Shown here in pieces: positions 1 through 64,000 of a stretch of 64,000 nt of DNA; positions within the stretch are counted from its first letter, which is position 1, and each line of letters begins with the position of its first letter. The position numbers and the translations under genes are program-made. The notes beneath the pieces were generated by a model, which was not told the origin of the DNA, did no database searches, and saw only the letters and a list, made by a program, of their open reading frames with translations. Where the stretch lies: the NCBI GenBank assembly GCA_965204375.1, contig OZ241986.1:6208001-6272000 (forward strand). The letters run 5' to 3'. This DNA comes from Candidatus Latescibacterota bacterium. GTDB taxonomy: Bacteria > Latescibacterota > UBA2968.

Positions 1-61
1 GACCGTTGGGTTTTCCAATGCCCATCCCGACGACACATACGCGGACTTTTTTTTCTGGCAT
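1..61 (-). CDS. N-terminus of a Gfo/Idh/MocA-type oxidoreductase (runs off the window)
   Basis: Reverse strand reads MPEKKVRVCVVGMGIGKPNG, a Rossmann-fold start, with an AGGAG RBS upstream. Confidence 0.6.
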   Translation of the reverse strand, partial: MPEKKVRVCVVGMGIGKPNG

Positions 62-156
62 GATGCACTCCTGTTGTTAAATTGGGTTGGTTGTGAAAAT
101 GCGTCCTGTATTATGCAAAAAAAAGAGGAATTTACCAATATAATTTCACGGAAAGG

Positions 157-1290
157 ATGTGTGTTATGCTTACTATAGAAGGTTGCCGCAGCAGGCAGCA
201 GCGTTTTCGAGCGCGTCTCTCCGAGGAGGGGATTGATGCGGTTATTATTACAGATTATCGGGATATCTACTATTTGACCGGCGTGCTCTTGGGGGCATAT
301 CCATCATTTTCTTTTCCCGCGCTTCTGTATTTGGAGACCGATGGGGGATCGTGGCTGGCGTCAACGACCGACGAAGGGGATGTGGCTGTAGATGAGCGCG
401 TGGTGTACGATTCGCATGTGCTCTATACGATGAATCCCGATCCGATGCGTTTGCTGAATGCGGCTGTGGCGCAGAAGCTCCGCGATTGCCGGGGTATTTC
501 TCGTTTGGGCTGGCAGCAGGAAGCCACGCCCAAGTTGCTCGCCGATACAGTGGCAGATGCTCTGGGTGGCGAATGGGTGGGGATAGACGATTTGCTGATT
601 GCACAGCAGATGAGAAAGGATGCCGATGAAGTTGCGATGTTGCAAAAGGCGATTGATATTAATCTGCGGGCTTATGACCGCGTGCAAGAGGTGATTGCGC
701 CGGGTGTAAATGAGCTGGATGTGCTCGCGGCGGGGCAACAGGTGGCGCTGCATGCAGCGGGTGAGGTGCTGCACCACGGGGGCGATTACCAGTGCGGGCA
801 ATTGGGCGGGCCTGCCAGAGACCGGATTATTGAAGATGGGGAGTTGTATGTTATCGACGCGCAGACAGAATATCACGGGTACTGGTCCGATCTGTGCCGC
901 ACGTTTGCCGTGGGCGATCCCACAGATTTGCAGGCGTCGGTGTACGATCTTTTGAAAGCTATTTTAGAGGATGTTCCCAATCTGGTAAGACCCGGTGGAC
1001 GGGGAACCGCACTGTGGCACGCGATTGATGAGAGCATCCGCGAGCATCCGCATCTGTCCGATATTGGGCTGATTCATCACGCGGGGCACGGCGTGGGGAT
1101 TCGCGCACACGAGCCGCCCGATTTGAATCGGGACCGGGAAGGTATTTTTGAGGTGGGTACGGTTTTTTCCTGCGAACCGGGTGCGTATAGCGAGGCTCTG
1201 AACGGGGGTATCCGGTTGGAGAATACGTTTTTGGTGACGGAAGGCGGGGTGCAAAATTTGACGGATTATCCGCTGGTGTTGAAGAAGTAA
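157..1290 (+). CDS. Xaa-Pro peptidase, M24 family
   Basis: Creatinase-like N-domain; GYWSDLCRTF, HHAGHGVG..HE, EPG.Y and GIRLEN metal-ligand motifs; start may be 166. Confidence 0.9.
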   Translation: MCVMLTIEGCRSRQQRFRARLSEEGIDAVIITDYRDIYYLTGVLLGAYPSFSFPALLYLETDGGSWLASTTDEGDVAVDERVVYDSHVLYTMNPDPMRLLNAAVAQKLRDCRGISRLGWQQEATPKLLADTVADALGGEWVGIDDLLIAQQMRKDADEVAMLQKAIDINLRAYDRVQEVIAPGVNELDVLAAGQQVALHAAGEVLHHGGDYQCGQLGGPARDRIIEDGELYVIDAQTEYHGYWSDLCRTFAVGDPTDLQASVYDLLKAILEDVPNLVRPGGRGTALWHAIDESIREHPHLSDIGLIHHAGHGVGIRAHEPPDLNRDREGIFEVGTVFSCEPGAYSEALNGGIRLENTFLVTEGGVQNLTDYPLVLKK

Positions 1291-1323
1291 GAAGTGAGAA
1301 GTGAGAAGTGAGAAGTGTGAAGT
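1284..1323. repeat. Heptamer tandem repeat (GAAGTGA)n
   Basis: gaagtaa gaagtga gaagtga gaagtga gaagtgt gaagt; related run at 47609-47640. Confidence 0.85.
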
Positions 1324-1358
1324 CCACCCATACTCACCATCCCCTGGTCCCCAGCCCC

Positions 1359-2348
1359 TCAGAGTGCGAGTATTTTCCCTGTATCGGCGGCTTCGCATGC
1401 TTGCAGGCACAGGCGCGTGACTTTTATGGCTTCGTCGGGGCCGATGATGTGAGGTGCTTTGCCCGTGCGTTCACCGTGGAGGTTGACGAGGAAATTTTCT
1501 TCGGGTGGCAGGGGCAAGTTGCGGGGTGCTTCGCCCGAGCAAATCAGATGCGTGTGGTCGTCGATGACTTCGATGACGCCTTCTGATCCGGCGATTCGGA
1601 GGCGGTCGTCGCCGTGGGTAGGTGCTGTTGAGGGACGCAAATAATCGAGGTTGATCATTGCCGTGCCGCCATTGCTCAGGCGGAAGAGCATGCCGCCGTG
1701 GTCTTCGCAGCCGGGATAGTCGGGATGGGCGAGGTTGCCGTGAAGCGCGGCGACTTGTGTGTATTCTTGCCCGGTTGTCCAGCGCGTATAATCGACGGCG
1801 TGGATTGCGACCCAGGGGATTGTGCCGCCGTAGGTTTCTCGTTTTTTGAAAAAGTCCGGGCGGGTGCCAAAACGATAGGATTTTTGCGCGGTTGCCAGAA
1901 TGGGTTCGCCGATGAGGCCGTCCTGAACTGCCTGGTGTGTTGCGCGGAATGCGGGGGATAGTCTCAGGCCAAACATGGCGGTGAGGCGAACACCGCTGTT
2001 TTTGACCGCTGTTTCAAGGGTGTCGAGATCTTTCAGAGTGGTTGCTACGGGTTTTTCGCTGACGATGTCGATTCCGCGGTTTGCCGCGGCTATTGAGGCT
2101 TCGGCATTGAGGGAATACGGACGACAGATGCTGACGAGATCGATTTCTTCGGTGTCGAGCATGTGGTGATAGTCGTCATACAGGCGGGTGTGTGCGGTGA
2201 ATGCTGCGTGCGCTTTAATTTTGGCGAGGGTGTCGTCGGGATGTCCTTTGGCGCAGGCGATGAGTTGTGCGTCGGGGATGTGCGCGATGCCGTCGAGTAC
2301 CATGTTCTGATGTCCGTCGCTGCCGATTTGTGCAATTTTGAGTGGCAT
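1359..2348 (-). CDS. Gfo/Idh/MocA family oxidoreductase
   Basis: N-terminal Rossmann fold, EKP motif (SEKPVATT), GG..W.AIH.VD. Confidence 0.9.
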   Translation of the reverse strand: MPLKIAQIGSDGHQNMVLDGIAHIPDAQLIACAKGHPDDTLAKIKAHAAFTAHTRLYDDYHHMLDTEEIDLVSICRPYSLNAEASIAAANRGIDIVSEKPVATTLKDLDTLETAVKNSGVRLTAMFGLRLSPAFRATHQAVQDGLIGEPILATAQKSYRFGTRPDFFKKRETYGGTIPWVAIHAVDYTRWTTGQEYTQVAALHGNLAHPDYPGCEDHGGMLFRLSNGGTAMINLDYLRPSTAPTHGDDRLRIAGSEGVIEVIDDHTHLICSGEAPRNLPLPPEENFLVNLHGERTGKAPHIIGPDEAIKVTRLCLQACEAADTGKILAL

Positions 2349-2408
2349 GGGGGCCTTGCTCCTGTTGTTGAGGTTTGGATTTGATGGCTTTAATTAACGG
2401 AGGAATAA

Positions 2409-4328
2409 ATGCTTTCGCAAAAGTATTCGGAAGACGTGTTAAAAGATATTTTAATTCCGCGGGATGAGTGGCAGCCTTTTCCCACGGCGTTGATGCGCTA
2501 TGCGTGGGATGCGTTGCCAGAGCGCGTTCGGCAGGCGCAAATTGCGCGGGGAGAAGAACGCCTGAGTTTTGAATGGCCGGGCGTGCCCGCAGTGCGGTTT
2601 TTGGATTATGCGCGCAATGGGAATCGCTCGCGGTATGAGAGCTTGAGTTTTGGGCGACGTACGGTGCTGTCCGATCTGGTTCTGGCAGAGTGCGTGGAGG
2701 GCAAAGGCAGATTTTTGGATGATATTACCAATGGTATCTGGTGTATTTGCGAGGAGTCTTTTTGGGGCGTGCCCGCGCATATTGGCGTGCAAAAGGCGGG
2801 TAGTGGGTTGCCGGATACGGCTGAGCCGATTGTCGATCTGTTTGCCGCAGAGACGTCGGAATTGCTGGCGTGGACAGTTTATTTGCTCGGCGCACAACTC
2901 GACGCGATTTCGCCTTTGATTGTGCCGCGTATTGCGCGTGAGATGCAATATCGTATTTTGACGCCTTTGTTGGAGCGCGAAGATTTTGGCTGGATGGGGT
3001 ATTCGGGTGCGCGCGTGAACAATTGGAATCCGTGGATTGTGTCGAATTGGTTGACTTCTACTTTGTTGATGGAGACCGATGAGGCGCGTCGGGTTGCGTC
3101 GGTGTTTAAGGCGATGCAGACGGTGGATAATTTTATCGATCCGTATCCGAAAGACGGTGGGTGTGACGAGGGGCCGGGCTATTGGGGGCGGGCGGGGGCG
3201 TCGCTTTACGATTGTTTGGAGTGGCTTTACAGTGCAACGGGTGGGGCGATTGATGTGTACGATGAACCGCTCGTTCAGAATATTGGCAAGTTTATCTATC
3301 GGGTGCAGATTGCGGATCGATATTTTATCAATTTTGCCGATGCGTCGCCTGTGGTGATGCCGGCTTTTGCTGTTGTTTATGGCTATGGCAAGCGCATTGA
3401 GGATGACGCGATGGTGGCTCTCGGGGCGTGGTCTGCAAGACAACAGGGCGTTGCTGAGAAGGGTCTTTCGGAGTCTTTTGGGAGCATGGGGCGCGCATTG
3501 CCCGCGCTGTTTTCACTGAATGAGATTCTCGATGCAGAAGCCGCACAGCCGTTGCCGCGCGATGTGTTTTTGGATGAGATTGAGGTGTTTGTCGCACGCG
3601 ATCAAGGCGGATCAGCAGATGGATTTTTTGTGGGGGCAAAGGGCGGGCACAATGCCGAGAGTCACAATCACAATGACATCGGGCATGTGGTGGTCTATCT
3701 GGATGGTGAGCCAGTGCTTGTGGATGCGGGGGTCGAGACTTATACGGCTAAGACATTTAGCAGTGAGCGGTATGATATTTGGACGATGCAATCCCAATAT
3801 CACACGTTGCCGACGGTGAATGGACAGATGCAGATTCCCGGGCGGGTTTATTCCGAGGCGGGGATTGATTATCACTACGATATTGCCGCTCGAAATGTGT
3901 CGTATGCGGCGAGCGATGCGGATGCGACGTTTTCTCTGGATTTGGCGCAAGCCTATCCGCCGGAGGCTCAGATTGATTCTTGGATGCGGACGGTTGTTTT
4001 GCATCGCGGCGAGGGTGTGACGATTGCAGATCAATATGCGTTAAAAGCTGTGACGGGCGATGTTGTGATGAATGTGTTGACGGCGTGTGGCGTTGAGGAT
4101 CAGGGCGATGGGAAAATCGCGTTGAACGAGGCGGAATTGGCGGATGGACGCATGTCTGGCGCGGCGCATTTGCACTACGAGGCGGATGTGTTCGATGTGG
4201 CGGTTGAGGATGTGGCGATTGAAGATGCGCGATTGAAGACTGTTTGGGGCGATTTGTTGCGAAGAATCACGCTGACGGTTAAGAATCCTGAGCCGCGTGG
4301 CGGGTGGACGATTCGGGTGACGCGGTGA
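2409..4328 (+). CDS. Heparinase II/III-like polysaccharide lyase
   Basis: NNWNPW, DGGCDEGPGYW, NFADA, KGGHNAESHNHNDIG and QSQYH motifs. Confidence 0.85.
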   Translation: MLSQKYSEDVLKDILIPRDEWQPFPTALMRYAWDALPERVRQAQIARGEERLSFEWPGVPAVRFLDYARNGNRSRYESLSFGRRTVLSDLVLAECVEGKGRFLDDITNGIWCICEESFWGVPAHIGVQKAGSGLPDTAEPIVDLFAAETSELLAWTVYLLGAQLDAISPLIVPRIAREMQYRILTPLLEREDFGWMGYSGARVNNWNPWIVSNWLTSTLLMETDEARRVASVFKAMQTVDNFIDPYPKDGGCDEGPGYWGRAGASLYDCLEWLYSATGGAIDVYDEPLVQNIGKFIYRVQIADRYFINFADASPVVMPAFAVVYGYGKRIEDDAMVALGAWSARQQGVAEKGLSESFGSMGRALPALFSLNEILDAEAAQPLPRDVFLDEIEVFVARDQGGSADGFFVGAKGGHNAESHNHNDIGHVVVYLDGEPVLVDAGVETYTAKTFSSERYDIWTMQSQYHTLPTVNGQMQIPGRVYSEAGIDYHYDIAARNVSYAASDADATFSLDLAQAYPPEAQIDSWMRTVVLHRGEGVTIADQYALKAVTGDVVMNVLTACGVEDQGDGKIALNEAELADGRMSGAAHLHYEADVFDVAVEDVAIEDARLKTVWGDLLRRITLTVKNPEPRGGWTIRVTR

Positions 4329-4394
4329 TGTTGGATTTTAAAACTAAAAAGAGGAGCAATGTCATAGGGGCGTGCTCCTTTTTTTATTATCGGA

Positions 4395-5489
4395 CTATTC
4401 GATTAAGGCTTCGGAGATGGCGTCGTGAAATTCGGGGCGGAGATGGGCAATTTGATTGTTCTCGCGGGTGGGGTGTACGCGGTTGGTGAGGAGAATGACG
4501 CCGAGGTCTCGTATGGGATCTCCCCATACGGATGTGCCAGTGAAACCAAGGATGCCGAAGGCATGTTCGCTAAAGTAGCGGCCGCTCGAACTTGCGCCGG
4601 GTGAGACGGTGTCCCAGCCGAGTGCCCAGGTGCTGTTGGGCGCGATGTTGGCGCGTGTAGTGAATTGTGGAATGCTCCGTTTGGGAAAGGTACCTGCGCC
4701 GAGCCATGCGAGCAGGCATTTCGACAGGTCATGGGCTGTGGAAAACAGACCGGCGTGGGAGGCGATGCCGCCCATTGCGGCGGCGTTTTCATCGTGGACT
4801 TCACCGTGTACGAGGTGATCGCGCAAGTCGGAGCCATCTTCCGTGGGCGTAATGCGGTGTTTGAGATGGGGCGGTGGACAGTACCTTGTGTCGTTCATTT
4901 TGAGCGGTTCGAATATGTGCTGTTTGACGAGGTGATCCAGACGCTGGCCGCCGATGGTTTCGAGGATTTTTCCCAGGGTGAGAAAGCCCAGGTCGCTGTA
5001 CACAGTGTCTGTACCGGGTTCATAAATTAAGGGGTGTTGGCAGGCCGCGTTGAGCATGGCATCGCGGATGTCAATATCGTGTGCTGCGCTTTGGTTTTCG
5101 TACAGATGAACATGTGCGGGCAGGCCGCTGCAATGGGTGAGCAGATGCCGGATTGTGACACGGTCTTTGTTTTTTCCGGTGAAGGAGGGTACATAAAATT
5201 GCACGGGTGCGTCGAGGTTGAGGCGATCTTGATCGACAAATAACATGCAGAGCGTTGTTGTGGCTATGACTTTGGTGACGGAGGCGAGGTCGTAGAGGGT
5301 ATTGATTTGTACGGGTGTGGCGTTGGGTTGATAGGTGTGGTGGCCCACAGCCCAGCAGGTGACGATGCCCGCACGGCGCAGGACGAGACCGACAGCACCG
5401 GGGGTGGTGCGCGTATGCATGTGGCGTTGTAAGACCTGATGGGCGCGGTCGAGTTTTTGCGAATCAAAACCGAGTTGTTCGGGTGTCAT
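4395..5489 (-). CDS. Serine hydrolase, beta-lactamase class C / esterase family
   Basis: SxxK (LASVTK), LLTHCSGL, YSDLGF, GEVHDENA..MGG, GFTGT; start placed at MTPEQLGF after an AAGGAG RBS. Confidence 0.88.
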   Translation of the reverse strand: MTPEQLGFDSQKLDRAHQVLQRHMHTRTTPGAVGLVLRRAGIVTCWAVGHHTYQPNATPVQINTLYDLASVTKVIATTTLCMLFVDQDRLNLDAPVQFYVPSFTGKNKDRVTIRHLLTHCSGLPAHVHLYENQSAAHDIDIRDAMLNAACQHPLIYEPGTDTVYSDLGFLTLGKILETIGGQRLDHLVKQHIFEPLKMNDTRYCPPPHLKHRITPTEDGSDLRDHLVHGEVHDENAAAMGGIASHAGLFSTAHDLSKCLLAWLGAGTFPKRSIPQFTTRANIAPNSTWALGWDTVSPGASSSGRYFSEHAFGILGFTGTSVWGDPIRDLGVILLTNRVHPTRENNQIAHLRPEFHDAISEALIE

Positions 5490-5594
5490 TTGTGTCTCCT
5501 TGTTCTCAGCCTCTTGCACATCGCGTTTCTGTATTCTATATTGCTGAAAGTACGGGAGAAAAACAAAGGAAATTTGACAGGGGAAGGTCGTTTT

Positions 5595-6242
5595 ATGAGA
5601 TATCGACATATCTTTGGAGCAGGCGCATTTATCGCTTTGTTTTTTGCGATGTGTATGCCCGCTGAGGGACAGGTGAATGTGGAACGGCTCGAGAGCATTG
5701 CGCGACATGTGGCGCGGGCGGTTTTAGCAGAGGGGGATTCTCTGACGGCAGAGCAGGTTGCATGGGTCGAGCGCATGACCGCGCAATTGGCGGAGGATGC
5801 GGTGTTTCTCGATGAACAAAAACAGCGGTTGGAAGATGTGCGCATGGAAAGAGATGCATCGATTCGGAATATTGCGAGCCAGGTTGCGAAGGGGATCGCT
5901 GTTCTGATTGCTCTGCTGGTCTTGTGGGCGATTTTCCGTGTGATTCGAAGGGGAGTGGGTGCTGAGTCGGGAGAGGACCCTCTGGGGGTGTTGATTGCGA
6001 TGCGCACAGAAGCGCGGGCGCAGAAACTCGGCAAGGCACTTGTTGAAGAAAATTTGGCGTCGGGCGGAACAGTTGCGCCGAGTATCCGTTCAATTTATCG
6101 CAGGGAGGATGGGGTGCGAGAAGCTGCGGAGGCGATGGTTTTTTTGAAGACGACGCGGGCTCATCTCAGCGATTTGATGGATCGCGCAGAGGAATTAGGC
6201 GGGGGCAAGACGCCAGAACTGGTTGTGATACGTGAAGGGTGA
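5595..6242 (+). CDS. Signal peptide + TM helix + C-terminal CutA-like domain
   Basis: C-terminus AQKLGKALVEENLA..IRSIYR..EAMVFLKTT..PELV matches the CutA1 pattern; hydrophobic N-terminus and an internal TM segment. Confidence 0.7.
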   Translation: MRYRHIFGAGAFIALFFAMCMPAEGQVNVERLESIARHVARAVLAEGDSLTAEQVAWVERMTAQLAEDAVFLDEQKQRLEDVRMERDASIRNIASQVAKGIAVLIALLVLWAIFRVIRRGVGAESGEDPLGVLIAMRTEARAQKLGKALVEENLASGGTVAPSIRSIYRREDGVREAAEAMVFLKTTRAHLSDLMDRAEELGGGKTPELVVIREG

Positions 6243-6327
6243 GAGGGCCTCACACGAAGACATAAAGACACAAAGATATAAGCTATGAAATCTAAAAGAA
6301 ATACGCCCGTGAAAGGATACCGATAGT

Positions 6328-7005
6328 ATGTTAAGAGTCTGGATCGTCATTCTATTTGGGTTTTGTTCGGCTACATCCGTAGAGGCTGTAGATGAGGATG
6401 CCTCGCGTATTGCGCGCGATATGGTTCGCTCGCTGTACGGTTCCGAGCGCGTGAAGCCGTTGCCGCCCGTGACGAATGCACAGGTGCGCGTTATTGCGAG
6501 AAAGCTGGCTGCGGAGTCAGACGGGCGTTTTCAGCATGCGTTTTTTCAGGCGGAGGATCGCGAGCAAGGGGCGTTCTTTAGCGGACTGATGAAGCACGTT
6601 GTTATCGGGGTGATGATTTGTCTGGTGTTTTTTGTGGTGCATACGGTTGTGCGAAAGATCGATGCGGCGCGGCGCCTGGATAAAGCCGATCTCGATGTCA
6701 CAGTTCAAGGTGGGGTGAGAACTGCGCCTTGTATTCTGGCTCTTCCCATGCCATCTGATGCGGAGGCAAATCGCGTTGGGCACGCGCTTGTTGCCGAGCG
6801 GTTAGCCGCGCGGGCAGATGTTTTTTCGCAGTATTTTTTATCGCCAAATCGAGATGAAGGTGCCGTGCTGTTTGTGATGACTGTAAAAGGGTGCTTGAGG
6901 TCGCTGAAAAAACGGTTGGGGAATGTTTCTATGTCATTTTCCGTGTCGCACGGTCACAGGTCCTATTTGACGTGGATTGCCGATGCTGCTGATGGGAGGG
7001 GGTAG
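6328..7005 (+). CDS. Signal peptide + TM helix + degenerate CutA-like domain
   Basis: PSDAEANRVGHALVAERLAA and terminal GHRSYLTWIAD (CutA C-terminal helix); same architecture as the upstream gene. Confidence 0.62.
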   Translation: MLRVWIVILFGFCSATSVEAVDEDASRIARDMVRSLYGSERVKPLPPVTNAQVRVIARKLAAESDGRFQHAFFQAEDREQGAFFSGLMKHVVIGVMICLVFFVVHTVVRKIDAARRLDKADLDVTVQGGVRTAPCILALPMPSDAEANRVGHALVAERLAARADVFSQYFLSPNRDEGAVLFVMTVKGCLRSLKKRLGNVSMSFSVSHGHRSYLTWIADAADGRG

Positions 7006-7014
7006 GAGGCTGCT

Positions 7015-10000
7015 ATGTCATACCGTATTTCTTTTCTTATGCTGCTGACGCTGTTTGCGTGTAGCCAAAAGTCGCCTGAAGACGCGCCGCAATCCTATCC
7101 TCTGGAGACGGCGCGTATGGTGAGCCATGTGAGTGAGGGTGTGCTCGTATCGACTGATCCGATTCGCGTGCGCTTTGTGTCGCCTGTTATTGGCAAAAGT
7201 CAGGTTGGGCAGGTGTTGCGAACGCGCGTGTTTCGTTTTATGCCTTCTATTGACGGTTTGGCGACATGGGAAGATGAGCGTACGCTTGTTTTCAAGCCAA
7301 ATGCACCGCTGACGTTGCGTACGGTTTACAGTGGTGAGCTCAGCATGACCGATTTGTTTCCCCAGCACAAAGATCTGAAGCCGCTCGTCATCCAGTTTGA
7401 GATCGCGGGTCGGGAACTCGTCGCACTTGAGGCAGATTTTGAGTTACCCGATGCGAATGATCCGCAGCGTCTCGTTTTTAGCGGTCAGATTAGCTTTAAC
7501 GAACGCGCGGATTCTTCGGCTGTGAGCGATGCGGTGGCGTTGCGTTTGGGAGATCAGCGGCTTGCACTCCATTGGCGCGTGTTATCAGATGGCAAGACGC
7601 ACGATTTTACGAGTGCCGAGATCACGCGCACAAGAGAGGCCCAGGAACTCGCGATGCATATTGACCGAGCTGATCTGGAACTCTCGCAAGATTACGACAA
7701 TACATGGTCTCTTCCCCCTTTATCGGCATTTTCCGTTGTTGAGATTGAAAAAAACGCGGATAGAGACCGTCCGAGCGTAAGCATCATTTTTTCAGATGAT
7801 CTCGATTTTGGTCAGGATATCGCGGGGTTGATCACAGCCGATCCACCGAAACAGCTTCAGCTCAATGCGATTGGCAAGACAGTGAGTGTTGTGGGCGATT
7901 TTCAGCACGGACAGAGTTATGCGTTGACCGTACATCCGGGGATCCGCAGTCGCTGGGGCATCGCACTGGCTCAACCGCATACAGAGACGGTGGCTTTTGA
8001 CGATATCAAGCCCCGCATGCGTTTTGCGCGTGACGGTGTGTTTTTGCCCACTTCTGGCAATCGAAAAATCCGGTTTCAGACGGTCAATGTGTCGCGCGTT
8101 CACCTGAAAATAGATAAGGTTTTTGAATCGAATCTGGGGCAGTTCTTGCAGAATCAAAGAGTGGATGGGGCACGCGGTCGTACGCGAGGCGCTTATATGC
8201 GTCGCGTGGGCGTGACGGTGGCAGATACAACACTGGATATCGGCAGGGAAAAGAATGTTTGGTTGCAGCACGAACTCGATCTGAATGATCTGATTTCCAA
8301 AGACGAGAAGGGGCTTTATCTGATCGGTCTCACTTTTGGGGCAGAGGATATGCTCTACGGAGACCCTGTGGAAGCAGCAGAGGCGCGGCAACAGCGCAGG
8401 CGGTACCGCGGGGCTGCTTATTTGAACAATCCCTATTCGCGCGGTTATGTCTATCAGCACGGGCGCATCTATAAACCTGTGGTGGTCAGCGATATCGGTC
8501 TTACGCATCAAAAGACGCCTGATCGGCATCTCGTTTATGCCACTCATTTGGAAGATGCGCGCCCTTTGTCCGGTGTCACCGTAACCTTGCGCACATACCA
8601 GAATCAGGTTGTGGAACAGAAAGTTACGGATCGGAATGGTCTGGCGGATTTTAATTCTGTAAAATCAGATGTTTTTTATATCGAAGCCGAGAAAGACGGG
8701 CAGCGCAGTTTTATCAAACCAGGGGATATGACGTGGAATCTATCGACTTTTGACACGGGGGGACGAGACCCCGCACCCGATGGCATTCGGGCGTTTTTTT
8801 ACACGGAGCGCGGTGTTTATCGGCCCGGCGATGATATCCGCCTATCGGCGATTGTGCGAAATCACAACCACACGTTTCCCGATGGGCATCCGATCTCGCT
8901 CGCGTTTTACAATCCATTGGGACAGCGCGTGCTCACGCAGACCAATCGCGAGGGGAAAGATGGGTTTTATACTTTTGATCTATCGACTTCGGCCGATGCG
9001 CCAACGGGCAACTGGCGCGCTGAAATTGACGTGGGTAGCCGCAAGTTCAATCACAGGGTCAAAGTCGAAACCATTGTGCCTTTTCGCCTCAAGGTCTTTC
9101 TCGATCCGCAACTTGCAAAGCGGGATCGCGTGTTGAAAGCAGATCTGAGGAGTGCGTATTTATTTGGCAATCCAGCGGCGGGATTAAAAGCCAATGTCGA
9201 TGTTACGCTGCGCAGTTCTCCGCCTGTATTTCCCAGGTATGAGGGGTTTTCGTTTGTCAATCAGGCAGTTCAATTCAAGCCGATTACTGCCAATATTTTT
9301 ACGGGTGCTCTGGACGAGGAGGGCAAAGCCGCTTTGTCGTGGCAGTTTCCTTCTTTGAGCGAAGCACCTTCGCGCCTGTCAGCGATATTGCGCGCTCGCG
9401 TGCTCGAAAAAGGGGGGCGACCCAATAGCACAGCGCGTATGGTACACATCGATCCGTTTGAGGCTTATGTGGGGTTGCGAAAGCCAGACCTGGATTACGG
9501 TTTTACGCGCATCAATGCCTCTCTTGAAGTGCCCGTTGTTGCGGTGACGCCCGATGGCGAGGCCGCGCCTGGACGCACGTTGATGTATCGCGTTTTTCAC
9601 AATGAGAATTACTGGTGGTGGGAATACGATTCGAAGGATCAGTTTCGCCTGCGTTTTAAGCGGGATTTTAGTACGAAGAAGATTATCGAGACATCGATTA
9701 TTTCTCGTGATCGTCCGGTGCCGATTGCGTTTACACCCGAGGAAAAAGGAGAGTATTTGATCGAGGTGGAGGATGCAGGTGGGCATAAGGCGTCACTTTT
9801 TATTCGCGCGTATCTCTGGGGCAGTTTGCCCGCAAGTGGTCGAGATGCCGGCGCACTTGTTCTCAAGACAGACCGCGAAAATTACGCGCCGGGTGAAACG
9901 GGTGTGGTGTCTTTTCCCGTGCCCGATACGTCGTCTGTGCTGGTGACGGTGTCGCGCGGTGGAAATGTGGTGCATTCGCGGTGGCATGCGCCGAGCACGA

Positions 10001-12498
10001 GGAATACCGCGCAAATCGAGATTCCCATTACAGCAGACATGGCGCCGAATGCGTATGTGACGATATCCGTTATTCAGCCGCATAGACAGACGGCCAATGA
10101 TCGCCCATTGCGGATGTATGGGGTTGTGCCTTTGCGCGTGGTTGATCCGAATACGCGGCTCGATCTCACGCTGACTGCGCCCGATGAACTCAAACCCGAC
10201 GATTCTTTTGAGGTTGTCGTGCAAACGGGTGATGGGAAACCCGCGCAGTTGACGCTGTCTGTTGTGGATGAGGGTTTGCTGGATATCACGCAGTTTTCCA
10301 CGCCCGATGCTTGGCGCGCGTTTTTTGGCAAGTTGCGTTTGGGGCTGCATATCTCCGATTTGTTTGGGCAGGTTATAGGTGTCAATATCGGCGATGTGTT
10401 TAAGACTTTTGCGATAGGCGGCGATGCCGCTCTGGCCGCTTATCGGCGCGATAGGCTTCCCGAGGAGCAGAAACAGCGTTTTAAGTCTGTATCGCTTTTT
10501 GAGGGTCCGGTTGTTACCGACGATCAAGGTCGCGCTGTGGTTTCTTTTGTTATGCCCAATTACGTCGGTTCGGTGCGCATCATGGCTGTGGCTGCGCGGG
10601 GCAATGCTTATGGCAGTGCGGAAAAAACAGTGCCCGTGAAAACGGATTTGATGATTTTGCCCACTTTGCCGCGCGCGTTGCGACCCGGCGACCGCATTGC
10701 TGTTCCAGCTACTGTATTTGCCATGGGGGATAGTTTGGGACCTGTTGATGTGGCGATCAGTACAGAGGGCTTGCTCCGTGTCGATGGGCAGGCGCGAGAT
10801 ACCATTGTGTTTCAAGAAGCGGGTGAAGAAAATGTGCTATTTATGTGTGTGGCACCCAATGCAATTGGCGATGCGCGCGTTGCGATTACTGCAACTGCGC
10901 GCGATGTGATTGCCACGCATACGACAGATCTGACCATTTCGCCGTCGTCGCCGCGCATCAGTGCCGATGAGACGCGGGAGATACGGCCGGGACAAGCGGT
11001 TGTGCTTCCCGTTCCCGATCGGGGCATTCCCGGTTCCAATCGGGCGCGTCTTACCCTGCACACGCGCCCAAATATGAAGCTCGACAACCGCTTGCTGTGG
11101 CTGGTGCGATATCCCTATGGTTGTGTGGAGCAAGTGGTGTCGGCGGCGTTTCCACAGCTTTATCTCAAAGATATCCTCATGGCGTCGGATAAATCGAATG
11201 AGATTGCGCGGGAGATGGACGAGCACATCAATGCTGCTATTCGGAGATTGCGCCGATTTCAACTGCCGTCAGGTGTGCTCAGCTATTGGCCGGGTCGGTC
11301 TAAGCCCTCGATATGGGGCACGCTATATGCCGGACATTTTTTGATTGAGGCCAATGCCCTCGGTTATTATGTGCCAGACGATCTGTTTGAAAGCTGGGTG
11401 CAATACGAGCAATCCCGCGCTTTGACCACGCGCGATGATCTGATGATCCGAACCTATCGCGTTTATTTGCTCGCGCTGGCAAATCAACCCGCGCTGGGGG
11501 CGATGAATTTACTGAAGGAAAGCAGTTTGCGGGATATGACGGATGTAGAGAAATGGCTGCTGGCATCGGCATATCACCGGGCGGGTAGTACTGCGATAGC
11601 TGATGAGATTCTCAGGAGTGCGGGAACGCTTGCAAACCGGGCCGAGCGTTGGGATCATACCTTTGGATCTGCGCTGAGGGACCGTGCGATGATTCTGATG
11701 GCGATGGTCGATTTTCAACGCTGGGGAGAAGCCGATCCTCTGGCAGATGAAATCGCGTTGGCTCTATCATCGGACAGGTGGTATTCGACACAGACGAGCG
11801 GTTTCGCGCTGCTGGCACTGGGCAAGCATATTCGGGCGACTGAGGGAGATCAACCGGTGCGTTTGGCGGGTTCGGTGACATTGCCCGATGGGGAGGTCGT
11901 GCCGTTTGATTCGGGTTCGCGTTTTTACAATGTCGATATCGAATCCGGGTTTGGACAATCTGTTCGCGTCCAGCTCAATCCCGAGAGCACAGTGACGCGG
12001 GCGTTTACAACACTCGAGTGGTCGGGTGTTCCGCTCCAGGCCGATGCGATGGTCGAATCTCGCAATTTGCAACTCGACGTGCGCTGGCGCGATGACGATG
12101 GCTTCCTCGTGTATCCCGATACGCTCAAACAGGGGGCGACCTTCTGGGGGCATTTCAGCGTGAAAAATACATCTGTCGCACATATCCGCGAGATTGCATT
12201 GACTCAGTTGTTGCCTTCGGGTTGGGAAATTGAAAATACGCGCTTGTCGGGCGCGTCAATGCCGGGGTGGACTTCTAATTTGCGTTTGGGCCACGAGGCT
12301 TATGTCGATATGCGCGATGATCGCGCGACATATTTTTTTGACATTACGCCTGCGGGGCCGGGATTCACGCGGGACTTTGTCGTAAAGCTCAATGCCGTCA
12401 CTGTTGGTACATTCACCTTGCCGCCTACGCTGGTTGAGGCGATGTACAATCATGCGAGCAGAGCGGTTGTGCCGGGGAGAACTGTGGTGGTTAGGTGA
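7015..12498 (+). CDS. yfhM: Bacterial alpha-2-macroglobulin lipoprotein
   Basis: 1827 aa; lipobox LFAC; TERGVYRPG; thioester YPYGCVEQ; YSTQ; adjacent to pbpC. Confidence 0.95.
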   Translation: MSYRISFLMLLTLFACSQKSPEDAPQSYPLETARMVSHVSEGVLVSTDPIRVRFVSPVIGKSQVGQVLRTRVFRFMPSIDGLATWEDERTLVFKPNAPLTLRTVYSGELSMTDLFPQHKDLKPLVIQFEIAGRELVALEADFELPDANDPQRLVFSGQISFNERADSSAVSDAVALRLGDQRLALHWRVLSDGKTHDFTSAEITRTREAQELAMHIDRADLELSQDYDNTWSLPPLSAFSVVEIEKNADRDRPSVSIIFSDDLDFGQDIAGLITADPPKQLQLNAIGKTVSVVGDFQHGQSYALTVHPGIRSRWGIALAQPHTETVAFDDIKPRMRFARDGVFLPTSGNRKIRFQTVNVSRVHLKIDKVFESNLGQFLQNQRVDGARGRTRGAYMRRVGVTVADTTLDIGREKNVWLQHELDLNDLISKDEKGLYLIGLTFGAEDMLYGDPVEAAEARQQRRRYRGAAYLNNPYSRGYVYQHGRIYKPVVVSDIGLTHQKTPDRHLVYATHLEDARPLSGVTVTLRTYQNQVVEQKVTDRNGLADFNSVKSDVFYIEAEKDGQRSFIKPGDMTWNLSTFDTGGRDPAPDGIRAFFYTERGVYRPGDDIRLSAIVRNHNHTFPDGHPISLAFYNPLGQRVLTQTNREGKDGFYTFDLSTSADAPTGNWRAEIDVGSRKFNHRVKVETIVPFRLKVFLDPQLAKRDRVLKADLRSAYLFGNPAAGLKANVDVTLRSSPPVFPRYEGFSFVNQAVQFKPITANIFTGALDEEGKAALSWQFPSLSEAPSRLSAILRARVLEKGGRPNSTARMVHIDPFEAYVGLRKPDLDYGFTRINASLEVPVVAVTPDGEAAPGRTLMYRVFHNENYWWWEYDSKDQFRLRFKRDFSTKKIIETSIISRDRPVPIAFTPEEKGEYLIEVEDAGGHKASLFIRAYLWGSLPASGRDAGALVLKTDRENYAPGETGVVSFPVPDTSSVLVTVSRGGNVVHSRWHAPSTRNTAQIEIPITADMAPNAYVTISVIQPHRQTANDRPLRMYGVVPLRVVDPNTRLDLTLTAPDELKPDDSFEVVVQTGDGKPAQLTLSVVDEGLLDITQFSTPDAWRAFFGKLRLGLHISDLFGQVIGVNIGDVFKTFAIGGDAALAAYRRDRLPEEQKQRFKSVSLFEGPVVTDDQGRAVVSFVMPNYVGSVRIMAVAARGNAYGSAEKTVPVKTDLMILPTLPRALRPGDRIAVPATVFAMGDSLGPVDVAISTEGLLRVDGQARDTIVFQEAGEENVLFMCVAPNAIGDARVAITATARDVIATHTTDLTISPSSPRISADETREIRPGQAVVLPVPDRGIPGSNRARLTLHTRPNMKLDNRLLWLVRYPYGCVEQVVSAAFPQLYLKDILMASDKSNEIAREMDEHINAAIRRLRRFQLPSGVLSYWPGRSKPSIWGTLYAGHFLIEANALGYYVPDDLFESWVQYEQSRALTTRDDLMIRTYRVYLLALANQPALGAMNLLKESSLRDMTDVEKWLLASAYHRAGSTAIADEILRSAGTLANRAERWDHTFGSALRDRAMILMAMVDFQRWGEADPLADEIALALSSDRWYSTQTSGFALLALGKHIRATEGDQPVRLAGSVTLPDGEVVPFDSGSRFYNVDIESGFGQSVRVQLNPESTVTRAFTTLEWSGVPLQADAMVESRNLQLDVRWRDDDGFLVYPDTLKQGATFWGHFSVKNTSVAHIREIALTQLLPSGWEIENTRLSGASMPGWTSNLRLGHEAYVDMRDDRATYFFDITPAGPGFTRDFVVKLNAVTVGTFTLPPTLVEAMYNHASRAVVPGRTVVVR

Positions 12499-12581
12499 AT
12501 CCGCAGATGTACGCAGATAAGCGCAGATAAAAAGAAGGGCTGGGGGGTATCCTGTTCATCCTTATATCCTGAAAATCCTGA
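12499..12581. repeat. Intergenic 9-mer repeats (ACGCAGAT and ATCCTG types)
   Basis: atccgcagatgtacgcagataagcgcagata then atcctgttcatccttatatcctgaaaatcctga; related copies at 19451-19483 and, inverted, at 50099-50244. Confidence 0.7.
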
Positions 12582-12583
12582 TC

Positions 12584-14869
12584 ATGAGACGCCGATACAA
12601 AATTTTAGTCGGTATTTTTGCGGGAATAGTACTTCTGTATTTTGCCGTTCCGTTGCCGCATTTTTTAGAGGATTATAGCGCGGTTGTGCTGGATAAAGAC
12701 GGGCGCATTTTGCGCGCATTTCTCAATAACCGCCAGCAGTGGCATTTTCCGCCTCGGAAAGATGCGCACGTTTCGCAGAAGCTCAAAACGAGTGTGCTCT
12801 ATTTTGAAGATCGATACTTTGATTATCACTTTGGCGTCAATCCCGTGTCTGTGGTGCGCGCGCTGTATCAGAATTTGAGGCAGGGTAAGATTGTGAGTGG
12901 TGCGAGTACGTTGACTATGCAAGTGGCGCGGCTGATGCATCCCAGGCCGCGCACATATTTTAACAAGACACTGGAGATGCTTCAGGCGCTGAAGATCGAG
13001 ATGCGGTATTCAAAAGAAGAGATTTTGCAACTTTATCTCGATCACGCGCCTTATGGCGGGAATGTGGTGGGCTATCGGGCGGCGGCGTTGCGTTTTTTTC
13101 GGAAATCGCCGGATCAGCTTACCTGGGCAGAGGCGGCATTGCTCGCGGTGCTGCCCAATGCGCCGGGAAAAATTTCGCCTCAGGCGAATCCCGATTTGTT
13201 AAAAAAGAAACGCGATGCGTTGCTTACCGCGCTGCACAGGGCGGGATATTTTGGTGCTGAGACGCTGTATCTGGCGAGAAAAGAATCTGTGCCGCGCAAG
13301 TCGCATCCATTTCCCATGCTGGCTCCCCATCTGGCGCGGTATATTGTAGATCGCCAGACGTCGTTTGTTCATCCAACGACGGTTGATCGGGATATTCAGA
13401 TTCGGGCAGAAGAACTCGTTGCGCGTCACGTCAGCAGGTTGCGGCAGCGCGGGATTCACAATGGCTTTTCGCTGATTGCGGATACCAAGACGGGTGCTGT
13501 TCGCGCTTATGTTGGGTCCGAAAATTTCACAGATAGTCACGTCGATGGGATTCGCGCGCCGCGGTCGTCGGGTTCGTTGCTCAAGCCGTTTCTCTACGCG
13601 CTCAGTATGGATGCGGGGCTGATTCTGCCGCAGAGCAAAATTTGGGATATACCGACGTATTACGGCTCGTTTTCGCCACACAATGCCAGTCGCACATTTC
13701 AGGGGCTTGTCTCGGCGTATGATGCGTTGATTTTGTCGGCGAATGTGCCTGCGGTGCGCTTGCTTTATGAGTATGGTGTGGTGGCGTTTTACGAACGGCT
13801 TCGCGCGGCTGGTTTGACGACGTTGTTCCGCGCGCCGAATGATTACGGCTTGCCCCTCGTTCTCGGCGGTGCCGAGGTGACGGGCTGGGATATGGCGGTG
13901 CTTTTTCGCGGTTTGGGCAATGGAGGTGTGTTTCAGCCCCTTCATATAAATCCGGCAGATCGCCCGTCTGAGCCTCCGCCTTTGCTCAGTCTCGGTGCGT
14001 GTTATCTGGTCCTGAATACGTTGCGGGATCTCTCGCGGCCCGGAATAGAATTTTACTGGCATCAGTTTCAAAATCAGTGGCCCATTGCCTGGAAAACGGG
14101 TACGAGTTATGGATATCGCGATGCGTGGGCTGTGGGGGTGTCGCCGCAGTGGACTATTGCTGTATGGGTGGGCAATTTCGCGGGTGAAGGGGTTTCTGAT
14201 CTCACGGGCGCGCGCTGTGCCGCGCCTTTGTTTTTCGATTTGTTTAATAGCTTGCCCCACGATTCCGATCAACGGTGGTTCGCGCCACCTCAGGCTGATT
14301 TGATCCGGCGCGATGTCTGTACAGATACGGGGTATCGCGCTGCGCCGCATTGTCCAGAGCGGGTTTCTGTGGAAGCACCCCGCTCGCTTTTGAGAAGTTG
14401 TCCGTATCATCGGGTTGTAACGGTGAATGCCGATAGTACACGGCGGGTATGTTCTCTTTGTTGGCAGCCAGGTGAACATCGTCGCGTTGCGCGTCTGGTG
14501 TATCCGCCAGATGTTGTTCACCATTTGCGGCAACGCGGTCAAAGTACAGGAGATTTGCCACCGCATCGCGCGGATTGTGCAGCGCAAGCAGATCACGCTC
14601 CTGTACATATTGTGTATCCAACGCAGAATGCGCGTCTCTATTTGCCCCGAGATTTTGACGGTGCGGTGCAAAATGTCGTGTTGCGGGTGACACATCGCGA
14701 TAAAAACCGCACGTTGTACTGGTATCTCAACCATCGCTATCTGGGAGAGACGAATACGCGGCACGTCAAATCCGTGGTCTTGCCGACGGGCCAACATACA
14801 CTCGAGGTGATCGACGAGATCGGCCACCGCGACCAAACGCGGTTTTACGTCTCGTCGAGACAGGGGTGA
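12584..14869 (+). CDS. pbpC: Penicillin-binding protein 1C
   Basis: Transglycosylase motifs EDRYF and GASTLTMQVAR; transpeptidase GSLLKPF, SAN, KTGTS; PBP1C C-terminal domain. Confidence 0.95.
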   Translation: MRRRYKILVGIFAGIVLLYFAVPLPHFLEDYSAVVLDKDGRILRAFLNNRQQWHFPPRKDAHVSQKLKTSVLYFEDRYFDYHFGVNPVSVVRALYQNLRQGKIVSGASTLTMQVARLMHPRPRTYFNKTLEMLQALKIEMRYSKEEILQLYLDHAPYGGNVVGYRAAALRFFRKSPDQLTWAEAALLAVLPNAPGKISPQANPDLLKKKRDALLTALHRAGYFGAETLYLARKESVPRKSHPFPMLAPHLARYIVDRQTSFVHPTTVDRDIQIRAEELVARHVSRLRQRGIHNGFSLIADTKTGAVRAYVGSENFTDSHVDGIRAPRSSGSLLKPFLYALSMDAGLILPQSKIWDIPTYYGSFSPHNASRTFQGLVSAYDALILSANVPAVRLLYEYGVVAFYERLRAAGLTTLFRAPNDYGLPLVLGGAEVTGWDMAVLFRGLGNGGVFQPLHINPADRPSEPPPLLSLGACYLVLNTLRDLSRPGIEFYWHQFQNQWPIAWKTGTSYGYRDAWAVGVSPQWTIAVWVGNFAGEGVSDLTGARCAAPLFFDLFNSLPHDSDQRWFAPPQADLIRRDVCTDTGYRAAPHCPERVSVEAPRSLLRSCPYHRVVTVNADSTRRVCSLCWQPGEHRRVARLVYPPDVVHHLRQRGQSTGDLPPHRADCAAQADHAPVHIVYPTQNARLYLPRDFDGAVQNVVLRVTHRDKNRTLYWYLNHRYLGETNTRHVKSVVLPTGQHTLEVIDEIGHRDQTRFYVSSRQG

Positions 14870-14922
14870 AGGGTATTTGGTAGGCCGGTTCCAGATTTAC
14901 GTTTTTGAGAGGTGGGAAATCC

Positions 14923-15834
14923 ATGTACATTCCAGAGACCTTATCGGCCAATCCAGAATGGGCTGAATGGATCGAACAACTGCCAGATATCGTTGCTGCG
15001 TGTGCAAAGCGGTGGGATCTTCGCGTTGAGGATCCTATGACAGAAGACTATGCCGAGATGTCCTATAGCTATATCGCGCCAGCGACGGATGCGAAGGGCA
15101 CAGAGGTTGTCCTGAAAATTGGCTCGCCTTTGCAAGTGGCGGAGAACTGGCAACAGGAGTGCCATGCGCTGCAACTTTGCAATGGAATGGGCACGGTCAA
15201 GTTGCTCGATTTTGACGAGGCGTTGGGCGTGCTGATGCTGGAGCGCATCCGGCCGGGTGTCCCTCTGGGTGTTTGTCCGAATGATGAGGAGAATACGCGT
15301 ATTGCCGCTCGCCTGATGAAAAAGTTCTGGCAATCTGTTCCGAAAGTTCACAGTTTTCGACCGACAGCGTATGAAATAGATGGCTTTGACAAGTTGCGTA
15401 AAAAATACAATGGCAGTACCGGGCCGTTGCCCGAAAAGTGGGTTGTGCGCGCCGAAACGCTTTACGATGAGTTGATGCGTTCCAGTACAGAAACGGTTGT
15501 TCTGCACGGGGATTTGCATCACTGGAATATCCTGAGTTCAGAGCGCGAACCCTATCTCGTCATTGATCCCAAAGGCTATTTTGGCGATCCGGGTTACGAG
15601 GTCGGTGCTTTTTTGGCGAATTATCCCGACGCATCCTGTGAAGGACGTGACCGGGGCGAGATCGATATTCGCCGTGTGGAGATTATGGCTGAAGAATTGG
15701 ATATCCCGCGCGAGCGCATTATCAAATGGGGCCTGGTTCTGGCTTTAATCTGGGCGAGATGGAGTGCGGATACGCCCGAAGAGTTCTGGCGTACAGATAT
15801 CAGTCGCGCCCAGGCGTTGGATCAGTTGCTTTGA
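14923..15834 (+). CDS. Aminoglycoside/hydroxyurea resistance kinase, APH(6)/StrB-like
   Basis: VVLKI, LLERI.PG-like segment, LHGDLHHWNIL and IDPKG.FGDP motifs. Confidence 0.85.
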   Translation: MYIPETLSANPEWAEWIEQLPDIVAACAKRWDLRVEDPMTEDYAEMSYSYIAPATDAKGTEVVLKIGSPLQVAENWQQECHALQLCNGMGTVKLLDFDEALGVLMLERIRPGVPLGVCPNDEENTRIAARLMKKFWQSVPKVHSFRPTAYEIDGFDKLRKKYNGSTGPLPEKWVVRAETLYDELMRSSTETVVLHGDLHHWNILSSEREPYLVIDPKGYFGDPGYEVGAFLANYPDASCEGRDRGEIDIRRVEIMAEELDIPRERIIKWGLVLALIWARWSADTPEEFWRTDISRAQALDQLL

Positions 15835-15922
15835 ATCAACGAATCAACGAATCAGCGAATCTACGACGAAGTTTGTAACAATTTTGGGTGGTAGAGCGGG
15901 GTTCGTCTATTCGTCTATTCGC
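15833..15922. repeat. Octamer repeats (CGAATCAA / TTCGTCTA) in inverted arrangement
   Basis: gaatcaacgaatcaacgaatcagcgaatc followed by ttcgtctattcgtctattcg; same units at about 32057-32128 and 51700-51724. Confidence 0.7.
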
Positions 15923-15963
15923 GCTTTTTATCGCAGTATCATCCCTAACCACAAGGAGATTTT

Positions 15964-17352
15964 ATGTCTGACCGTCCAAATATTCTGATGATTATGTCTG
16001 ATGAGCACGACCCGGCAGTGATGGGGTGTTATGGCGATTCTATTGTGCAAACGCCGCATCTGGATCGGCTGGCGGAAGAGGGTATTGTATTTGATGCGGC
16101 TTATACGACTTCGCCGCTTTGCGCGCCTGCGCGTGCGAGTTTTACGGCGGTGCAATACGTGAGTCGCTGTGGGGTGTGGACCAATGATTGTCAGTTGCCC
16201 TCTGACGATTATCCCTCGTTGCCTCACGCGCTGAATGCGGTGGGCTATGAGTGCTGGTTGGGTGGCAAGATGCATTTTGCGGGCGCGCATCGCTATGGCT
16301 TTCGCGATGTTTATCCCGGTGCGAATCAAGGAGAGAGAAGCGGAAAGGGCGGGCGGCGGGCGTTCGATGATCTGAGTGAATCGGGTTTTGGTTGGGAAGG
16401 GCGGGTGGCGGCTTTTAAGACGGCTGATACATCGCCCGTTTTGGAGAGGGACCGCAAGGTGACGGCGGAGTGCAGTGCGTTTTTGCAGAATCGATCGGCG
16501 GATGATAAGCCGTTCTTTTTGCTGGCAGGTTATGTGGCGCCGCATTTTCCGTTGACTATTCCAGAAGAATATTACGCGCCTTACAAAGACAGGGTGCCCA
16601 TGCCCGAGATTCCCGAGGGTTTTTTGGAGACGTTGCCGACCAATTACAAGCATTTGCGAGCCGGGTTTGGTGTGACAAAGGCGACGCCAGAGCAGACGAA
16701 GTTGGGGCGCGAGCTTTACTGGGGTTTTGTGAACTGGCTGGACGATGAGATCGGCAAGTTGCTCGCCGCGCTTAATGATTCTGAGGTGGCGGATAATACG
16801 ATTGTGATTTACTGCACGGATCACGGCGAGAACAAGGGCGACCACGGGTTGTGGTGGAAGAACAATATGTATGAACACGCTTCGCGGACGCCGCTGATTG
16901 TGTCTTTTCCAAAGCGCTGGGCAGGTAGGCAGCGACGGACTGGTGTGTGTTCGCTGGTGGATCTGGCGCAGACGATAGCGGAGATCGGTGGGGCGGAACG
17001 CTCGGATGACTGGGATGGCGAGTCGCTGCTCAATTATCTGGACGACGGGAATAGCGATTGGCGAGATGTTGCGGTGAGCGAATACTACGCCCACAATATT
17101 GCGTCGGGTATGGCGATGATTCGGCAGGGTCCTTGGAAGTACGTGTATCACACGCGGTTTGACGAGGCGCATGGACCCGAACGCGAGTTGTACAATTTGG
17201 AAGAGGATACCGGAGAATTTAACAATCTGGCAAATGATCCCGCGCAGGCAGATCGCATCGCGCAATTGCACGATTTGTTGGCGAGAGAATTGAGACGCGA
17301 TCCCGAAGAGGCCGAGGCGCAAAGCCGAGCGGATTTGGCGAAGGGGTATTGA
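15964..17352 (+). CDS. Sulfatase (choline-sulfatase-like)
   Basis: PNIL..MSDEH, CxPxR (LCAPARAS), GKMH, DHGE..GDHG. Confidence 0.93.
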   Translation: MSDRPNILMIMSDEHDPAVMGCYGDSIVQTPHLDRLAEEGIVFDAAYTTSPLCAPARASFTAVQYVSRCGVWTNDCQLPSDDYPSLPHALNAVGYECWLGGKMHFAGAHRYGFRDVYPGANQGERSGKGGRRAFDDLSESGFGWEGRVAAFKTADTSPVLERDRKVTAECSAFLQNRSADDKPFFLLAGYVAPHFPLTIPEEYYAPYKDRVPMPEIPEGFLETLPTNYKHLRAGFGVTKATPEQTKLGRELYWGFVNWLDDEIGKLLAALNDSEVADNTIVIYCTDHGENKGDHGLWWKNNMYEHASRTPLIVSFPKRWAGRQRRTGVCSLVDLAQTIAEIGGAERSDDWDGESLLNYLDDGNSDWRDVAVSEYYAHNIASGMAMIRQGPWKYVYHTRFDEAHGPERELYNLEEDTGEFNNLANDPAQADRIAQLHDLLARELRRDPEEAEAQSRADLAKGY

Positions 17353-19481
17353 TGGACTTATCGTTATACGAGACGATCTGGCTGGTCGGCGCGGTGATTG
17401 CCGCCGGGTTGCTCTGGGGCATTTTTGCCTCGGCGATAAAGCGGAGGGGCACACCGCTGCCGCTGTTGTTGTTGATTTCAGCGGGGGCACTCTGGTACAC
17501 GGGGGATGCGTTGCGCATTTTGATCGAGCAGGCGGCACCGGATGCCGGTGCCGTGAATTATGCGGCGCATGTGGCGCGTTTTGGGCTGGATTTTTTGCCG
17601 TCTGCGCTGCTGGGAACGGTGCTGGCTTTTGCAGATGAGCACAAGGTGGCGCGTGGGTTGCGGCGGTATCTTATTCCTATCACTTTTGTGCCGGGGGTGA
17701 TCATCTTTTTGATTGGCATGTCTCAAGCGCCGATCAAGCGCGTGAGTTTTAGCCTGTATGCTATTGCTATGCTTCTGTTTTCGGCGTATCTCTGTCGGGG
17801 TTTTGCGATGCGGTCGGAGACAGAGGTGCATAAGGTGTTTTGTCGGTTGATGGCATTCGCGCTGACGGGTATTGCGGTTTTGACGGTTTTTGCCTATCCG
17901 CTGGGGTTGCTCCAAAGTGCTGTTGTGGGACCTGTGCTCGCTCTGGTGCTTTTTCTTTCGCCTATCGCGCCGGCATATATTCTGGGCTATTTTATTTATC
18001 GGTACAGCTTTTTCCAGATTGTGGTGAATCCCGCGTTGTTTTATTCTGCGCTGACGGGTATTGTGTTGACGGTTTATTTGTTGGTGATCCGGCGCGTTGC
18101 AGAGGCGCTTGGGCGTCTGGATAGTGGGTTCAGGGTAGAGGTGGTTGAGGCTATTTTGATTTCGCTGCTGATTTTTCTGTTTCAGCCGGTTAAGAATCGG
18201 TTGCAGGGGATAATCAATCGCTTGTTTTTCAGGGCGCGATATGAATATCAGCATTTGCTGGGTGCGCTGAGTCAAACGCTGAATGTGCCGCACGCGCTGG
18301 AGAGGCGGTTGAAGTCGGTGGTGGATGCGGTTGGAACTGTGTTGAAGGTGCACGCTGTTTCGCTGGTGGTGTTTGAGTACGAGGAGGGGCGAGTGAGTCA
18401 GGTGCGGGTGATCGCAAGCAGTGGTTTGCCGGGGTTTGATCCGCCGGTCACACCGTTTGGGGATGGGGAGGGGGCACAGATTGAGGCAGTGGTCGGCTGG
18501 TTGTTGATGCACCGCCGTCCGCTGGATGTAGGCGATTTGCACCATCCGTCACTTACTGCAATACTCGCAAAGCAAGGGGTTGAGCTATGTATTCCGGTGT
18601 TGCAAGAGGAGAAGCCGGTTGGTTTGCTGTGTTTGGGCGAGAAGAAACGCGGGGGGTCTTTTTCGTCTGAAGAATGGGATTTGCTGGGTACGCTTTGCAA
18701 TCAGATTGCACTGGCGGTTGAAAATACGCGTTTGGTGGAGCGGCGGTTGCAATTGGAGCGACAGATGTACGAGGCAGAGCGGCTTTCGGCGTTGGGGTTG
18801 CTTTCGGCGAGTATCGCGCACGAGGTGAAGAATCCCCTGAGTTCGATTAAGGCGATTGCGACTGTGCTGCGGGAAGATTTACAAGATGATCAGACAAAGG
18901 CGGGCGATTTGTCTGTGGTGTTGCGCGAGATTGATCGGTTAAACCGCGTGGTGGATCGCTTGCTCAGTTTTGCCCAACCCAGGCAGGGCGATGGGTTTCA
19001 GGTGTTGGATCTAAAGACTGTGCTGGAAGATGTGGTGCTGATTTTGTTTCACGAGGCGGAGCGACAGGATGTGGAGATCTGTTTCGAGGTGGCGGATGGT
19101 CTCGCAGTGAAGGGCGATCCAGAGGATTTGAAGGAAGTGTTTTTTAATTTGATTTTGAACGGTATTCAGGCTATGGAAGTCGATTGCACAGAGCGGCGGT
19201 TGACGGTGCAGGCGCGGCGATTGCAGGGTGGGGTGGAAGTGCGGGTGTGGGATACGGGTCCGGGGATTTCAGAGGAAGATCAGGCTCGCATTTTTGAGCC
19301 GTTTTTTACGACAAAGGCTTCGGGTACGGGGTTGGGGCTTGCGATTGTGAAGCGCGATGTGGAGCGGATGGGAGGTGCGATTGAGGTGGCAAATGCAGAT
19401 GGGGCAGGGGCGGTGTTTGCGGTTCAACTTCCCGGGGGGGACGAAGTGCGATCCGCAGATGACGCAGATAGACGCAGATAA
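17352..19481 (+). CDS. Multi-TM GAF-domain sensor histidine kinase (PrsK-like architecture)
   Basis: About 9 TM helices, GAF domain, H-box AHEVKNPL, N-box NLILNG, DTGPG, FEPFFTTK, GTGLGL; ATG overlaps the sulfatase stop. Confidence 0.93.
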   Translation: MDLSLYETIWLVGAVIAAGLLWGIFASAIKRRGTPLPLLLLISAGALWYTGDALRILIEQAAPDAGAVNYAAHVARFGLDFLPSALLGTVLAFADEHKVARGLRRYLIPITFVPGVIIFLIGMSQAPIKRVSFSLYAIAMLLFSAYLCRGFAMRSETEVHKVFCRLMAFALTGIAVLTVFAYPLGLLQSAVVGPVLALVLFLSPIAPAYILGYFIYRYSFFQIVVNPALFYSALTGIVLTVYLLVIRRVAEALGRLDSGFRVEVVEAILISLLIFLFQPVKNRLQGIINRLFFRARYEYQHLLGALSQTLNVPHALERRLKSVVDAVGTVLKVHAVSLVVFEYEEGRVSQVRVIASSGLPGFDPPVTPFGDGEGAQIEAVVGWLLMHRRPLDVGDLHHPSLTAILAKQGVELCIPVLQEEKPVGLLCLGEKKRGGSFSSEEWDLLGTLCNQIALAVENTRLVERRLQLERQMYEAERLSALGLLSASIAHEVKNPLSSIKAIATVLREDLQDDQTKAGDLSVVLREIDRLNRVVDRLLSFAQPRQGDGFQVLDLKTVLEDVVLILFHEAERQDVEICFEVADGLAVKGDPEDLKEVFFNLILNGIQAMEVDCTERRLTVQARRLQGGVEVRVWDTGPGISEEDQARIFEPFFTTKASGTGLGLAIVKRDVERMGGAIEVANADGAGAVFAVQLPGGDEVRSADDADRRR

Positions 19482-19520
19482 AAGAGATGTTGGTGGGCTG
19501 ACTGCCAAGACGTGTGAAGG

Positions 19521-20921
19521 ATGAAGACTATGCAGCATAAAATTCTGATTGTGGATGATGATCCTGCGGCGCGGTACGGGTTGAAGCGGGCACTGACTGC
19601 GCTGGGGTGTGAGATTGTCGAAGCAGAGGATGGCGAGGCGGCGCTGGTGGCTGTGGCGCAGAGTAATCCCGATTTGTTGATTTGCGATATCCAGATGCCG
19701 AAGATGGATGGGTTGACGCTGGTGAAGCGGTTGGCTGATCAGGGGGATGCGCGGCCGGTTATTGTGATTACAGCGTATGGGTCGGAGCGGGTTGCGGTGG
19801 AGGCGATGAAGGTGGGGGCGTACGATTATTTGAGCAAGCCCTACGATGTGGATGAGTTGCGCTGTTTGGTGGAGAATGTTCTGGAGACGGTGCGGTTGCG
19901 GCGGGAGAATGAGACGCTTCGCAATGAAATTCGGCAGCAGTCGGGGTTCGGGTTGTTGATTGGTCGCAGCCGTGCGATGGAGGGGGTCTATGATTTGATC
20001 GGGAAGGTGGCGATGACCGATGCTGGGGTGCTGATTAGCGGGGAGAGCGGTACGGGTAAGGAGTTGGTCGCGCGGGCGATTCACGAGCAGAGCGGTCGAA
20101 AGGCGCGGCCTTTTGTCGCGGTGAATGCGGCGGCGTTGCCGACGGAGTTGATCGAAAGCGAGTTGTTCGGGCATGAGAGGGGCGCGTTTACCGGGGCGAC
20201 TGCGCGGCGGCAGGGCAAGTTTGAGCTTGCGGATGGGGGGACGCTATTTTTGGACGAGATCGGCGATATGCACATCGAGACGCAGGCGAAGTTGTTGCGC
20301 GTGCTGGAGGAGAAACAGTTTGAGCGGCTGGGCGGTTCGGAGACGGTGACTGTGGATGTTCGGATTATCAGCGCGACGAATAAGGATTTACCAGTGGAGA
20401 TTGTAGAAGGGCGGTTCCGGGAGGATCTCTTTTATCGCTTGAAGGTGGTGGATATTTTTTTGCCGCCGCTGCGGGATCGGCGCGAGGATATTCCGCTGCT
20501 TGTTCAGCATTTTTTGGCGCGTTTTAATGATCAGCACGGCAAGGCGATGACAGATGTGCCGCCGGATGTGATGAAGTTGCTGATGGTGTATGCCTGGCCG
20601 GGCAATATACGCGAGTTGATGCATTTGGTCGAGCGGGCGGTTATTTTTTCGGATGGGTCCGAGTTGCGTCGCGATTTGCTTCCCCAGGAGGTTCGGGGCG
20701 TTGCGTCTGTGGAGAGCACGGAGTCTGTCTGGCAAGATGGGGTGTTTTTTCAAGATGCAAAGCAGGAGGTTGTGCAGTCTTTTGAGGTTGCGTTTATCCG
20801 ATCCGCATTGGAATACTACAACGGCAATATCAGTCGCACAGCACCGGCTATTGGTATGAAACGGCAGGCGCTGCAACAGAAGTTGAGGGAGCACGGGATC
20901 GATCCTGGGATTTATCGGTAG
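19521..20921 (+). CDS. Sigma-54-dependent response regulator (NtrC family)
   Basis: Receiver (VDDD, D.QMP.MDG), GESGTGKE, GAFTGA, LFLDEIG, Fis-type HTH. Confidence 0.96.
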   Translation: MKTMQHKILIVDDDPAARYGLKRALTALGCEIVEAEDGEAALVAVAQSNPDLLICDIQMPKMDGLTLVKRLADQGDARPVIVITAYGSERVAVEAMKVGAYDYLSKPYDVDELRCLVENVLETVRLRRENETLRNEIRQQSGFGLLIGRSRAMEGVYDLIGKVAMTDAGVLISGESGTGKELVARAIHEQSGRKARPFVAVNAAALPTELIESELFGHERGAFTGATARRQGKFELADGGTLFLDEIGDMHIETQAKLLRVLEEKQFERLGGSETVTVDVRIISATNKDLPVEIVEGRFREDLFYRLKVVDIFLPPLRDRREDIPLLVQHFLARFNDQHGKAMTDVPPDVMKLLMVYAWPGNIRELMHLVERAVIFSDGSELRRDLLPQEVRGVASVESTESVWQDGVFFQDAKQEVVQSFEVAFIRSALEYYNGNISRTAPAIGMKRQALQQKLREHGIDPGIYR

Positions 20922-20949
20922 CCAGCCCCCAGCCCCTGCAACTTTATTG

Positions 20950-20984
20950 ATCCGGAGATACACATTGTGTCTCCGGATTTTTTT
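20950..20984 (+). terminator. Rho-independent terminator after the response regulator
   Basis: atccggaga(ta)cac-att-gtgtctccggat followed by a T run; second copy at 31078-31111. Confidence 0.75.
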
Positions 20985-20994
20985 GTGTCTGCTG

Positions 20995-21032
20995 TGCAAT
21001 ACGGGGTTTGCAGGTGCAATATTTAGTTTGCA
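20995..21032. promoter_or_regulatory. Putative enhancer (UAS): two tandem TGCAA-N8-TTGCA palindromes
   Basis: TGCAATACGGGGTTTGCA and TGCAATATTTAGTTTGCA, 20-bp period, upstream of a sigma-54 promoter; identical copy at 31122-31159. Confidence 0.65.
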
Positions 21033-21084
21033 CTGTTTGGGCGTTTTTGGGGTGAAATGGCCTTTTTCTGGGGTAAAATGGTTT

Positions 21085-21100
21085 TGGCACGGGATTTGCA
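21085..21100 (+). promoter_or_regulatory. Sigma-54 (-24/-12) promoter, copy 1
   Basis: TGGCAC-GGGAT-TTGCA, an exact match to TGGCAC-N5-TTGCW. Confidence 0.85.
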
Positions 21101-21197
21101 TATATCGGGAGTGAACAAAACGCAGGGGCGAAAAATCTTTCTCTCAGAATCCCGTAGGATCTCCCACAGGAGGAGGGATACATGCCTATTTTTAGAT

Positions 21198-21234
21198 ATA
21201 GCAAAATTGCCGCTTAATTCTGTCCAAATTATTG
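21198..21234 (+). mobile_element. Remnant right end of an IS related to the element at 29458-30865
   Basis: tatagcaaaattgccgcttaattctgtccaaattattg aligns with the IS end tatggcaatattgccgcttaattctgtccgaaccattg. Confidence 0.7.
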
Positions 21235-21287
21235 AATATAAATCACAAAAATATTTGAAAACCCACGGGAATGATCGTATTTTATCT

Positions 21288-21480
21288 TTGTCAACAGTCG
21301 AGCAGGTCCCGTTATGTCGGGTATCTGCTGAATACAATAGCCGAGTATAGACATGGACTGATCCCCCATGTCTCGGTAAATAGGTAGGACATTCCCGCAT
21401 TTCTATTCCTGCGTGACTGTTGACAATGCCCGACACCCCTTTTTTGGGGTGTCGAAACAGTCAGTTGTCAACTCGTCACA
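21288..21480 (+). ncRNA. Candidate structured leader RNA / switch, copy 1
   Basis: 19-nt inverted arms at 21288-21306 and 21408-21426 enclose internal hairpins; GC hairpin 21431-21454; third arm 21465-21479; 154-bp core identical to the copy at 35998-36151. Confidence 0.5.
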
Positions 21481-21544
21481 CTGCGCCTTGCGTAGATGAG
21501 GAACGAAATGCGATTTTTTTTGTACGACACAAAAGGAGAAATCC

Positions 21545-22681
21545 ATGCATGTCGAATACAATGCGAGTAGAGCCATCGCCATCCTGGTCACTACAGCCCT
21601 CTTGTTCAATGCGATGATGCCAACACTCGCACACGCAGCCACATATCTACAAGGCACAGAGGTCAATGCCAATACGTTGGTTCGAGATGCTTATGTGCAA
21701 GTCACCTATTACGATAGCAAAGGCAAACAGAAATTGGAGAAGGGTTGGATTGATGCGGTTGGTGAAACTTCGTTCACGATTCGGAGCGGCGGTATTAAGG
21801 ACAAGAAGACCATTTCTTATGATAAAGTTGTATCGGTGATCATGAGCGAGGAATCAACTGTGCCAGTAAGGCAGATGAATGAGGTGAATCGGTTTATTCG
21901 GACTATGGGCAATACACAACAGGCCATACAATGGGCAGAGACTGTCACAGTCATGACCTACGGACAGATTGATTTGTCAAAAATCGCAAAGGGGCTGTAT
22001 GCCCATGTCGTCTATACATCCGAAGAAAAAAATAAAAAAATCGCAGTCGGAAAGATTACCGACAAAGATTCAGATCATCTTATGATCCAAGAGGCTAAGT
22101 ATAGATCTGGGAGATACAGGAAAATAGCATACAGTGATATTGATATACTCGCTGTTGGGAAATCCCAACAAGACATTGCGGGATGGAAAAATGCGAGACA
22201 GGCTATACAACTGCTCCATGAAGGGAATACCAAAGTGCGTTTCAAAGCACCTTCTGTTTCAAAAAGGCGGATAGTTGGTAGGCTCGTCAAAGTCGTAGAG
22301 GATACACTTGTTATTCAAGGGGGGCATACATTTTTTCAAGTGCCCCTATCTTCGATCTCCAATCTTGAAGTCAGCCTTGGACAGCATAGAAACACAGGCA
22401 AAGGCCTGTTAATAGGACTGGGACTGGGATCTGCTATAGTCACGCTCTCTTTCCGACACGCAGAACACCTTGAAGAAACTGGTCCTTATGATTCTCTCGA
22501 TGGCCTTGCAACTGCATTAGGTGGGATGTTTCTGGGTGGCCTTGTCCTTGTTATTTCCACTTTCATTGGCGTAGCAACAAAATCCGACAAATGGGTCGGA
22601 GTGCCTCCACAACGCCTTAACCTGAGCGTTGCACCCCCATCCGCAAAAGGGCTTCGCGCCGCACTCATGTTTAATTTCTGA
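21545..22681 (+). CDS. Secreted modular paralog family X, member 1 (Sm-like modules, Gly-rich hairpin, C-terminal beta-signal)
   Basis: Signal peptide ending AHA; ATYLQGTEVNANTL module; ends RLNLSVAPPSAKGLRAALMFNF. Confidence 0.85.
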   Translation: MHVEYNASRAIAILVTTALLFNAMMPTLAHAATYLQGTEVNANTLVRDAYVQVTYYDSKGKQKLEKGWIDAVGETSFTIRSGGIKDKKTISYDKVVSVIMSEESTVPVRQMNEVNRFIRTMGNTQQAIQWAETVTVMTYGQIDLSKIAKGLYAHVVYTSEEKNKKIAVGKITDKDSDHLMIQEAKYRSGRYRKIAYSDIDILAVGKSQQDIAGWKNARQAIQLLHEGNTKVRFKAPSVSKRRIVGRLVKVVEDTLVIQGGHTFFQVPLSSISNLEVSLGQHRNTGKGLLIGLGLGSAIVTLSFRHAEHLEETGPYDSLDGLATALGGMFLGGLVLVISTFIGVATKSDKWVGVPPQRLNLSVAPPSAKGLRAALMFNF

Positions 22682-22775
22682 TGGCCGCTACTTGATCTTT
22701 CAAGGGGCGGCTTTCTCCCCCCTATTCCGATAGGGATTTTCCGTTCTTTTGACAAATACCAATCGTGAAAGGTAA

Positions 22776-23639
22776 ATGATTATGAGAAAGTATATTCTAA
22801 TCGGGCTATGCACTCTGTGCATGGGGTTGATAGCAGGTGAGGGATTCGCCCGGGGGCTGAATGCTCGCACAGAAGCTCTGGCTGGCGCGGGCATAGGCTT
22901 AATTGGGAGCGGGCAGGCCATTCAGTACAATCCAGCAGGATTGGCTTTTATGGATGGCTGGGAGGCACATTTCACGTTTGTGGATAGAGAGTATAATCAA
23001 TACATAGCTGGTGTTGCAAGGAACACAGGCATAGGGACTTTCGGACTTTCCGCGATCAATTACGGTTATTATTCAAGTGACTATACCATCTTCAGTGGCT
23101 ATGGGGTTATGATCACTGACCGGCTTGCGGTGGGAGCTATTCTCCGTCTGTTTCATTCGGGAGATTTCAAGACCGACGACTTAGACTTTGATTTGGGGAC
23201 ATATTTCTTGACCGGGTTGCGGAATACAGTTGTTGCAGCAGGCGTGGAGAATGTGAGTACTGGGATAGGTAATTTGGGCCGTGTTAGACTCCGCGCTGGG
23301 TTGTTCTTCGACCTGATGTCGTTGCTGGATCCGGAGTCTTTGTCGCACTATCTGGACCTTGCCTTAGAGGTGAACGATTATATCAACGATGACAGAGGTT
23401 CTTGGGCGAATCTGGGTATTGAGTATCAGTACAGATACTTGCTATCAAGCTATGCTCTGGAAATCGCGTTGCGTGGAGGAGTGCAATCAATATATGGCAT
23501 AGGTTCACCTGATACGACCTGGGGGGTTGGGCTGAAATTCGAGACGGAAGGTGGTCGTGGCATAAGGGTAGATTACGCGCCCTTAACTACCATGGCTTAC
23601 CCAGACCAGCACATTGTCAGTATGGCATTTATTTTTTAG
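22776..23639 (+). CDS. PorV/PorQ-like (FadL-superfamily) outer-membrane beta-barrel
   Basis: Signal peptide; AR..ALAGAG...AIQYNPAGLA motif; amphipathic strands; terminal Phe. Confidence 0.75.
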   Translation: MIMRKYILIGLCTLCMGLIAGEGFARGLNARTEALAGAGIGLIGSGQAIQYNPAGLAFMDGWEAHFTFVDREYNQYIAGVARNTGIGTFGLSAINYGYYSSDYTIFSGYGVMITDRLAVGAILRLFHSGDFKTDDLDFDLGTYFLTGLRNTVVAAGVENVSTGIGNLGRVRLRAGLFFDLMSLLDPESLSHYLDLALEVNDYINDDRGSWANLGIEYQYRYLLSSYALEIALRGGVQSIYGIGSPDTTWGVGLKFETEGGRGIRVDYAPLTTMAYPDQHIVSMAFIF

Positions 23640-23729
23640 GTCAGAATCACAAGCTCAAATATCTCTGGAAAGGCCCTCAACAAACTCGGCAACGGTTCGG
23701 TTCTATACCTGCATATGAAGGAGAGACCA

Positions 23730-25187
23730 ATGAAAATAGCCGCTATGGTTACAGTTGTGGCAGTGCTGCTCAACGCAGTGACCCCTACACTCGCACATGC
23801 AGCCACATATCTACAAGGCACAGAGGTCAATGCCAATACGCTGGTCCAAGATGCCTATGTTGCAGTCACATATTACGATAGCAATGGTCAGGAAAAAACG
23901 GAAAAGGGGTGGATTGATGTAATAGGTGAAACCACATTCACCATTCGGAGTGGTGGTCTCAAAAGCAAGAAAGCCATTGCTTACGACAACATCGTATCAA
24001 TAATCATGAGCAATGAATCCACCGTGCCAGCAAAGCAGATGAATGAGGTGAATCGGTTTATTCGAGAGATGAGAAAAAGAGAGATAGAGCAGAGTAAAAA
24101 AGAGAAAGAAGCAAAAGAAGATCAGGCCATCACGGTCATGCCACATGGACAGATTGACACTTCAAAGATTATAGAGGGGTGGTATGCCCATGCTATCTAT
24201 ACATCAGAGGGTGCGGAAGAGACTGCAACCGGAAAAATTACCAGGCAAGACTCTATACATATCGTGATTAGAAAACTGGAGAGTGGAGTATTGAAAACTT
24301 TGAAAACAATAGCATACAGTGATGTGGATACTCTCGTTATCGCTCAACACGCATGGAGTATCGAAAAATGGGAAAATGCAAGACAGGTCACAAGACACTA
24401 TGAACAGGCCCTGCGGACGCTCAAACAAACAGCCGTCACAGTTATGTCACGCGGGCAGTTTGGTCCTTCAAAGATCATGAAGGGATGGTATGCCCATGTC
24501 GTCTATACATCCAAAGGGGAAGGTAAAAGAACCACAGCCGGACAGATTGTAAATAAGGACGCGACTCACATATTTGTCAAAGATAGGATGGATAGGATAA
24601 CAACTTGGACAATTGCTTATGATGAGATCAACACACTCGTTGTTGCCAAACAGTGGCAAGATATTGAGAGGTATCGAGAAACCGGTGCGAGATATAATAC
24701 CAAAGTGCGTTTCAAAGCGTCTTCAATCTCAAAAAGGCAGATGATAGGCAGACTCGTTGAGATAATTGAAGACACACTCATTATCGAAGGCTCCCTTCAG
24801 GGATCGACGCATAGACGCCGACCACGACCGGTTGAAGTGATCCAACATGTACTTTTGTATGTACCCCTTTCTTCCATCTCCAATCTTGAAGTAAGCATTG
24901 GACAACAAAGAAACACGAGCAAAGGAATGGCTATTGGGGCTGGGGTTGGACTTTGCATTAGCATACCCTCATTCATATATGGAGCTCGTAACCCTGATAA
25001 CCTAGGGGCACTTGGCGCAGGTATAGTGGCATTCTACGCTACCCCATGCTTCTTTATTCTTGGCGGTCTCATTGGTGCAGCGTCAAAATCCGATAGATGG
25101 GTCAAGGTGTCGCTCCAGAGTCTCAACCTGAGCCTTGCACCCACATCCACAAAAGGGCTTCGCGCTGCGATTACGTTTAACTTTTAA
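23730..25187 (+). CDS. Family X member 2 (two copies of the middle module)
   Basis: Same N-module and tail; the GWYAH.VYTS module occurs twice; start placed after an AAGGAG RBS. Confidence 0.85.
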   Translation: MKIAAMVTVVAVLLNAVTPTLAHAATYLQGTEVNANTLVQDAYVAVTYYDSNGQEKTEKGWIDVIGETTFTIRSGGLKSKKAIAYDNIVSIIMSNESTVPAKQMNEVNRFIREMRKREIEQSKKEKEAKEDQAITVMPHGQIDTSKIIEGWYAHAIYTSEGAEETATGKITRQDSIHIVIRKLESGVLKTLKTIAYSDVDTLVIAQHAWSIEKWENARQVTRHYEQALRTLKQTAVTVMSRGQFGPSKIMKGWYAHVVYTSKGEGKRTTAGQIVNKDATHIFVKDRMDRITTWTIAYDEINTLVVAKQWQDIERYRETGARYNTKVRFKASSISKRQMIGRLVEIIEDTLIIEGSLQGSTHRRRPRPVEVIQHVLLYVPLSSISNLEVSIGQQRNTSKGMAIGAGVGLCISIPSFIYGARNPDNLGALGAGIVAFYATPCFFILGGLIGAASKSDRWVKVSLQSLNLSLAPTSTKGLRAAITFNF

Positions 25188-25243
25188 AATCGCGCTTATA
25201 TGTGGCGTTTTCGAAATGGTCGGAGAAAGGATGAGATGATGTC

Positions 25244-27682
25244 ATGAGAATAGAATGCAGGATACTCAGGATAAGCGCGTGTTTGTTTGCCTTGCTTTGT
25301 CTATCGTCTGTTGGAGATGCTTCGCCGCCATCTGCTGGGGACAATGTGCATTTTTGCCGAGTTCTCGATTACGAAGACATGCAGGAGCGCGATAGTTTGT
25401 ATGTTGCCACGAAGCACGCGCTCAATTTGAATGTTGGCGAACCTCGTACCGTGCGAATGATCTACTTCTTGCCGAATGACCGTCCCTTTCGCCAGGAAGT
25501 GGTGGATTCGATGAAAGTGACGATTCGCCAGATTCAGACGTTTTATGCGGAACAGATGCAGGCGCATGGATATGGCAACAAGACCTTCCGCTTTGAGACC
25601 GATGCAGAGGGCGAGCCAATGGTTCACCGCCTGGATGGGCAACATCCCGATAGTTACTATCTCACCTATACCTTTGGTAAGACACTCTATGAGGTTAGAC
25701 AGGCATTTGATGACCTGAGGAATATTTACTTGATTGTCATTGACAATGGTGAGAACGTTATAGGAGGTAACTGGGCAGGATTTGCATTCTCATACGAAAA
25801 AAGTGGCGTTGCATTTTTACCTGGAGAATTTCGTTGGACAAATGCCGCCCATGAACTTGGACATACTTTTGGATTACAGCACGATTTCAATGATGGTGCG
25901 TACATGATGTCGTATGGTCCAGGAAAAGATCAGTTATCTGCGTGTACGGCCAAATATTTGGCCGTACATCCCTACCTCAATCCCGATGTCGAAGCTAAAG
26001 AATTATCGCCGCCAACAATCCAACGCATTTCGTCGTCTGGATATCCGCCTGATGCAACGAGCGTCTCTATCCGCCTGAAAGTCAGCGACTCAGAAGGGCT
26101 TCATCAAGTGATCCTGTACGTTGAAACAGTGCTACCACACCCGGCTACTGGATCTCTAGAAGTAAAGGCGTTCCAGGTATTGGACGGTGAGAGCGATACT
26201 GTCGTTGAATTTGATTATGACGGTGTTATTCCATCTGATGGCTTTACGAGGTTAGGAAATCCTCTTGTACATCCGATTTCCGTTGAGGTCATTGATACTG
26301 ACGGAAATGTTAAACGTGAGTCTTTTGGATTATGGGAAATTTTGTCACAACATATCGCCACTTTTGAAGGGGATAAGGGTGAGGTCCGTTCTGTGTCATT
26401 TTCACCAGATGGTAGGGGCGTCGCTTCTACGTCGCAGAATCGGATCAAATTATGGGAAATTAAAGAAAGAAAAAATATTGCCACTCTTGAAGGGCATACA
26501 GGAGAGGTCAATTCTTTAGCGTTCTCTCCAGATGGACAGATGCTCGCTGCCGGAGCGTGGCAGGAGTTAAAACTGTGGGACGTTGCAACGCGAAGAAATA
26601 TCGCCACTTTTGAAGGGCATACGTATGACGTACGTTCTGTGGTGTTTTCTCCAGATGGCTCAACACTTGCTTCTGGGTCTTCTGATAGCACGCTCAAACT
26701 ATGGGACGTTGCGACAGGAAGAAAAATTGCCACTTTTGAAGGGCATACGGGTGAAGTCTATTCTGTTGCATTTTCACCCGATGGAACGATCCTCGCTTCC
26801 GGGTCATGGGATAACACAGTCAGAATGTGGGATGTTGCGACAGGAGAAAATATCGCTACCCTTGAGATGACTACCTCTGGTGTCTTTTCTGTGTCATTTT
26901 CACCCGATGGAACAATCCTCGCTTCTGGGTCGCAGGATGGCACGCTCAAGCTATGGGACGTTGCAACACTGACAAATATCGTTACTTGGCAAGCAGATAC
27001 TGTCTTTTCTGTGTCATTTTCACCCGATGGAACAATTCTCGCTTCTGGAGCGTGGCGGGAGTTCAAGCTGTGGAATGTTGTAACGAGAAAGAATATCGCC
27101 ACCCTTAAAGGACATACAAATAGGGTCTTTTCTTTAGCGTTTTCACCCGATGGGACGACGCTCGTTTCAGGATCCGAAGATCGCACAGTCAAACTATGGG
27201 ATATGTCGGCGTATGTCACGCCTGTAGTCCGCATCCCCGATGCCAACCTGCGTGCGGTGATTCGAGATGCGCTGGGCAAGTCGCGTTTTGCACCTATTAC
27301 AGTGACGGATATGGCGAGTTTGACTACTCTGGACGCGAGCAGCCACAATATCCGCGATTTGACCGGGCTGGAGTCTGCAACCAATCTGACCGAGTTGAAT
27401 CTTGTGGACAATCCGCTGAGTGCGCCAGCCATCAACACGCATATTCCAGTGCTTCAGGACAGAGGTGTTGAGGTCTTGTTTGACAAGACGCCGACGCCCG
27501 ATTTTGATGGCGATGGGATTATAGGCATTGGCGATTTTTTGCTTTTTGTGGCGCAGTTTGGATTCAGTGATGGCGATGATGGGTATGACGCGCAGTTCGA
27601 TCTGGATGGGGATGGCATGATTGGAATTAGCGATTTTCTGATTTTTGCCAATGCCTTCGGCAAATCTGTATCATCAAATTAA
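25244..27682 (+). CDS. Secreted zinc metalloprotease + WD40 propeller + LRR + dockerin/EF-hand-like tail
   Basis: HELGHTFGLQH metzincin motif with Met-turn; about 7 GH..V.S..FSPDG..WD repeats; IPDANLRAVIRDALGK LRR cap; PDFDGDG..DFL.F tail. Confidence 0.85.
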   Translation: MRIECRILRISACLFALLCLSSVGDASPPSAGDNVHFCRVLDYEDMQERDSLYVATKHALNLNVGEPRTVRMIYFLPNDRPFRQEVVDSMKVTIRQIQTFYAEQMQAHGYGNKTFRFETDAEGEPMVHRLDGQHPDSYYLTYTFGKTLYEVRQAFDDLRNIYLIVIDNGENVIGGNWAGFAFSYEKSGVAFLPGEFRWTNAAHELGHTFGLQHDFNDGAYMMSYGPGKDQLSACTAKYLAVHPYLNPDVEAKELSPPTIQRISSSGYPPDATSVSIRLKVSDSEGLHQVILYVETVLPHPATGSLEVKAFQVLDGESDTVVEFDYDGVIPSDGFTRLGNPLVHPISVEVIDTDGNVKRESFGLWEILSQHIATFEGDKGEVRSVSFSPDGRGVASTSQNRIKLWEIKERKNIATLEGHTGEVNSLAFSPDGQMLAAGAWQELKLWDVATRRNIATFEGHTYDVRSVVFSPDGSTLASGSSDSTLKLWDVATGRKIATFEGHTGEVYSVAFSPDGTILASGSWDNTVRMWDVATGENIATLEMTTSGVFSVSFSPDGTILASGSQDGTLKLWDVATLTNIVTWQADTVFSVSFSPDGTILASGAWREFKLWNVVTRKNIATLKGHTNRVFSLAFSPDGTTLVSGSEDRTVKLWDMSAYVTPVVRIPDANLRAVIRDALGKSRFAPITVTDMASLTTLDASSHNIRDLTGLESATNLTELNLVDNPLSAPAINTHIPVLQDRGVEVLFDKTPTPDFDGDGIIGIGDFLLFVAQFGFSDGDDGYDAQFDLDGDGMIGISDFLIFANAFGKSVSSN

Positions 27683-27697
27683 CAGGAGGAGAACGCC

Positions 27698-27848
27698 ATG
27701 CACACCGGACACAACATCCGCCAAGCCATTGCCATATTTGTAACCACAACGCTCCTGCTCAACACGATGGCTCCTTGAGCGTCTCAACTTGAGCGTTGCA
27801 CCCATATCCACAAAAGGGCTTCGCGCCGCGCTTACGTTTAATTTTTAA
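27698..27848 (+). pseudogene. Internally deleted family X gene (signal peptide joined to the C-terminal tail)
   Basis: MHTGHNIRQAIAIFVTTTLLLNTMAP* immediately followed, out of frame, by ERLNLSVAPISTKGLRAALTFNF*; syntenic with 45081-46163. Confidence 0.85.
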
Positions 27849-27984
27849 TTGAGGCTGGCGAAGACTAAATCCGCACAGAAAAAAGTCGACCGTACTGGTC
27901 GCCTAAGAATAGTACTTCAATGTCTCGATTTTACACACGCTGTTTGGCGGGCTGCGCGGGGACGCCCATCAACATGCCTTCTGT

Positions 27985-29412
27985 CTAATCCTCCGGTAGG
28001 CCGATCTGAAAAATCGCCATTTTTCCCTTTGCTGTGAGGCGGTATTTCTGATTTGGGCTCCTCGGCGATTCGGGCTGTGTCATTTCAACAAGTCCTGTTG
28101 TCATAACGGGTTGCATATAGTTGTAAAAAAACGTGGGGCGATGATGTAATCCAAGGGCTTTCATTGCCTCGCGTGCGCTCAAGGGTTCATTTTTTAGGCA
28201 GTTCAGGATGCGTTTAGCTTGTTCGGTTACTTGTTCGGTAGCTTGTTCGGGTTCCTTGTGAACCGCGATGTTTTCAAGTAACGGTACGGTAACACGCATC
28301 CGCATACCGATTTCCTCAATACGCAACTCCGACAGCCCCAGTGCTTCAGCCTCGCGAAAGATGCGGGGAATGCCGCTGCCCCATTGTTCAATCAGATTGA
28401 GTTCGCGAAAGATGCGTGCAATGACATGGTTGCGTATTTTAGAGATACCCTGGCGAATATCGTCAAAGGTCAAACCCGGCAGCAATATGCCGGGATTTTC
28501 GACCTCGATTTGATCATCAAAGAAAGCCACCCGAATGGGTGTTCCCTTTTGTGAATAGTCAGCGTGAACGAGCGCGTTAATGACCACTTCGCGCAAAATT
28601 ACAAGGGGAATATTCCAGGTGTCTTTGCGCCGGACTTCAGAGAAATCAGCACCGCGCATGGCGTGCTTTTTGAGAAATAACATGATGCTTTCCACGGCCA
28701 GGGGCAACGGGTCGTGCAGTTCTATATGATCGAAGATATCCGCTTTGTCCCGACCAATGAAACGTCCGCATTGTACCCAGGCATCGGGGAAATGTCTTTC
28801 CCGCTCTTTTCCGACGAGCAAAATCGCGCCTTTTGTCGGCACCTGTCGCCCCTGCTCATTCGTCAATAGCCTCAGAGTGTGCAATTCTCGTTCGCCGAGG
28901 TCGCGCCGATCCTGAAATAGATTTTCCAGTACCCCCAAGTCCAAATCATTAACCGATAACTCGGGCATCGGGAGTTCATCAAAAGCAATCCCTTCTACCG
29001 AGCGGCCCAACTCGGCGATCAATTCCCTATCTGCCACACGATTGGTGGAGCCTAAACGGACATAGACACCGAGATCAGGGCCTTCGGCTTCCAAATAGTG
29101 TGGACGGACTCCGCTCAGAAAAACTTCTACTACAAGCAGAGTTTTGCCATCAACCGTCGTCATTTCGACATTGGGTACCAAACGCGGTCTGATCGAGTCG
29201 GCGATCAAACTACAAAGCCGTTCCTCTTCATCAAGCGGATTTTCTACCCCCACTGGCAAACGAGATATATCATCCACACCGATAATTACCCGCCCACCCG
29301 CTGTATTCGCAAATGCCACCAGAGTTTTCAGCAGATTTTTTGGTGAAGACAAGTCCCGCTTAAATTCCAGCGTCTTACCTTCCCCTTGCTTGATATAATC
29401 AGCAACCGTCAT
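27985..29412 (-). CDS. AlbA_2 (Schlafen-like) + HATPase_c_4 (RecG C-terminal-like) + wHTH protein
   Basis: GEGKTLEFK, AFANTAGG..IIGVDD, LRE.VINALVHADY, RN..IA, EQWGSGI, C-terminal PRSPNQKYRLT. Confidence 0.88.
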   Translation of the reverse strand: MTVADYIKQGEGKTLEFKRDLSSPKNLLKTLVAFANTAGGRVIIGVDDISRLPVGVENPLDEEERLCSLIADSIRPRLVPNVEMTTVDGKTLLVVEVFLSGVRPHYLEAEGPDLGVYVRLGSTNRVADRELIAELGRSVEGIAFDELPMPELSVNDLDLGVLENLFQDRRDLGERELHTLRLLTNEQGRQVPTKGAILLVGKERERHFPDAWVQCGRFIGRDKADIFDHIELHDPLPLAVESIMLFLKKHAMRGADFSEVRRKDTWNIPLVILREVVINALVHADYSQKGTPIRVAFFDDQIEVENPGILLPGLTFDDIRQGISKIRNHVIARIFRELNLIEQWGSGIPRIFREAEALGLSELRIEEIGMRMRVTVPLLENIAVHKEPEQATEQVTEQAKRILNCLKNEPLSAREAMKALGLHHRPTFFYNYMQPVMTTGLVEMTQPESPRSPNQKYRLTAKGKMAIFQIGLPED

Positions 29413-29579
29413 GGCTTCATGGTCTCCCAATAAGTTTACAAATCACATCATCTGTATCAATACTTCGGACAGTTTTTTTTAAAGGTTACAAAAAATCATA
29501 GACAAAAAAGTGCCGTTCACGCAGATTGGATGTCAAAGATATCCAAATCAACGACAATCCAAACAAGTGAGACGGCACA

Positions 29580-30848
29580 ATGGAACTGGCAGAAAAGATA
29601 CTCAATCGGATAAACTTATGCAAACCCCAAAAAAAGTTTCTCATCACGCTTTTTACTACCATACTCATTGCACGAGGCAAAATCAATTTTCGCAACCTTT
29701 CACGTTATTCCCATTACAGTGAGCGCACATACGCACGCCAATTTGACAAATCCTTTAACTTTATGGCGTTCAACCGTGCCATCATCAATGACTGTATAGA
29801 TCAAGATCAAGATCAAGACCAAAATCAAGATCAAGACCAAGACCAAGCACCTGCGCGTATCCTGGCCTTAGATGCCTCTTTTATCCCCAAATCTGGGAAC
29901 AAAACTTATGGCTTAGACTACTTTTTCAATGGCTGTCATTGCAAAACAGAAAAGGGCTTAGAAATCAGTGGGGTGGCACTTGTTGATGTGGAAGAAAACA
30001 CAGCCTATCCTCTTTCGGTTCGACAAACCGCCCCTATCTCTGAGACTGAAAACAGCCAACAAGGTGATGGTGATAGTGATGGTGAAAACCGTATTGACCA
30101 GTATTTACAACACTTACGAGAGATAACACCTTACCTCAACGCGGATGAAACCTATCTGTGTGTGGATGGCTTCTTCTCGAAGAAGAAATTTATTGATGGC
30201 GTGACCTCCCGCCACCTCCACCAAATTGGCAGATTGCGATACGATGCCAACATGCGCTATCTTTATACAGGCCCCAAAAGGGAGAAAGGCTCTGGCAATC
30301 AGAAAACATACGACGGCAAAGTTGATTGGCAGGACTTATCGCGCTTTACCTATCACCACACACAAGACGGCATTGCCTTGTATAGCCAGATACTCAATCA
30401 CCAATGCTTTAAAAGAAATCTCAAAGTCGTTGTCCTACTCAATGAGAAGATCAAGAGCAAGAAAAATTATGTCCTCTTGTTTTCTACCGATCCGCATTTA
30501 GAGGCCCAAAGCGTGGTCACCTATTACAAAGCACGCTTCCAGATTGAATTTATTTTTCGTGATGCCAAACAATTTACTGGCCTATCCGATGCGCAAACCC
30601 GGGATCAAAAACGCCTCGACTTCCATTTTAATGCGTCCTTGACAACGCTGAATCTATCCAAAGCAGAGCACTTGAAAACCCAGTCAGATACCCCGACAAA
30701 GCCTTTTTCGATGACCAGCATAAAAGCCTGTTATTTCAACACTTTTTTCCTTGAAAAGTTTTTTTCAATGTTTGATCTTGACCCTAAGCACATAAAAAAA
30801 TCACCCAAATACAAATATCTTATCAATTATGGCAATATTGCCGCTTAA
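29580..30848 (+). CDS. DDE transposase
   Basis: LALDASFIPKSG, VDGFF and Y..RFQIEFIFRDAKQ (YREK-type) motifs. Confidence 0.92.
   Translation: MELAEKILNRINLCKPQKKFLITLFTTILIARGKINFRNLSRYSHYSERTYARQFDKSFNFMAFNRAIINDCIDQDQDQDQNQDQDQDQAPARILALDASFIPKSGNKTYGLDYFFNGCHCKTEKGLEISGVALVDVEENTAYPLSVRQTAPISETENSQQGDGDSDGENRIDQYLQHLREITPYLNADETYLCVDGFFSKKKFIDGVTSRHLHQIGRLRYDANMRYLYTGPKREKGSGNQKTYDGKVDWQDLSRFTYHHTQDGIALYSQILNHQCFKRNLKVVVLLNEKIKSKKNYVLLFSTDPHLEAQSVVTYYKARFQIEFIFRDAKQFTGLSDAQTRDQKRLDFHFNASLTTLNLSKAEHLKTQSDTPTKPFSMTSIKACYFNTFFLEKFFSMFDLDPKHIKKSPKYKYLINYGNIAA
29799..29846 (+). repeat. Hexamer microsatellite (GAYCAA)x8 inside the transposase
   Basis: Encodes DQDQDQDQNQDQDQDQ. Confidence 0.9.
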
Positions 30849-31077
30849 TTCTGTCCGAACCATTGCTGTATAATACTGAAAATAGTAAGCACAAGTAAAT
30901 ATATCCAAACCCAGTTGGAAAGTAAACAACCCATACTTTTGTCCAGATAATAACATTTGACAATATCTCGCGGCATCCTTGCCGCGATCAGGTCGGGAAG
31001 CGGAGTACAACTGCGCCAGCAGTTCAAAGGATTTCCCTCCTACGTGATATTTACAAATTTCTAATCCGTTGGATGAG

Positions 31078-31310
31078 TCCGGAGATACACATTGTGTCTC
31101 CGGATTTTTTTGTGCCTGCTGTGCAATACGGGGTTTGCAGGTGCAATATTTAGTTTGCACTGTTTGGGCGTTTTTGGGGGTGGATAACAGGGAAAATGGC
31201 CTTTTTCGGGGGTAAAATGGTTTTGGCACGGGATTTGCATATATCGGGAGTGAACAAAACGCAGGGGCGAAAAATCTTTCGCCCGAATCCCGTAGAGGCG
31301 ATCCCACAGG
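31078..31310 (+). repeat. Second copy of the terminator-enhancer-sigma-54 promoter module
   Basis: Near-identical to 20951-21170, with one short indel. Confidence 0.92.
31224..31239 (+). promoter_or_regulatory. Sigma-54 (-24/-12) promoter, copy 2
   Basis: TGGCAC-GGGAT-TTGCA about 100 bp upstream of the 31341 start. Confidence 0.85.
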
Positions 31311-31340
31311 GTCGCCCAAACCTTTCAGAAGGAGGTAGAG

Positions 31341-31988
31341 ATGTCAACGCTTACATCGACGTTTGCGACCGCGTTTCCAGGTCAGGTTGCCAATTTGATT
31401 ACCGCGGCTCGAGTCGTGCTTCTGTTTCTGGCGACGGCTTTTGCCGTATCTGGAGATGTGATGCTGGCCTGGGTTGCGGTGCCGCTTGCTTTTGTTGCGC
31501 TGGTGATGGATTGGTTGGATGGGTATCTCGCGCGGCGGTTGGGTTGCGAGAGTAAGGTCGGGGGGGTGCTGGATATTGTGGGGGATCGGATTGCGGAAAA
31601 TGTGTGGTGGGTGGTGTTTGCGTGGTTGCATGTCATTCCGCTTTGGGTGCCGATTGTGGTGCTCAGCAGGGGTTTTGTGACGGATGCGATTCGCAGTTGT
31701 GCCTTGACTAAGGGCTTCACGGCGTTTGGCGAGTCAACGATGATGAAGTCGCGGATTGGGTTCGCGCTGGTTGCTTCGCGCGTGAGCCGGGCGACGTACG
31801 GGACTTCCAAGGTGGTCGCGTTTGTGCTGTTGTTCAGCCTGAATGCGGCGCAACTGATGCCGGGTTTGACGCCTGCATTTTTATCCGGGCTTGAGATGTT
31901 TGCTTTGATGGCGACGTATCTGACGGCCGCGCTCTGTGTTATTCGCGCGATTCCAGTTGTTACGGCTGCTAAACGGGTTGTTGTATAA
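31341..31988 (+). CDS. CDP-alcohol phosphatidyltransferase family protein (PgsA-like)
   Basis: ANLIT..R; D.LDGYLARR..C.S..G..LD..GD signature; strong RBS AAGGAGG. Confidence 0.92.
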   Translation: MSTLTSTFATAFPGQVANLITAARVVLLFLATAFAVSGDVMLAWVAVPLAFVALVMDWLDGYLARRLGCESKVGGVLDIVGDRIAENVWWVVFAWLHVIPLWVPIVVLSRGFVTDAIRSCALTKGFTAFGESTMMKSRIGFALVASRVSRATYGTSKVVAFVLLFSLNAAQLMPGLTPAFLSGLEMFALMATYLTAALCVIRAIPVVTAAKRVVV

Positions 31989-32143
31989 GATTACTCCTCC
32001 CTACCCCCTGTGTTCATCCGTGTTAATCGGGGGTTGCATTTTGGGGTAGGGCGGGGTTCGTCTATTCGTTGATGAACTGGCCTGAGAGGCGGCCAGTTGT
32101 ACACCGTTCCGTTGATTCGTTGATTCGCTTTTCGGAGGATGGC

Positions 32144-33148
32144 ATGAAACGGGAAACGCATATTTTGCTTTGTCTGATCGGGTTTGCCGGTCTGGGTGTG
32201 CTTTTGTATCAGCTCAGCACTCCAGAGGTGTGGCAGCATGTTTTGATGATGGGCTGGGGCTATGTACCGGTGATCGGCCTGTCGCTGGTGGTATTTGTTC
32301 ATCATGCGTGGATATGGCGGGCGTGCTTTGATCGCGGGTCGGAAAGGCCGCGTTTGAGACAGTTGCTGTGGGTGCAGTTGGCTGGCGAGGCAGTGGGCAA
32401 TGTGGCGCCAGCATCGCAGGTTGGTAAGGAGGTCGGCAAGGCGATTGTGCTGAGAGACAAGATGTGCGTTTCCCGCGGGGTGTCATCGCTGGTGGTCAAT
32501 AAGACGGGTGAGATGATTGGTGGGGTGATTTTTGTGATCGGTGGCGTTGTGCTGGGTTTGCAGCGGTTTTCGTGGCCGGCTGAGGTGCGAGGCGCTCTGA
32601 TCGCTGTTCTGGCGTTGTCTGTTCTGGGGGTTGTTTGGACTGTTTTCAGGCAACGCCGGAGTCCCTTTGCCCGGTTTTTGAATTTGATGCTGTGGTTGCG
32701 GCTCAGGTTTTTGGAGCGGTTCCGCGATCGCGCAGTGGAGATTGACGAGAATTTGGCTCAGTTTTATCGGCTGAATAGGTGGCGTTTGGTGGGTTTGCTG
32801 ATGCTCCATGTGTTGGGCTGGTTTCTGGGTACGCTGGAGATCTATGTGATTCTTCATGTGCTCGGCGAACCGATGCCGTTTGTTTGGGTATATCTGTTCC
32901 ACGCGCTGATGGTCGTGATTAATGCGGCGTTCTTTTTTGTTCCGCTCGGGATGGGCGTTTTTGAAGGCGGGCATGTGTTTCTGTTTCATTTGATGGGTTT
33001 GGATCCAAAGATGGGGTTGGCTGTGGGTATTATTCGGCGGGTTCGGAGGCTTTTCTGGATGCAGGTGGGTCTAACTTTGCTGCTGATCGGATCGCGAGGC
33101 AAGCAGGCTGATGCGGTCCAGAAAAATGATCGCCTTCAGCAGGTGTAG
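32144..33148 (+). CDS. Lysylphosphatidylglycerol-synthase TM / flippase-like membrane protein (UPF0104)
   Basis: About 8 TM helices; GEAVGNVAP..VG.E, P.GMGVFEG and terminal R.R..FW motifs. Confidence 0.8.
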   Translation: MKRETHILLCLIGFAGLGVLLYQLSTPEVWQHVLMMGWGYVPVIGLSLVVFVHHAWIWRACFDRGSERPRLRQLLWVQLAGEAVGNVAPASQVGKEVGKAIVLRDKMCVSRGVSSLVVNKTGEMIGGVIFVIGGVVLGLQRFSWPAEVRGALIAVLALSVLGVVWTVFRQRRSPFARFLNLMLWLRLRFLERFRDRAVEIDENLAQFYRLNRWRLVGLLMLHVLGWFLGTLEIYVILHVLGEPMPFVWVYLFHALMVVINAAFFFVPLGMGVFEGGHVFLFHLMGLDPKMGLAVGIIRRVRRLFWMQVGLTLLLIGSRGKQADAVQKNDRLQQV

Positions 33149-33208
33149 ATGTAGTGCATCATGCATGACAGACGTTCGTCAACGAATAATTAAAAAAAGG
33201 AGAAAATA

Positions 33209-33733
33209 ATGACACGCTCGATTTCTTGCCTGATCTGTATCCTTTTGAGTGTAACCTTCAGTTTTCCGGTTCAGGCAAAAAAGACTGACCTCACCAAGAG
33301 TTATGGTATTGGACTTCAGGGGGCTACACCCACATTTGGTGGCATTAGTTTTCGCTATAACAGACTGGCACCGGTATATCTTCAAACCGTTGGACGTTTC
33401 ATTCTCAATGGTCAGGATAGCGACCATATGTTAGGCGCTGGCGTTTCGTATGCCATATTCGAGCATCAAAGCCGGTGGAATATATCCCGACTTCATTTCA
33501 CTCTCGAAGGTGGCTGGCAACAGAAAGAGGAGGGTCTCCGCGAGGAGACTGTCAAAACCACGACGCTGGCAACTGGACTTGCCTTTGGAGGCGAGCTTGT
33601 GTTTTCACTTGGGGGGATTCCTCTCGGTTTGAACGTGGAGATCGGTCAAGGGTTTGGTAGGGAAAAAATAAGCTCTCAATCTAAGGGTCTCGCTGGCGTT
33701 TATGCAGGAGGAGGCATCCATGCCTATTTTTAG
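33209..33733 (+). CDS. Small outer-membrane beta-barrel protein
   Basis: Signal peptide; alternating Gly/hydrophobic strands; C-terminal GVYAGGGIHAYF. Confidence 0.7.
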   Translation: MTRSISCLICILLSVTFSFPVQAKKTDLTKSYGIGLQGATPTFGGISFRYNRLAPVYLQTVGRFILNGQDSDHMLGAGVSYAIFEHQSRWNISRLHFTLEGGWQQKEEGLREETVKTTTLATGLAFGGELVFSLGGIPLGLNVEIGQGFGREKISSQSKGLAGVYAGGGIHAYF

Positions 33734-34550
33734 GTCTCTTTCTATTGTTATGGTTGCGGCAATCCTGCTCAATGCGATGGCCCCTACGCTCGCACATGCG
33801 GCCAAATACTTGCAAGATTCAGAGGTCAATTCCAATACGCTGGTTCGGGATGCTTATGTGCAAGTCACTTATTACGATAGCAATGGAGAACAGAAATTGG
33901 CAAAGGGATGGATTGATGCGATTGACGAGACCACATTTGAGATTCGAAGCAGAGCAATTTTCGGCAAGACGACCATTGCCTATGACAAAGTCGTGTCAAT
34001 GATCATGAGCGCAGAAACGGATAATCGAACGCAACAAATGAGGGAAGTGGAACAGTTTATTCGAGAAGAACAAAAAAGAAAGATAGAGCAGGCAATATCA
34101 GAGCGGACAGAGAACAGACCCAGACGGATTCTCGGCAAGTTGGGCGTTGGCCTTCTTGGAGGTCTTCTTGGAGGGAGTGTGGGGGGCGCAATAGGGGCGA
34201 ATATCAATGAAAATATCTGCGAAGATTCAAGTGATATTTGTATAGATGATGAAGTCGCACTGGGCCTGGCGGGTGGCTATTTGATCGGCGTGGCCTTGAG
34301 TGTGAGTTGGGCAGATTCTAACGATCGGTTTATCGGTGCATTGGGAGGCACCCTGATAGGGGTCGCAACGGGGATTGCACTGACTAACACCACAGAGGAT
34401 CTCTGGCCGTCTATTCTTATCTGCCCGATTATCGGGGCTACGATTATGTCCGAGCTTACGCGGAAGCCTCCTGAATCCCACCGTTTCTCTGTGGGTTTGG
34501 CACCTAATTCCGATGGGAAATTATCAGCGATTGCAACGCTTCGATTTTAA
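33720..34550 (+). CDS. Family X member 3 (single N-module, extended Gly-rich helices, variant tail)
   Basis: AKYLQDSEVNSNTL module; about 4 Gly-zipper helices; ends FSVGLAPNSDGKLSAIATLRF. Confidence 0.8.
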   Translation: MPIFRSLSIVMVAAILLNAMAPTLAHAAKYLQDSEVNSNTLVRDAYVQVTYYDSNGEQKLAKGWIDAIDETTFEIRSRAIFGKTTIAYDKVVSMIMSAETDNRTQQMREVEQFIREEQKRKIEQAISERTENRPRRILGKLGVGLLGGLLGGSVGGAIGANINENICEDSSDICIDDEVALGLAGGYLIGVALSVSWADSNDRFIGALGGTLIGVATGIALTNTTEDLWPSILICPIIGATIMSELTRKPPESHRFSVGLAPNSDGKLSAIATLRF

Positions 34551-34587
34551 GTACCTGCCAGTGCATTCGTCTCAAAAGGAGAAACAC

Positions 34588-35679
34588 ATGAAAAAATTAA
34601 CTGCTGTCTTTGTAATCGCAGTCATCCTGCTCACCGCGATGGCTCCTACCCTCGCGTATGCAGCCACATACCTGCAAGGCGCACAGGTCAATGCCAATAC
34701 GCTGACGCAAAATGCCTATGTTGCAGTCACATATTACGATAGCAAAGGCAAACAGAAATTGGAGAAGGGGTGGATTGATGCTATTGGTGAGACCACATTT
34801 CGGATTCGAAGCGGAGCACTTTTTGGGAAGAAGGCCATCGCTTACGACAAAGTAGTGTCGGTGATCATGAGCGAGGAAGTAACCTCACGAGAAAAGCAAA
34901 TCAATGAGGTGGACCGGTTTATACGAGAGATGGAAAAACAAGAGGCGAGAGTGTTAGAGATAGAGCAGGCCATCCAGAAATTCAATCAGACCATCACGGT
35001 CATGGACCGCGGGCAACTCGACTTGTCAAAAATCCCAAAAGGATGGTATATCCACATCGTCTATACATCAAAAGGTGTAAAAGGAACTGCAACCGTACGT
35101 AGTGTAGAGATAGATTCAAGTCATATCTCGATCAAAGAAGGATTGCTGAAGACCAGAAAAATAGCATACAACGATATTGATACGCTCCTTATTGCCAAAA
35201 GTTGGCGCGACATAGAACGCTATAAAAAGATCGGTGCAACATACGATGTCAAGGTGCGTGTGCAGGCTCCTCCAATCTCAAAAAAGCGGATGGATGGCAG
35301 GCTCATTAAAATGACACAAGACACACTCGTTATCCAGCGAGGCCGTAGATTTTATCAGGTGCCCCTTTCTTCAATCTCGAATTTGGAAGTACCCATCAAA
35401 GGTTCGAGAAATACAGGCAAAGGAATGTTAATAGGACTGGGGCTGGGACTTGCTATTTTTTTGCCTTTCTACATACCAGCCGAATCCGGCTCTTGGGATG
35501 AGTTCGGAGCGTTATTGATTGGAATGGGCATATCTATCCCTGTTTGTGCTCTCTCCACGCTGATTGGCGCGATGACCAAATCCGACAAATGGGTTGAGGT
35601 GCCGCCGCATCGCCTCAACCTGAGCCTTGCGCCCACAGCCACAAAAGGGCTTCGCGCTGCGCTCACGTTTAATTTTTGA
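34588..35679 (+). CDS. Family X member 4
   Basis: Conserved N-module and KSDKWVEVPPHRLNLSLAPTATKGLRAALTFNF tail. Confidence 0.85.
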   Translation: MKKLTAVFVIAVILLTAMAPTLAYAATYLQGAQVNANTLTQNAYVAVTYYDSKGKQKLEKGWIDAIGETTFRIRSGALFGKKAIAYDKVVSVIMSEEVTSREKQINEVDRFIREMEKQEARVLEIEQAIQKFNQTITVMDRGQLDLSKIPKGWYIHIVYTSKGVKGTATVRSVEIDSSHISIKEGLLKTRKIAYNDIDTLLIAKSWRDIERYKKIGATYDVKVRVQAPPISKKRMDGRLIKMTQDTLVIQRGRRFYQVPLSSISNLEVPIKGSRNTGKGMLIGLGLGLAIFLPFYIPAESGSWDEFGALLIGMGISIPVCALSTLIGAMTKSDKWVEVPPHRLNLSLAPTATKGLRAALTFNF

Positions 35680-35710
35680 TATGCAATAGCACCTTTAAGA
35701 GGATAATCCC

Positions 35711-35857
35711 ATGCACCCAGAGCACAATATCCGTCAAGCCGTTGCGATCTTTGTCACCGCGACCTTTCTACTCAACACAATGGCTCCGACGCTTGCACAC
35801 GTAGCTATAGACCTGCAAGGCGCACAGGTCAATGCCAATACGCGCTATCTGCGATAA
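35711..35857 (+). pseudogene. Truncated family X gene
   Basis: MHPEHNIRQAVAIFVTATFLLNTMAPTLAHVAIDLQGAQVNANT then loss of homology into an IS-end remnant. Confidence 0.8.
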
Positions 35858-35884
35858 AACAAAAAATCCTCTCAATATTATATT

Positions 35885-35928
35885 CTCTCTTATAGCAAAA
35901 TTGCGGCCTGATTCTGTTCAAATTATTG
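35885..35928 (+). mobile_element. Remnant right end of a related IS
   Basis: Encodes LSYSKIAA* (transposase ends INYGNIAA*) followed by TIR-like ctgttcaaattattg. Confidence 0.65.
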
Positions 35929-35984
35929 AATATAAATTACATAAAAAAATATTTGAAAACCCGCGGGAATGATATATTTTATTT

Positions 35985-36177
35985 TTGTCAACAGTCAAGC
36001 AGGTCCCGTTATGTCGGGTATCTGCTGAATACAATAGCCGAGTATAGACATGGACTGATCCCCCATGTCTCGGTAAATAGGTAGGACATTCCCGCATTTC
36101 TATTCCTGCGTGACTGTTGACAATGCCCGACACCCCTTTTTTGGGGTGTCGCAACACGCAGTTGTCAACCAGTCACA
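35985..36177 (+). ncRNA. Candidate structured leader RNA / switch, copy 2
   Basis: Arms at 35985-36003, 36105-36123 and 36162-36176; core identical to copy 1. Confidence 0.5.
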
Positions 36178-36247
36178 CTGCGCCTTGCGTAGATGAGGAA
36201 CGAAATGCGATTTTTTTTGTACGGCAGCAAATGAAAAGGAGAAATCC

Positions 36248-37777
36248 ATGCAGGTCGAATACAACGCGAGTAGAGCCATCGCCATCCTGGTCACTACAGC
36301 CCTCTTGTTCAATGCGATGATGCCAACACTCGCACACGCAGCCACATATCTACAAGGCGCAGAGGTCAATGCCAATACGCTCATTCGAGATGCTTATGTG
36401 CAAGTCACCTATTACGATAGCAATGCAGAACAGAAATTGGCGAAGGGATGGATTGATACTATTGGTAAAACTTCGTTCACAATCCGAGAAGGAGGATTCA
36501 GAGACAAGAAGACCATTGCCTACGACAAAGTGCTGTCAGTGATCATGAGCGACGAATCAACTGTGCCAGCGAAGCAGATGAATGAGGTGAATCGGTTTAT
36601 TCGAGAGATGAGAAAAAGAGAGATAGAGCAAAATAAAAAAGAGAAAGAAGCAAAAGAAGCGCAGACTGTCATCATGTCACAGGGGCAGATTGATCTTTCA
36701 AAGATTATGAAGGGATGGTATGCCCATGTGGTCTATACATCAGAAGGTGTGCAAGAAACTACAACCGGAAAAATTATCAGGCAAGATTCTGTGCATATTG
36801 TGATCAGAGTGCAAGAGGAGCGCGCATTGAGAATTTTGAAAACAATAGCATATAAGGACATCGATACCCTCGTTATCGCCCAACACGCGCAGAGTATTGA
36901 AGCATGGAAAAATGCAAAACAGATCCAAAGATACCTTGAAAATGGATACAATATCCAAGTGCTTGTCCAGGCCTCTTCAATCTGGGAGAATCGGGTGGTT
37001 GGCAGACTCGTCAAAATGACACCGGACACACTCGTTATCTCAGGAGGAGGCACATTTTTTCAAGTACCTGTGTCTTCGATCTCCAATTTTGAAGTGAACA
37101 TTGGACAGCATAGAAACACGGGAAAAGGCACAGATTATATCTTAATTAGAGTTGAGGATAAAGCATTGAAATCTTGGAAAACAATAGCATACCGTGACGT
37201 GGATACCCTCGTTATTACCCAACACACACGAGATATTGAAGGATGGGGAAATGTACGACAGACCCAAGGACACAGGGAACAATCTACGCAACAACTCTCT
37301 GAAGGAGAACCCAGAGTGCGTGTTTATGCGCCTTCAATTCGGAAGGGATGGATGGTCGGCAAGTTGGTTAAAAAGACGCAAGATACACTCGTTGTCCGTG
37401 GAGAACTTACACTTTATGGACGTAGATTTTATCAGGTGCCTCTTTCTTCAATCTCCTATCTCGAGGTCAGTGCTGGAAAGTATAGAAATACATTCAATGG
37501 CATGAAAATCGGACTGTACATTAGTCTCGGAGTTGCTGCAATATTGGCTGTGTCTGCTGTAACTTCGGAATCCGAAGCAGCCCTTATACTCTCAGATGTG
37601 GAGACTACGAGTCTTTTTCTATTTTTCGTGTCGCTACCTATTACTACCGTTGCGACTATAATTGGTACGCTGATCAAATCTGACAAATGGGTCGGGGTAT
37701 CTCCTGATCGCCTCAACCTGAGCGTTGCACCCACATCCACAAAAGGGCTTCGCGCCGCGCTCACGTTTAATTTTTAA
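36248..37777 (+). CDS. Family X member 5 (internally duplicated/chimeric)
   Basis: Module order A-B-C-partial B-C, then hairpin and tail. Confidence 0.85.
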   Translation: MQVEYNASRAIAILVTTALLFNAMMPTLAHAATYLQGAEVNANTLIRDAYVQVTYYDSNAEQKLAKGWIDTIGKTSFTIREGGFRDKKTIAYDKVLSVIMSDESTVPAKQMNEVNRFIREMRKREIEQNKKEKEAKEAQTVIMSQGQIDLSKIMKGWYAHVVYTSEGVQETTTGKIIRQDSVHIVIRVQEERALRILKTIAYKDIDTLVIAQHAQSIEAWKNAKQIQRYLENGYNIQVLVQASSIWENRVVGRLVKMTPDTLVISGGGTFFQVPVSSISNFEVNIGQHRNTGKGTDYILIRVEDKALKSWKTIAYRDVDTLVITQHTRDIEGWGNVRQTQGHREQSTQQLSEGEPRVRVYAPSIRKGWMVGKLVKKTQDTLVVRGELTLYGRRFYQVPLSSISYLEVSAGKYRNTFNGMKIGLYISLGVAAILAVSAVTSESEAALILSDVETTSLFLFFVSLPITTVATIIGTLIKSDKWVGVSPDRLNLSVAPTSTKGLRAALTFNF

Positions 37778-37821
37778 TGACCGCTCTTTTGACAAATACC
37801 AATTGTGCAAGGTGAACGATT

Positions 37822-38865
37822 ATGAAGCGATATACGCTAATTGGGCTATGCACATTGTGTATATGGCTCATGGCGGGTGAAGGGTTTGCCCAGCCGATCA
37901 GATCACTCGTTTTAGTTTTTCCCAACAATGGCCGCATAGCAGCCTTGGGGGAGGCTGGTGTGGGGTTGATCGGGAGCGGGCAGGCCATTTTTTACAATCC
38001 CGCAGGGCTGGCTTTTATGGAGGGTCGAGAAGCGTATTTTACGTATGTAAATTGGTTTAGTGGTATCAAGAACTATGTGGCTGGTGTTTCAGCAAATGTA
38101 CCGCGTATAGGGACATTTGGGTTTTCTGCTGTGAATTTCGATAACACGAATGATAATGAGAGCGAATATGCCATTTCTGGGGCTTATGCGTTCAATATTA
38201 CCCGCCGGATTGCAGCAGGAGCCACTGTCAAGCTGGCGCATCACGACTATTCCAGAGCAAGCATGCTATATCGCGAAAATGATATTTTTCATGAATTTCA
38301 AGATGGTCGTTTTCATGAATATCCAGACTCAACTCAGAAATATGTTCACAATTTTTTTCTTTTTGATGTGGGTGCGTATTCCGTGGGGTTCCAAAATTTG
38401 GTGCTGTCGCTGAGCGTGCATAATTTGAGCGCGAGGGGATTAGGCAAGCCAGAGGCATTGGAGCTATCGGAGATTATCCGCCTGGGATTGCTCATCGATT
38501 TGATGTCACTGATGGATATGAGGTCCTTGCCGCATGCGCTGGACCTGGTCATGGGTGTGAATACACGGACCAATTTCGATGGGCCTGTTGAACTGAACAT
38601 GGGCGTCGAATATACGTATTTGTACCGGGCTGCGGACCACTCTTTCGGCGTCTCGCTGCGGGCAGGACGAAGGTCCCAAAGATACTGGCGAGCGACAAAT
38701 CCCACCGTCTGGGGAGGTGGCTTGCAGTTTAAGACCAACGGAGGTTGGGCACTAAAGATGGATTACGCACGTAAGTCCTTCTATTATCGTAGCGAAGTTC
38801 CTGGAAGATTTATTTACACGGTTAATTCTAAAGTACATATTCTCAGCCTTGCTTTTAATTTTTAG
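37822..38865 (+). CDS. PorV/PorQ-like outer-membrane beta-barrel
   Basis: GRIAALGEAGV...AIFYNPAGLA; terminal HILSLAFNF. Confidence 0.8.
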   Translation: MKRYTLIGLCTLCIWLMAGEGFAQPIRSLVLVFPNNGRIAALGEAGVGLIGSGQAIFYNPAGLAFMEGREAYFTYVNWFSGIKNYVAGVSANVPRIGTFGFSAVNFDNTNDNESEYAISGAYAFNITRRIAAGATVKLAHHDYSRASMLYRENDIFHEFQDGRFHEYPDSTQKYVHNFFLFDVGAYSVGFQNLVLSLSVHNLSARGLGKPEALELSEIIRLGLLIDLMSLMDMRSLPHALDLVMGVNTRTNFDGPVELNMGVEYTYLYRAADHSFGVSLRAGRRSQRYWRATNPTVWGGGLQFKTNGGWALKMDYARKSFYYRSEVPGRFIYTVNSKVHILSLAFNF

Positions 38866-38897
38866 AGTGATGTTCACTGATCCGAAAAGGGGAACTT

Positions 38898-39974
38898 ATG
38901 GTACGAATAGCAGCAATCGTTTGGATGTTAAGCTTCTGTATGCCAGAAACCGTACTGGCAGGAGCGGTCTTTGAGGCTGGTGAGATTGATAGCAGCACGG
39001 TTAAACCCGGTGCCTATGTCGAGATTATCTATGGGAGTGGGGAGCGAGATCCAGTGTCAGGAGCGTGGGAGAGACTGGATACTGCAAGGGGGTATATTCA
39101 AGCTATTGATGCAGAGCGGTTGGTCCTTGGTGAGCGGTTTTGGAAGAAGGAAATAGAGTTAGAATGCATCCAAAAGTTGACGATTCCAGACACTGATGGC
39201 GAAATGGGTGACATTAGTGGGATCGGCTCGCCTTTTGGATCACGGACATTGCAGGCGGAGATCGTTTTAGAAGCCGGTGAGATTGATAGCAGTGCGGTTG
39301 AAGTCGGTGATTTTGTCGAGGTTATCTATGGGAAGGGAGAGCGAGATCCAGTGTCAGGAGCGTGGGAGAGACTGGATACTGCGAAAGGATATGTCAAAGC
39401 TGTTGATGCGGAGTATATGATCATTGGCGAGCGATTTTTGGAGGATCAGATCGCATTGGAGCGCATTCAAAAGCTGATTATTTCAGACTTCGCTCGCGAG
39501 TTGGATAGGTCGGGGGATGAGATTGGCGGCACTGTTGCGACAGCGTATCGAAACGTTTGGCCCTTTTTGGGTATTGCGCCTGGTACGGTCATTTTGGTTG
39601 GGGAAAATTTTAGTATTAGTTTTGTTCACGTTTTTACCGGGTTTGAGCTTGGAACTGGGCAATTTAGCGCGAGTATAGAGGCAGGGTATGGCTCACCAAT
39701 TGAAGCATTGCAGTGGGGCGTTGGTGTTTTTTCGGTGAATGGAAATTTTCATCTTGTTAAAAAACATCGTCTGAATACTGGCGTTCCTTTTTTGTCAGTT
39801 GGCTATACGGCTTTGGTGAGGGAGGGAAGCACGAGTTTATTCAATGTCGGGGCGGGTATAACCTGGTGGTCTCATAAAGGCAGAAGTCTGCGTCTGGAAG
39901 TGCGAGATCATATTACCTGGTCAGGTGGAGAAGGCGCACATGCTCTGGAATTCAGGATCAGTGCTGTTCGGTAA
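38898..39974 (+). CDS. Two tandem Sm-like modules fused to an OmpA-like beta-barrel
   Basis: Internal repeat with 297-bp offset; C-terminal amphipathic strands (PFLSVGY, FNVGAGI, LRLEVRDH). Confidence 0.7.
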   Translation: MVRIAAIVWMLSFCMPETVLAGAVFEAGEIDSSTVKPGAYVEIIYGSGERDPVSGAWERLDTARGYIQAIDAERLVLGERFWKKEIELECIQKLTIPDTDGEMGDISGIGSPFGSRTLQAEIVLEAGEIDSSAVEVGDFVEVIYGKGERDPVSGAWERLDTAKGYVKAVDAEYMIIGERFLEDQIALERIQKLIISDFARELDRSGDEIGGTVATAYRNVWPFLGIAPGTVILVGENFSISFVHVFTGFELGTGQFSASIEAGYGSPIEALQWGVGVFSVNGNFHLVKKHRLNTGVPFLSVGYTALVREGSTSLFNVGAGITWWSHKGRSLRLEVRDHITWSGGEGAHALEFRISAVR

Positions 39975-39996
39975 TCATCTGATATATGGAAAGGTA

Positions 39997-40887
39997 ATGA
40001 CCATGAGAAGATATGCGCTAATTGGGTTATGCATACTCATTGGGTTGATGGCGGATGAAGGGTTTGCCCAGGGGCTGAATGCCCGAAAAACAGCTTTGGC
40101 TGGTGCGGGCATAGGCTTGATTGGGAGCGGGCAGGCCATTCAGTACAATCCAGCAGGATTGGCCTTTATGGATGGTTGGGAGGCATATTTCATGTTTATG
40201 GATAGAAATACAAGTTATAGCGGGTATGATGGTGAAAGGGCATACAAAGCTGGTATTGCTGGAAACACAGGCATAGGGACTTTTGGACTTTCCGCCACTT
40301 CGGGTCGTATTAGGGCTGATGATGTGAACGAATATTCCATTTCAGGTGGCTATGGGTACAAGATTAACAACCGGCTTGCTGTGGGGGCCACCCTCCGTCT
40401 CTTCCATTCTGAATGGCTCGAGACCAACGACTTAGACCTTGATCTGGGTGCATATTTCGTGACCGGGCTGCGGAATACAGTTGTTGCAGCAGGTGTGGAG
40501 AATTTGAAGACTGGGATAGGTAATTCAAATCGTGTTAGGCTCCGTGCTGGGTTGTTCCTTGACATGATGTCGCTACTGGATTTGGAGTCTTTGTTACACT
40601 ATTTGGACCTTTCTGTAGATGTGAACGATTATATCAATGTTGACGGAGATCCTTGGGCGAATCTGGGCATTGAATATCAGCACAGATACTTGCTATCAGG
40701 CTATGCGTTAGAAATCGCATTGTGTGGAGGAATGCAATCGATATATGGCCGTGGCTCGGCTAAGACAACCTGGGGCGGTGGACTGAAGTTTGAGACAGAA
40801 GGTGGCCGTGGCATCAAGGTAGATTACGCGTCTTTTGGTTCCGAAATTTACCCTGGCCACATTGTCAGCATGGCATTCATATTTTAG
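39997..40887 (+). CDS. PorV/PorQ-like outer-membrane beta-barrel
   Basis: Close paralog of 22776-23639; AIQYNPAGLA; ends HIVSMAFIF. Confidence 0.75.
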   Translation: MTMRRYALIGLCILIGLMADEGFAQGLNARKTALAGAGIGLIGSGQAIQYNPAGLAFMDGWEAYFMFMDRNTSYSGYDGERAYKAGIAGNTGIGTFGLSATSGRIRADDVNEYSISGGYGYKINNRLAVGATLRLFHSEWLETNDLDLDLGAYFVTGLRNTVVAAGVENLKTGIGNSNRVRLRAGLFLDMMSLLDLESLLHYLDLSVDVNDYINVDGDPWANLGIEYQHRYLLSGYALEIALCGGMQSIYGRGSAKTTWGGGLKFETEGGRGIKVDYASFGSEIYPGHIVSMAFIF

Positions 40888-40979
40888 GTCAAAATTCCAA
40901 GCTCAGCCGCCCTTGGAAAGGTCCTTTGACAAGCTCGGGCAATGGTTCGGTTATATACCTGCACACCAAGGAGAGATCG

Positions 40980-42173
40980 ATGCAAATAGTCACTATGGTT
41001 ATGATAATGGCAATTCTGTTCAGCGCGGTGGCTCCCACGCTCGCATACGCAGCCATATACTTGCAAGGCACAGAGGTCAATGCCAATACGTTGGTCCAAG
41101 ATGCTTATGTGCGAGTCACTTATTACGATAGCAATGCAGAACAGAAATTGGCGAAGGGATGGATTGATACTATTGGTGAAACTTCGTTCACAATCCGAGA
41201 AGGAGGATTCAGGGGTAAGAAGACCATTGCCTACGACCAAGTTGTGTCAGTGATCATGAGTGACGAATCAACAGCACCTGTAAAGCAGATGAATGAGGTG
41301 AATCGGTTTATTCGAGAGATGAAGAATAGAGAGATAGAGCAGACGAAAAAAGAGAAAGAAGCAAAGGAAGAGCAGATAAAAAGAGAGGCTGAACAGGCTG
41401 CCATTCAACGGCTCAAACAGCGTCTAAAAGACAAGGTCGTTATGATTGGGCAATTCGACTTATCGAAGAGGGAATGGTATGCCCATGTGGTCTATACTTC
41501 TAAAGAAGGATATAAAAGAACAGCAATCGGACAGATTATCAAGCAAGACACGGATCATATCGTGATCAGAGTGCAGGAGAGAGGAGGATTGAAAATTAAG
41601 AAAACAATAGCATACACTGACATCGATACGCTCGTTGTCGCCAAACAGTGGTCAGATATCGAGAGGTATCGAGAAAGCGGTGTGCAATACAATGCCAAAG
41701 TGCGTTTCAAAGCCCCTTTAGTTTCAGAAAGGCGGATGACTGGCAGGCTTATAGCAGTTAAGCAAGATACTCTCGTTATTGAGGGTCCCTTGCGACCTTT
41801 TATACCTGGACGCCGACAACGACTGGTCAAAATGACGCATTACGTCCCTCTTTCATCAATCTCGAATCTCGAAGTTAGCATCGGACAGCAGAGAGAAGTC
41901 ACTAAAGGTCTGTTAATGGGGGTCGGACTTGGAATTGTTGTCTATGTAACTCAATCTCCTGAACCCTGCCCTGATCCTCCCGACTGTACTTTCGCAGGCT
42001 TAGAAGAATTAGGTGCATGGATCCTTGCAGGAGGAACTTGTATGATTTTTACTCTGATTGGTGCTCAAATAAAATCTGAAAAATGGGTTGAGGTTCCACC
42101 GCAACATCTCAACTTGAGTTTTGCGCCTACATCTTCAAAAGGGCTTCGCGCTGCACTCACGTTTAACTTCTAA
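40980..42173 (+). CDS. Family X member 6
   Basis: Conserved N-module and tail; Cys-pair loop CPDPPDC in the hairpin. Confidence 0.85.
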   Translation: MQIVTMVMIMAILFSAVAPTLAYAAIYLQGTEVNANTLVQDAYVRVTYYDSNAEQKLAKGWIDTIGETSFTIREGGFRGKKTIAYDQVVSVIMSDESTAPVKQMNEVNRFIREMKNREIEQTKKEKEAKEEQIKREAEQAAIQRLKQRLKDKVVMIGQFDLSKREWYAHVVYTSKEGYKRTAIGQIIKQDTDHIVIRVQERGGLKIKKTIAYTDIDTLVVAKQWSDIERYRESGVQYNAKVRFKAPLVSERRMTGRLIAVKQDTLVIEGPLRPFIPGRRQRLVKMTHYVPLSSISNLEVSIGQQREVTKGLLMGVGLGIVVYVTQSPEPCPDPPDCTFAGLEELGAWILAGGTCMIFTLIGAQIKSEKWVEVPPQHLNLSFAPTSSKGLRAALTFNF

Positions 42174-42302
42174 TGTCAGGGTCTGTTCTACAGAATATGC
42201 GGTTGGGGATGCTCATTGATGTGATTGCGCTCGGTCACACATGTAAGACCGCGCTTGTATGTGGCGTTTTCGAAATGGTCGGAGAAAGGATGAGGTGATG
42301 TC

Positions 42303-45065
42303 ATGAGAATAGAATGCAGGATACTCAGGATAAGCGCGTGTTTGTTTGCCTTGCTTTGTCTATCGTCTGTTGGAGATGCTTCGCCGCCATCTGCTGGGGA
42401 CAATGTGCATTTTTGCCGCGTTCTCGATTACGAAGACATGCGGGAGCGCGATAGCATTTATGCTGCTACGAAGCACGCGCCTAATCTGAACGTTGGCGAA
42501 CCCCGCACGGTGCGAATGATTTACTTTTTGCCGAATGACCGTCCCTTTCGCCAGGAAGTGGTGGATTCGATGAAAGTGACGATTCGCCAGATTCAGACGT
42601 TTTATGCGGAACAGATGCAGGCGCATGGACATGGGAACAAGACCTTTCGCTTTGAAACCGATGCTCAGGACGAACCAATAGTTCATCGCGTGGATGGACA
42701 AAATCCTACTAATCATTATTCCAATCATACGCCTGTTTTGAGGTACGAGGTTGCACAGAAATTTGATCTCTCAGCGAACATTTACTTCCTTGTCATTGAC
42801 AATGGTACAAATACAGTTGATTTATTAGGCTTTCAAGTGGGAGGGATAGCAATCACACACGGGAATAGTAGAGTTGCGTTGATTCCTGGCGATTTTTTTT
42901 GGACAACAGCAGCACATGAACTTGGACATACCTTCGGATTGGGTCATGACTTCAACGATGATGCATACATCATGTCGTACGGTCCAGGACAAGATCGGTT
43001 ATCTGAGTGTAGTGCTGGGTTTTTAGCAGTGCATCCCTACTTTAATCCGGATGTTGAAACGATAGATACACAGCCGACAATAATCAAACTCATTTCATCG
43101 CAGGACTATCCAGCAGACTCAAAGAGTGTCTTGATCCAACTCAAAGTCAGCGATTCAGATGGGATTCATCAAGTGTTCCTATTTCTTGAAGACGAAGTGA
43201 AGGCGTGTCGTAGATTGCATGGAGAAAAAGATGCTGTCGTTGAATTCGATTATGACGGCGTTTTTCCCTCTGATAACAGCACGAGTCTTTCCGATCCTAA
43301 TATACATCCGATTGATGTGAAGGTTGTTGATACTTTTGGGAATGAGAACTCTCTTCATTTTCTGTTGCGGAACATTTCGGCACCGGGTAAGATCATCGCC
43401 AAGTTTGATGCACATACGAATAATCATGTTACTTCAGTATCATTTTCGCCCGATAGCAAAATACTTATATCAGGGTCATTCGATGGTACGATTAAACTGT
43501 GGGACGTTGCGATACGACGACCTATCACCACTCTACGTACCGGTTCTGTCTTCTCTTTAGCATTGTCGCCTGATGGCACGATGATCGCTATTGGGTCTAA
43601 TCATAGGGTTGACCTATGGGATATTGCGACAGAAAAAAATATTACCCCTCTTGAGTGGTCTATACTTCACTACGTCCATTCTGTAGCGTTTTCACCTGAT
43701 GGCACGATGGTCGCTGCGGGGGCGGGACATGACTCGGGAGGAGGGGGCACAGTTAGACTGTGGGATGTTGCAACAGGAGAAAATATCGCCAATCTTGAGG
43801 GGGATATGAGTTATGTCTGGTCTGTGACATTTTCGCCAGATGGTACCACACTCGCTATCGGGTCAGAGCAGGGAATTATACTGTGGGACATTTCGACGAA
43901 AAATTTTGACACTCTTACGGGATATACAAGAAGGGTCAATTCTGTAAAGTATTCACCCGATGGCACTATCCTCGCGTTAGGGACAGGGGGTGACTACGAG
44001 ACCGCAGCATCTTTTTTGGGGGGCAGAATCTATGTGTGGGAGGTTCCGTCTTGGAGCACTATTGCCACTCTTGAGGGACATTTCGCAGGTGCCTTGTCTG
44101 TAGCATTTTCGCCAGACGGAATGATTCTTGCCTCGGGAGCATTAGATCACACGGTCAGATTGTGGGACGTTGCTACGGGAATAAATATCGCTACCTTTGA
44201 AGCGCATACGGAGGTGGTCCGTTCTGTGGCATTTTCTCCCGATGGGACGATCCTCGCTTCTGGTGCAGGGGATGGCAAGGTCATGCTTTGGGATATGTCA
44301 GATTATGTCACGCCTGTGGTCTATATGCCCGATGCCAACCTGCATGCGGTGATCCGAGATGCGCTGGGCAAATCGCGTTTTGCGCCTATTACCACGACGG
44401 ATATGGCGAGTTTGACTACTCTGGATGCGAGCAACCGCAATATCCGCGATTTGACCGGGCTTGAGTTTGCAACCAATCTGACCGAATTGAATCTTGTGGA
44501 TAATTGGCTGAGTTCGTTGTCTATTAACACGCATATTCCAGCCTTGCAAGAGAGAGGTGTTGAGGTCTTGTTTGACAAGCCTACGACGCTGGTGAATATC
44601 TCAGATAGTGAACAGGAAGGCGTGCCCGGTGCCGTGTTGGGGATGCCTCTGGTCGTTGAAGTGCGAGATCAGGGGGGGGATGTGCTTGCAGGTTCGCCGG
44701 TCACTTTTGTTGTCACGGAAGGAGATGGGGCGCTCAGTGTAGAAACCACTGTGACCGATTCGAGTGGTCGGGCATCGAGCGTGCTGACGCTTGGTAACAG
44801 TTTGGAGCCAATCACTGTTTCGGTTATGGTTGCGGGAATTGAGCAACCGGTGATCTTTTTGATAGAAGCTATGGCTACACCCGATTTCGATAGGGATGGT
44901 GCTGTTGGTTTTGCCGATTTTTTGCTATTTGTAGCACAGTTCGGGTTCAGTGAGGATGATGAGGGTTATGACGTGTGGTTTGACTTGGATGGTGATGGCA
45001 CGATTGGATTTGGGGATTTTCTGATTTTTGCCAATGCCTTTGGCAAAGCCGTATCGTCGAATTAA
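42303..45065 (+). CDS. Secreted zinc metalloprotease + WD40 + LRR + Ig-like (Big_1) + dockerin/EF-hand-like tail
   Basis: HELGHTFGLGH; WD40 repeats; LRR; PLVVEVRD..VTF.V..TD..G Big_1 pattern; paralog of 25244-27682. Confidence 0.85.
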   Translation: MRIECRILRISACLFALLCLSSVGDASPPSAGDNVHFCRVLDYEDMRERDSIYAATKHAPNLNVGEPRTVRMIYFLPNDRPFRQEVVDSMKVTIRQIQTFYAEQMQAHGHGNKTFRFETDAQDEPIVHRVDGQNPTNHYSNHTPVLRYEVAQKFDLSANIYFLVIDNGTNTVDLLGFQVGGIAITHGNSRVALIPGDFFWTTAAHELGHTFGLGHDFNDDAYIMSYGPGQDRLSECSAGFLAVHPYFNPDVETIDTQPTIIKLISSQDYPADSKSVLIQLKVSDSDGIHQVFLFLEDEVKACRRLHGEKDAVVEFDYDGVFPSDNSTSLSDPNIHPIDVKVVDTFGNENSLHFLLRNISAPGKIIAKFDAHTNNHVTSVSFSPDSKILISGSFDGTIKLWDVAIRRPITTLRTGSVFSLALSPDGTMIAIGSNHRVDLWDIATEKNITPLEWSILHYVHSVAFSPDGTMVAAGAGHDSGGGGTVRLWDVATGENIANLEGDMSYVWSVTFSPDGTTLAIGSEQGIILWDISTKNFDTLTGYTRRVNSVKYSPDGTILALGTGGDYETAASFLGGRIYVWEVPSWSTIATLEGHFAGALSVAFSPDGMILASGALDHTVRLWDVATGINIATFEAHTEVVRSVAFSPDGTILASGAGDGKVMLWDMSDYVTPVVYMPDANLHAVIRDALGKSRFAPITTTDMASLTTLDASNRNIRDLTGLEFATNLTELNLVDNWLSSLSINTHIPALQERGVEVLFDKPTTLVNISDSEQEGVPGAVLGMPLVVEVRDQGGDVLAGSPVTFVVTEGDGALSVETTVTDSSGRASSVLTLGNSLEPITVSVMVAGIEQPVIFLIEAMATPDFDRDGAVGFADFLLFVAQFGFSEDDEGYDVWFDLDGDGTIGFGDFLIFANAFGKAVSSN

Positions 45066-45080
45066 CAGGAGGAGAACGCC

Positions 45081-46163
45081 ATGCACACCGGACACAACAT
45101 CCGTCAAGCCATTGCCATATTTGTAACCACAACGCTCCTGCTAAACGCGATGACTCCAACGCTTGCACACGCAGCCACATATCTGCAAGGTGCAGAGGTC
45201 AATGCCAATACGTTGGTCCAAGATGCCTACGTTGCAGTCACATATTACGATAGCAAAGGCAAACAGAAATTGGAGAAGGGATGGATTGACGCGGTTGGTG
45301 AAACTTCGTTCACAATTCGCAGTGGACATTGGACCAAGAAGACGATTGCTTACAACAAAGTTCTGTCAGTGATCATGAGCGAAGAATCAGCCATACTAAA
45401 GCAGATGAATGACGTGAATCAGTTGATTCGGGATATGGAATTGCCGGAGGTTGTCATCATGTCACGCGAACAGATTGATGCTTCAAAGATTACGAAAGGA
45501 TGGTATGCCCACATTGCCTATACATCAGATAAGAAGAAAAAAAATGCAACTGGAAAGATTACCGATAGAGACTCAGACCGTATTGTAATTCAAAAGAGGG
45601 AAGAATTCTGGAAAAATTGGAAAATAGCATATAATGAGATGGATACACTCGCTGTTGCGAAACATCAACGGGATATTGAAGGATGGATGTTTATGCGATT
45701 GCTCCAGGAGGGAAATGCCAAAGTGCGTGTCCGTGTCCCTTCGATTAAAAAGAAATGGATGGTTGGCAAGGTCGTAAAAATGACGCAAGACACACTCGTT
45801 ATCCTACGAGGTCGTAGCTTTTATCAGGTGTCCCGTTCTTCAATCTCCAACCTTGAAGTCAACATTGGACAGTATAGAAACACAGAAAAAGGAGCGGCAA
45901 TTGGACTTGGAATTGGAGTTGGCATTCTTGCCCTATCTGCTTGGGATGTACATAAAGCCGACGACGAAAGTAGAGGGTGGGCTGAACTTGAACTTATTTT
46001 GGTCGCTGTACCTGCTGCTGTTCTCACCACTTTAACTGGTACGATAATTGGCGCAATGGACAAATCCGACAAATGGGTCAAGGTGTCGCCTCAGAGTCTC
46101 AACCTGAGCGTTGCACCCACATCGGGTAACGGGCTTCGCGCCGCGCTCACGTTTAATTTTTGA
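45081..46163 (+). CDS. Family X member 7
   Basis: Conserved N-module; ends SLNLSVAPTSGNGLRAALTFNF. Confidence 0.85.
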   Translation: MHTGHNIRQAIAIFVTTTLLLNAMTPTLAHAATYLQGAEVNANTLVQDAYVAVTYYDSKGKQKLEKGWIDAVGETSFTIRSGHWTKKTIAYNKVLSVIMSEESAILKQMNDVNQLIRDMELPEVVIMSREQIDASKITKGWYAHIAYTSDKKKKNATGKITDRDSDRIVIQKREEFWKNWKIAYNEMDTLAVAKHQRDIEGWMFMRLLQEGNAKVRVRVPSIKKKWMVGKVVKMTQDTLVILRGRSFYQVSRSSISNLEVNIGQYRNTEKGAAIGLGIGVGILALSAWDVHKADDESRGWAELELILVAVPAAVLTTLTGTIIGAMDKSDKWVKVSPQSLNLSVAPTSGNGLRAALTFNF

Positions 46164-46944
46164 CGTCAGCGTTTTTTTTCGATCCCAAAGCCAATACTCG
46201 AAATCCATATCGCTGAAAGACCGCAGCCGCTGTGTCTGATTGAAAGAAGTGCATGGCGGCTTCTGCTGTTGGTGTGTGTCGTTCTTTTACGATGGCGATT
46301 GGATAGACAATGGGCGTGTGCAATAGGGAATCGGGCAGTGTGGCGATTACTTCGATGCCATTGCTGATTGTCGCGTCTGTGGTATAGACAATGCCGGCTG
46401 CACATTCTCCGCGGGCGACCAGCGCGAGTGCGCCGCGCACGTCCATTGTCGGGGCGATGCGGTTTTTGAGCAATGCCCACCAGCCCAATTTTTTCAGGAC
46501 TTCTACGGCGTAGGTGCCCGCAGGTACATGAGACGGGTCGCCCAGGGCCAATTGTCCATTGAATGCGCTGGAGAAGTCAAAGTCAGCGTGGGGTTCGATT
46601 TCGAATTTTTCATTTTTGGGGGAGATAATTACGAGGGCGTTGCCCAGCAGGTTGATTCGGGTATTGGGTTCGAGCAATTTTTCCGTTGCCAAAAAATCCA
46701 TCCATTTTACATTAGCGGAGAAATATATATCCGCAGGCGCACCCAGGGCTATCTGTTTGGCGAGGATCGAAGAACCGGCAAAAGACATTCGCAAGGATAT
46801 GCCCTGTTTTTCTGCGGTTTTGGAGAGGTCTTGCAGAGCACTCGTCAAGCTGGCTGCAGCATATACGGTTACGGGTTCGGCAAGGGCTATTCCGCGCGTT
46901 GAGAGGCAGGTTGTGATGAAGATGTAGATGAATAGTTTTTTCAT
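46153..46944 (-). CDS. modA: Molybdate ABC transporter substrate-binding protein
   Basis: VYAAASL, FAGSS.LAKQI..GAPAD.Y.SAN, DP.HVPAG.YA, DVR.AL, GIVY.TDA. Confidence 0.92.
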   Translation of the reverse strand: MKKLFIYIFITTCLSTRGIALAEPVTVYAAASLTSALQDLSKTAEKQGISLRMSFAGSSILAKQIALGAPADIYFSANVKWMDFLATEKLLEPNTRINLLGNALVIISPKNEKFEIEPHADFDFSSAFNGQLALGDPSHVPAGTYAVEVLKKLGWWALLKNRIAPTMDVRGALALVARGECAAGIVYTTDATISNGIEVIATLPDSLLHTPIVYPIAIVKERHTPTAEAAMHFFQSDTAAAVFQRYGFRVLALGSKKNADVKN

Positions 46945-46962
46945 GGGATGGAGGAGAATAGT

Positions 46963-47616
46963 ATGAGCGATTTTTGGGTTCAAGATGGCGAGACGATGTT
47001 GTTGATTGGCGATAGTATTACGGATTGTGGCCGGCGGGCGGCTGAGGCACCGCTGGGCAATGGGTATGTGCGGGCGTTTACAGAGATTGTGACGGCGCAG
47101 TTTCCCGAGCGAAATATTACTTATATCAATAAGGGGATTGGCGGCAATCGCGTGACGCATTTGCACGAGCGCTGGCGAGAAGATGTGATTGATCACGCGC
47201 CGGATAAGTTGTCGATTAAGATCGGGATTAATGATTTGCACAGCCTTTTGCGACAGGCGGAGGATGCGGTTCCGCCCGCGCGATTTGAAGCGTTGTACGA
47301 TGCGATTTTGGATACGACACAACGGGAGATTGGATGTCCTGTTGTGCTGATTACGCCGTTTTATATTTCGACGGATACATCCGGACAGACGTTTCAGAGC
47401 GAGGTTATGGCGTTGATTCCAGAGTATATCGGCATTGTAGAGAAGATGAGTAAAAAATATGGGACAAAGCTGTTGCGTTTGCACGATCTTTTCCAGGCGC
47501 ATTTGAAATATAGAGGTTCAGAAACTTTTTGTCCAGAGCCTGTGCATCCCAATCGGACAGGGCACTTTATTATTGCAGATGCGTTGTTTAAGATGCTGTG
47601 TGAAAGACAAGTGTGA
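46963..47616 (+). CDS. SGNH/GDSL hydrolase
   Basis: IGDSITD, N.GIGG, GIND, EPVHPN. Confidence 0.9.
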   Translation: MSDFWVQDGETMLLIGDSITDCGRRAAEAPLGNGYVRAFTEIVTAQFPERNITYINKGIGGNRVTHLHERWREDVIDHAPDKLSIKIGINDLHSLLRQAEDAVPPARFEALYDAILDTTQREIGCPVVLITPFYISTDTSGQTFQSEVMALIPEYIGIVEKMSKKYGTKLLRLHDLFQAHLKYRGSETFCPEPVHPNRTGHFIIADALFKMLCERQV

Positions 47617-47712
47617 AGTGAGAAGTAAGAAGTGAGAAATGAAAGGCATCCCCTCTCTCCTCTTACGTCTTACCTTTTACCTTTTCAGCTTTCTTCAATT
47701 GGAGGCATATCA

Positions 47713-48798
47713 ATGGACAAGCTCAAAATTGCACATATCGGCACGGGGAATCGTGGGACAAATGTGTACCTTCCGCTCATTGCCAAGTTGAAGGACGATC
47801 TCGAATTGGTCGCTGTTTGCGATGTAAGCGAAGATTCTGTCAAGGCGCAGGGCGCAAAGTATAACGTTGCTGCATATACAGATACCGCTGAGATGCTGGA
47901 AAAAGAGAAGCCAGATATTTGTTCTATCGTTATTACCCCGAGCAATAATCATATTCCGGGGCTGTTGTGCTCTGAACATGGTGTGAGTTACTGCACCGAG
48001 ACGCCGATCGACACAGACCTCGGCTGGGCGGACGAGATGATCGAGTCCGCAAAGCAGCACGGGACAAAGATTGAGGTCAACGAAAACTATTATCGCGTGC
48101 CATCGGAACGGATTAAACGCGAGATGATTCTGGCGGGTGTATTCGGCAAGATCAACGTTGCTTACAACGAATTTCGCGGGCACGGTTATCACGGGATCGG
48201 CTTGATTCGCAGTTACGTCGGTTTTGATAACGAACCCCTTCGCGTGTTCGGTTTGCGAAAGAGTTTCACCGTGCAGGAACACGTTTGGCGGCAAGGTCAG
48301 CCGACGCGCGACTCAGAGGATTGGCAGCAAGGCGTCATCGAATTTGCCGATGGCGCGGTCGGGATATTCAATTTCAGCAGTTTGTCTTACGGTTCGCCAC
48401 TTCGCGGTTTCAACGGCACGAAGTTCTACGGCGAACGTGGGATGTGCTTCCGCGATGATGCGGTTATTCTGAACGATACCGCCGATGAGCAGCGCAAAAT
48501 CACGGTTGTCCGCAAGACCAACGATGTCGATGGGTTTGAGACCCTGGCCGCACTCGTGGCGGATACAACGCCGGAGGTGGTGTGGAAAAATCCATTGCAA
48601 AATTATCCGCTCAGTGATGGCGAAATTACCGTCGCGTCAGAACTGATGAGTATCGCAAATGCCGTTCGCGACGATACTGAGCCAGAATATGGGGCTTACA
48701 ATGGTCGTAAGGACCGGGAGATTGACGTGGCGATGGCGAGGTCGTGGGCAAACGATGGTGAACCTGTGACGTTCCCATTTGAATACGAGCGGCGATGA
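47713..48798 (+). CDS. Gfo/Idh/MocA family oxidoreductase
   Basis: IGTGNRG Rossmann motif, ETP variant of EKP, ENY; start placed after GGAGG. Confidence 0.85.
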   Translation: MDKLKIAHIGTGNRGTNVYLPLIAKLKDDLELVAVCDVSEDSVKAQGAKYNVAAYTDTAEMLEKEKPDICSIVITPSNNHIPGLLCSEHGVSYCTETPIDTDLGWADEMIESAKQHGTKIEVNENYYRVPSERIKREMILAGVFGKINVAYNEFRGHGYHGIGLIRSYVGFDNEPLRVFGLRKSFTVQEHVWRQGQPTRDSEDWQQGVIEFADGAVGIFNFSSLSYGSPLRGFNGTKFYGERGMCFRDDAVILNDTADEQRKITVVRKTNDVDGFETLAALVADTTPEVVWKNPLQNYPLSDGEITVASELMSIANAVRDDTEPEYGAYNGRKDREIDVAMARSWANDGEPVTFPFEYERR

Positions 48799-48799
48799 A

Positions 48800-50080
48800 T
48801 TACGTCTTTAACTTTTTTAGCCATTCTGCTGCTTCGCTCAGGCTATCGAGGGTGCGGCAGAAGGCAAATCGCAAGTATCGGTCGCCGTCGTTGCCCGTTG
48901 CGTAGAAGTTGTCGCCGGGTACGGGGGTGACGCCGATTTCCCGGGTCATGTACAGAGCGGCATCGGTTGCGTTCATGTCGCATAGGGTGGGGACGGAGCG
49001 GTAATCGGCAAAGAGGTAGTAGGAGCCATCGGGTGGGGTGATTTTGAATCCGGTGGATTGGAGGGCGTTGAGGAGCAGGTTGCGTTTTTGTAAGAATGGT
49101 TTGTGAATATTTTTGAAGATGGCGTCGGGCAATTGCAACAGGTGCTCGGCGCCTTTTTGCAATGGGGTGGGAGCTTGCACGACGAGGGTGTCGTGAACAG
49201 CGCGAATCCGCGGGGTGTGTTGTTCGGGCGATATGACCCAGCCGACGCGCCAGCCGCTGGCGTTGGCGGTTTTGGTGATGGCGTTGACGACGATGGTGCG
49301 CTCGGCCATGCCAGCGAGTGTTGCGGGGCAGATGTGAACGCAATCGCCGTAGAGGATGTGTTCGTAGATTTCGTCGGTGATTAGATATAGATCGCGTTTG
49401 CAACAGAGGTTTGCAATGAAGGCGAGTTCTGCTTCGGAGAATACTTTGCCCGTGGGGTTGTGTGGCGTGTTGAGGATGAGTGCGCGCGCGCGTTTTGCCG
49501 CGGTGGCCCATTCGTCTTTGTCGATTGCCCAGCCATCGCTTTTTTCGCGGAGGGTGACATATTCGCAGCGCAGCCCGAAAAGGCTGGCTTGATTGGGATA
49601 CATTTCGTGAAAGGGTTGTAAGACGATAACGCTGTCGTCGGGATTGCACAGGGCGCGAAGTGTTGAGGATAGTCCTTCGGTCGCGCCTGCGGTGACGGTG
49701 ATTTGCGTTTCGGGATTGGGGCGAAAGGCGTAGAACCGCTGGGTGTAGTCTGCGATGGCTTCCCGAAGTTCGGGCAATCCGTAGGGAAAGGAGTACTGGT
49801 TGTAGCGGTCGTGTTCGGGTTGGAGGATGGCGCAGAGGTCTTTGAGAGAGCGGTTGTGGTGGGCATTGCCCGCGTTGCGCGAGAGGAGGTCGCGGAGGGC
49901 GAGCGCGTGCAATTGCTCGGCGCCTTCATCTGAGCCACCCAGTATGGCGGCGATGCCCGCCCAGGCGAGGTCGTAGAGTACGGGTTCGTCTGTGATCCCT
50001 TGAGAGAGGTTTATGGCATTGTGCTCAAGGGATAGGCGGGTCATGCGCCGAATAACGGATTCTTGTGGGGCAGAGAACAT
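48800..50080 (-). CDS. PLP-dependent aminotransferase, class I/II
   Basis: INLSQG, GLPELR.AI, NTPHNPTGKVF, DEIYEH, K...SGWRVG, RFAFC. Confidence 0.92.
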   Translation of the reverse strand: MFSAPQESVIRRMTRLSLEHNAINLSQGITDEPVLYDLAWAGIAAILGGSDEGAEQLHALALRDLLSRNAGNAHHNRSLKDLCAILQPEHDRYNQYSFPYGLPELREAIADYTQRFYAFRPNPETQITVTAGATEGLSSTLRALCNPDDSVIVLQPFHEMYPNQASLFGLRCEYVTLREKSDGWAIDKDEWATAAKRARALILNTPHNPTGKVFSEAELAFIANLCCKRDLYLITDEIYEHILYGDCVHICPATLAGMAERTIVVNAITKTANASGWRVGWVISPEQHTPRIRAVHDTLVVQAPTPLQKGAEHLLQLPDAIFKNIHKPFLQKRNLLLNALQSTGFKITPPDGSYYLFADYRSVPTLCDMNATDAALYMTREIGVTPVPGDNFYATGNDGDRYLRFAFCRTLDSLSEAAEWLKKLKT

Positions 50081-50243
50081 AAGCAACCACTGTCAGAATC
50101 AGGATATTCAGGATAAAAGGATGAGCAGGATGAAAAGGCGCGAGGCACAAGAGGCGAGGCAACCTGCCTTCAGCCCCAGATTTTCGCCTTTTATCTGCGT
50201 AAAACGCTCAAATTACTCGCGTTTTTTCTGCGTCATCTGCGGA

Positions 50244-51605
50244 TCAGCCCAGCAATTTCTGTTCCCAGGCTTTTATGTATTCTTCGGGCGTTAGTTGGCT
50301 GTCCGGTGCGCTCCGATGTTTGTCGTACATGTCTTCTGCTTGTGCTGCGATGACCTCTGGTTCTTCGGGGATTTCGCCCTGGTCGCCGTAGGTTTCGATC
50401 CAGTTGTCGAGGCGTGCGCGAAGGTCGTTGAGCGCGTTCTGGTGATCTGGCGATTCTGCGAGGTTTTCGACTTCGTGGGGATCGGCTCGCAGGTCGTAGA
50501 GTTCTTCGTAAGGGCGATAGGGGGCGAGGAATTTTGCCTGTGCTTCGGTGAGTTTGCCTTCTCTTTCGAGCAGGGGCAGGAGTGTCCAGAGGGGGTATTG
50601 CTGGTATTTGTAGCGGTTGAATTGCATGTAGGGTCGGTCGGGGTGATAGTTGCGTATGTATTTGTAGTTTTTGGTGCGTACGCAACGGATGCGATCTACT
50701 GTGCCGTCACATCGGTCGCGTGCTGAGTAGATTTCGCTGCGGGATTTCGCATCGGGACCGAGGAAGATGTTGCCTTCCATTTCCGGGGGGACTTCTAAAC
50801 CCGCGAGCGAGAGGGCGGTGGGGGCAAGGTCTATGCCGCTGACGAGTTCGTCGCTTACGACGCCTGCGTCGATGTGTCCGGGCCAGCGGACAATGCAGGG
50901 TATGCGAATGCCGCCGTCGTACAGGAATTGTTTGTCGCGGATGTGCGCGCGTCCGTGGTCTGCGATGAGGAAGACGATGGTGTTGTCGGCTACGCCTTCG
51001 TCTTCGAGGCGCTGGAGCACCTCACCGACTTTGTGGTCGAAGACCTGAACGCTTTCGAGATACATGGCCCAGTCTTTTCTGATGAGGGGATGATCGGGAT
51101 AATATGGCGGAATTTCTACGGCGTCGGGATCGACGGGGTTTTGCGGGTCGGGTGTGAAGTTGCGATGGGTGTCTGTGATGTTGTTCTGGGCGTAAAAGGG
51201 CTGGCCCTCTGCGCGTTGGGTCCAGTCTATGCCGTCAAAGACGCCATTGCGCTGGAAGTTGAAGTCGGTTTTACCGGATTTGTCAAAGGGCGGTCCCGGG
51301 CTGTTGCAGGTGTAATATCCCGCATCGCGGAAGTAGTCGGTGATGAGGCGAATGTGTTCGGGCAATGGGGTGTCGCGCTTGCTGCGGTGGTTGTGCGCGC
51401 CAAAGCTGGTTTGATAACGGCCGGTGATGATGGCCGATCTGCTCGGAGAACACACTGGGCAGGTGACAAACGCATTTGTAAATAGCGTGCCTTCCGAAGC
51501 GAGTTTGTCGATGTTGGGGGTTTGCACGGCTGGTGTGCCATAGCAGGCGAGGTTGGGATAGAGGTCTTCGCCGTAGATCCAGAGGATGTTGGGTTTATTG
51601 GGCAT
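50244..51605 (-). CDS. Sulfatase
   Basis: PNILWI..ED, CPVCSPSRS, GKTD, DHG, EELYDL..DP.E..NLA. Confidence 0.93.
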   Translation of the reverse strand: MPNKPNILWIYGEDLYPNLACYGTPAVQTPNIDKLASEGTLFTNAFVTCPVCSPSRSAIITGRYQTSFGAHNHRSKRDTPLPEHIRLITDYFRDAGYYTCNSPGPPFDKSGKTDFNFQRNGVFDGIDWTQRAEGQPFYAQNNITDTHRNFTPDPQNPVDPDAVEIPPYYPDHPLIRKDWAMYLESVQVFDHKVGEVLQRLEDEGVADNTIVFLIADHGRAHIRDKQFLYDGGIRIPCIVRWPGHIDAGVVSDELVSGIDLAPTALSLAGLEVPPEMEGNIFLGPDAKSRSEIYSARDRCDGTVDRIRCVRTKNYKYIRNYHPDRPYMQFNRYKYQQYPLWTLLPLLEREGKLTEAQAKFLAPYRPYEELYDLRADPHEVENLAESPDHQNALNDLRARLDNWIETYGDQGEIPEEPEVIAAQAEDMYDKHRSAPDSQLTPEEYIKAWEQKLLG

Positions 51606-51657
51606 GGTAAAAAATCCATTCGTAAGTGTGGTTCAGATGGTCGGGTAAAGGACAATT

Positions 51658-51684
51658 GTAGGGGCAGGCCCCTGTGTCTGCCCG
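51658..51684. repeat. REP-like palindrome
   Basis: GTAGGGGCAGGCCCCTGTGTCTGCCC; related GTAG-headed palindromes at 31261-31317 and, inverted, at 61066-61091. Confidence 0.6.
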
Positions 51685-51724
51685 TTGGGTGGTTGGTCTG
51701 ATTCGTCTATTCGTTGATTCGTCT

Positions 51725-52528
51725 TTATCGCGCGCCGCACGCTTGCAAGGATGCCTGCATGTGTCCGCGGGTTTCCGCGCCGATGATGCAACATTGTTCC
51801 AGGCTGTGTCCTTGTGCTTTTGTGCCGATGACTTCGAGGTTGACGGGTCCGTCATAACCGTTTTCGTGCAGGACTCGGATATAGCCGACGAGGTCGATGT
51901 CGCCGCGGCCATTGGCCTGGTTTTCGGGGTCGCCTGGTCCGCGTTCGCGGCCTTTGCAGTCGCGGATGTGGACGTGTTTGACGCGCGAGACGACGGCTGC
52001 GATGGCTTCGACTGGATTTTCATTTGCGCGGTGGATGTGCGAGGGGTCCATGTCAATGCCAAAGGCGGGGGATGAGATGGCTTCCATCACGCGCAGGGTG
52101 GTTGGGGTGTTGTAGATGGCTGCGCCCACATGGGCTTTGACGCAGAGAGTTACGCCGTATTTTTCGGCCATGTTGGCGAGGCTGCCGAGGGAGTCGATGC
52201 TTTGCTGGAGGGTTTCTTCGTCGTCTGATTTTCCACCTGGACCGCAATTGACGACGGGGATGCCAGCTTCGTTTGCAGCACAAAATGCTTTTTCCATCAT
52301 TTCGGGGTCTTGTCTGGGTTGTTCCATGGCGAGGAGTTCGAGGCCGTATTCACGTCCCAGACGTCTGGCTTCCCGGGCTGTTTCGCGCCAGTTGTCGAGG
52401 ACGAGGTGCTGGCTCATGCCACCTATTGCCGCGACTTCTATGCCGTCGTATCCGGCCATGGCGGTGTATTTAAAAGCGGTTTCCATGTCCCACGCGCCAA
52501 AAAGAACTGAGTTGAGTCCGAGTTTCAT
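51725..52528 (-). CDS. Sugar phosphate isomerase/epimerase (TIM barrel)
   Basis: AGYDGIE, DPSH, HVHIRD, G.G.ID, GYDG..NLE. Confidence 0.88.
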   Translation of the reverse strand: MKLGLNSVLFGAWDMETAFKYTAMAGYDGIEVAAIGGMSQHLVLDNWRETAREARRLGREYGLELLAMEQPRQDPEMMEKAFCAANEAGIPVVNCGPGGKSDDEETLQQSIDSLGSLANMAEKYGVTLCVKAHVGAAIYNTPTTLRVMEAISSPAFGIDMDPSHIHRANENPVEAIAAVVSRVKHVHIRDCKGRERGPGDPENQANGRGDIDLVGYIRVLHENGYDGPVNLEVIGTKAQGHSLEQCCIIGAETRGHMQASLQACGAR

Positions 52529-52554
52529 GTTTCCTCCTGTAAGGGGTTTATTGA

Positions 52555-53610
52555 TTATTGTGATTGCATCGACGGTAAATCCGTGCGTGACCCGCGCACG
52601 TCTATCGCTTCTCTAGAGAGCCGAGCCTGGGGTGCTTCGCCTTTTAATATTCGCTCAAAATCATCGCCGATTACTTCGGCGACTTGCAAGTTCGCATCTC
52701 GCGTGCGTCCGGCAATGTGAGGGGTGTGGACGACATTGACACGGTTCCGCAATAGGTCGTCTGTTGGCACTGGCTCGTTGTCATATACGTCAAATGCACC
52801 AGCGAGTTCGTTGGCGATAATGCGTTCCCGCAATGCGTCCATATCGACGGCGTGTGCGCGCGTGGTTATTACGACCAGGCTGCCTTTGCGCAACCGATGA
52901 ATGCGTTCTCGCGATAGAATTTTTCTGGCAGATGGCGTTGGCGGTATGGTGACGACCACTATCTCGCATTCATCTACGAGGGTGTCCATTTCCACGCCTT
53001 CTACGCCGAGTTCATCCAACTGCGATTTTGGAATAAATGGATCGTAGCCCAGTACGCGCGCGCCGAGCGCATTGGACCACATTGCCATCCGCCCGCCGAT
53101 TTGTCCCAGTCCCATGACGCCGACGGTTTTGGTTCCCAATGTGCCGTTGACGAAATCCGGGTTGTCGCAAAATTGCGCGTATTCAAAATTCCACAGGCGT
53201 TCGCCCGATGCCATGCGTTTGTGCCATTGTGGTATCATGCGCAGGGCGTTTAATGTCAGGGCGAGTGTAATTTCTGCGACAGATGCCGCCCATGCGCGCG
53301 TGCCGTCAATGATGGGGATATCGCGTTCGAACATGCCATCGACTGGAAGAGCGCGATGGCCCCAATTATCCAGCACGCCTCCCACGGCTTTTAATTCGGG
53401 TGCGCGTGCCAAACACGCTTCTGTCAACTGTCCGCCGAATAGTGCGATGGCCGATACATGCGACAAATCCGTCAATTCCGAAAGTGGTGCGCCGCGTTCT
53501 ATCTGTACGACGCGCACTTCATCCAATTCATTTAGCCGCGCCATCAGTGCCTCTGGCACAAACGGCCACGATCGTTCCAAATTTTCTGTCCGGGCAAACA
53601 GAATCGCCAT
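52555..53610 (-). CDS. D-isomer-specific 2-hydroxyacid dehydrogenase
   Basis: SVAE, GLGQIG, YDP, DVYDNEP, TPHIAG. Confidence 0.9.
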   Translation of the reverse strand: MAILFARTENLERSWPFVPEALMARLNELDEVRVVQIERGAPLSELTDLSHVSAIALFGGQLTEACLARAPELKAVGGVLDNWGHRALPVDGMFERDIPIIDGTRAWAASVAEITLALTLNALRMIPQWHKRMASGERLWNFEYAQFCDNPDFVNGTLGTKTVGVMGLGQIGGRMAMWSNALGARVLGYDPFIPKSQLDELGVEGVEMDTLVDECEIVVVTIPPTPSARKILSRERIHRLRKGSLVVITTRAHAVDMDALRERIIANELAGAFDVYDNEPVPTDDLLRNRVNVVHTPHIAGRTRDANLQVAEVIGDDFERILKGEAPQARLSREAIDVRGSRTDLPSMQSQ

Positions 53611-53800
53611 TGTCCATCCTTTCTATTGATTATAAAAAAAATAACATATATGAACAGCAAAATAATGCGTCTTGCCTGGACAAACAAGAACCAAAAAATG
53701 CGGATGTATTGTGAGGAAGGGTAGGTATTGAAGAGAAGGGGGTGAGGTGGGACCGCAATCGGGTTCGCCCGGTGCTGGGCGAACCCGCGGTTTTCATAGC

Positions 53801-55009
53801 CTATGGTGTGAGCATCAGGGCGATGCCCTGTGGATTGACCAATCCAGAGGTGACGAGGGCTTCGGGACTGGATCCGTCGAGGTTGGCGCGCCAGATTTTA
53901 CCGTCATTGACGTTGGCTGTGCCAGCATCTACCCAGTACATCTTTGGGGGATCGCTCGTCAGGTCCAGGGCGACGTCGCGCGGCCCAGTGGCCGGACCGC
54001 CGAGTGATTGCCCGCCGATTGTTCTGGTATTGACCACATCTTCTGGTTCAGTGCCATCGAGATTGGCACGCCGGATTCTATCCCTGGTGGGATCCACCCA
54101 GTACATCTTGCCCCCGGGCACATCCAGAGCAATACCCCTTGAAAAGCGCAACAGATTTTCGAAGGTGAGGAGGGTTTCCACATTGGATCCGTCGAGGTTG
54201 GCGCGCTGGATTTTATCGTTCGGAAGTGGGTTGGGGGATCCCGTGCCGGAGTCCGTCCAGTACATCTTGCCCCCTGCCACATCCAGCGCGATGCTCTGCG
54301 CATTAATCAATCCAGTGTTGAAGAGGACTTCGGGACTGGATCCATCGAGATTGGCACGCCAGATTTTACCGTCATTGACGTTGTTTGTGCCAGCATCTAT
54401 CCAGTATATCTTTGGAGGATCACTTGTCAAGTCCAGGGCAACGTCACGCGGAATGGTGGCCGGACCGCTGAGTGACTGCCCGTCGACCGTTCTCGTGTTG
54501 ATGATATCTTCTACGCCAGAGCCATCGAGGTTGGCGCGCCGAATTCTATCCCTGGTGGGGTCCGTCCAGTACATCTTGCCCCCGGCCACATCCAGAGCAA
54601 TTCCAAATGGAAGCCGCAAGAAGTTTTCGAAGGTGAGGAGGGTTTCCACATTGGAGCCATCGAGGTCGGCGCGCTGGATTTTATCATCCTGCATAGGAGT
54701 GGGATTACCCGTGCCAGAGTCTGTCCAGTATATCTTGCCCATAGCCTTGGGCACTGTTTTGCCAAATTGTCCGGCGAATATCAAAAAATCGCCAAATCCG
54801 ACCTCGCCGTCGCCATCCAGGTCGAATCGGGCTTCATACCTATCATCGTCCTGACGTGCCCCGAACTTGCCGGCAAAGAGCAAGAAGTCGGTAAAATCGA
54901 CCTCGCCACTCGCATCAAAGTCCGGATTACCCGATTGTGACCCAACTCTGGCCTGAAGCGGTTGAGCCAAAAGACCTGCGAAAACGATTGCAAATAGTAA
55001 TAAACGCAT
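53801..55009 (-). CDS. Secreted dockerin/EF-hand-like + YWTD (LDL-receptor class B) beta-propeller protein
   Basis: PDFDASG..DFL.F N-domain; six K.YW.D...I.RANLDGS repeats arranged as two 156-aa units. Confidence 0.85.
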   Translation of the reverse strand: MRLLLFAIVFAGLLAQPLQARVGSQSGNPDFDASGEVDFTDFLLFAGKFGARQDDDRYEARFDLDGDGEVGFGDFLIFAGQFGKTVPKAMGKIYWTDSGTGNPTPMQDDKIQRADLDGSNVETLLTFENFLRLPFGIALDVAGGKMYWTDPTRDRIRRANLDGSGVEDIINTRTVDGQSLSGPATIPRDVALDLTSDPPKIYWIDAGTNNVNDGKIWRANLDGSSPEVLFNTGLINAQSIALDVAGGKMYWTDSGTGSPNPLPNDKIQRANLDGSNVETLLTFENLLRFSRGIALDVPGGKMYWVDPTRDRIRRANLDGTEPEDVVNTRTIGGQSLGGPATGPRDVALDLTSDPPKMYWVDAGTANVNDGKIWRANLDGSSPEALVTSGLVNPQGIALMLTP

Positions 55010-55233
55010 GACTTCCTCCCTCTTGTTGGAGTTTAAGCATTACTGCTTGTTTGCATAAGACATGATAACATGAAAGTAATGGATCTGCCAACAAAAAAAT
55101 AGTCAGGGTGCGCGAACATGAGGAATGGTGCTAAAATCCTCGTGCGTTTGGCTGTATATAAATTTTTTGACTTATGCGTTTTGCATATTATCATGCATCA
55201 GATATAAACCACAACCCATCAGGAGATTTGACT

Positions 55234-55986
55234 ATGAGTAGCAAAGTTGCAATCATCACTGGCGCGGGCAGCGGGATTGGCAAACACACCACGCTTGCCT
55301 TTTTGGATGCGGGTTATTCAGTTGCTCTGGCAGGACGTCGCGAAGAAACTTTGAATGCCACGGTGAGTGAAGCGGGTGTAGATGATTCAAAGACGCTTGT
55401 TGTGCCGACAGATGTTGGCGATCCAGCGTCTGTGGAAAATCTTTTTGCACGGACAAAAGAGAAGTTTGGACGTCTGGATGTGCTTTTTAACAATGCGGGT
55501 GTGGGCGCGCCCGGTGTCAATCTTGAGGATTTGACTTTTGAGCAATGGCAAACGGTCGTCAATACCAATTTAACGGGTGTCTTTCTGTGTATTCAAGAGG
55601 CGTTTAAAATTATGAAAGATCAGACGCCCCGGGGCGGGAGGATCATCAATAATGGGTCGATTTCGGCGCATGTTCCCCGTCCAAATTCTGCGCCTTATAC
55701 GGCGACCAAACACGCAGTGTCCGGTCTGACCAAATCCACTTCGCTCGATGGGCGCAAATACGATATCGCCTGCGGGCAAATCGATATTGGCAATGCAGCG
55801 ACCGATATGACCGAGCGCATGAAAAATGGCGTTCCACAAGCCAATGGATCCACTCTGGTAGAGCCTACGATGGATGTCAGGGGCGTCGCACAAGCCGTGC
55901 TCAATATGGCGAGCCTTCCATTAGATGCGAATGTTCAATTTATGACGATTATGGCGACCAAGATGCCTTATATCGGTCGCGGGTAA
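55234..55986 (+). CDS. Short-chain dehydrogenase/reductase
   Basis: [17 protein letters not shown]. Confidence 0.93.
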
Positions 55987-56017
55987 AAAAAGACCGGACG
56001 CTTTGTCCGGTCTTTTT
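55985..56017. terminator. Bidirectional rho-independent terminator
   Basis: aaaaaaagaccggac-gcttt-gtccggtcttttt between convergent genes. Confidence 0.85.
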
Positions 56018-56039
56018 AGTTGATACTATGGGAGAGGGG

Positions 56040-58526
56040 TTACATCCCCAGCATGTATGAGACTTTTATGAGAACAGCCCGGTTCCTTTCATTCCATTCT
56101 CGCAAGACATCCCGGTCATCCAGATTATGGTCGTAAGTCACATCAAAGCCCTGATCATAGACAAAGTAAATATCACTGCCGGGGCGGAAGCGGTAATTCA
56201 GCAATACGTTTACACTGGCCTGTTCGCGGTCATTATTCCACTGGGCGAATAGTTTGACATAAAAGTCCGTGGAAAATGAATAGATCAAGCGGTTGCTCAA
56301 TACCTGAATATTGAAGTTGCCCTGGGGTAAGCGCAGCCAGTTGACTTCATAGTCGGTCTCAATCGAAAGTTTTCCAGAAGGCATGAAGGTATTTTCGAGT
56401 GAAAGTTTATATCGCCTTCCCGTGTAATAGTTGCCGATCTCAATGTCGAACTCGGGGCGGACTTTCCGCGAGCGGCTCGGATAGGGACCGGTTCCGAATT
56501 TTGTAAAATTGTATGTGCCGTGTGGGATAATTATATCTGGTCGCTTTTTCGATGGCTTGAATGTGCGCTCGACCACGTCGTGCGTTCGCGTGAATTCGAC
56601 TCGGTACCAGTCTCCGGCATTGAATCGCGTGTAAGTCGCGACCTGCAAGTCCCAGAATTTGACTTTGTTCAGGGGGTCACTGGGATCTGTAATGAGCCGA
56701 AATCTCGGTCCTGTGGAAACATAGCGAATGAGATTCGTGTTGGCGGGTATTCGCGCTCTGACTCGCGCCTCGTATCGCCGAAGTCTCTTCAATCCAGCGC
56801 GGCGGTTGACAAACCCGGCTTTGGGTAGAAAATGCTCTCCAATATCGACGTATTTTAGCGTGCTGGAATAAATACCCCCCGAATAGGTGGCCTGTAAAAA
56901 TCCCGCAGCTCCTGTCTGCGCGTCTTCAGCAGAATCCCAGGTTTTTGCGTAAAATCCCTGAAAATTGAGGGCATTGGATGGTGAAAAACTGAAATCAAGC
57001 CCGGCAGCGCGGTTGTACTGGTCCCAACCCGCACCCGGAATAGGGGTTTGTTTGTTCACGACAATCGCACCGATATTTGACCGCGCTATCACGTCGTGTT
57101 TCAGGCGCAAGACCGAAAAATTGCTGCGCTGGACAAATGTATCGTCCTGAAGCGTTTTGGAATCCGTCAATACATTCAATGCGCCAATGCTCGTTTTGCC
57201 AGCTTTGCCCGCCAGTTTGCTGCCCAGAAGAATGGGTACGGGTTCCCCCGATTCCAGGCCGATTCGGCGGCTGTAGAACAAAATCGTGGGCGGGCGGCTG
57301 TCCCCGCCGCGTCTCGTGGCGGCTTCGCCAAAATCAAAGAGACTGGATCCCTCCAGGAAGAATTCGCGTTTTTCGGGGAAGAATTGCGAGAATTGCGTCA
57401 GGTTTACTTCCTCTTGATCCCCTTCAACCTGGGCAAAATCTGTATTATAAGACAGATCCAGTATCATATTGGGTGTGAGGCCATACCGCACATCTACACC
57501 CGATTCAAAAGTACTTTGTGTAGATGGATCTTCTGCCTGCAAATCTTTCACTGCGCCGGGCAATACATAAGGTTTGATCTGAAATACGCGGCGGGTTTTT
57601 AAGGATTTTATTCCTCTGAGTTCTGCGAGGTCTGTTGTGCGATAGCGCTGCGTTGGTGATGTCGATCTTTGCCCGATCATCAGTGCTGTCGATTCGGTCT
57701 TGCGGGCAATAAAGCGCGCGAGGTTAATGCCCCATACCGCATCCTCTTCGTCCTTAAATCGCAGTTGATCGAATGGAATTGCCACCTCAACCGACCATCC
57801 TTTGTCGTGCCGGTGTCCTTTGGCTTCCCAGATGCAATCCCAATCTTCGTTGTAGGTGCGGCCTTCCCGCGATAGGATCAGATCGCGTTTTGCACCCAGA
57901 GAGTTGACGAAGAAGAATGCGCCGGTTTGGCGGTCGTTATAAGTATCCAGAAGTATTTGCACATTGTCATCGCCCCACAATTGCGAATCGCGCCGCATAT
58001 TATTTGCCACGATTTTATGTGGTTCAGAATCAAAACATTCAAATCCGAAATAGATTTTTCTCTGGTCGTAAACAATACGGGCTGTTGTGCGTTCGGTGCT
58101 CGGCACCCAGTAGCCCGGGTCGCGCTGTACAAATCCTTCGATGGGTTTTGCATTTTGCCAAGCAGGGTCGTCCAAATGCCCGTCCATTTTGGGACCGTTA
58201 TCTACGCGGGTGGCGTAAACAGCGCGCGGTGCATCGTCAGAAGTCTGTGTGGTGACAACGCGAATGCGATCCGATACCTTTACGGGTGAACCGTTTTCCT
58301 CGACTACTCGTGCCACGAGCACGTCGTCGTCGAGTTTTTTGATGACTTGAAGCGTTGACCCATTGTCCATCTGCAATTGGCTTCCCAGGGATGCCGCCCC
58401 ATTGAGTCCAGATACATAAGCGAGATCGCCCGTGATTTCTTTGATTATACCGGCTGTGTCATCACTTTCAGTCGGATGCGCGCAAATCGCTATACAGATA
58501 AGCCCAAGCAAGCACGCTCTGATCAT
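56040..58526 (-). CDS. CBM9-like sugar-binding + DUF5916 outer-membrane protein
   Basis: DG.LDD..W, WSVEVAIPF.QLRF, NTDFAQVE.D, FPEKREFFLEG, FYSRRIG. Confidence 0.85.
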   Translation of the reverse strand: MIRACLLGLICIAICAHPTESDDTAGIIKEITGDLAYVSGLNGAASLGSQLQMDNGSTLQVIKKLDDDVLVARVVEENGSPVKVSDRIRVVTTQTSDDAPRAVYATRVDNGPKMDGHLDDPAWQNAKPIEGFVQRDPGYWVPSTERTTARIVYDQRKIYFGFECFDSEPHKIVANNMRRDSQLWGDDNVQILLDTYNDRQTGAFFFVNSLGAKRDLILSREGRTYNEDWDCIWEAKGHRHDKGWSVEVAIPFDQLRFKDEEDAVWGINLARFIARKTESTALMIGQRSTSPTQRYRTTDLAELRGIKSLKTRRVFQIKPYVLPGAVKDLQAEDPSTQSTFESGVDVRYGLTPNMILDLSYNTDFAQVEGDQEEVNLTQFSQFFPEKREFFLEGSSLFDFGEAATRRGGDSRPPTILFYSRRIGLESGEPVPILLGSKLAGKAGKTSIGALNVLTDSKTLQDDTFVQRSNFSVLRLKHDVIARSNIGAIVVNKQTPIPGAGWDQYNRAAGLDFSFSPSNALNFQGFYAKTWDSAEDAQTGAAGFLQATYSGGIYSSTLKYVDIGEHFLPKAGFVNRRAGLKRLRRYEARVRARIPANTNLIRYVSTGPRFRLITDPSDPLNKVKFWDLQVATYTRFNAGDWYRVEFTRTHDVVERTFKPSKKRPDIIIPHGTYNFTKFGTGPYPSRSRKVRPEFDIEIGNYYTGRRYKLSLENTFMPSGKLSIETDYEVNWLRLPQGNFNIQVLSNRLIYSFSTDFYVKLFAQWNNDREQASVNVLLNYRFRPGSDIYFVYDQGFDVTYDHNLDDRDVLREWNERNRAVLIKVSYMLGM

Positions 58527-58648
58527 ATTTTTGCTCCTGGATAGTGTGGGAAGCCGGTGGATAGTGGCTTCAAGTAAGAACTTACTTACTTAATGTAACA
58601 AAAAATAAAAATTTCGCATTATTTTTTGGAGGAGAGTAGATGGGGAGA

Positions 58649-60091
58649 TCAGTACATATTGTCTTTTGTCGTGATCGGACACCAGCGAGAATTGAATAGG
58701 GTGTGGAATAATATATCTCGTGCAGCAGGTGTGCCGATTTGTTTCAGCAGATATGCAGCGTAAAATCGATTGTAGCGGTTTTCGTCTTCGAGCATTGTCG
58801 CCAGTGCTTCAACTGCAATATTACCCGATTCTCCGAATTTTGCGAGGGTGAGGGCTGCGTTGCGGCGCACGCGATAGTCTTCATCGCCGAGTGCCTGCGT
58901 CAGATCAGAGCGTAGCTCCGGAGAAAGATCACCGATTGCGCCCAGTGCTTCGATCGCATTGCGGCGTACCCACCAGTGATTGTCTTTCATCGCGTTTTTC
59001 AAAGCGGGTGCAGATGCAATGGCGTTTGATCCGATATGTCCCAATACATTGGCTGCAACCGCTCGTATCCACCAGTGATTGTCTGATAATGTTTCTGTGA
59101 GGGCGGCTACTGCGGGTTCTCCTATGAATGAGAGGGATAGTGCCGCGCATCCACTCGTGGGATTTGTTCCATGGGCATTGTCCGGTGTTTTGGCTTCTGT
59201 TTCCTCTATTGTCGCGAGTGTTTCCTCTCGCATGGCGGCGATGAGTTCGGGTACGGCTGCCGCGCCAAATTCAGCGAGTTTATACGTTGCGTCCAATCGT
59301 TCACATTCCGATCCATTCTTCAGGACGCGAATCAAATTTTTTAGATTGCTCTCTGGTGTTTCGCGTTCTTTTTGTGCGTTTCCGCACATCCAGTTCCATA
59401 CGTCTTTTGATATGGCTGGATGCCGATCTTCAATGCCCGGAGACCACGCGCGGCTCTGGTGATTCCATGTGGGTTTTTGCGGTTCTTGTGTGCGCGCAAA
59501 TTGGAATTTCAGCATGTACCGATTTTTAGTGCTTATATTTTCGGTTGCGCGGTGCCAGGAGTCGAAGTGGATTAGAGCTATGGTGCCCGCAGGTCCGCAA
59601 AATGCGCGTTCTTTTTCTTTCGTTTGTGCGGGATCTACATCGCTGATGGTTTTGTATATTTGCATGCCGGGCAATACGCCCGAAGGTCCCATGTCCTCAG
59701 TTGTGTCCTGTGGAAAATAAAAAGCGAGCAACCAGTAGAATCTCGGGTGCCGCAAATTGTGATCATATACATAACAGTCTTTGTGCCATCGCTGTCCGTT
59801 TCGCCCCGGGGGATTCAAATGACAGTGTCGATGGGGATTCAAAATGTATCCCGGTCCGAGTAAGCTGGTGAGTGCCCCTTTTACGTTGGGGTGTTCAAAC
59901 ACCTGCCCGATTTGCGGTATTCGGGGCAAGATGTTATTGCCGGGGTTGCCCTCCTTTTCAAAGACTGTCTCTATCTGGTCGTAGATATTCGCGTGGAATG
60001 AGGGCGGATAATCCGCGTGAACTGTCATGCATCCATCTACGATAAATCTCTGTACCTCTTCATCGGTTAATAACCGCATTGGGTCAGCCAT
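58649..60091 (-). CDS. Phytanoyl-CoA dioxygenase (PhyH) family + HEAT repeats
   Basis: WHKD (HxD), DSWH; C-terminal L.D..WWVR..A..ALG repeats. Confidence 0.85.
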   Translation of the reverse strand: MADPMRLLTDEEVQRFIVDGCMTVHADYPPSFHANIYDQIETVFEKEGNPGNNILPRIPQIGQVFEHPNVKGALTSLLGPGYILNPHRHCHLNPPGRNGQRWHKDCYVYDHNLRHPRFYWLLAFYFPQDTTEDMGPSGVLPGMQIYKTISDVDPAQTKEKERAFCGPAGTIALIHFDSWHRATENISTKNRYMLKFQFARTQEPQKPTWNHQSRAWSPGIEDRHPAISKDVWNWMCGNAQKERETPESNLKNLIRVLKNGSECERLDATYKLAEFGAAAVPELIAAMREETLATIEETEAKTPDNAHGTNPTSGCAALSLSFIGEPAVAALTETLSDNHWWIRAVAANVLGHIGSNAIASAPALKNAMKDNHWWVRRNAIEALGAIGDLSPELRSDLTQALGDEDYRVRRNAALTLAKFGESGNIAVEALATMLEDENRYNRFYAAYLLKQIGTPAARDILFHTLFNSRWCPITTKDNMY

Positions 60092-60101
60092 GGGGTCCTC
60101 C

Positions 60102-60962
60102 TTAACCAAAAATTTCCACAAATTTCGCAACGCTCGCCCTGAACCCGTCTTCAAATGTACCGCCTTCGGGGCGATAGACGCTTTCGTAAGAGATTGCGCC
60201 CGCATATCCATCGCGTTTGAGCGCGTTTGCTATGGGTTCCAGGTATGGTCCCACAGCGCCTTCGCCCAGGGGATAGAATCCAACGGTCGCACGCGCTATA
60301 TCGGCTTTTGCGTCTTTGATGTGAATATGGCCGATATAATCGCGAATTTCATTGTAGGCATCGGGAAAGGGGATATCCGTACAGTACATTGTGTTGGGAA
60401 TATCCCATAGCAGTTTGAGGTGGGAGCTACCCAATTCGTCGATCAACTTTCTCGCCAGAAATCCCGATGTTATCATGGCATTATTGCCCGTTTCAACGAC
60501 GAGTGTTATGCCTTCTTCTTCGGCTATTTGAACGGGTACAGCCATTAGCTTCACCAGTTTATCCCACGCACCAGCCGTTACAATCCAATCTTCCGCGCCG
60601 TTGTACCCAAATAGTATCATTTCTTTTTTGCAACTCATAATTCTGACAATATTTGTTCCGAGGGTTTTTGCAAGGTCAATGCACCGCCGCAATCCCAATA
60701 CGTGATCCTCAAATACAGCATCTCCTATTTCGGTTTGCAATACGGGCAAGCCGCCAAAGTTGTGCCGCGAGATGCATGAGACTTCCATGTCGTGCTGATT
60801 GAGTAGTGTCTTTATACGCGCCACTTGCCCGGCGTCGTGATCCCCTACTTCCCGATCCCATACAAACTGGAGTTCTGGATATCTCAGATCGTATTCCGCC
60901 ATGACATTCAACGCGTGTTCAAAATCCCTGCTGATTCCATCTGTAATTACACCGAGTTTCAC
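60102..60962 (-). CDS. Sugar phosphate isomerase/epimerase (TIM barrel)
   Basis: GVITDGIS, WD.PN, HIHIKD, G.G.V, GY.G.ISYE. Confidence 0.87.
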   Translation of the reverse strand: MKLGVITDGISRDFEHALNVMAEYDLRYPELQFVWDREVGDHDAGQVARIKTLLNQHDMEVSCISRHNFGGLPVLQTEIGDAVFEDHVLGLRRCIDLAKTLGTNIVRIMSCKKEMILFGYNGAEDWIVTAGAWDKLVKLMAVPVQIAEEEGITLVVETGNNAMITSGFLARKLIDELGSSHLKLLWDIPNTMYCTDIPFPDAYNEIRDYIGHIHIKDAKADIARATVGFYPLGEGAVGPYLEPIANALKRDGYAGAISYESVYRPEGGTFEDGFRASVAKFVEIFG

Positions 60963-61113
60963 AAATAAGCTCCAAAGTTAGCGGTCAGCGATCAGCCCAC
61001 CCCGCTCTCAACCGTCAGTTAGTCCCCACTCCCCATCTCATCTTTGTTTTACCTTACCGATAGGCGGGCGACCACAGGGGGGCGTCCCTACGGAAGATTA
61101 TCCTTCATACTTC

Positions 61114-62001
61114 TCACTTCACACTTCTGACTTCAATCCCCAGCATGTTTTCAAAAATTTTGATGATGGCCCAGTTCGCTTCTTCGGGGTTTACGCTGAT
61201 GCCCGCTTGAAACCATTCCGCAGCCGATGAGAGTGTGAACAGTGGTACGCCACATTCGCGTCCCAGTGTTTTTGCGATTCCGAGGTCTTTGTACATTGTG
61301 CCAATACGGCTTTGTCCTACAAAATTTCGTTCCATGATGTTTTGCGTTGTGTCTCGAAACAAAAAGCTGCCGACCACACTCGTGTTGATGACTTCGTAGA
61401 GGGTTTCGGGTTTTACGCCGGCTTTTACGCCCAGTGATAGGGTTTCGAAGATGCCCGCATAGGTTACGCCTGTCAAGACGGCCAGACACGCTTTCACGGT
61501 TTGTCCGGCTCCGATTTCTTCACCGACGTGGTAGATATTTTCTCCGACTGCGTTGAGAACTTCTGTGGCGTCTTCAAAAACATCCCGCTGTGCCGCTACC
61601 ATCATGGTCAGTGTGCCAGCCGCTGCGCCGGGTGCGCCACCGCTTACCGGGGCGTCTATGACGCGAATCTCTCTCTCTTTTAAGGATTGCGCGATTTCGA
61701 CCAATTCCGACCGCAATATGGTTGCTGTGCAGATAAATGTCGATCCCGGTTTCATGCTGTTCAACAAGCCATTGTTTAAGATCGCCTTAATTTGATCGCC
61801 GTTCATGACCATGACGAACACGAAGTCTGCGTGTTCGCCTACTTCACCAACATTTTTGGCTGCATAAGCGCCCCGCTCGACATAAGGTTCCAATTGTTCA
61901 GGGCGCAAATCATACACGACAAGCTCATGGCCATTCTTCAAGATGTTCGCAGCCATCCCACTGCCCATATCTCCGACACCGATCAACCCAACACGCGCCA
62001 T
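61114..62001 (-). CDS. Beta-hydroxyacid dehydrogenase (3-hydroxyisobutyrate/L-threonate DH family)
   Basis: GLIGVGDMGSGMA, DAPVSGG, G.GQTVK, KDLG. Confidence 0.9.
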   Translation of the reverse strand: MARVGLIGVGDMGSGMAANILKNGHELVVYDLRPEQLEPYVERGAYAAKNVGEVGEHADFVFVMVMNGDQIKAILNNGLLNSMKPGSTFICTATILRSELVEIAQSLKEREIRVIDAPVSGGAPGAAAGTLTMMVAAQRDVFEDATEVLNAVGENIYHVGEEIGAGQTVKACLAVLTGVTYAGIFETLSLGVKAGVKPETLYEVINTSVVGSFLFRDTTQNIMERNFVGQSRIGTMYKDLGIAKTLGRECGVPLFTLSSAAEWFQAGISVNPEEANWAIIKIFENMLGIEVRSVK

Positions 62002-62092
62002 GTTTTTTTCCTTTCGCATCTAAATTTAGTTTGCTAATTAACAATAAACTACTAAACTTCATTGGTCAAACTTACACTTCGGGAGGCTTACA

Positions 62093-62971
62093 ATGGACAA
62101 TATACATCTGAGGTGGTGGGGGTGTGGTGCTTTCGACATTCTCTCGGGAGATGTCAATATCGCCATTGATCCGTATCTTTTCGGTGATAATCTAAAAGAG
62201 GCTGAACCTATTTACGACTATATTTTTATTAGCCACGAGCATTTTGATCACTGTCATCCCAAAACCCTGACGAAATTGTGTCGGGGGGATCGCTTCAAGA
62301 AACTCTTTGTCAATATCGGTTGTATGACGCCAAACGAACCTGTTGACGAAAATTATGGCGATGCGGCTTTTTCTCGGGATCTGCCCATTAGCAAGCATAT
62401 ACCCGAGGAAAAAATTCAGGTGCTCTACCCCAAATATCGCACCGATGACGTGCGCACTTTCCCCGGTCCTTTTTCGTGCGATCTGGGCGCTGTGCAGGTA
62501 GAAGCTGTTGAAAGTGGTGAAAATGCGCGGCCCGATTTACCCACCTGTGGTTATTTAATCACATATATCGAGAAAGATATTTCGTTCTACCATACCGGCG
62601 ATCTTCACGCGACCTATCCCGCACTCGGCAATATAGAGGGCCGCGTGGATTATCTCATTCATATGAAAACGGGGCTGAAGAACTGGCCTGTTTTTTCAAG
62701 TCTTCTCGATCTCGTGCAGCCCCGATTTTTGATTCCAACCCATTATCGAACGGATCGCAAAACTGATCCTGTTCCCGAAGGACATTGGCCTCCCGATGTT
62801 ACGGATGTGAATGCTTTTATCGAGAGTATCCGTGAGCACGCCGGCGACCGAACCCAAATTTTGCCCTTCACTGCTGGCGTCCAGTACGAGATTGAATTGC
62901 CCGAGAAAAAAGTTGTGTGGGCGTGGGATTGGCACAATACATGGACTGTGCCCCCGTGGCGAGAGGGATAG
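62093..62971 (+). CDS. MBL-fold metallo-hydrolase (UlaG-like)
   Basis: IDPY, SHEHFDH, YHTGD, IPTHY. Confidence 0.85.
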   Translation: MDNIHLRWWGCGAFDILSGDVNIAIDPYLFGDNLKEAEPIYDYIFISHEHFDHCHPKTLTKLCRGDRFKKLFVNIGCMTPNEPVDENYGDAAFSRDLPISKHIPEEKIQVLYPKYRTDDVRTFPGPFSCDLGAVQVEAVESGENARPDLPTCGYLITYIEKDISFYHTGDLHATYPALGNIEGRVDYLIHMKTGLKNWPVFSSLLDLVQPRFLIPTHYRTDRKTDPVPEGHWPPDVTDVNAFIESIREHAGDRTQILPFTAGVQYEIELPEKKVVWAWDWHNTWTVPPWREG

Positions 62972-62981
62972 ATATCTGGTT

Positions 62982-63746
62982 TTACACGCGATCTTTCAAC
63001 TGATATGCGATCGCGTAAAATGCCATTGAGTTGCCCGTGCGATTTGGCTCGCTGCGATGCCAGGTGTAATTTGTGAAGAAGAGGCCGTCGCCCGTTTTCA
63101 TTTCGACCAGGACTTCATCGGAGTAATCAATCTGACCCAGGGGGATGCGGTGGCGCTTAAAAGGTTCATGGGTTTCGTCGCCATTCTCACGGGATTTTCT
63201 GAACATCGGCGGGTCGTCGTAATAAGATTCGTGTGGTACGAGTTCCCAGCCGATATGGCTGCGCGGCATGACCGATAATGCGATGGCGTTCTTTCCGACT
63301 TCTTGCATCGGGATCCAGCAGTTGCAACCCAATTCGGGATCGATTTTCCAGTACCATGAATCCTGATGAAAATAACTGCATCCACCTTGCTCAGTGTCAA
63401 TCCAGCCGTGTTTAACCCCTATCTGATCTGTGAAGAGTTCTACGTCGCCGCCCAAAACTCCCGCCATCGCATTTGCCATATTGCCGTGTTCTGCGATCTT
63501 GGCAAATACTGCTTCTTCCAGGCCCGGACGTTGAATGCCCTTGGGCACTGGTTCGCCTGAAGAGGCGCGGTATATTTCGGGATTGAGGACTTGAAATCTG
63601 CCCTTTTTCCAATCGGGTGGATGATCTACTATTTCCCGTACTCGCGCCCAGGCGTCTGCCATGAGTTCGGCGGGGATCAATCCCTCCACATGGCAGTATC
63701 CTTCTTCTCGATACTGTTGGATATGTTGTTCGGTGACTGTGCTCAT
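62982..63746 (-). CDS. Phytanoyl-CoA dioxygenase (PhyH) family
   Basis: YREEGY, FHQDSWYW, WHRSEPN. Confidence 0.88.
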   Translation of the reverse strand: MSTVTEQHIQQYREEGYCHVEGLIPAELMADAWARVREIVDHPPDWKKGRFQVLNPEIYRASSGEPVPKGIQRPGLEEAVFAKIAEHGNMANAMAGVLGGDVELFTDQIGVKHGWIDTEQGGCSYFHQDSWYWKIDPELGCNCWIPMQEVGKNAIALSVMPRSHIGWELVPHESYYDDPPMFRKSRENGDETHEPFKRHRIPLGQIDYSDEVLVEMKTGDGLFFTNYTWHRSEPNRTGNSMAFYAIAYQLKDRV

Positions 63747-63757
63747 TCTTTTCCCTT

Positions 63758-64000
63758 TCAGTCGCTTATCCAGTGTCGGAACAGGGGTTTCACGTTTTCT
63801 GGCAATTCCTCGTAAACACGGCGGGGTACAGGTTCTTGATCGTTGTCGGTCAATCCGGTTTCATCCACCATCATTTTGCGTTCTTCAGATCCCGGCATCA
63901 ATACGCGCGTGTTCAACCACCAGGGGGCATAGCGAACGACAACTGATACCCGGTCCTTTTGAGATTGATTGGGGGCGGTTGCGTGCCATATCCGGCTGTC
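63758..64000 (-). CDS. C-terminal part of a PhyH-family dioxygenase (starts beyond the window)
   Basis: Reads DSRIWHATAPNQSQKDRVSVVVRYAPWW...LFRHWISD*. Confidence 0.7.
   Translation of the reverse strand, partial: DSRIWHATAPNQSQKDRVSVVVRYAPWWLNTRVLMPGSEERKMMVDETGLTDNDQEPVPRRVYEELPENVKPLFRHWISD

Follow-up and report, generated by a model that had tools for sequence, protein, structure and literature searches.

A putatively inducible envelope island with candidate membrane adaptors in a marine Latescibacterota bacterium

We describe an envelope island spanning positions 17349-46163 of the window, by which we mean the whole 64,000-nt stretch of DNA analyzed, from the MAG of an uncultured marine Latescibacterota bacterium. 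Tentatively, we favor reading it as an inducible envelope-remodelling locus in which the members of a protein family, here family X, act as membrane anchors or adaptors rather than as proven cargo. A kinase, an NtrC-type activator, their promoter, and the PgsA-like and HpnL-like genes form a conserved core, to which an array of X, barrel, and protease genes is attached.

Layout, duplication, and recombination

The gene content, drawn from sequence and profile searches (Table 1), bears out the inventory of the initial annotation: all listed genes lie on the forward strand except the AlbA_2 gene, and the seven intact family X genes, three barrels, two metzincin-WD40-LRR proteins, PgsA-like transferase, and flippase-like protein are all present. 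Of its two small barrels, the 174-aa protein has indirect support as a probable one, whereas the 358-aa protein is X-type with two SH3-like heads, although its C-terminal half is possibly a barrel. Gaps between the co-oriented genes are short, and G+C is 0.455-0.51 across about 20-48 kb vs 0.53-0.56 on the flanks. Signal peptides were assigned by visual inspection alone.

Table 1. Features of the island (window coordinates)
Feature	Position	Strand	Basis or remark
Sensor kinase, multi-TM GAF-HisKA-HATPase	17349..19481	+	Pfam
NtrC-type sigma-54 activator, REC + Sigma54_activat + HTH_8	19521..20921	+	Pfam, NCBIfam
Regulatory module copy 1	20951..21185	+	Sequence, pattern search, alignment
IS right-end scar (first ~48 nt) + ~300-nt structured leader	21190..21544	+	Directly upstream of X1
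X1, family X, 378 aa	21545..22681	+	Paralog identity
Barrel 1, divergent PorV/PorQ family, 287 aa	22776..23639	+	NCBIfam, profile alignment
X2, family X, 490 aa	23715..25187	+	Paralog identity
Metzincin-WD40-LRR protein 1, C-terminal dockerin-type domain	25244..27682	+	Dockerin_1 19.6 bits, cut-off 22.9
X remnant, internally deleted (signal-peptide head + C-terminal tail in another frame)	27698..27848	+	Repeat family D8
AlbA_2 gene	27985..29430	-	Sole listed gene against prevailing orientation
IS with DDE transposase	29452..30865	+	Terminal inverted repeats 29458-29472 and 30851-30865
Regulatory module copy 2	31078..31340	+	Palindromes 31122-31159, sigma-54 promoter 31224-31239
CDP-alcohol phosphatidyltransferase, PgsA-like, accessory	31341..31988	+	CDP-OH_P_transf (PF01066) match
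Flippase-like membrane protein, LPG_synthase_TM / HpnL-like	32069..33148	+	Pfam PF03706, NCBIfam
174-aa exported protein ending ...HAYF	33209..33733	+	Atlas look-alikes
X3, family X, 282 aa, divergent longer glycine-zipper anchor	33702..34550	+	Paralog identity
X4, family X	34585..35679	+	Paralog identity
X fragment, N-terminal	35699..35842	+	Repeat family D4
Second scar + leader copy, upstream of X5	35885..36247	+	Repeat family D19
X5, family X, 509 aa	36248..37777	+	Paralog identity
Barrel 2, divergent PorV/PorQ family, 347 aa	37822..38865	+	NCBIfam, profile alignment
358-aa X-superfamily protein, two SH3-like heads	38898..39974	+	NCBIfam, structure prediction
Barrel 3, divergent PorV/PorQ family	39997..40887	+	Genome scan, profile alignment
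X6, family X	40980..42173	+	Paralog identity
Metzincin-WD40-LRR-Big_1 protein 2, C-terminal dockerin-like EF-hand pair	42303..45065	+	
X7, family X, 360 aa	45081..46163	+	Protein used for structure model

Duplication and recombination, proposed from the outset, are evident as mosaic patches of 93-95% identity, gene fragments, and chimeras of heads and anchors. The IS is missing in related strains, where contigs in three runs join 29451 to 30866. The scar and leader recur at 90-95% nucleotide identity in nine other loci, and by coordinates most leader copies abut the start of an X-type gene; the leader has a fold z-score of -6.7 and no Rfam family.

Regulation and the conserved lipid core

The kinase and activator recall the PrsK/PrsR pairs of PEP-CTERM/exosortase systems, in which a sigma-54 promoter with envelope genes downstream likewise lies next to a multi-TM GAF kinase paired with an NtrC-type activator. 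The island kinase aligns with PrsK from the membrane part onwards, but the pair falls below the equivalog cut-offs (131.9 vs 300 bits for the kinase against NCBIfam TIGR02916, and 400.8 vs 502.6 for its partner), so that the kinase counts as PrsK-like without reaching the family threshold; unlike in PrsK/PrsR systems, the window showed neither an exosortase nor PEP-CTERM proteins. Kinase orthologs in relatives share 72-96% identity and adjoin NtrC.

Module copy 1 comprises a terminator-like hairpin (20951-20985), two TGCAA-N8-TTGCA palindromes (20995-21012 and 21015-21032), and the sigma-54 promoter TGGCACGGGATTTGCA (21085-21100). By pattern search, exact TGGCAC-N5-TTGCW sites occur only twice in the 64 kb, once per module copy. 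Described initially as identical, the two modules do share identical paired palindromes, but their 234-nt alignment contains one 12-nt indel and is about 90.6% identical, which makes them near-identical. The distance from module 1 to X1 is 460 nt, with the IS-end scar and structured leader in between. The genome contains rpoN, and the sigma-54 promoter is kept upstream of PgsA in all 20 loci scanned, which come from two families of one order.

The PgsA-like transferase adjoins the PF03706 protein, as in other pairs of a CDP-alcohol phosphatidyltransferase and an MprF/HpnL-type flippase-like protein, and its catalytic motif, read in the sequence, is intact (D-x2-DG-x2-AR-x8-G-x3-D-x3-D). What sets it apart from those pairs is that it is one of six CDP-alcohol phosphatidyltransferase paralogs in the genome and is not the housekeeping pgsA (60.7 bits vs 109.1). 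No hopanoid genes lie near the HpnL-like gene. The 174-aa protein, kept after HpnL within the genus, has no Pfam or NCBIfam match; its Atlas look-alikes score 0.97, and it is probably a small outer-membrane beta-barrel.

Kinase, NtrC, PgsA, and HpnL are contiguous in eight same-genus loci (L010, L012, L013, L029, L031, L039, L040, and L072; in L031 a sulfatase lies upstream of kinase and NtrC); of 13 loci from the sister family, eight show the same contiguity (L033, L034, L036, L041, L042, L043, L063, and L064). The neighborhood conservation expected for the locus, with X following the core, recurs in the genus and the sister family, but G004, a complete same-genus genome, has the core with X, barrel, and protease all absent. 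Because G004 keeps the regulated lipid core without the array, we regard the array as an accessory addition, one that may only borrow the promoter. Many X arrays in relatives sit at other sites without kinase or regulator; the promoter pattern had no match at those arrays in the loci scanned, and distant X-core homologs stand alone.

Family X and its neighbors

Family X matches no Pfam or NCBIfam family and carries no name in any source; no characterized family matches it. The paralogs are 40-61% identical to X1. Six columns (R, G, G, G, G, and W) are invariant, and P, two further G, and a terminal F occur in at least 90% of rows. An A-x-A signal-peptidase I site is present and a lipobox is absent. 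In the AlphaFold2 monomer model of X7 (pLDDT 88; below 50 in the C-terminal tail), three SH3-like domains precede a predicted hairpin of glycine-zipper type (helices 268-292 and 298-326) and then the conserved beta-tail ending in Phe. Foldseek with this model returned only tandem KOW/Tudor/SH3-like matches; there was no sequence match to solved structures, and glycine-zipper Pfam models gave only sub-threshold matches, in distant members. Of 156 members examined, 56 could be parsed; in these, acidic residues outnumber basic ones in the hairpin loop (D+E 197, K+R 91) and the flanks are basic (258 vs 117), a pattern hard to reconcile with a hairpin in the inner membrane that follows an exported N-terminus. 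Both the hairpin and the membrane to which it is assigned derive from the one monomer model and this charge argument. In L009 and L014, X heads are fused to another type of C-terminal anchor.

In its predicted architecture, X resembles the outer-membrane proteins SlyB and YfgH: both have small beta domain(s) and a glycine-rich helical hairpin, linkage to a phospholipid gene and OMPs, and expression that looks stress- or signal-inducible, in the island by prediction. The SlyB hairpin reportedly crosses the outer membrane. X differs in lacking a lipobox and any significant sequence or Pfam match, and in having one to four SH3-like domains as well as an additional beta-tail at the C-terminus. A preprint (10.64898/2025.12.22.696046) describes YfgH and SlyB as glycine-zipper outer-membrane lipoproteins and proposes that they form rings around OMPs and around nanodomains of cardiolipin or phospholipid.

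The three barrels score below the NCBIfam PorV_fam cut-off of 90 bits (30.5 for barrel 1, 54.1 for barrel 2, and 33.8 for barrel 3 in a whole-genome scan) and are ~18% identical to the canonical PorV paralogs. Profile alignment with 12 of these paralogs from the same genome (hhalign, probability 100%, E 1.6e-55) nevertheless backs the original PorV-like label and points to distant members of the PorV/PorQ superfamily. Like T9SS barrels (PorV, PorQ, PorP/SprF), they stand beside candidate partner genes, in a genome with SprA and CTD cargo; unlike those, they fall under the family cut-off, their X neighbors lack a CTD, PorU or PorZ is absent from the locus, and the locus is predicted to be sigma-54-controlled and is linked to lipid genes.

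Competing explanations for the island

The initial annotation proposed a previously undescribed, inducible system for surface display or secretion, an interpretation that is partly supported. X would be variable cargo recognized by its conserved C-terminal tail, PorV-like barrels would shuttle or anchor it, and the lipid genes would supply an anchor or membrane patch. We consider this unlikely, even though the barrels belong by profile to the right superfamily, no part of family X is more widely conserved than the tail, and the genome encodes the T9SS translocon homolog SprA, 20 PorV_fam genes above cut-off, and 10 T9SS CTD matches above cut-off, some in genes adjoining PorV paralogs by coordinates. 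The collected loci contain 30 unique barrels, of which 16 have X upstream and 15 have it downstream, and linked shuttle-cargo pairs are described in the literature (PMC12618676, PMC9143113, PMC5562754), including type B cargo genetically linked to and dependent on cognate PorP/SprF barrels (PMC12618676, PMC9143113). Yet the CTD model TIGR04183 has no match in the window, X included; PorU-like, sortase, and exosortase genes were not seen among the window ORFs scanned; the tandem X arrays of L019 and L022 have few or no barrels; and conservation among the window paralogs is highest in the N-terminal head, unusual for a variable surface tip. The predicted hydrophobic helical hairpin before the tail would be unexpected in exported cargo, and hairpin and tail together look more like a membrane-anchored adaptor. 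The least probable reading makes X a non-cohesin receptor or scaffold for the dockerins of neighboring proteases and Ig-repeat proteins, in a cellulosome-like display locus. As in cellulosomes, secreted multidomain proteins here carry a terminal dockerin module with a duplicated calcium loop, and canonical cohesin proteins exist in the genome; the cargo, however, is protease, WD40, LRR, and Ig repeats rather than glycoside hydrolases, and the adjacent X proteins are not cohesins. Both metzincin genes directly precede an X gene or X remnant, and two related cargo proteins score above the Dockerin_1 cut-off (24.0 and 28.8 bits). Of the 49 unique dockerin genes in the collected loci, 30 have X within 500 nt downstream, and 28 of 113 X genes have a dockerin gene upstream; tandemly duplicated [dockerin fragment + X] cassettes inflate these counts. 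Several ORFs of such cassettes in L019 and L022 show no signal peptide by eye, and Foldseek found no likeness between the X model and cohesin. The four canonical cohesin matches in the genome, two in frames also ending in a T9SS CTD, mean that an ordinary dockerin partner exists. Dockerin_1 is found in 41/41 relatives, with 41 matches in G004, which has no X, and 34 in G000, where only two of those genes lie beside X.

Two further readings concern the membrane and the unity of the locus. That X proteins are inner-membrane-anchored periplasmic proteins aiding the lipid enzymes, their tail docking a periplasmic or outer-membrane partner, strikes us as quite unlikely. The predicted hairpin helices of 25-29 residues would be compatible with either membrane, X, having no lipobox, could not reach the outer membrane by the Lol route, and the conserved PgsA-like and HpnL-like partners are inner-membrane proteins; against this, basic flanks and an acidic loop after an exported N-terminus contradict the positive-inside rule, the terminal ...F-x-F and alternating hydrophobic tail strands look to us like an OMP beta-signal, and the alternative anchor borne by the same heads has a weak OMP-domain match (17.2 bits). 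Very unlikely, in our judgment, is that there is no functional unit and a conserved sigma-54 lipid operon merely adjoins a recombination hot spot gathering unrelated envelope genes. The core alone in G004, the drop in G+C, the IS, its scar and the gene fragments, and the X arrays at other sites all favor that account. It is countered by X directly after HpnL in all eight core-bearing sister-family loci, by strict co-orientation with short gaps, and by the promoter module duplicated before an X block, a split layout that recurs in L011 and in L009/L027.

Under the envelope-remodelling model that we prefer, the kinase and NtrC-type activator would act on the two palindromes and the -24/-12 sigma-54 promoter, driving the accessory transferase, the HpnL/MprF-type flippase-like protein, and the small OMP-like protein; these most likely produce a special phospholipid and carry it over the membrane. 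In this genome the variable array of family X, divergent PorV/PorQ-type barrels, and metzincin-WD40-LRR proteins tagged with dockerins is attached to the core, with the promoter module duplicated in front of part of it and co-transcription predicted. X proteins would be exported membrane-anchored adaptors, putatively in the outer membrane, each presenting one to four SH3-like domains on the periplasmic side, held in the membrane by an alpha-helical hairpin of glycine-zipper type whose loop is acidic and variable, and carrying a conserved amphipathic beta-tail with Phe at its end. Rather than traveling as shuttled cargo, they would organize or tether the neighboring barrels and lipid.

Layout of the locus and its regulatory elements

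The locus is best read as a sigma-54/NtrC-controlled envelope locus in which a fixed lipid core stands beside a variable array. The core would make or move a lipid, and the array encodes PorV-type barrels and dockerin-tagged proteins alongside SH3-repeat proteins that are predicted to be anchored in a membrane. The feature is real and conserved, it has no name in the sources searched, and its regulatory logic is clear; the known kinds represented in it are a sigma-54 envelope regulon, PorV-family barrels, and glycine-zipper membrane proteins. Limited keyword searches of the literature returned no description of the locus or of family X, the seven intact paralogs (X1-X7) of exported SH3-like/glycine-zipper proteins encoded here, and the main text of a sponge-Latescibacterota paper (PMC12993501) contains 0 mentions of dockerin, type IX, PorV, or sigma-54.

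The window covers G000:C1:6208001-6272000 in a genome that consists of one 6.34-Mb contig, and near-identical stretches are present in runs labelled as sponge, coral, and marine metagenomes. From 15964 to 46163, all genes but one lie on the plus strand, and the G+C content of the array is 0.455-0.51 vs 0.53-0.56 outside. The right-hand boundary of the initial annotation (46163) is correct, since the downstream minus-strand ORF reads, by eye, as ModA-like; its C-terminal part opens with a signal peptide and periplasmic-binding-protein-like sequence. At the left-hand end, the sulfatase and kinase genes share 4 nt. The sulfatase is upstream of the kinase in the genus; among sister-family loci with upstream flank, none showed it.

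Features of the locus and its surroundings, in window coordinates
Feature	Position	Strand	Remark
Bacterial alpha-2-macroglobulin (1827 aa), then PBP1C-type transglycosylase/transpeptidase	7015-14869	+	classical A2M-PbpC pair
Sulfatase	15964-17352	+	first of the co-oriented genes
Multi-TM GAF-HisKA-HATPase kinase	17349-19481	+
NtrC-type activator	19521-20921	+
Module 1	20951-21185	+	exact promoter site at 21085
IS-end scar and leader	21190-21544	+	directly 5' of X1
X1, barrel 1, X2, metzincin-WD40-LRR 1		+
Deleted X remnant	27698-27848		3' of metzincin-WD40-LRR 1
AlbA_2/HATPase_c_4 gene		-	between X remnant and IS
IS with DDE transposase	29452-30865		1414 bp
Module 2	31078-31340	+	exact promoter site at 31224
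CDP-alcohol phosphatidyltransferase (PgsA-like), LPG_synthase_TM/HpnL-like protein, 174-aa exported protein		+
X3, X4, X fragment		+
Second leader	35885-36247	+	upstream of X5
X5, barrel 2		+
358-aa protein, barrel 3, X6, metzincin-WD40-LRR 2, X7		+
ModA-like ORF	46153-47502	-	downstream of the locus
402-aa protein with LDL-receptor class B (YWTD) repeats	53801-55009	-	also matches a home-made dockerin HMM

Each module consists of a T-run hairpin, a pair of TGCAA-N8-TTGCA palindromes at a 20-bp spacing, the promoter, and a ribosome-binding site (AGGAGG). The modules had been described as two identical copies; they are present in duplicate, but their identity is ∼90.6% over 234 nt. A pattern search for exact TGGCAC-N5-TTGCW sites found only two in 64 kb, both TGGCACGGGATTTGCA, and when up to two mismatches are allowed, 45 sites stand against ∼37 expected, so that only the exact pair is meaningful. 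The -24 GG/-12 GC consensus, the upstream palindromes, the adjacent activator, and an rpoN gene found in the genome point to sigma-54 control. A promoter of the form TGGCACGGG(A/G)TTTGC(A/G) lies 45-120 nt 5' of the PgsA-like gene in 20/20 loci with this region available (13 from one scan, 4 sister-family loci from a second, and 3 from a third; L014 starts inside the gene and was omitted). We strongly infer that the predicted promoter and the adjacent activator work together. The kinase and activator differ from PrsK/PrsR in that they fall below the equivalog cutoffs (131.9 vs 300 bits for TIGR02916 and 400.8 vs 502.6 bits for TIGR02915), and neither an exosortase nor PEP-CTERM substrates, the partners of PrsK/PrsR, were found among the window ORFs scanned.

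The leader is a 355-nt element whose second copy is 92% identical, and further copies occur in nine other loci at 90-95% nucleotide identity, most of them ending, by coordinates, at the start of an X-type gene. Over its first ∼48 nt the leader matches the IS family's right end, and the remaining ∼300 nt fold far better than shuffled sequences (z = -6.7), with a predicted last hairpin in which a U-run pairs with the ribosome-binding site. No Rfam family reaches its gathering score; a subthreshold match to sRNA-Xcc1 (25.5 vs 53 bits) was not relied on. The leader could act in translational control or be a relic derived from the IS. Besides the IS and the two leader copies, matches of ∼38-48 nt to the IS right end are found at 4 further sites in the genome. 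The IS itself is polymorphic, contigs from three public runs joining 29451 to 30866 with the IS absent, and its insertion is recent.

Contigs of one metatranscriptome run (X6, a run label) cover 29/30 bins of 27000-46999, and those of the DNA run from the same sample (X4, likewise) cover the region alike, including the opposite-strand AlbA gene and the spacers. Because all runs are contigs, this coverage is unreadable as transcription, strand, or starts. A second RNA run (X21) matched the IS repeat and nothing else.

Architecture of the family X proteins

No Pfam or NCBIfam family matches family X at threshold, and no homolog has a name beyond "hypothetical protein" in any source searched. The only matches to known domains are marginal ones to the RimP C-terminal SH3 domain (DUF150_C), in which no stretch is significant alone. 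An AF2 model of X7 built from 87 aligned sequences (pLDDT 88) predicts a signal helix, then three small beta domains at residues 32-100, 125-193, and 214-266 joined by helices, and, after the third SH3-like domain, two long helices (268-292 and 298-326; pLDDT ∼91-96), a strand, and a low-confidence tail. Foldseek searches with this model returned only tandem KOW/Tudor/SH3-like proteins, with query-normalised TM-scores of at most 0.15, and a profile of the X core found only chance matches among PDB sequences (E ≥0.4). The number of middle modules varies among the paralogs, and conservation is strongest in the N-terminal head and over the last ∼25 residues. Six columns are invariant even in distant members (the R of ..VR.., four G, and the W of KSDKW); those kept in at least 90% of rows include the tail P, two further G, and the terminal F. 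In the alignment, the tail looks like two amphipathic strands.

Judged by the X7 model, the nearest known architecture is that of the SlyB/YfgH class, for which 10.64898/2025.12.22.696046 describes a beta domain and a glycine-zipper hairpin in the outer membrane, stress induction, and association with OMPs, and, for YfgH, additionally with cardiolipin. The modelled helical hairpin beside a small beta domain is the shared trait. The differences are that X proteins lack a lipobox with a lipidated Cys, their signal peptides ending, by eye, in ...A-H/Y-A|A with no Cys, and that the glycine-zipper Pfam families (PF05433, PF13441, PF13488) score 26.4 vs 28.9 at best, in distant members only, and match none of the X proteins of the window. 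With no lipobox, no Pfam threshold reached, and no sequence match, we say that X "works like", not "is a", SlyB/YfgH.

Under the positive-inside rule, an inner-membrane hairpin behind an exported N-terminus should have the opposite of an acidic loop with basic flanks. In the 56 members that a crude parser resolved among 156 examined, the interhelix loop is acidic (K+R 91, D+E 197) and the hairpin flanks are basic (258 vs 117); a Cys pair occurs in 3/56 loops. Because these charges reverse the rule and the proteins have an OMP-like ending, we favour an outer-membrane location for family X on the basis of this crude parser and one model.

Of the two small barrels in the initial annotation, the 358-aa protein proved to have two X-related heads (pLDDT 70-87); its C-terminal half, a possible barrel, was modelled by AF2 only at pLDDT <50 (residues 198-358). 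This half has a weak OMP-domain match (17.2 bits) and no BLASTP likeness to the 174-aa protein (E 0.2). In two loci of relatives (L009:14619-16112 and L014:3737-4885), chimeric genes join an X1-like head to the kind of C-terminal half found in the 358-aa protein, which is evidence that modules are exchanged between anchor types; heads and anchors thus count as exchangeable modules.

Core and array among relatives

A profile of the seven X proteins matches, in the window's own genome, only this locus and two weak places elsewhere, and it matches 36/41 related genomes (19/20 in the genus, 15/16 in the sister family). The X-core profile matches 61/168 genomes of the phylum (26/30 in family f1, 20/22 in f2, 2/3 in f3, and 12/76 in f4) and none in the other ten families scanned. 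An exhaustive search gave 2325 cluster representatives at E ≤0.001, 326 at 1e-10, and 96 at 1e-30, which have in common the last SH3-like module, the hairpin, and the tail.

The neighbourhood of kinase/regulator, PgsA-like gene, flippase, and X is kept. The usual genus layout, sulfatase-kinase-NtrC-PgsA-HpnL-174-aa protein-X...-AlbA(-), is found in seven loci (L010, L012, L013, L029, L031, L039, L040; L039 without a match to the 174-aa protein), and (kinase-)NtrC-PgsA-HpnL-X in 8/13 sister-family loci examined. Of the other five sister-family loci, L035 is an X array at a contig end and L037 an X/barrel array lacking the core within 20 kb; L062 and L065 are single X-core genes, and L073 is a paralog of HpnL. 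The split layout NtrC-module-X block-AlbA(-)-module-PgsA recurs in L011 and L009/L027 and is therefore older than the strain of the window.

The association of X with the core recurs in the genus and the sister family. Another genome of the genus, 99% complete and in a single contig (G004:C1:3155000-3174999, locus L072), has sulfatase-kinase-NtrC-PgsA-HpnL-174-aa protein, after which come AlbA and the same flanking genes; X, barrels, and proteases are absent. This makes the regulated lipid pair the conserved unit and the array an accessory. Other X arrays of the genus lie elsewhere, where the scanned promoter pattern was not matched, and distant X-core homologs are solitary genes.

The PgsA-like enzyme matches PF01066 (58.5 vs 22) with its CDP-alcohol motif intact, does not reach the pgsA equivalog TIGR00560 (60.7 vs 109.1 bits), and is one of six such genes in its genome. 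The HpnL-like protein likewise passes PF03706 (91.8 vs 33.4) and not the HpnL model TIGR03476 (147.7 vs 195.65 bits). A candidate link between LPG_synthase_TM and a PorV paralog near 297-300 kb of the same genome looked unrelated by ORF listing alone.

Barrels, dockerins, and competing readings

The barrels score below the cutoff of the PorV/PorQ model NF033709 (30.5 and 54.1 bits vs 90; 19.2-52.4 in the genome scan). Aligned by hhalign, 18 locus-type barrels match the 12 canonical PorV paralogs of the genome over 303 columns (probability 100%, E 1.6e-55), so the annotation as PorV-like holds over the full length, and by profile comparison they are clearly homologous to PorV/PorQ family members despite their scores. 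The genome encodes a SprA homolog, 20 PorV_fam genes, and 10 type IX secretion (T9SS) CTD matches over cutoff, several PorV_fam genes adjoining CTD genes by coordinates. Four cohesin matches are also present, two of them in giant proteins that end in T9SS CTDs. Example places for such PorV_fam, CTD, and cohesin genes are 2961580-2967051, 1861145-1862455, 3173717-3175029, and 4198849-4205565 of G000:C1. This content suggests that Latescibacterota have many pairs of shuttle and cognate cargo, as well as cohesin scaffolds displayed through the T9SS. Cellulosome-like genes have reportedly been seen in Latescibacteria before.

Both metzincins have an HExxH region, WD40 propellers, LRRs, and a C-terminal dockerin-type pair, and protein 2 additionally has a Big_1 domain. 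Against the Dockerin_1 gathering score (PF00404, 22.9 bits), protein 1 reaches 19.6 and protein 2 has only EF-hand matches; related cargo reaches 24.0 and 28.8 bits. Dockerin_1 has 34 matches in the window's genome and occurs in 41/41 relatives, those free of X included. In the collected loci an X gene follows 30/49 dockerin genes, which are not independent events because many pairs are tandem units of a C-terminal Ig-repeat-dockerin fragment and an X gene. Tandem cassettes of a He_PIG Ig-repeat and dockerin ORF with an X-type gene fill L019:3300-14700 and L022:1-12600; many of these dockerin ORFs lack, by eye, a signal peptide, and they resemble orphaned C-terminal ends copied from a large gene upstream. 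A toxin-immunity reading of the cassettes was rejected, as the repeated part is Ig repeat and dockerin with no toxin domain. The YWTD-repeat protein of the window is another eukaryote-like, dockerin-tagged protein, outside the locus.

These data bear on what family X does. The initial annotation made X the cargo and the PorV-like barrels its shuttles, which is possible by analogy with the linked PorP/SprF-cargo pairs described in PMC12618676 and PMC9143113; against it, there is no CTD match in the window, no sortase among the window ORFs scanned, and no sign of export. A complex prediction for barrel 1 (26-287) and mature X1 (33-378) from alignments, run without controls, gave ipSAE values of 0.00 and 0.00, which is no evidence either way. 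The idea that X receives the dockerins of neighbouring proteins is weakened by the canonical cohesins of the same genome and by dockerin-rich genomes without X.

A bolder proposal, which we consider unlikely, is that X, the divergent PorV-like barrels, and the PgsA/HpnL pair form a new inducible outer-membrane module. A C-terminal beta-signal would direct nonlipidated glycine-zipper proteins to their site; gathered around dedicated barrels within a patch of special phospholipid, they would extend their SH3-like arms into the periplasm and hold partners or the cell wall. If this is true, the SH3/glycine-zipper/beta-tail family, with its 2325 cluster representatives, would be a general, undescribed class of outer-membrane organisers.

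The region also illustrates clearly how a regulatory core can stay fixed while the accessory array beside it shuffles rapidly. A large family without a name in every source searched is now defined by its SH3-like domain(s), glycine-zipper hairpin, and conserved beta-tail, and, in an uncultured lineage associated with sponges and corals, one of its branches is tied to a conserved sigma-54 regulon that comprises lipid genes and PorV-type barrels. Should the X proteins act in the outer membrane as organisers or anchors, the SlyB/YfgH idea would reach beyond lipoproteins and Proteobacteria, and the locus would offer a handle on signal-driven surface rebuilding by these symbionts.
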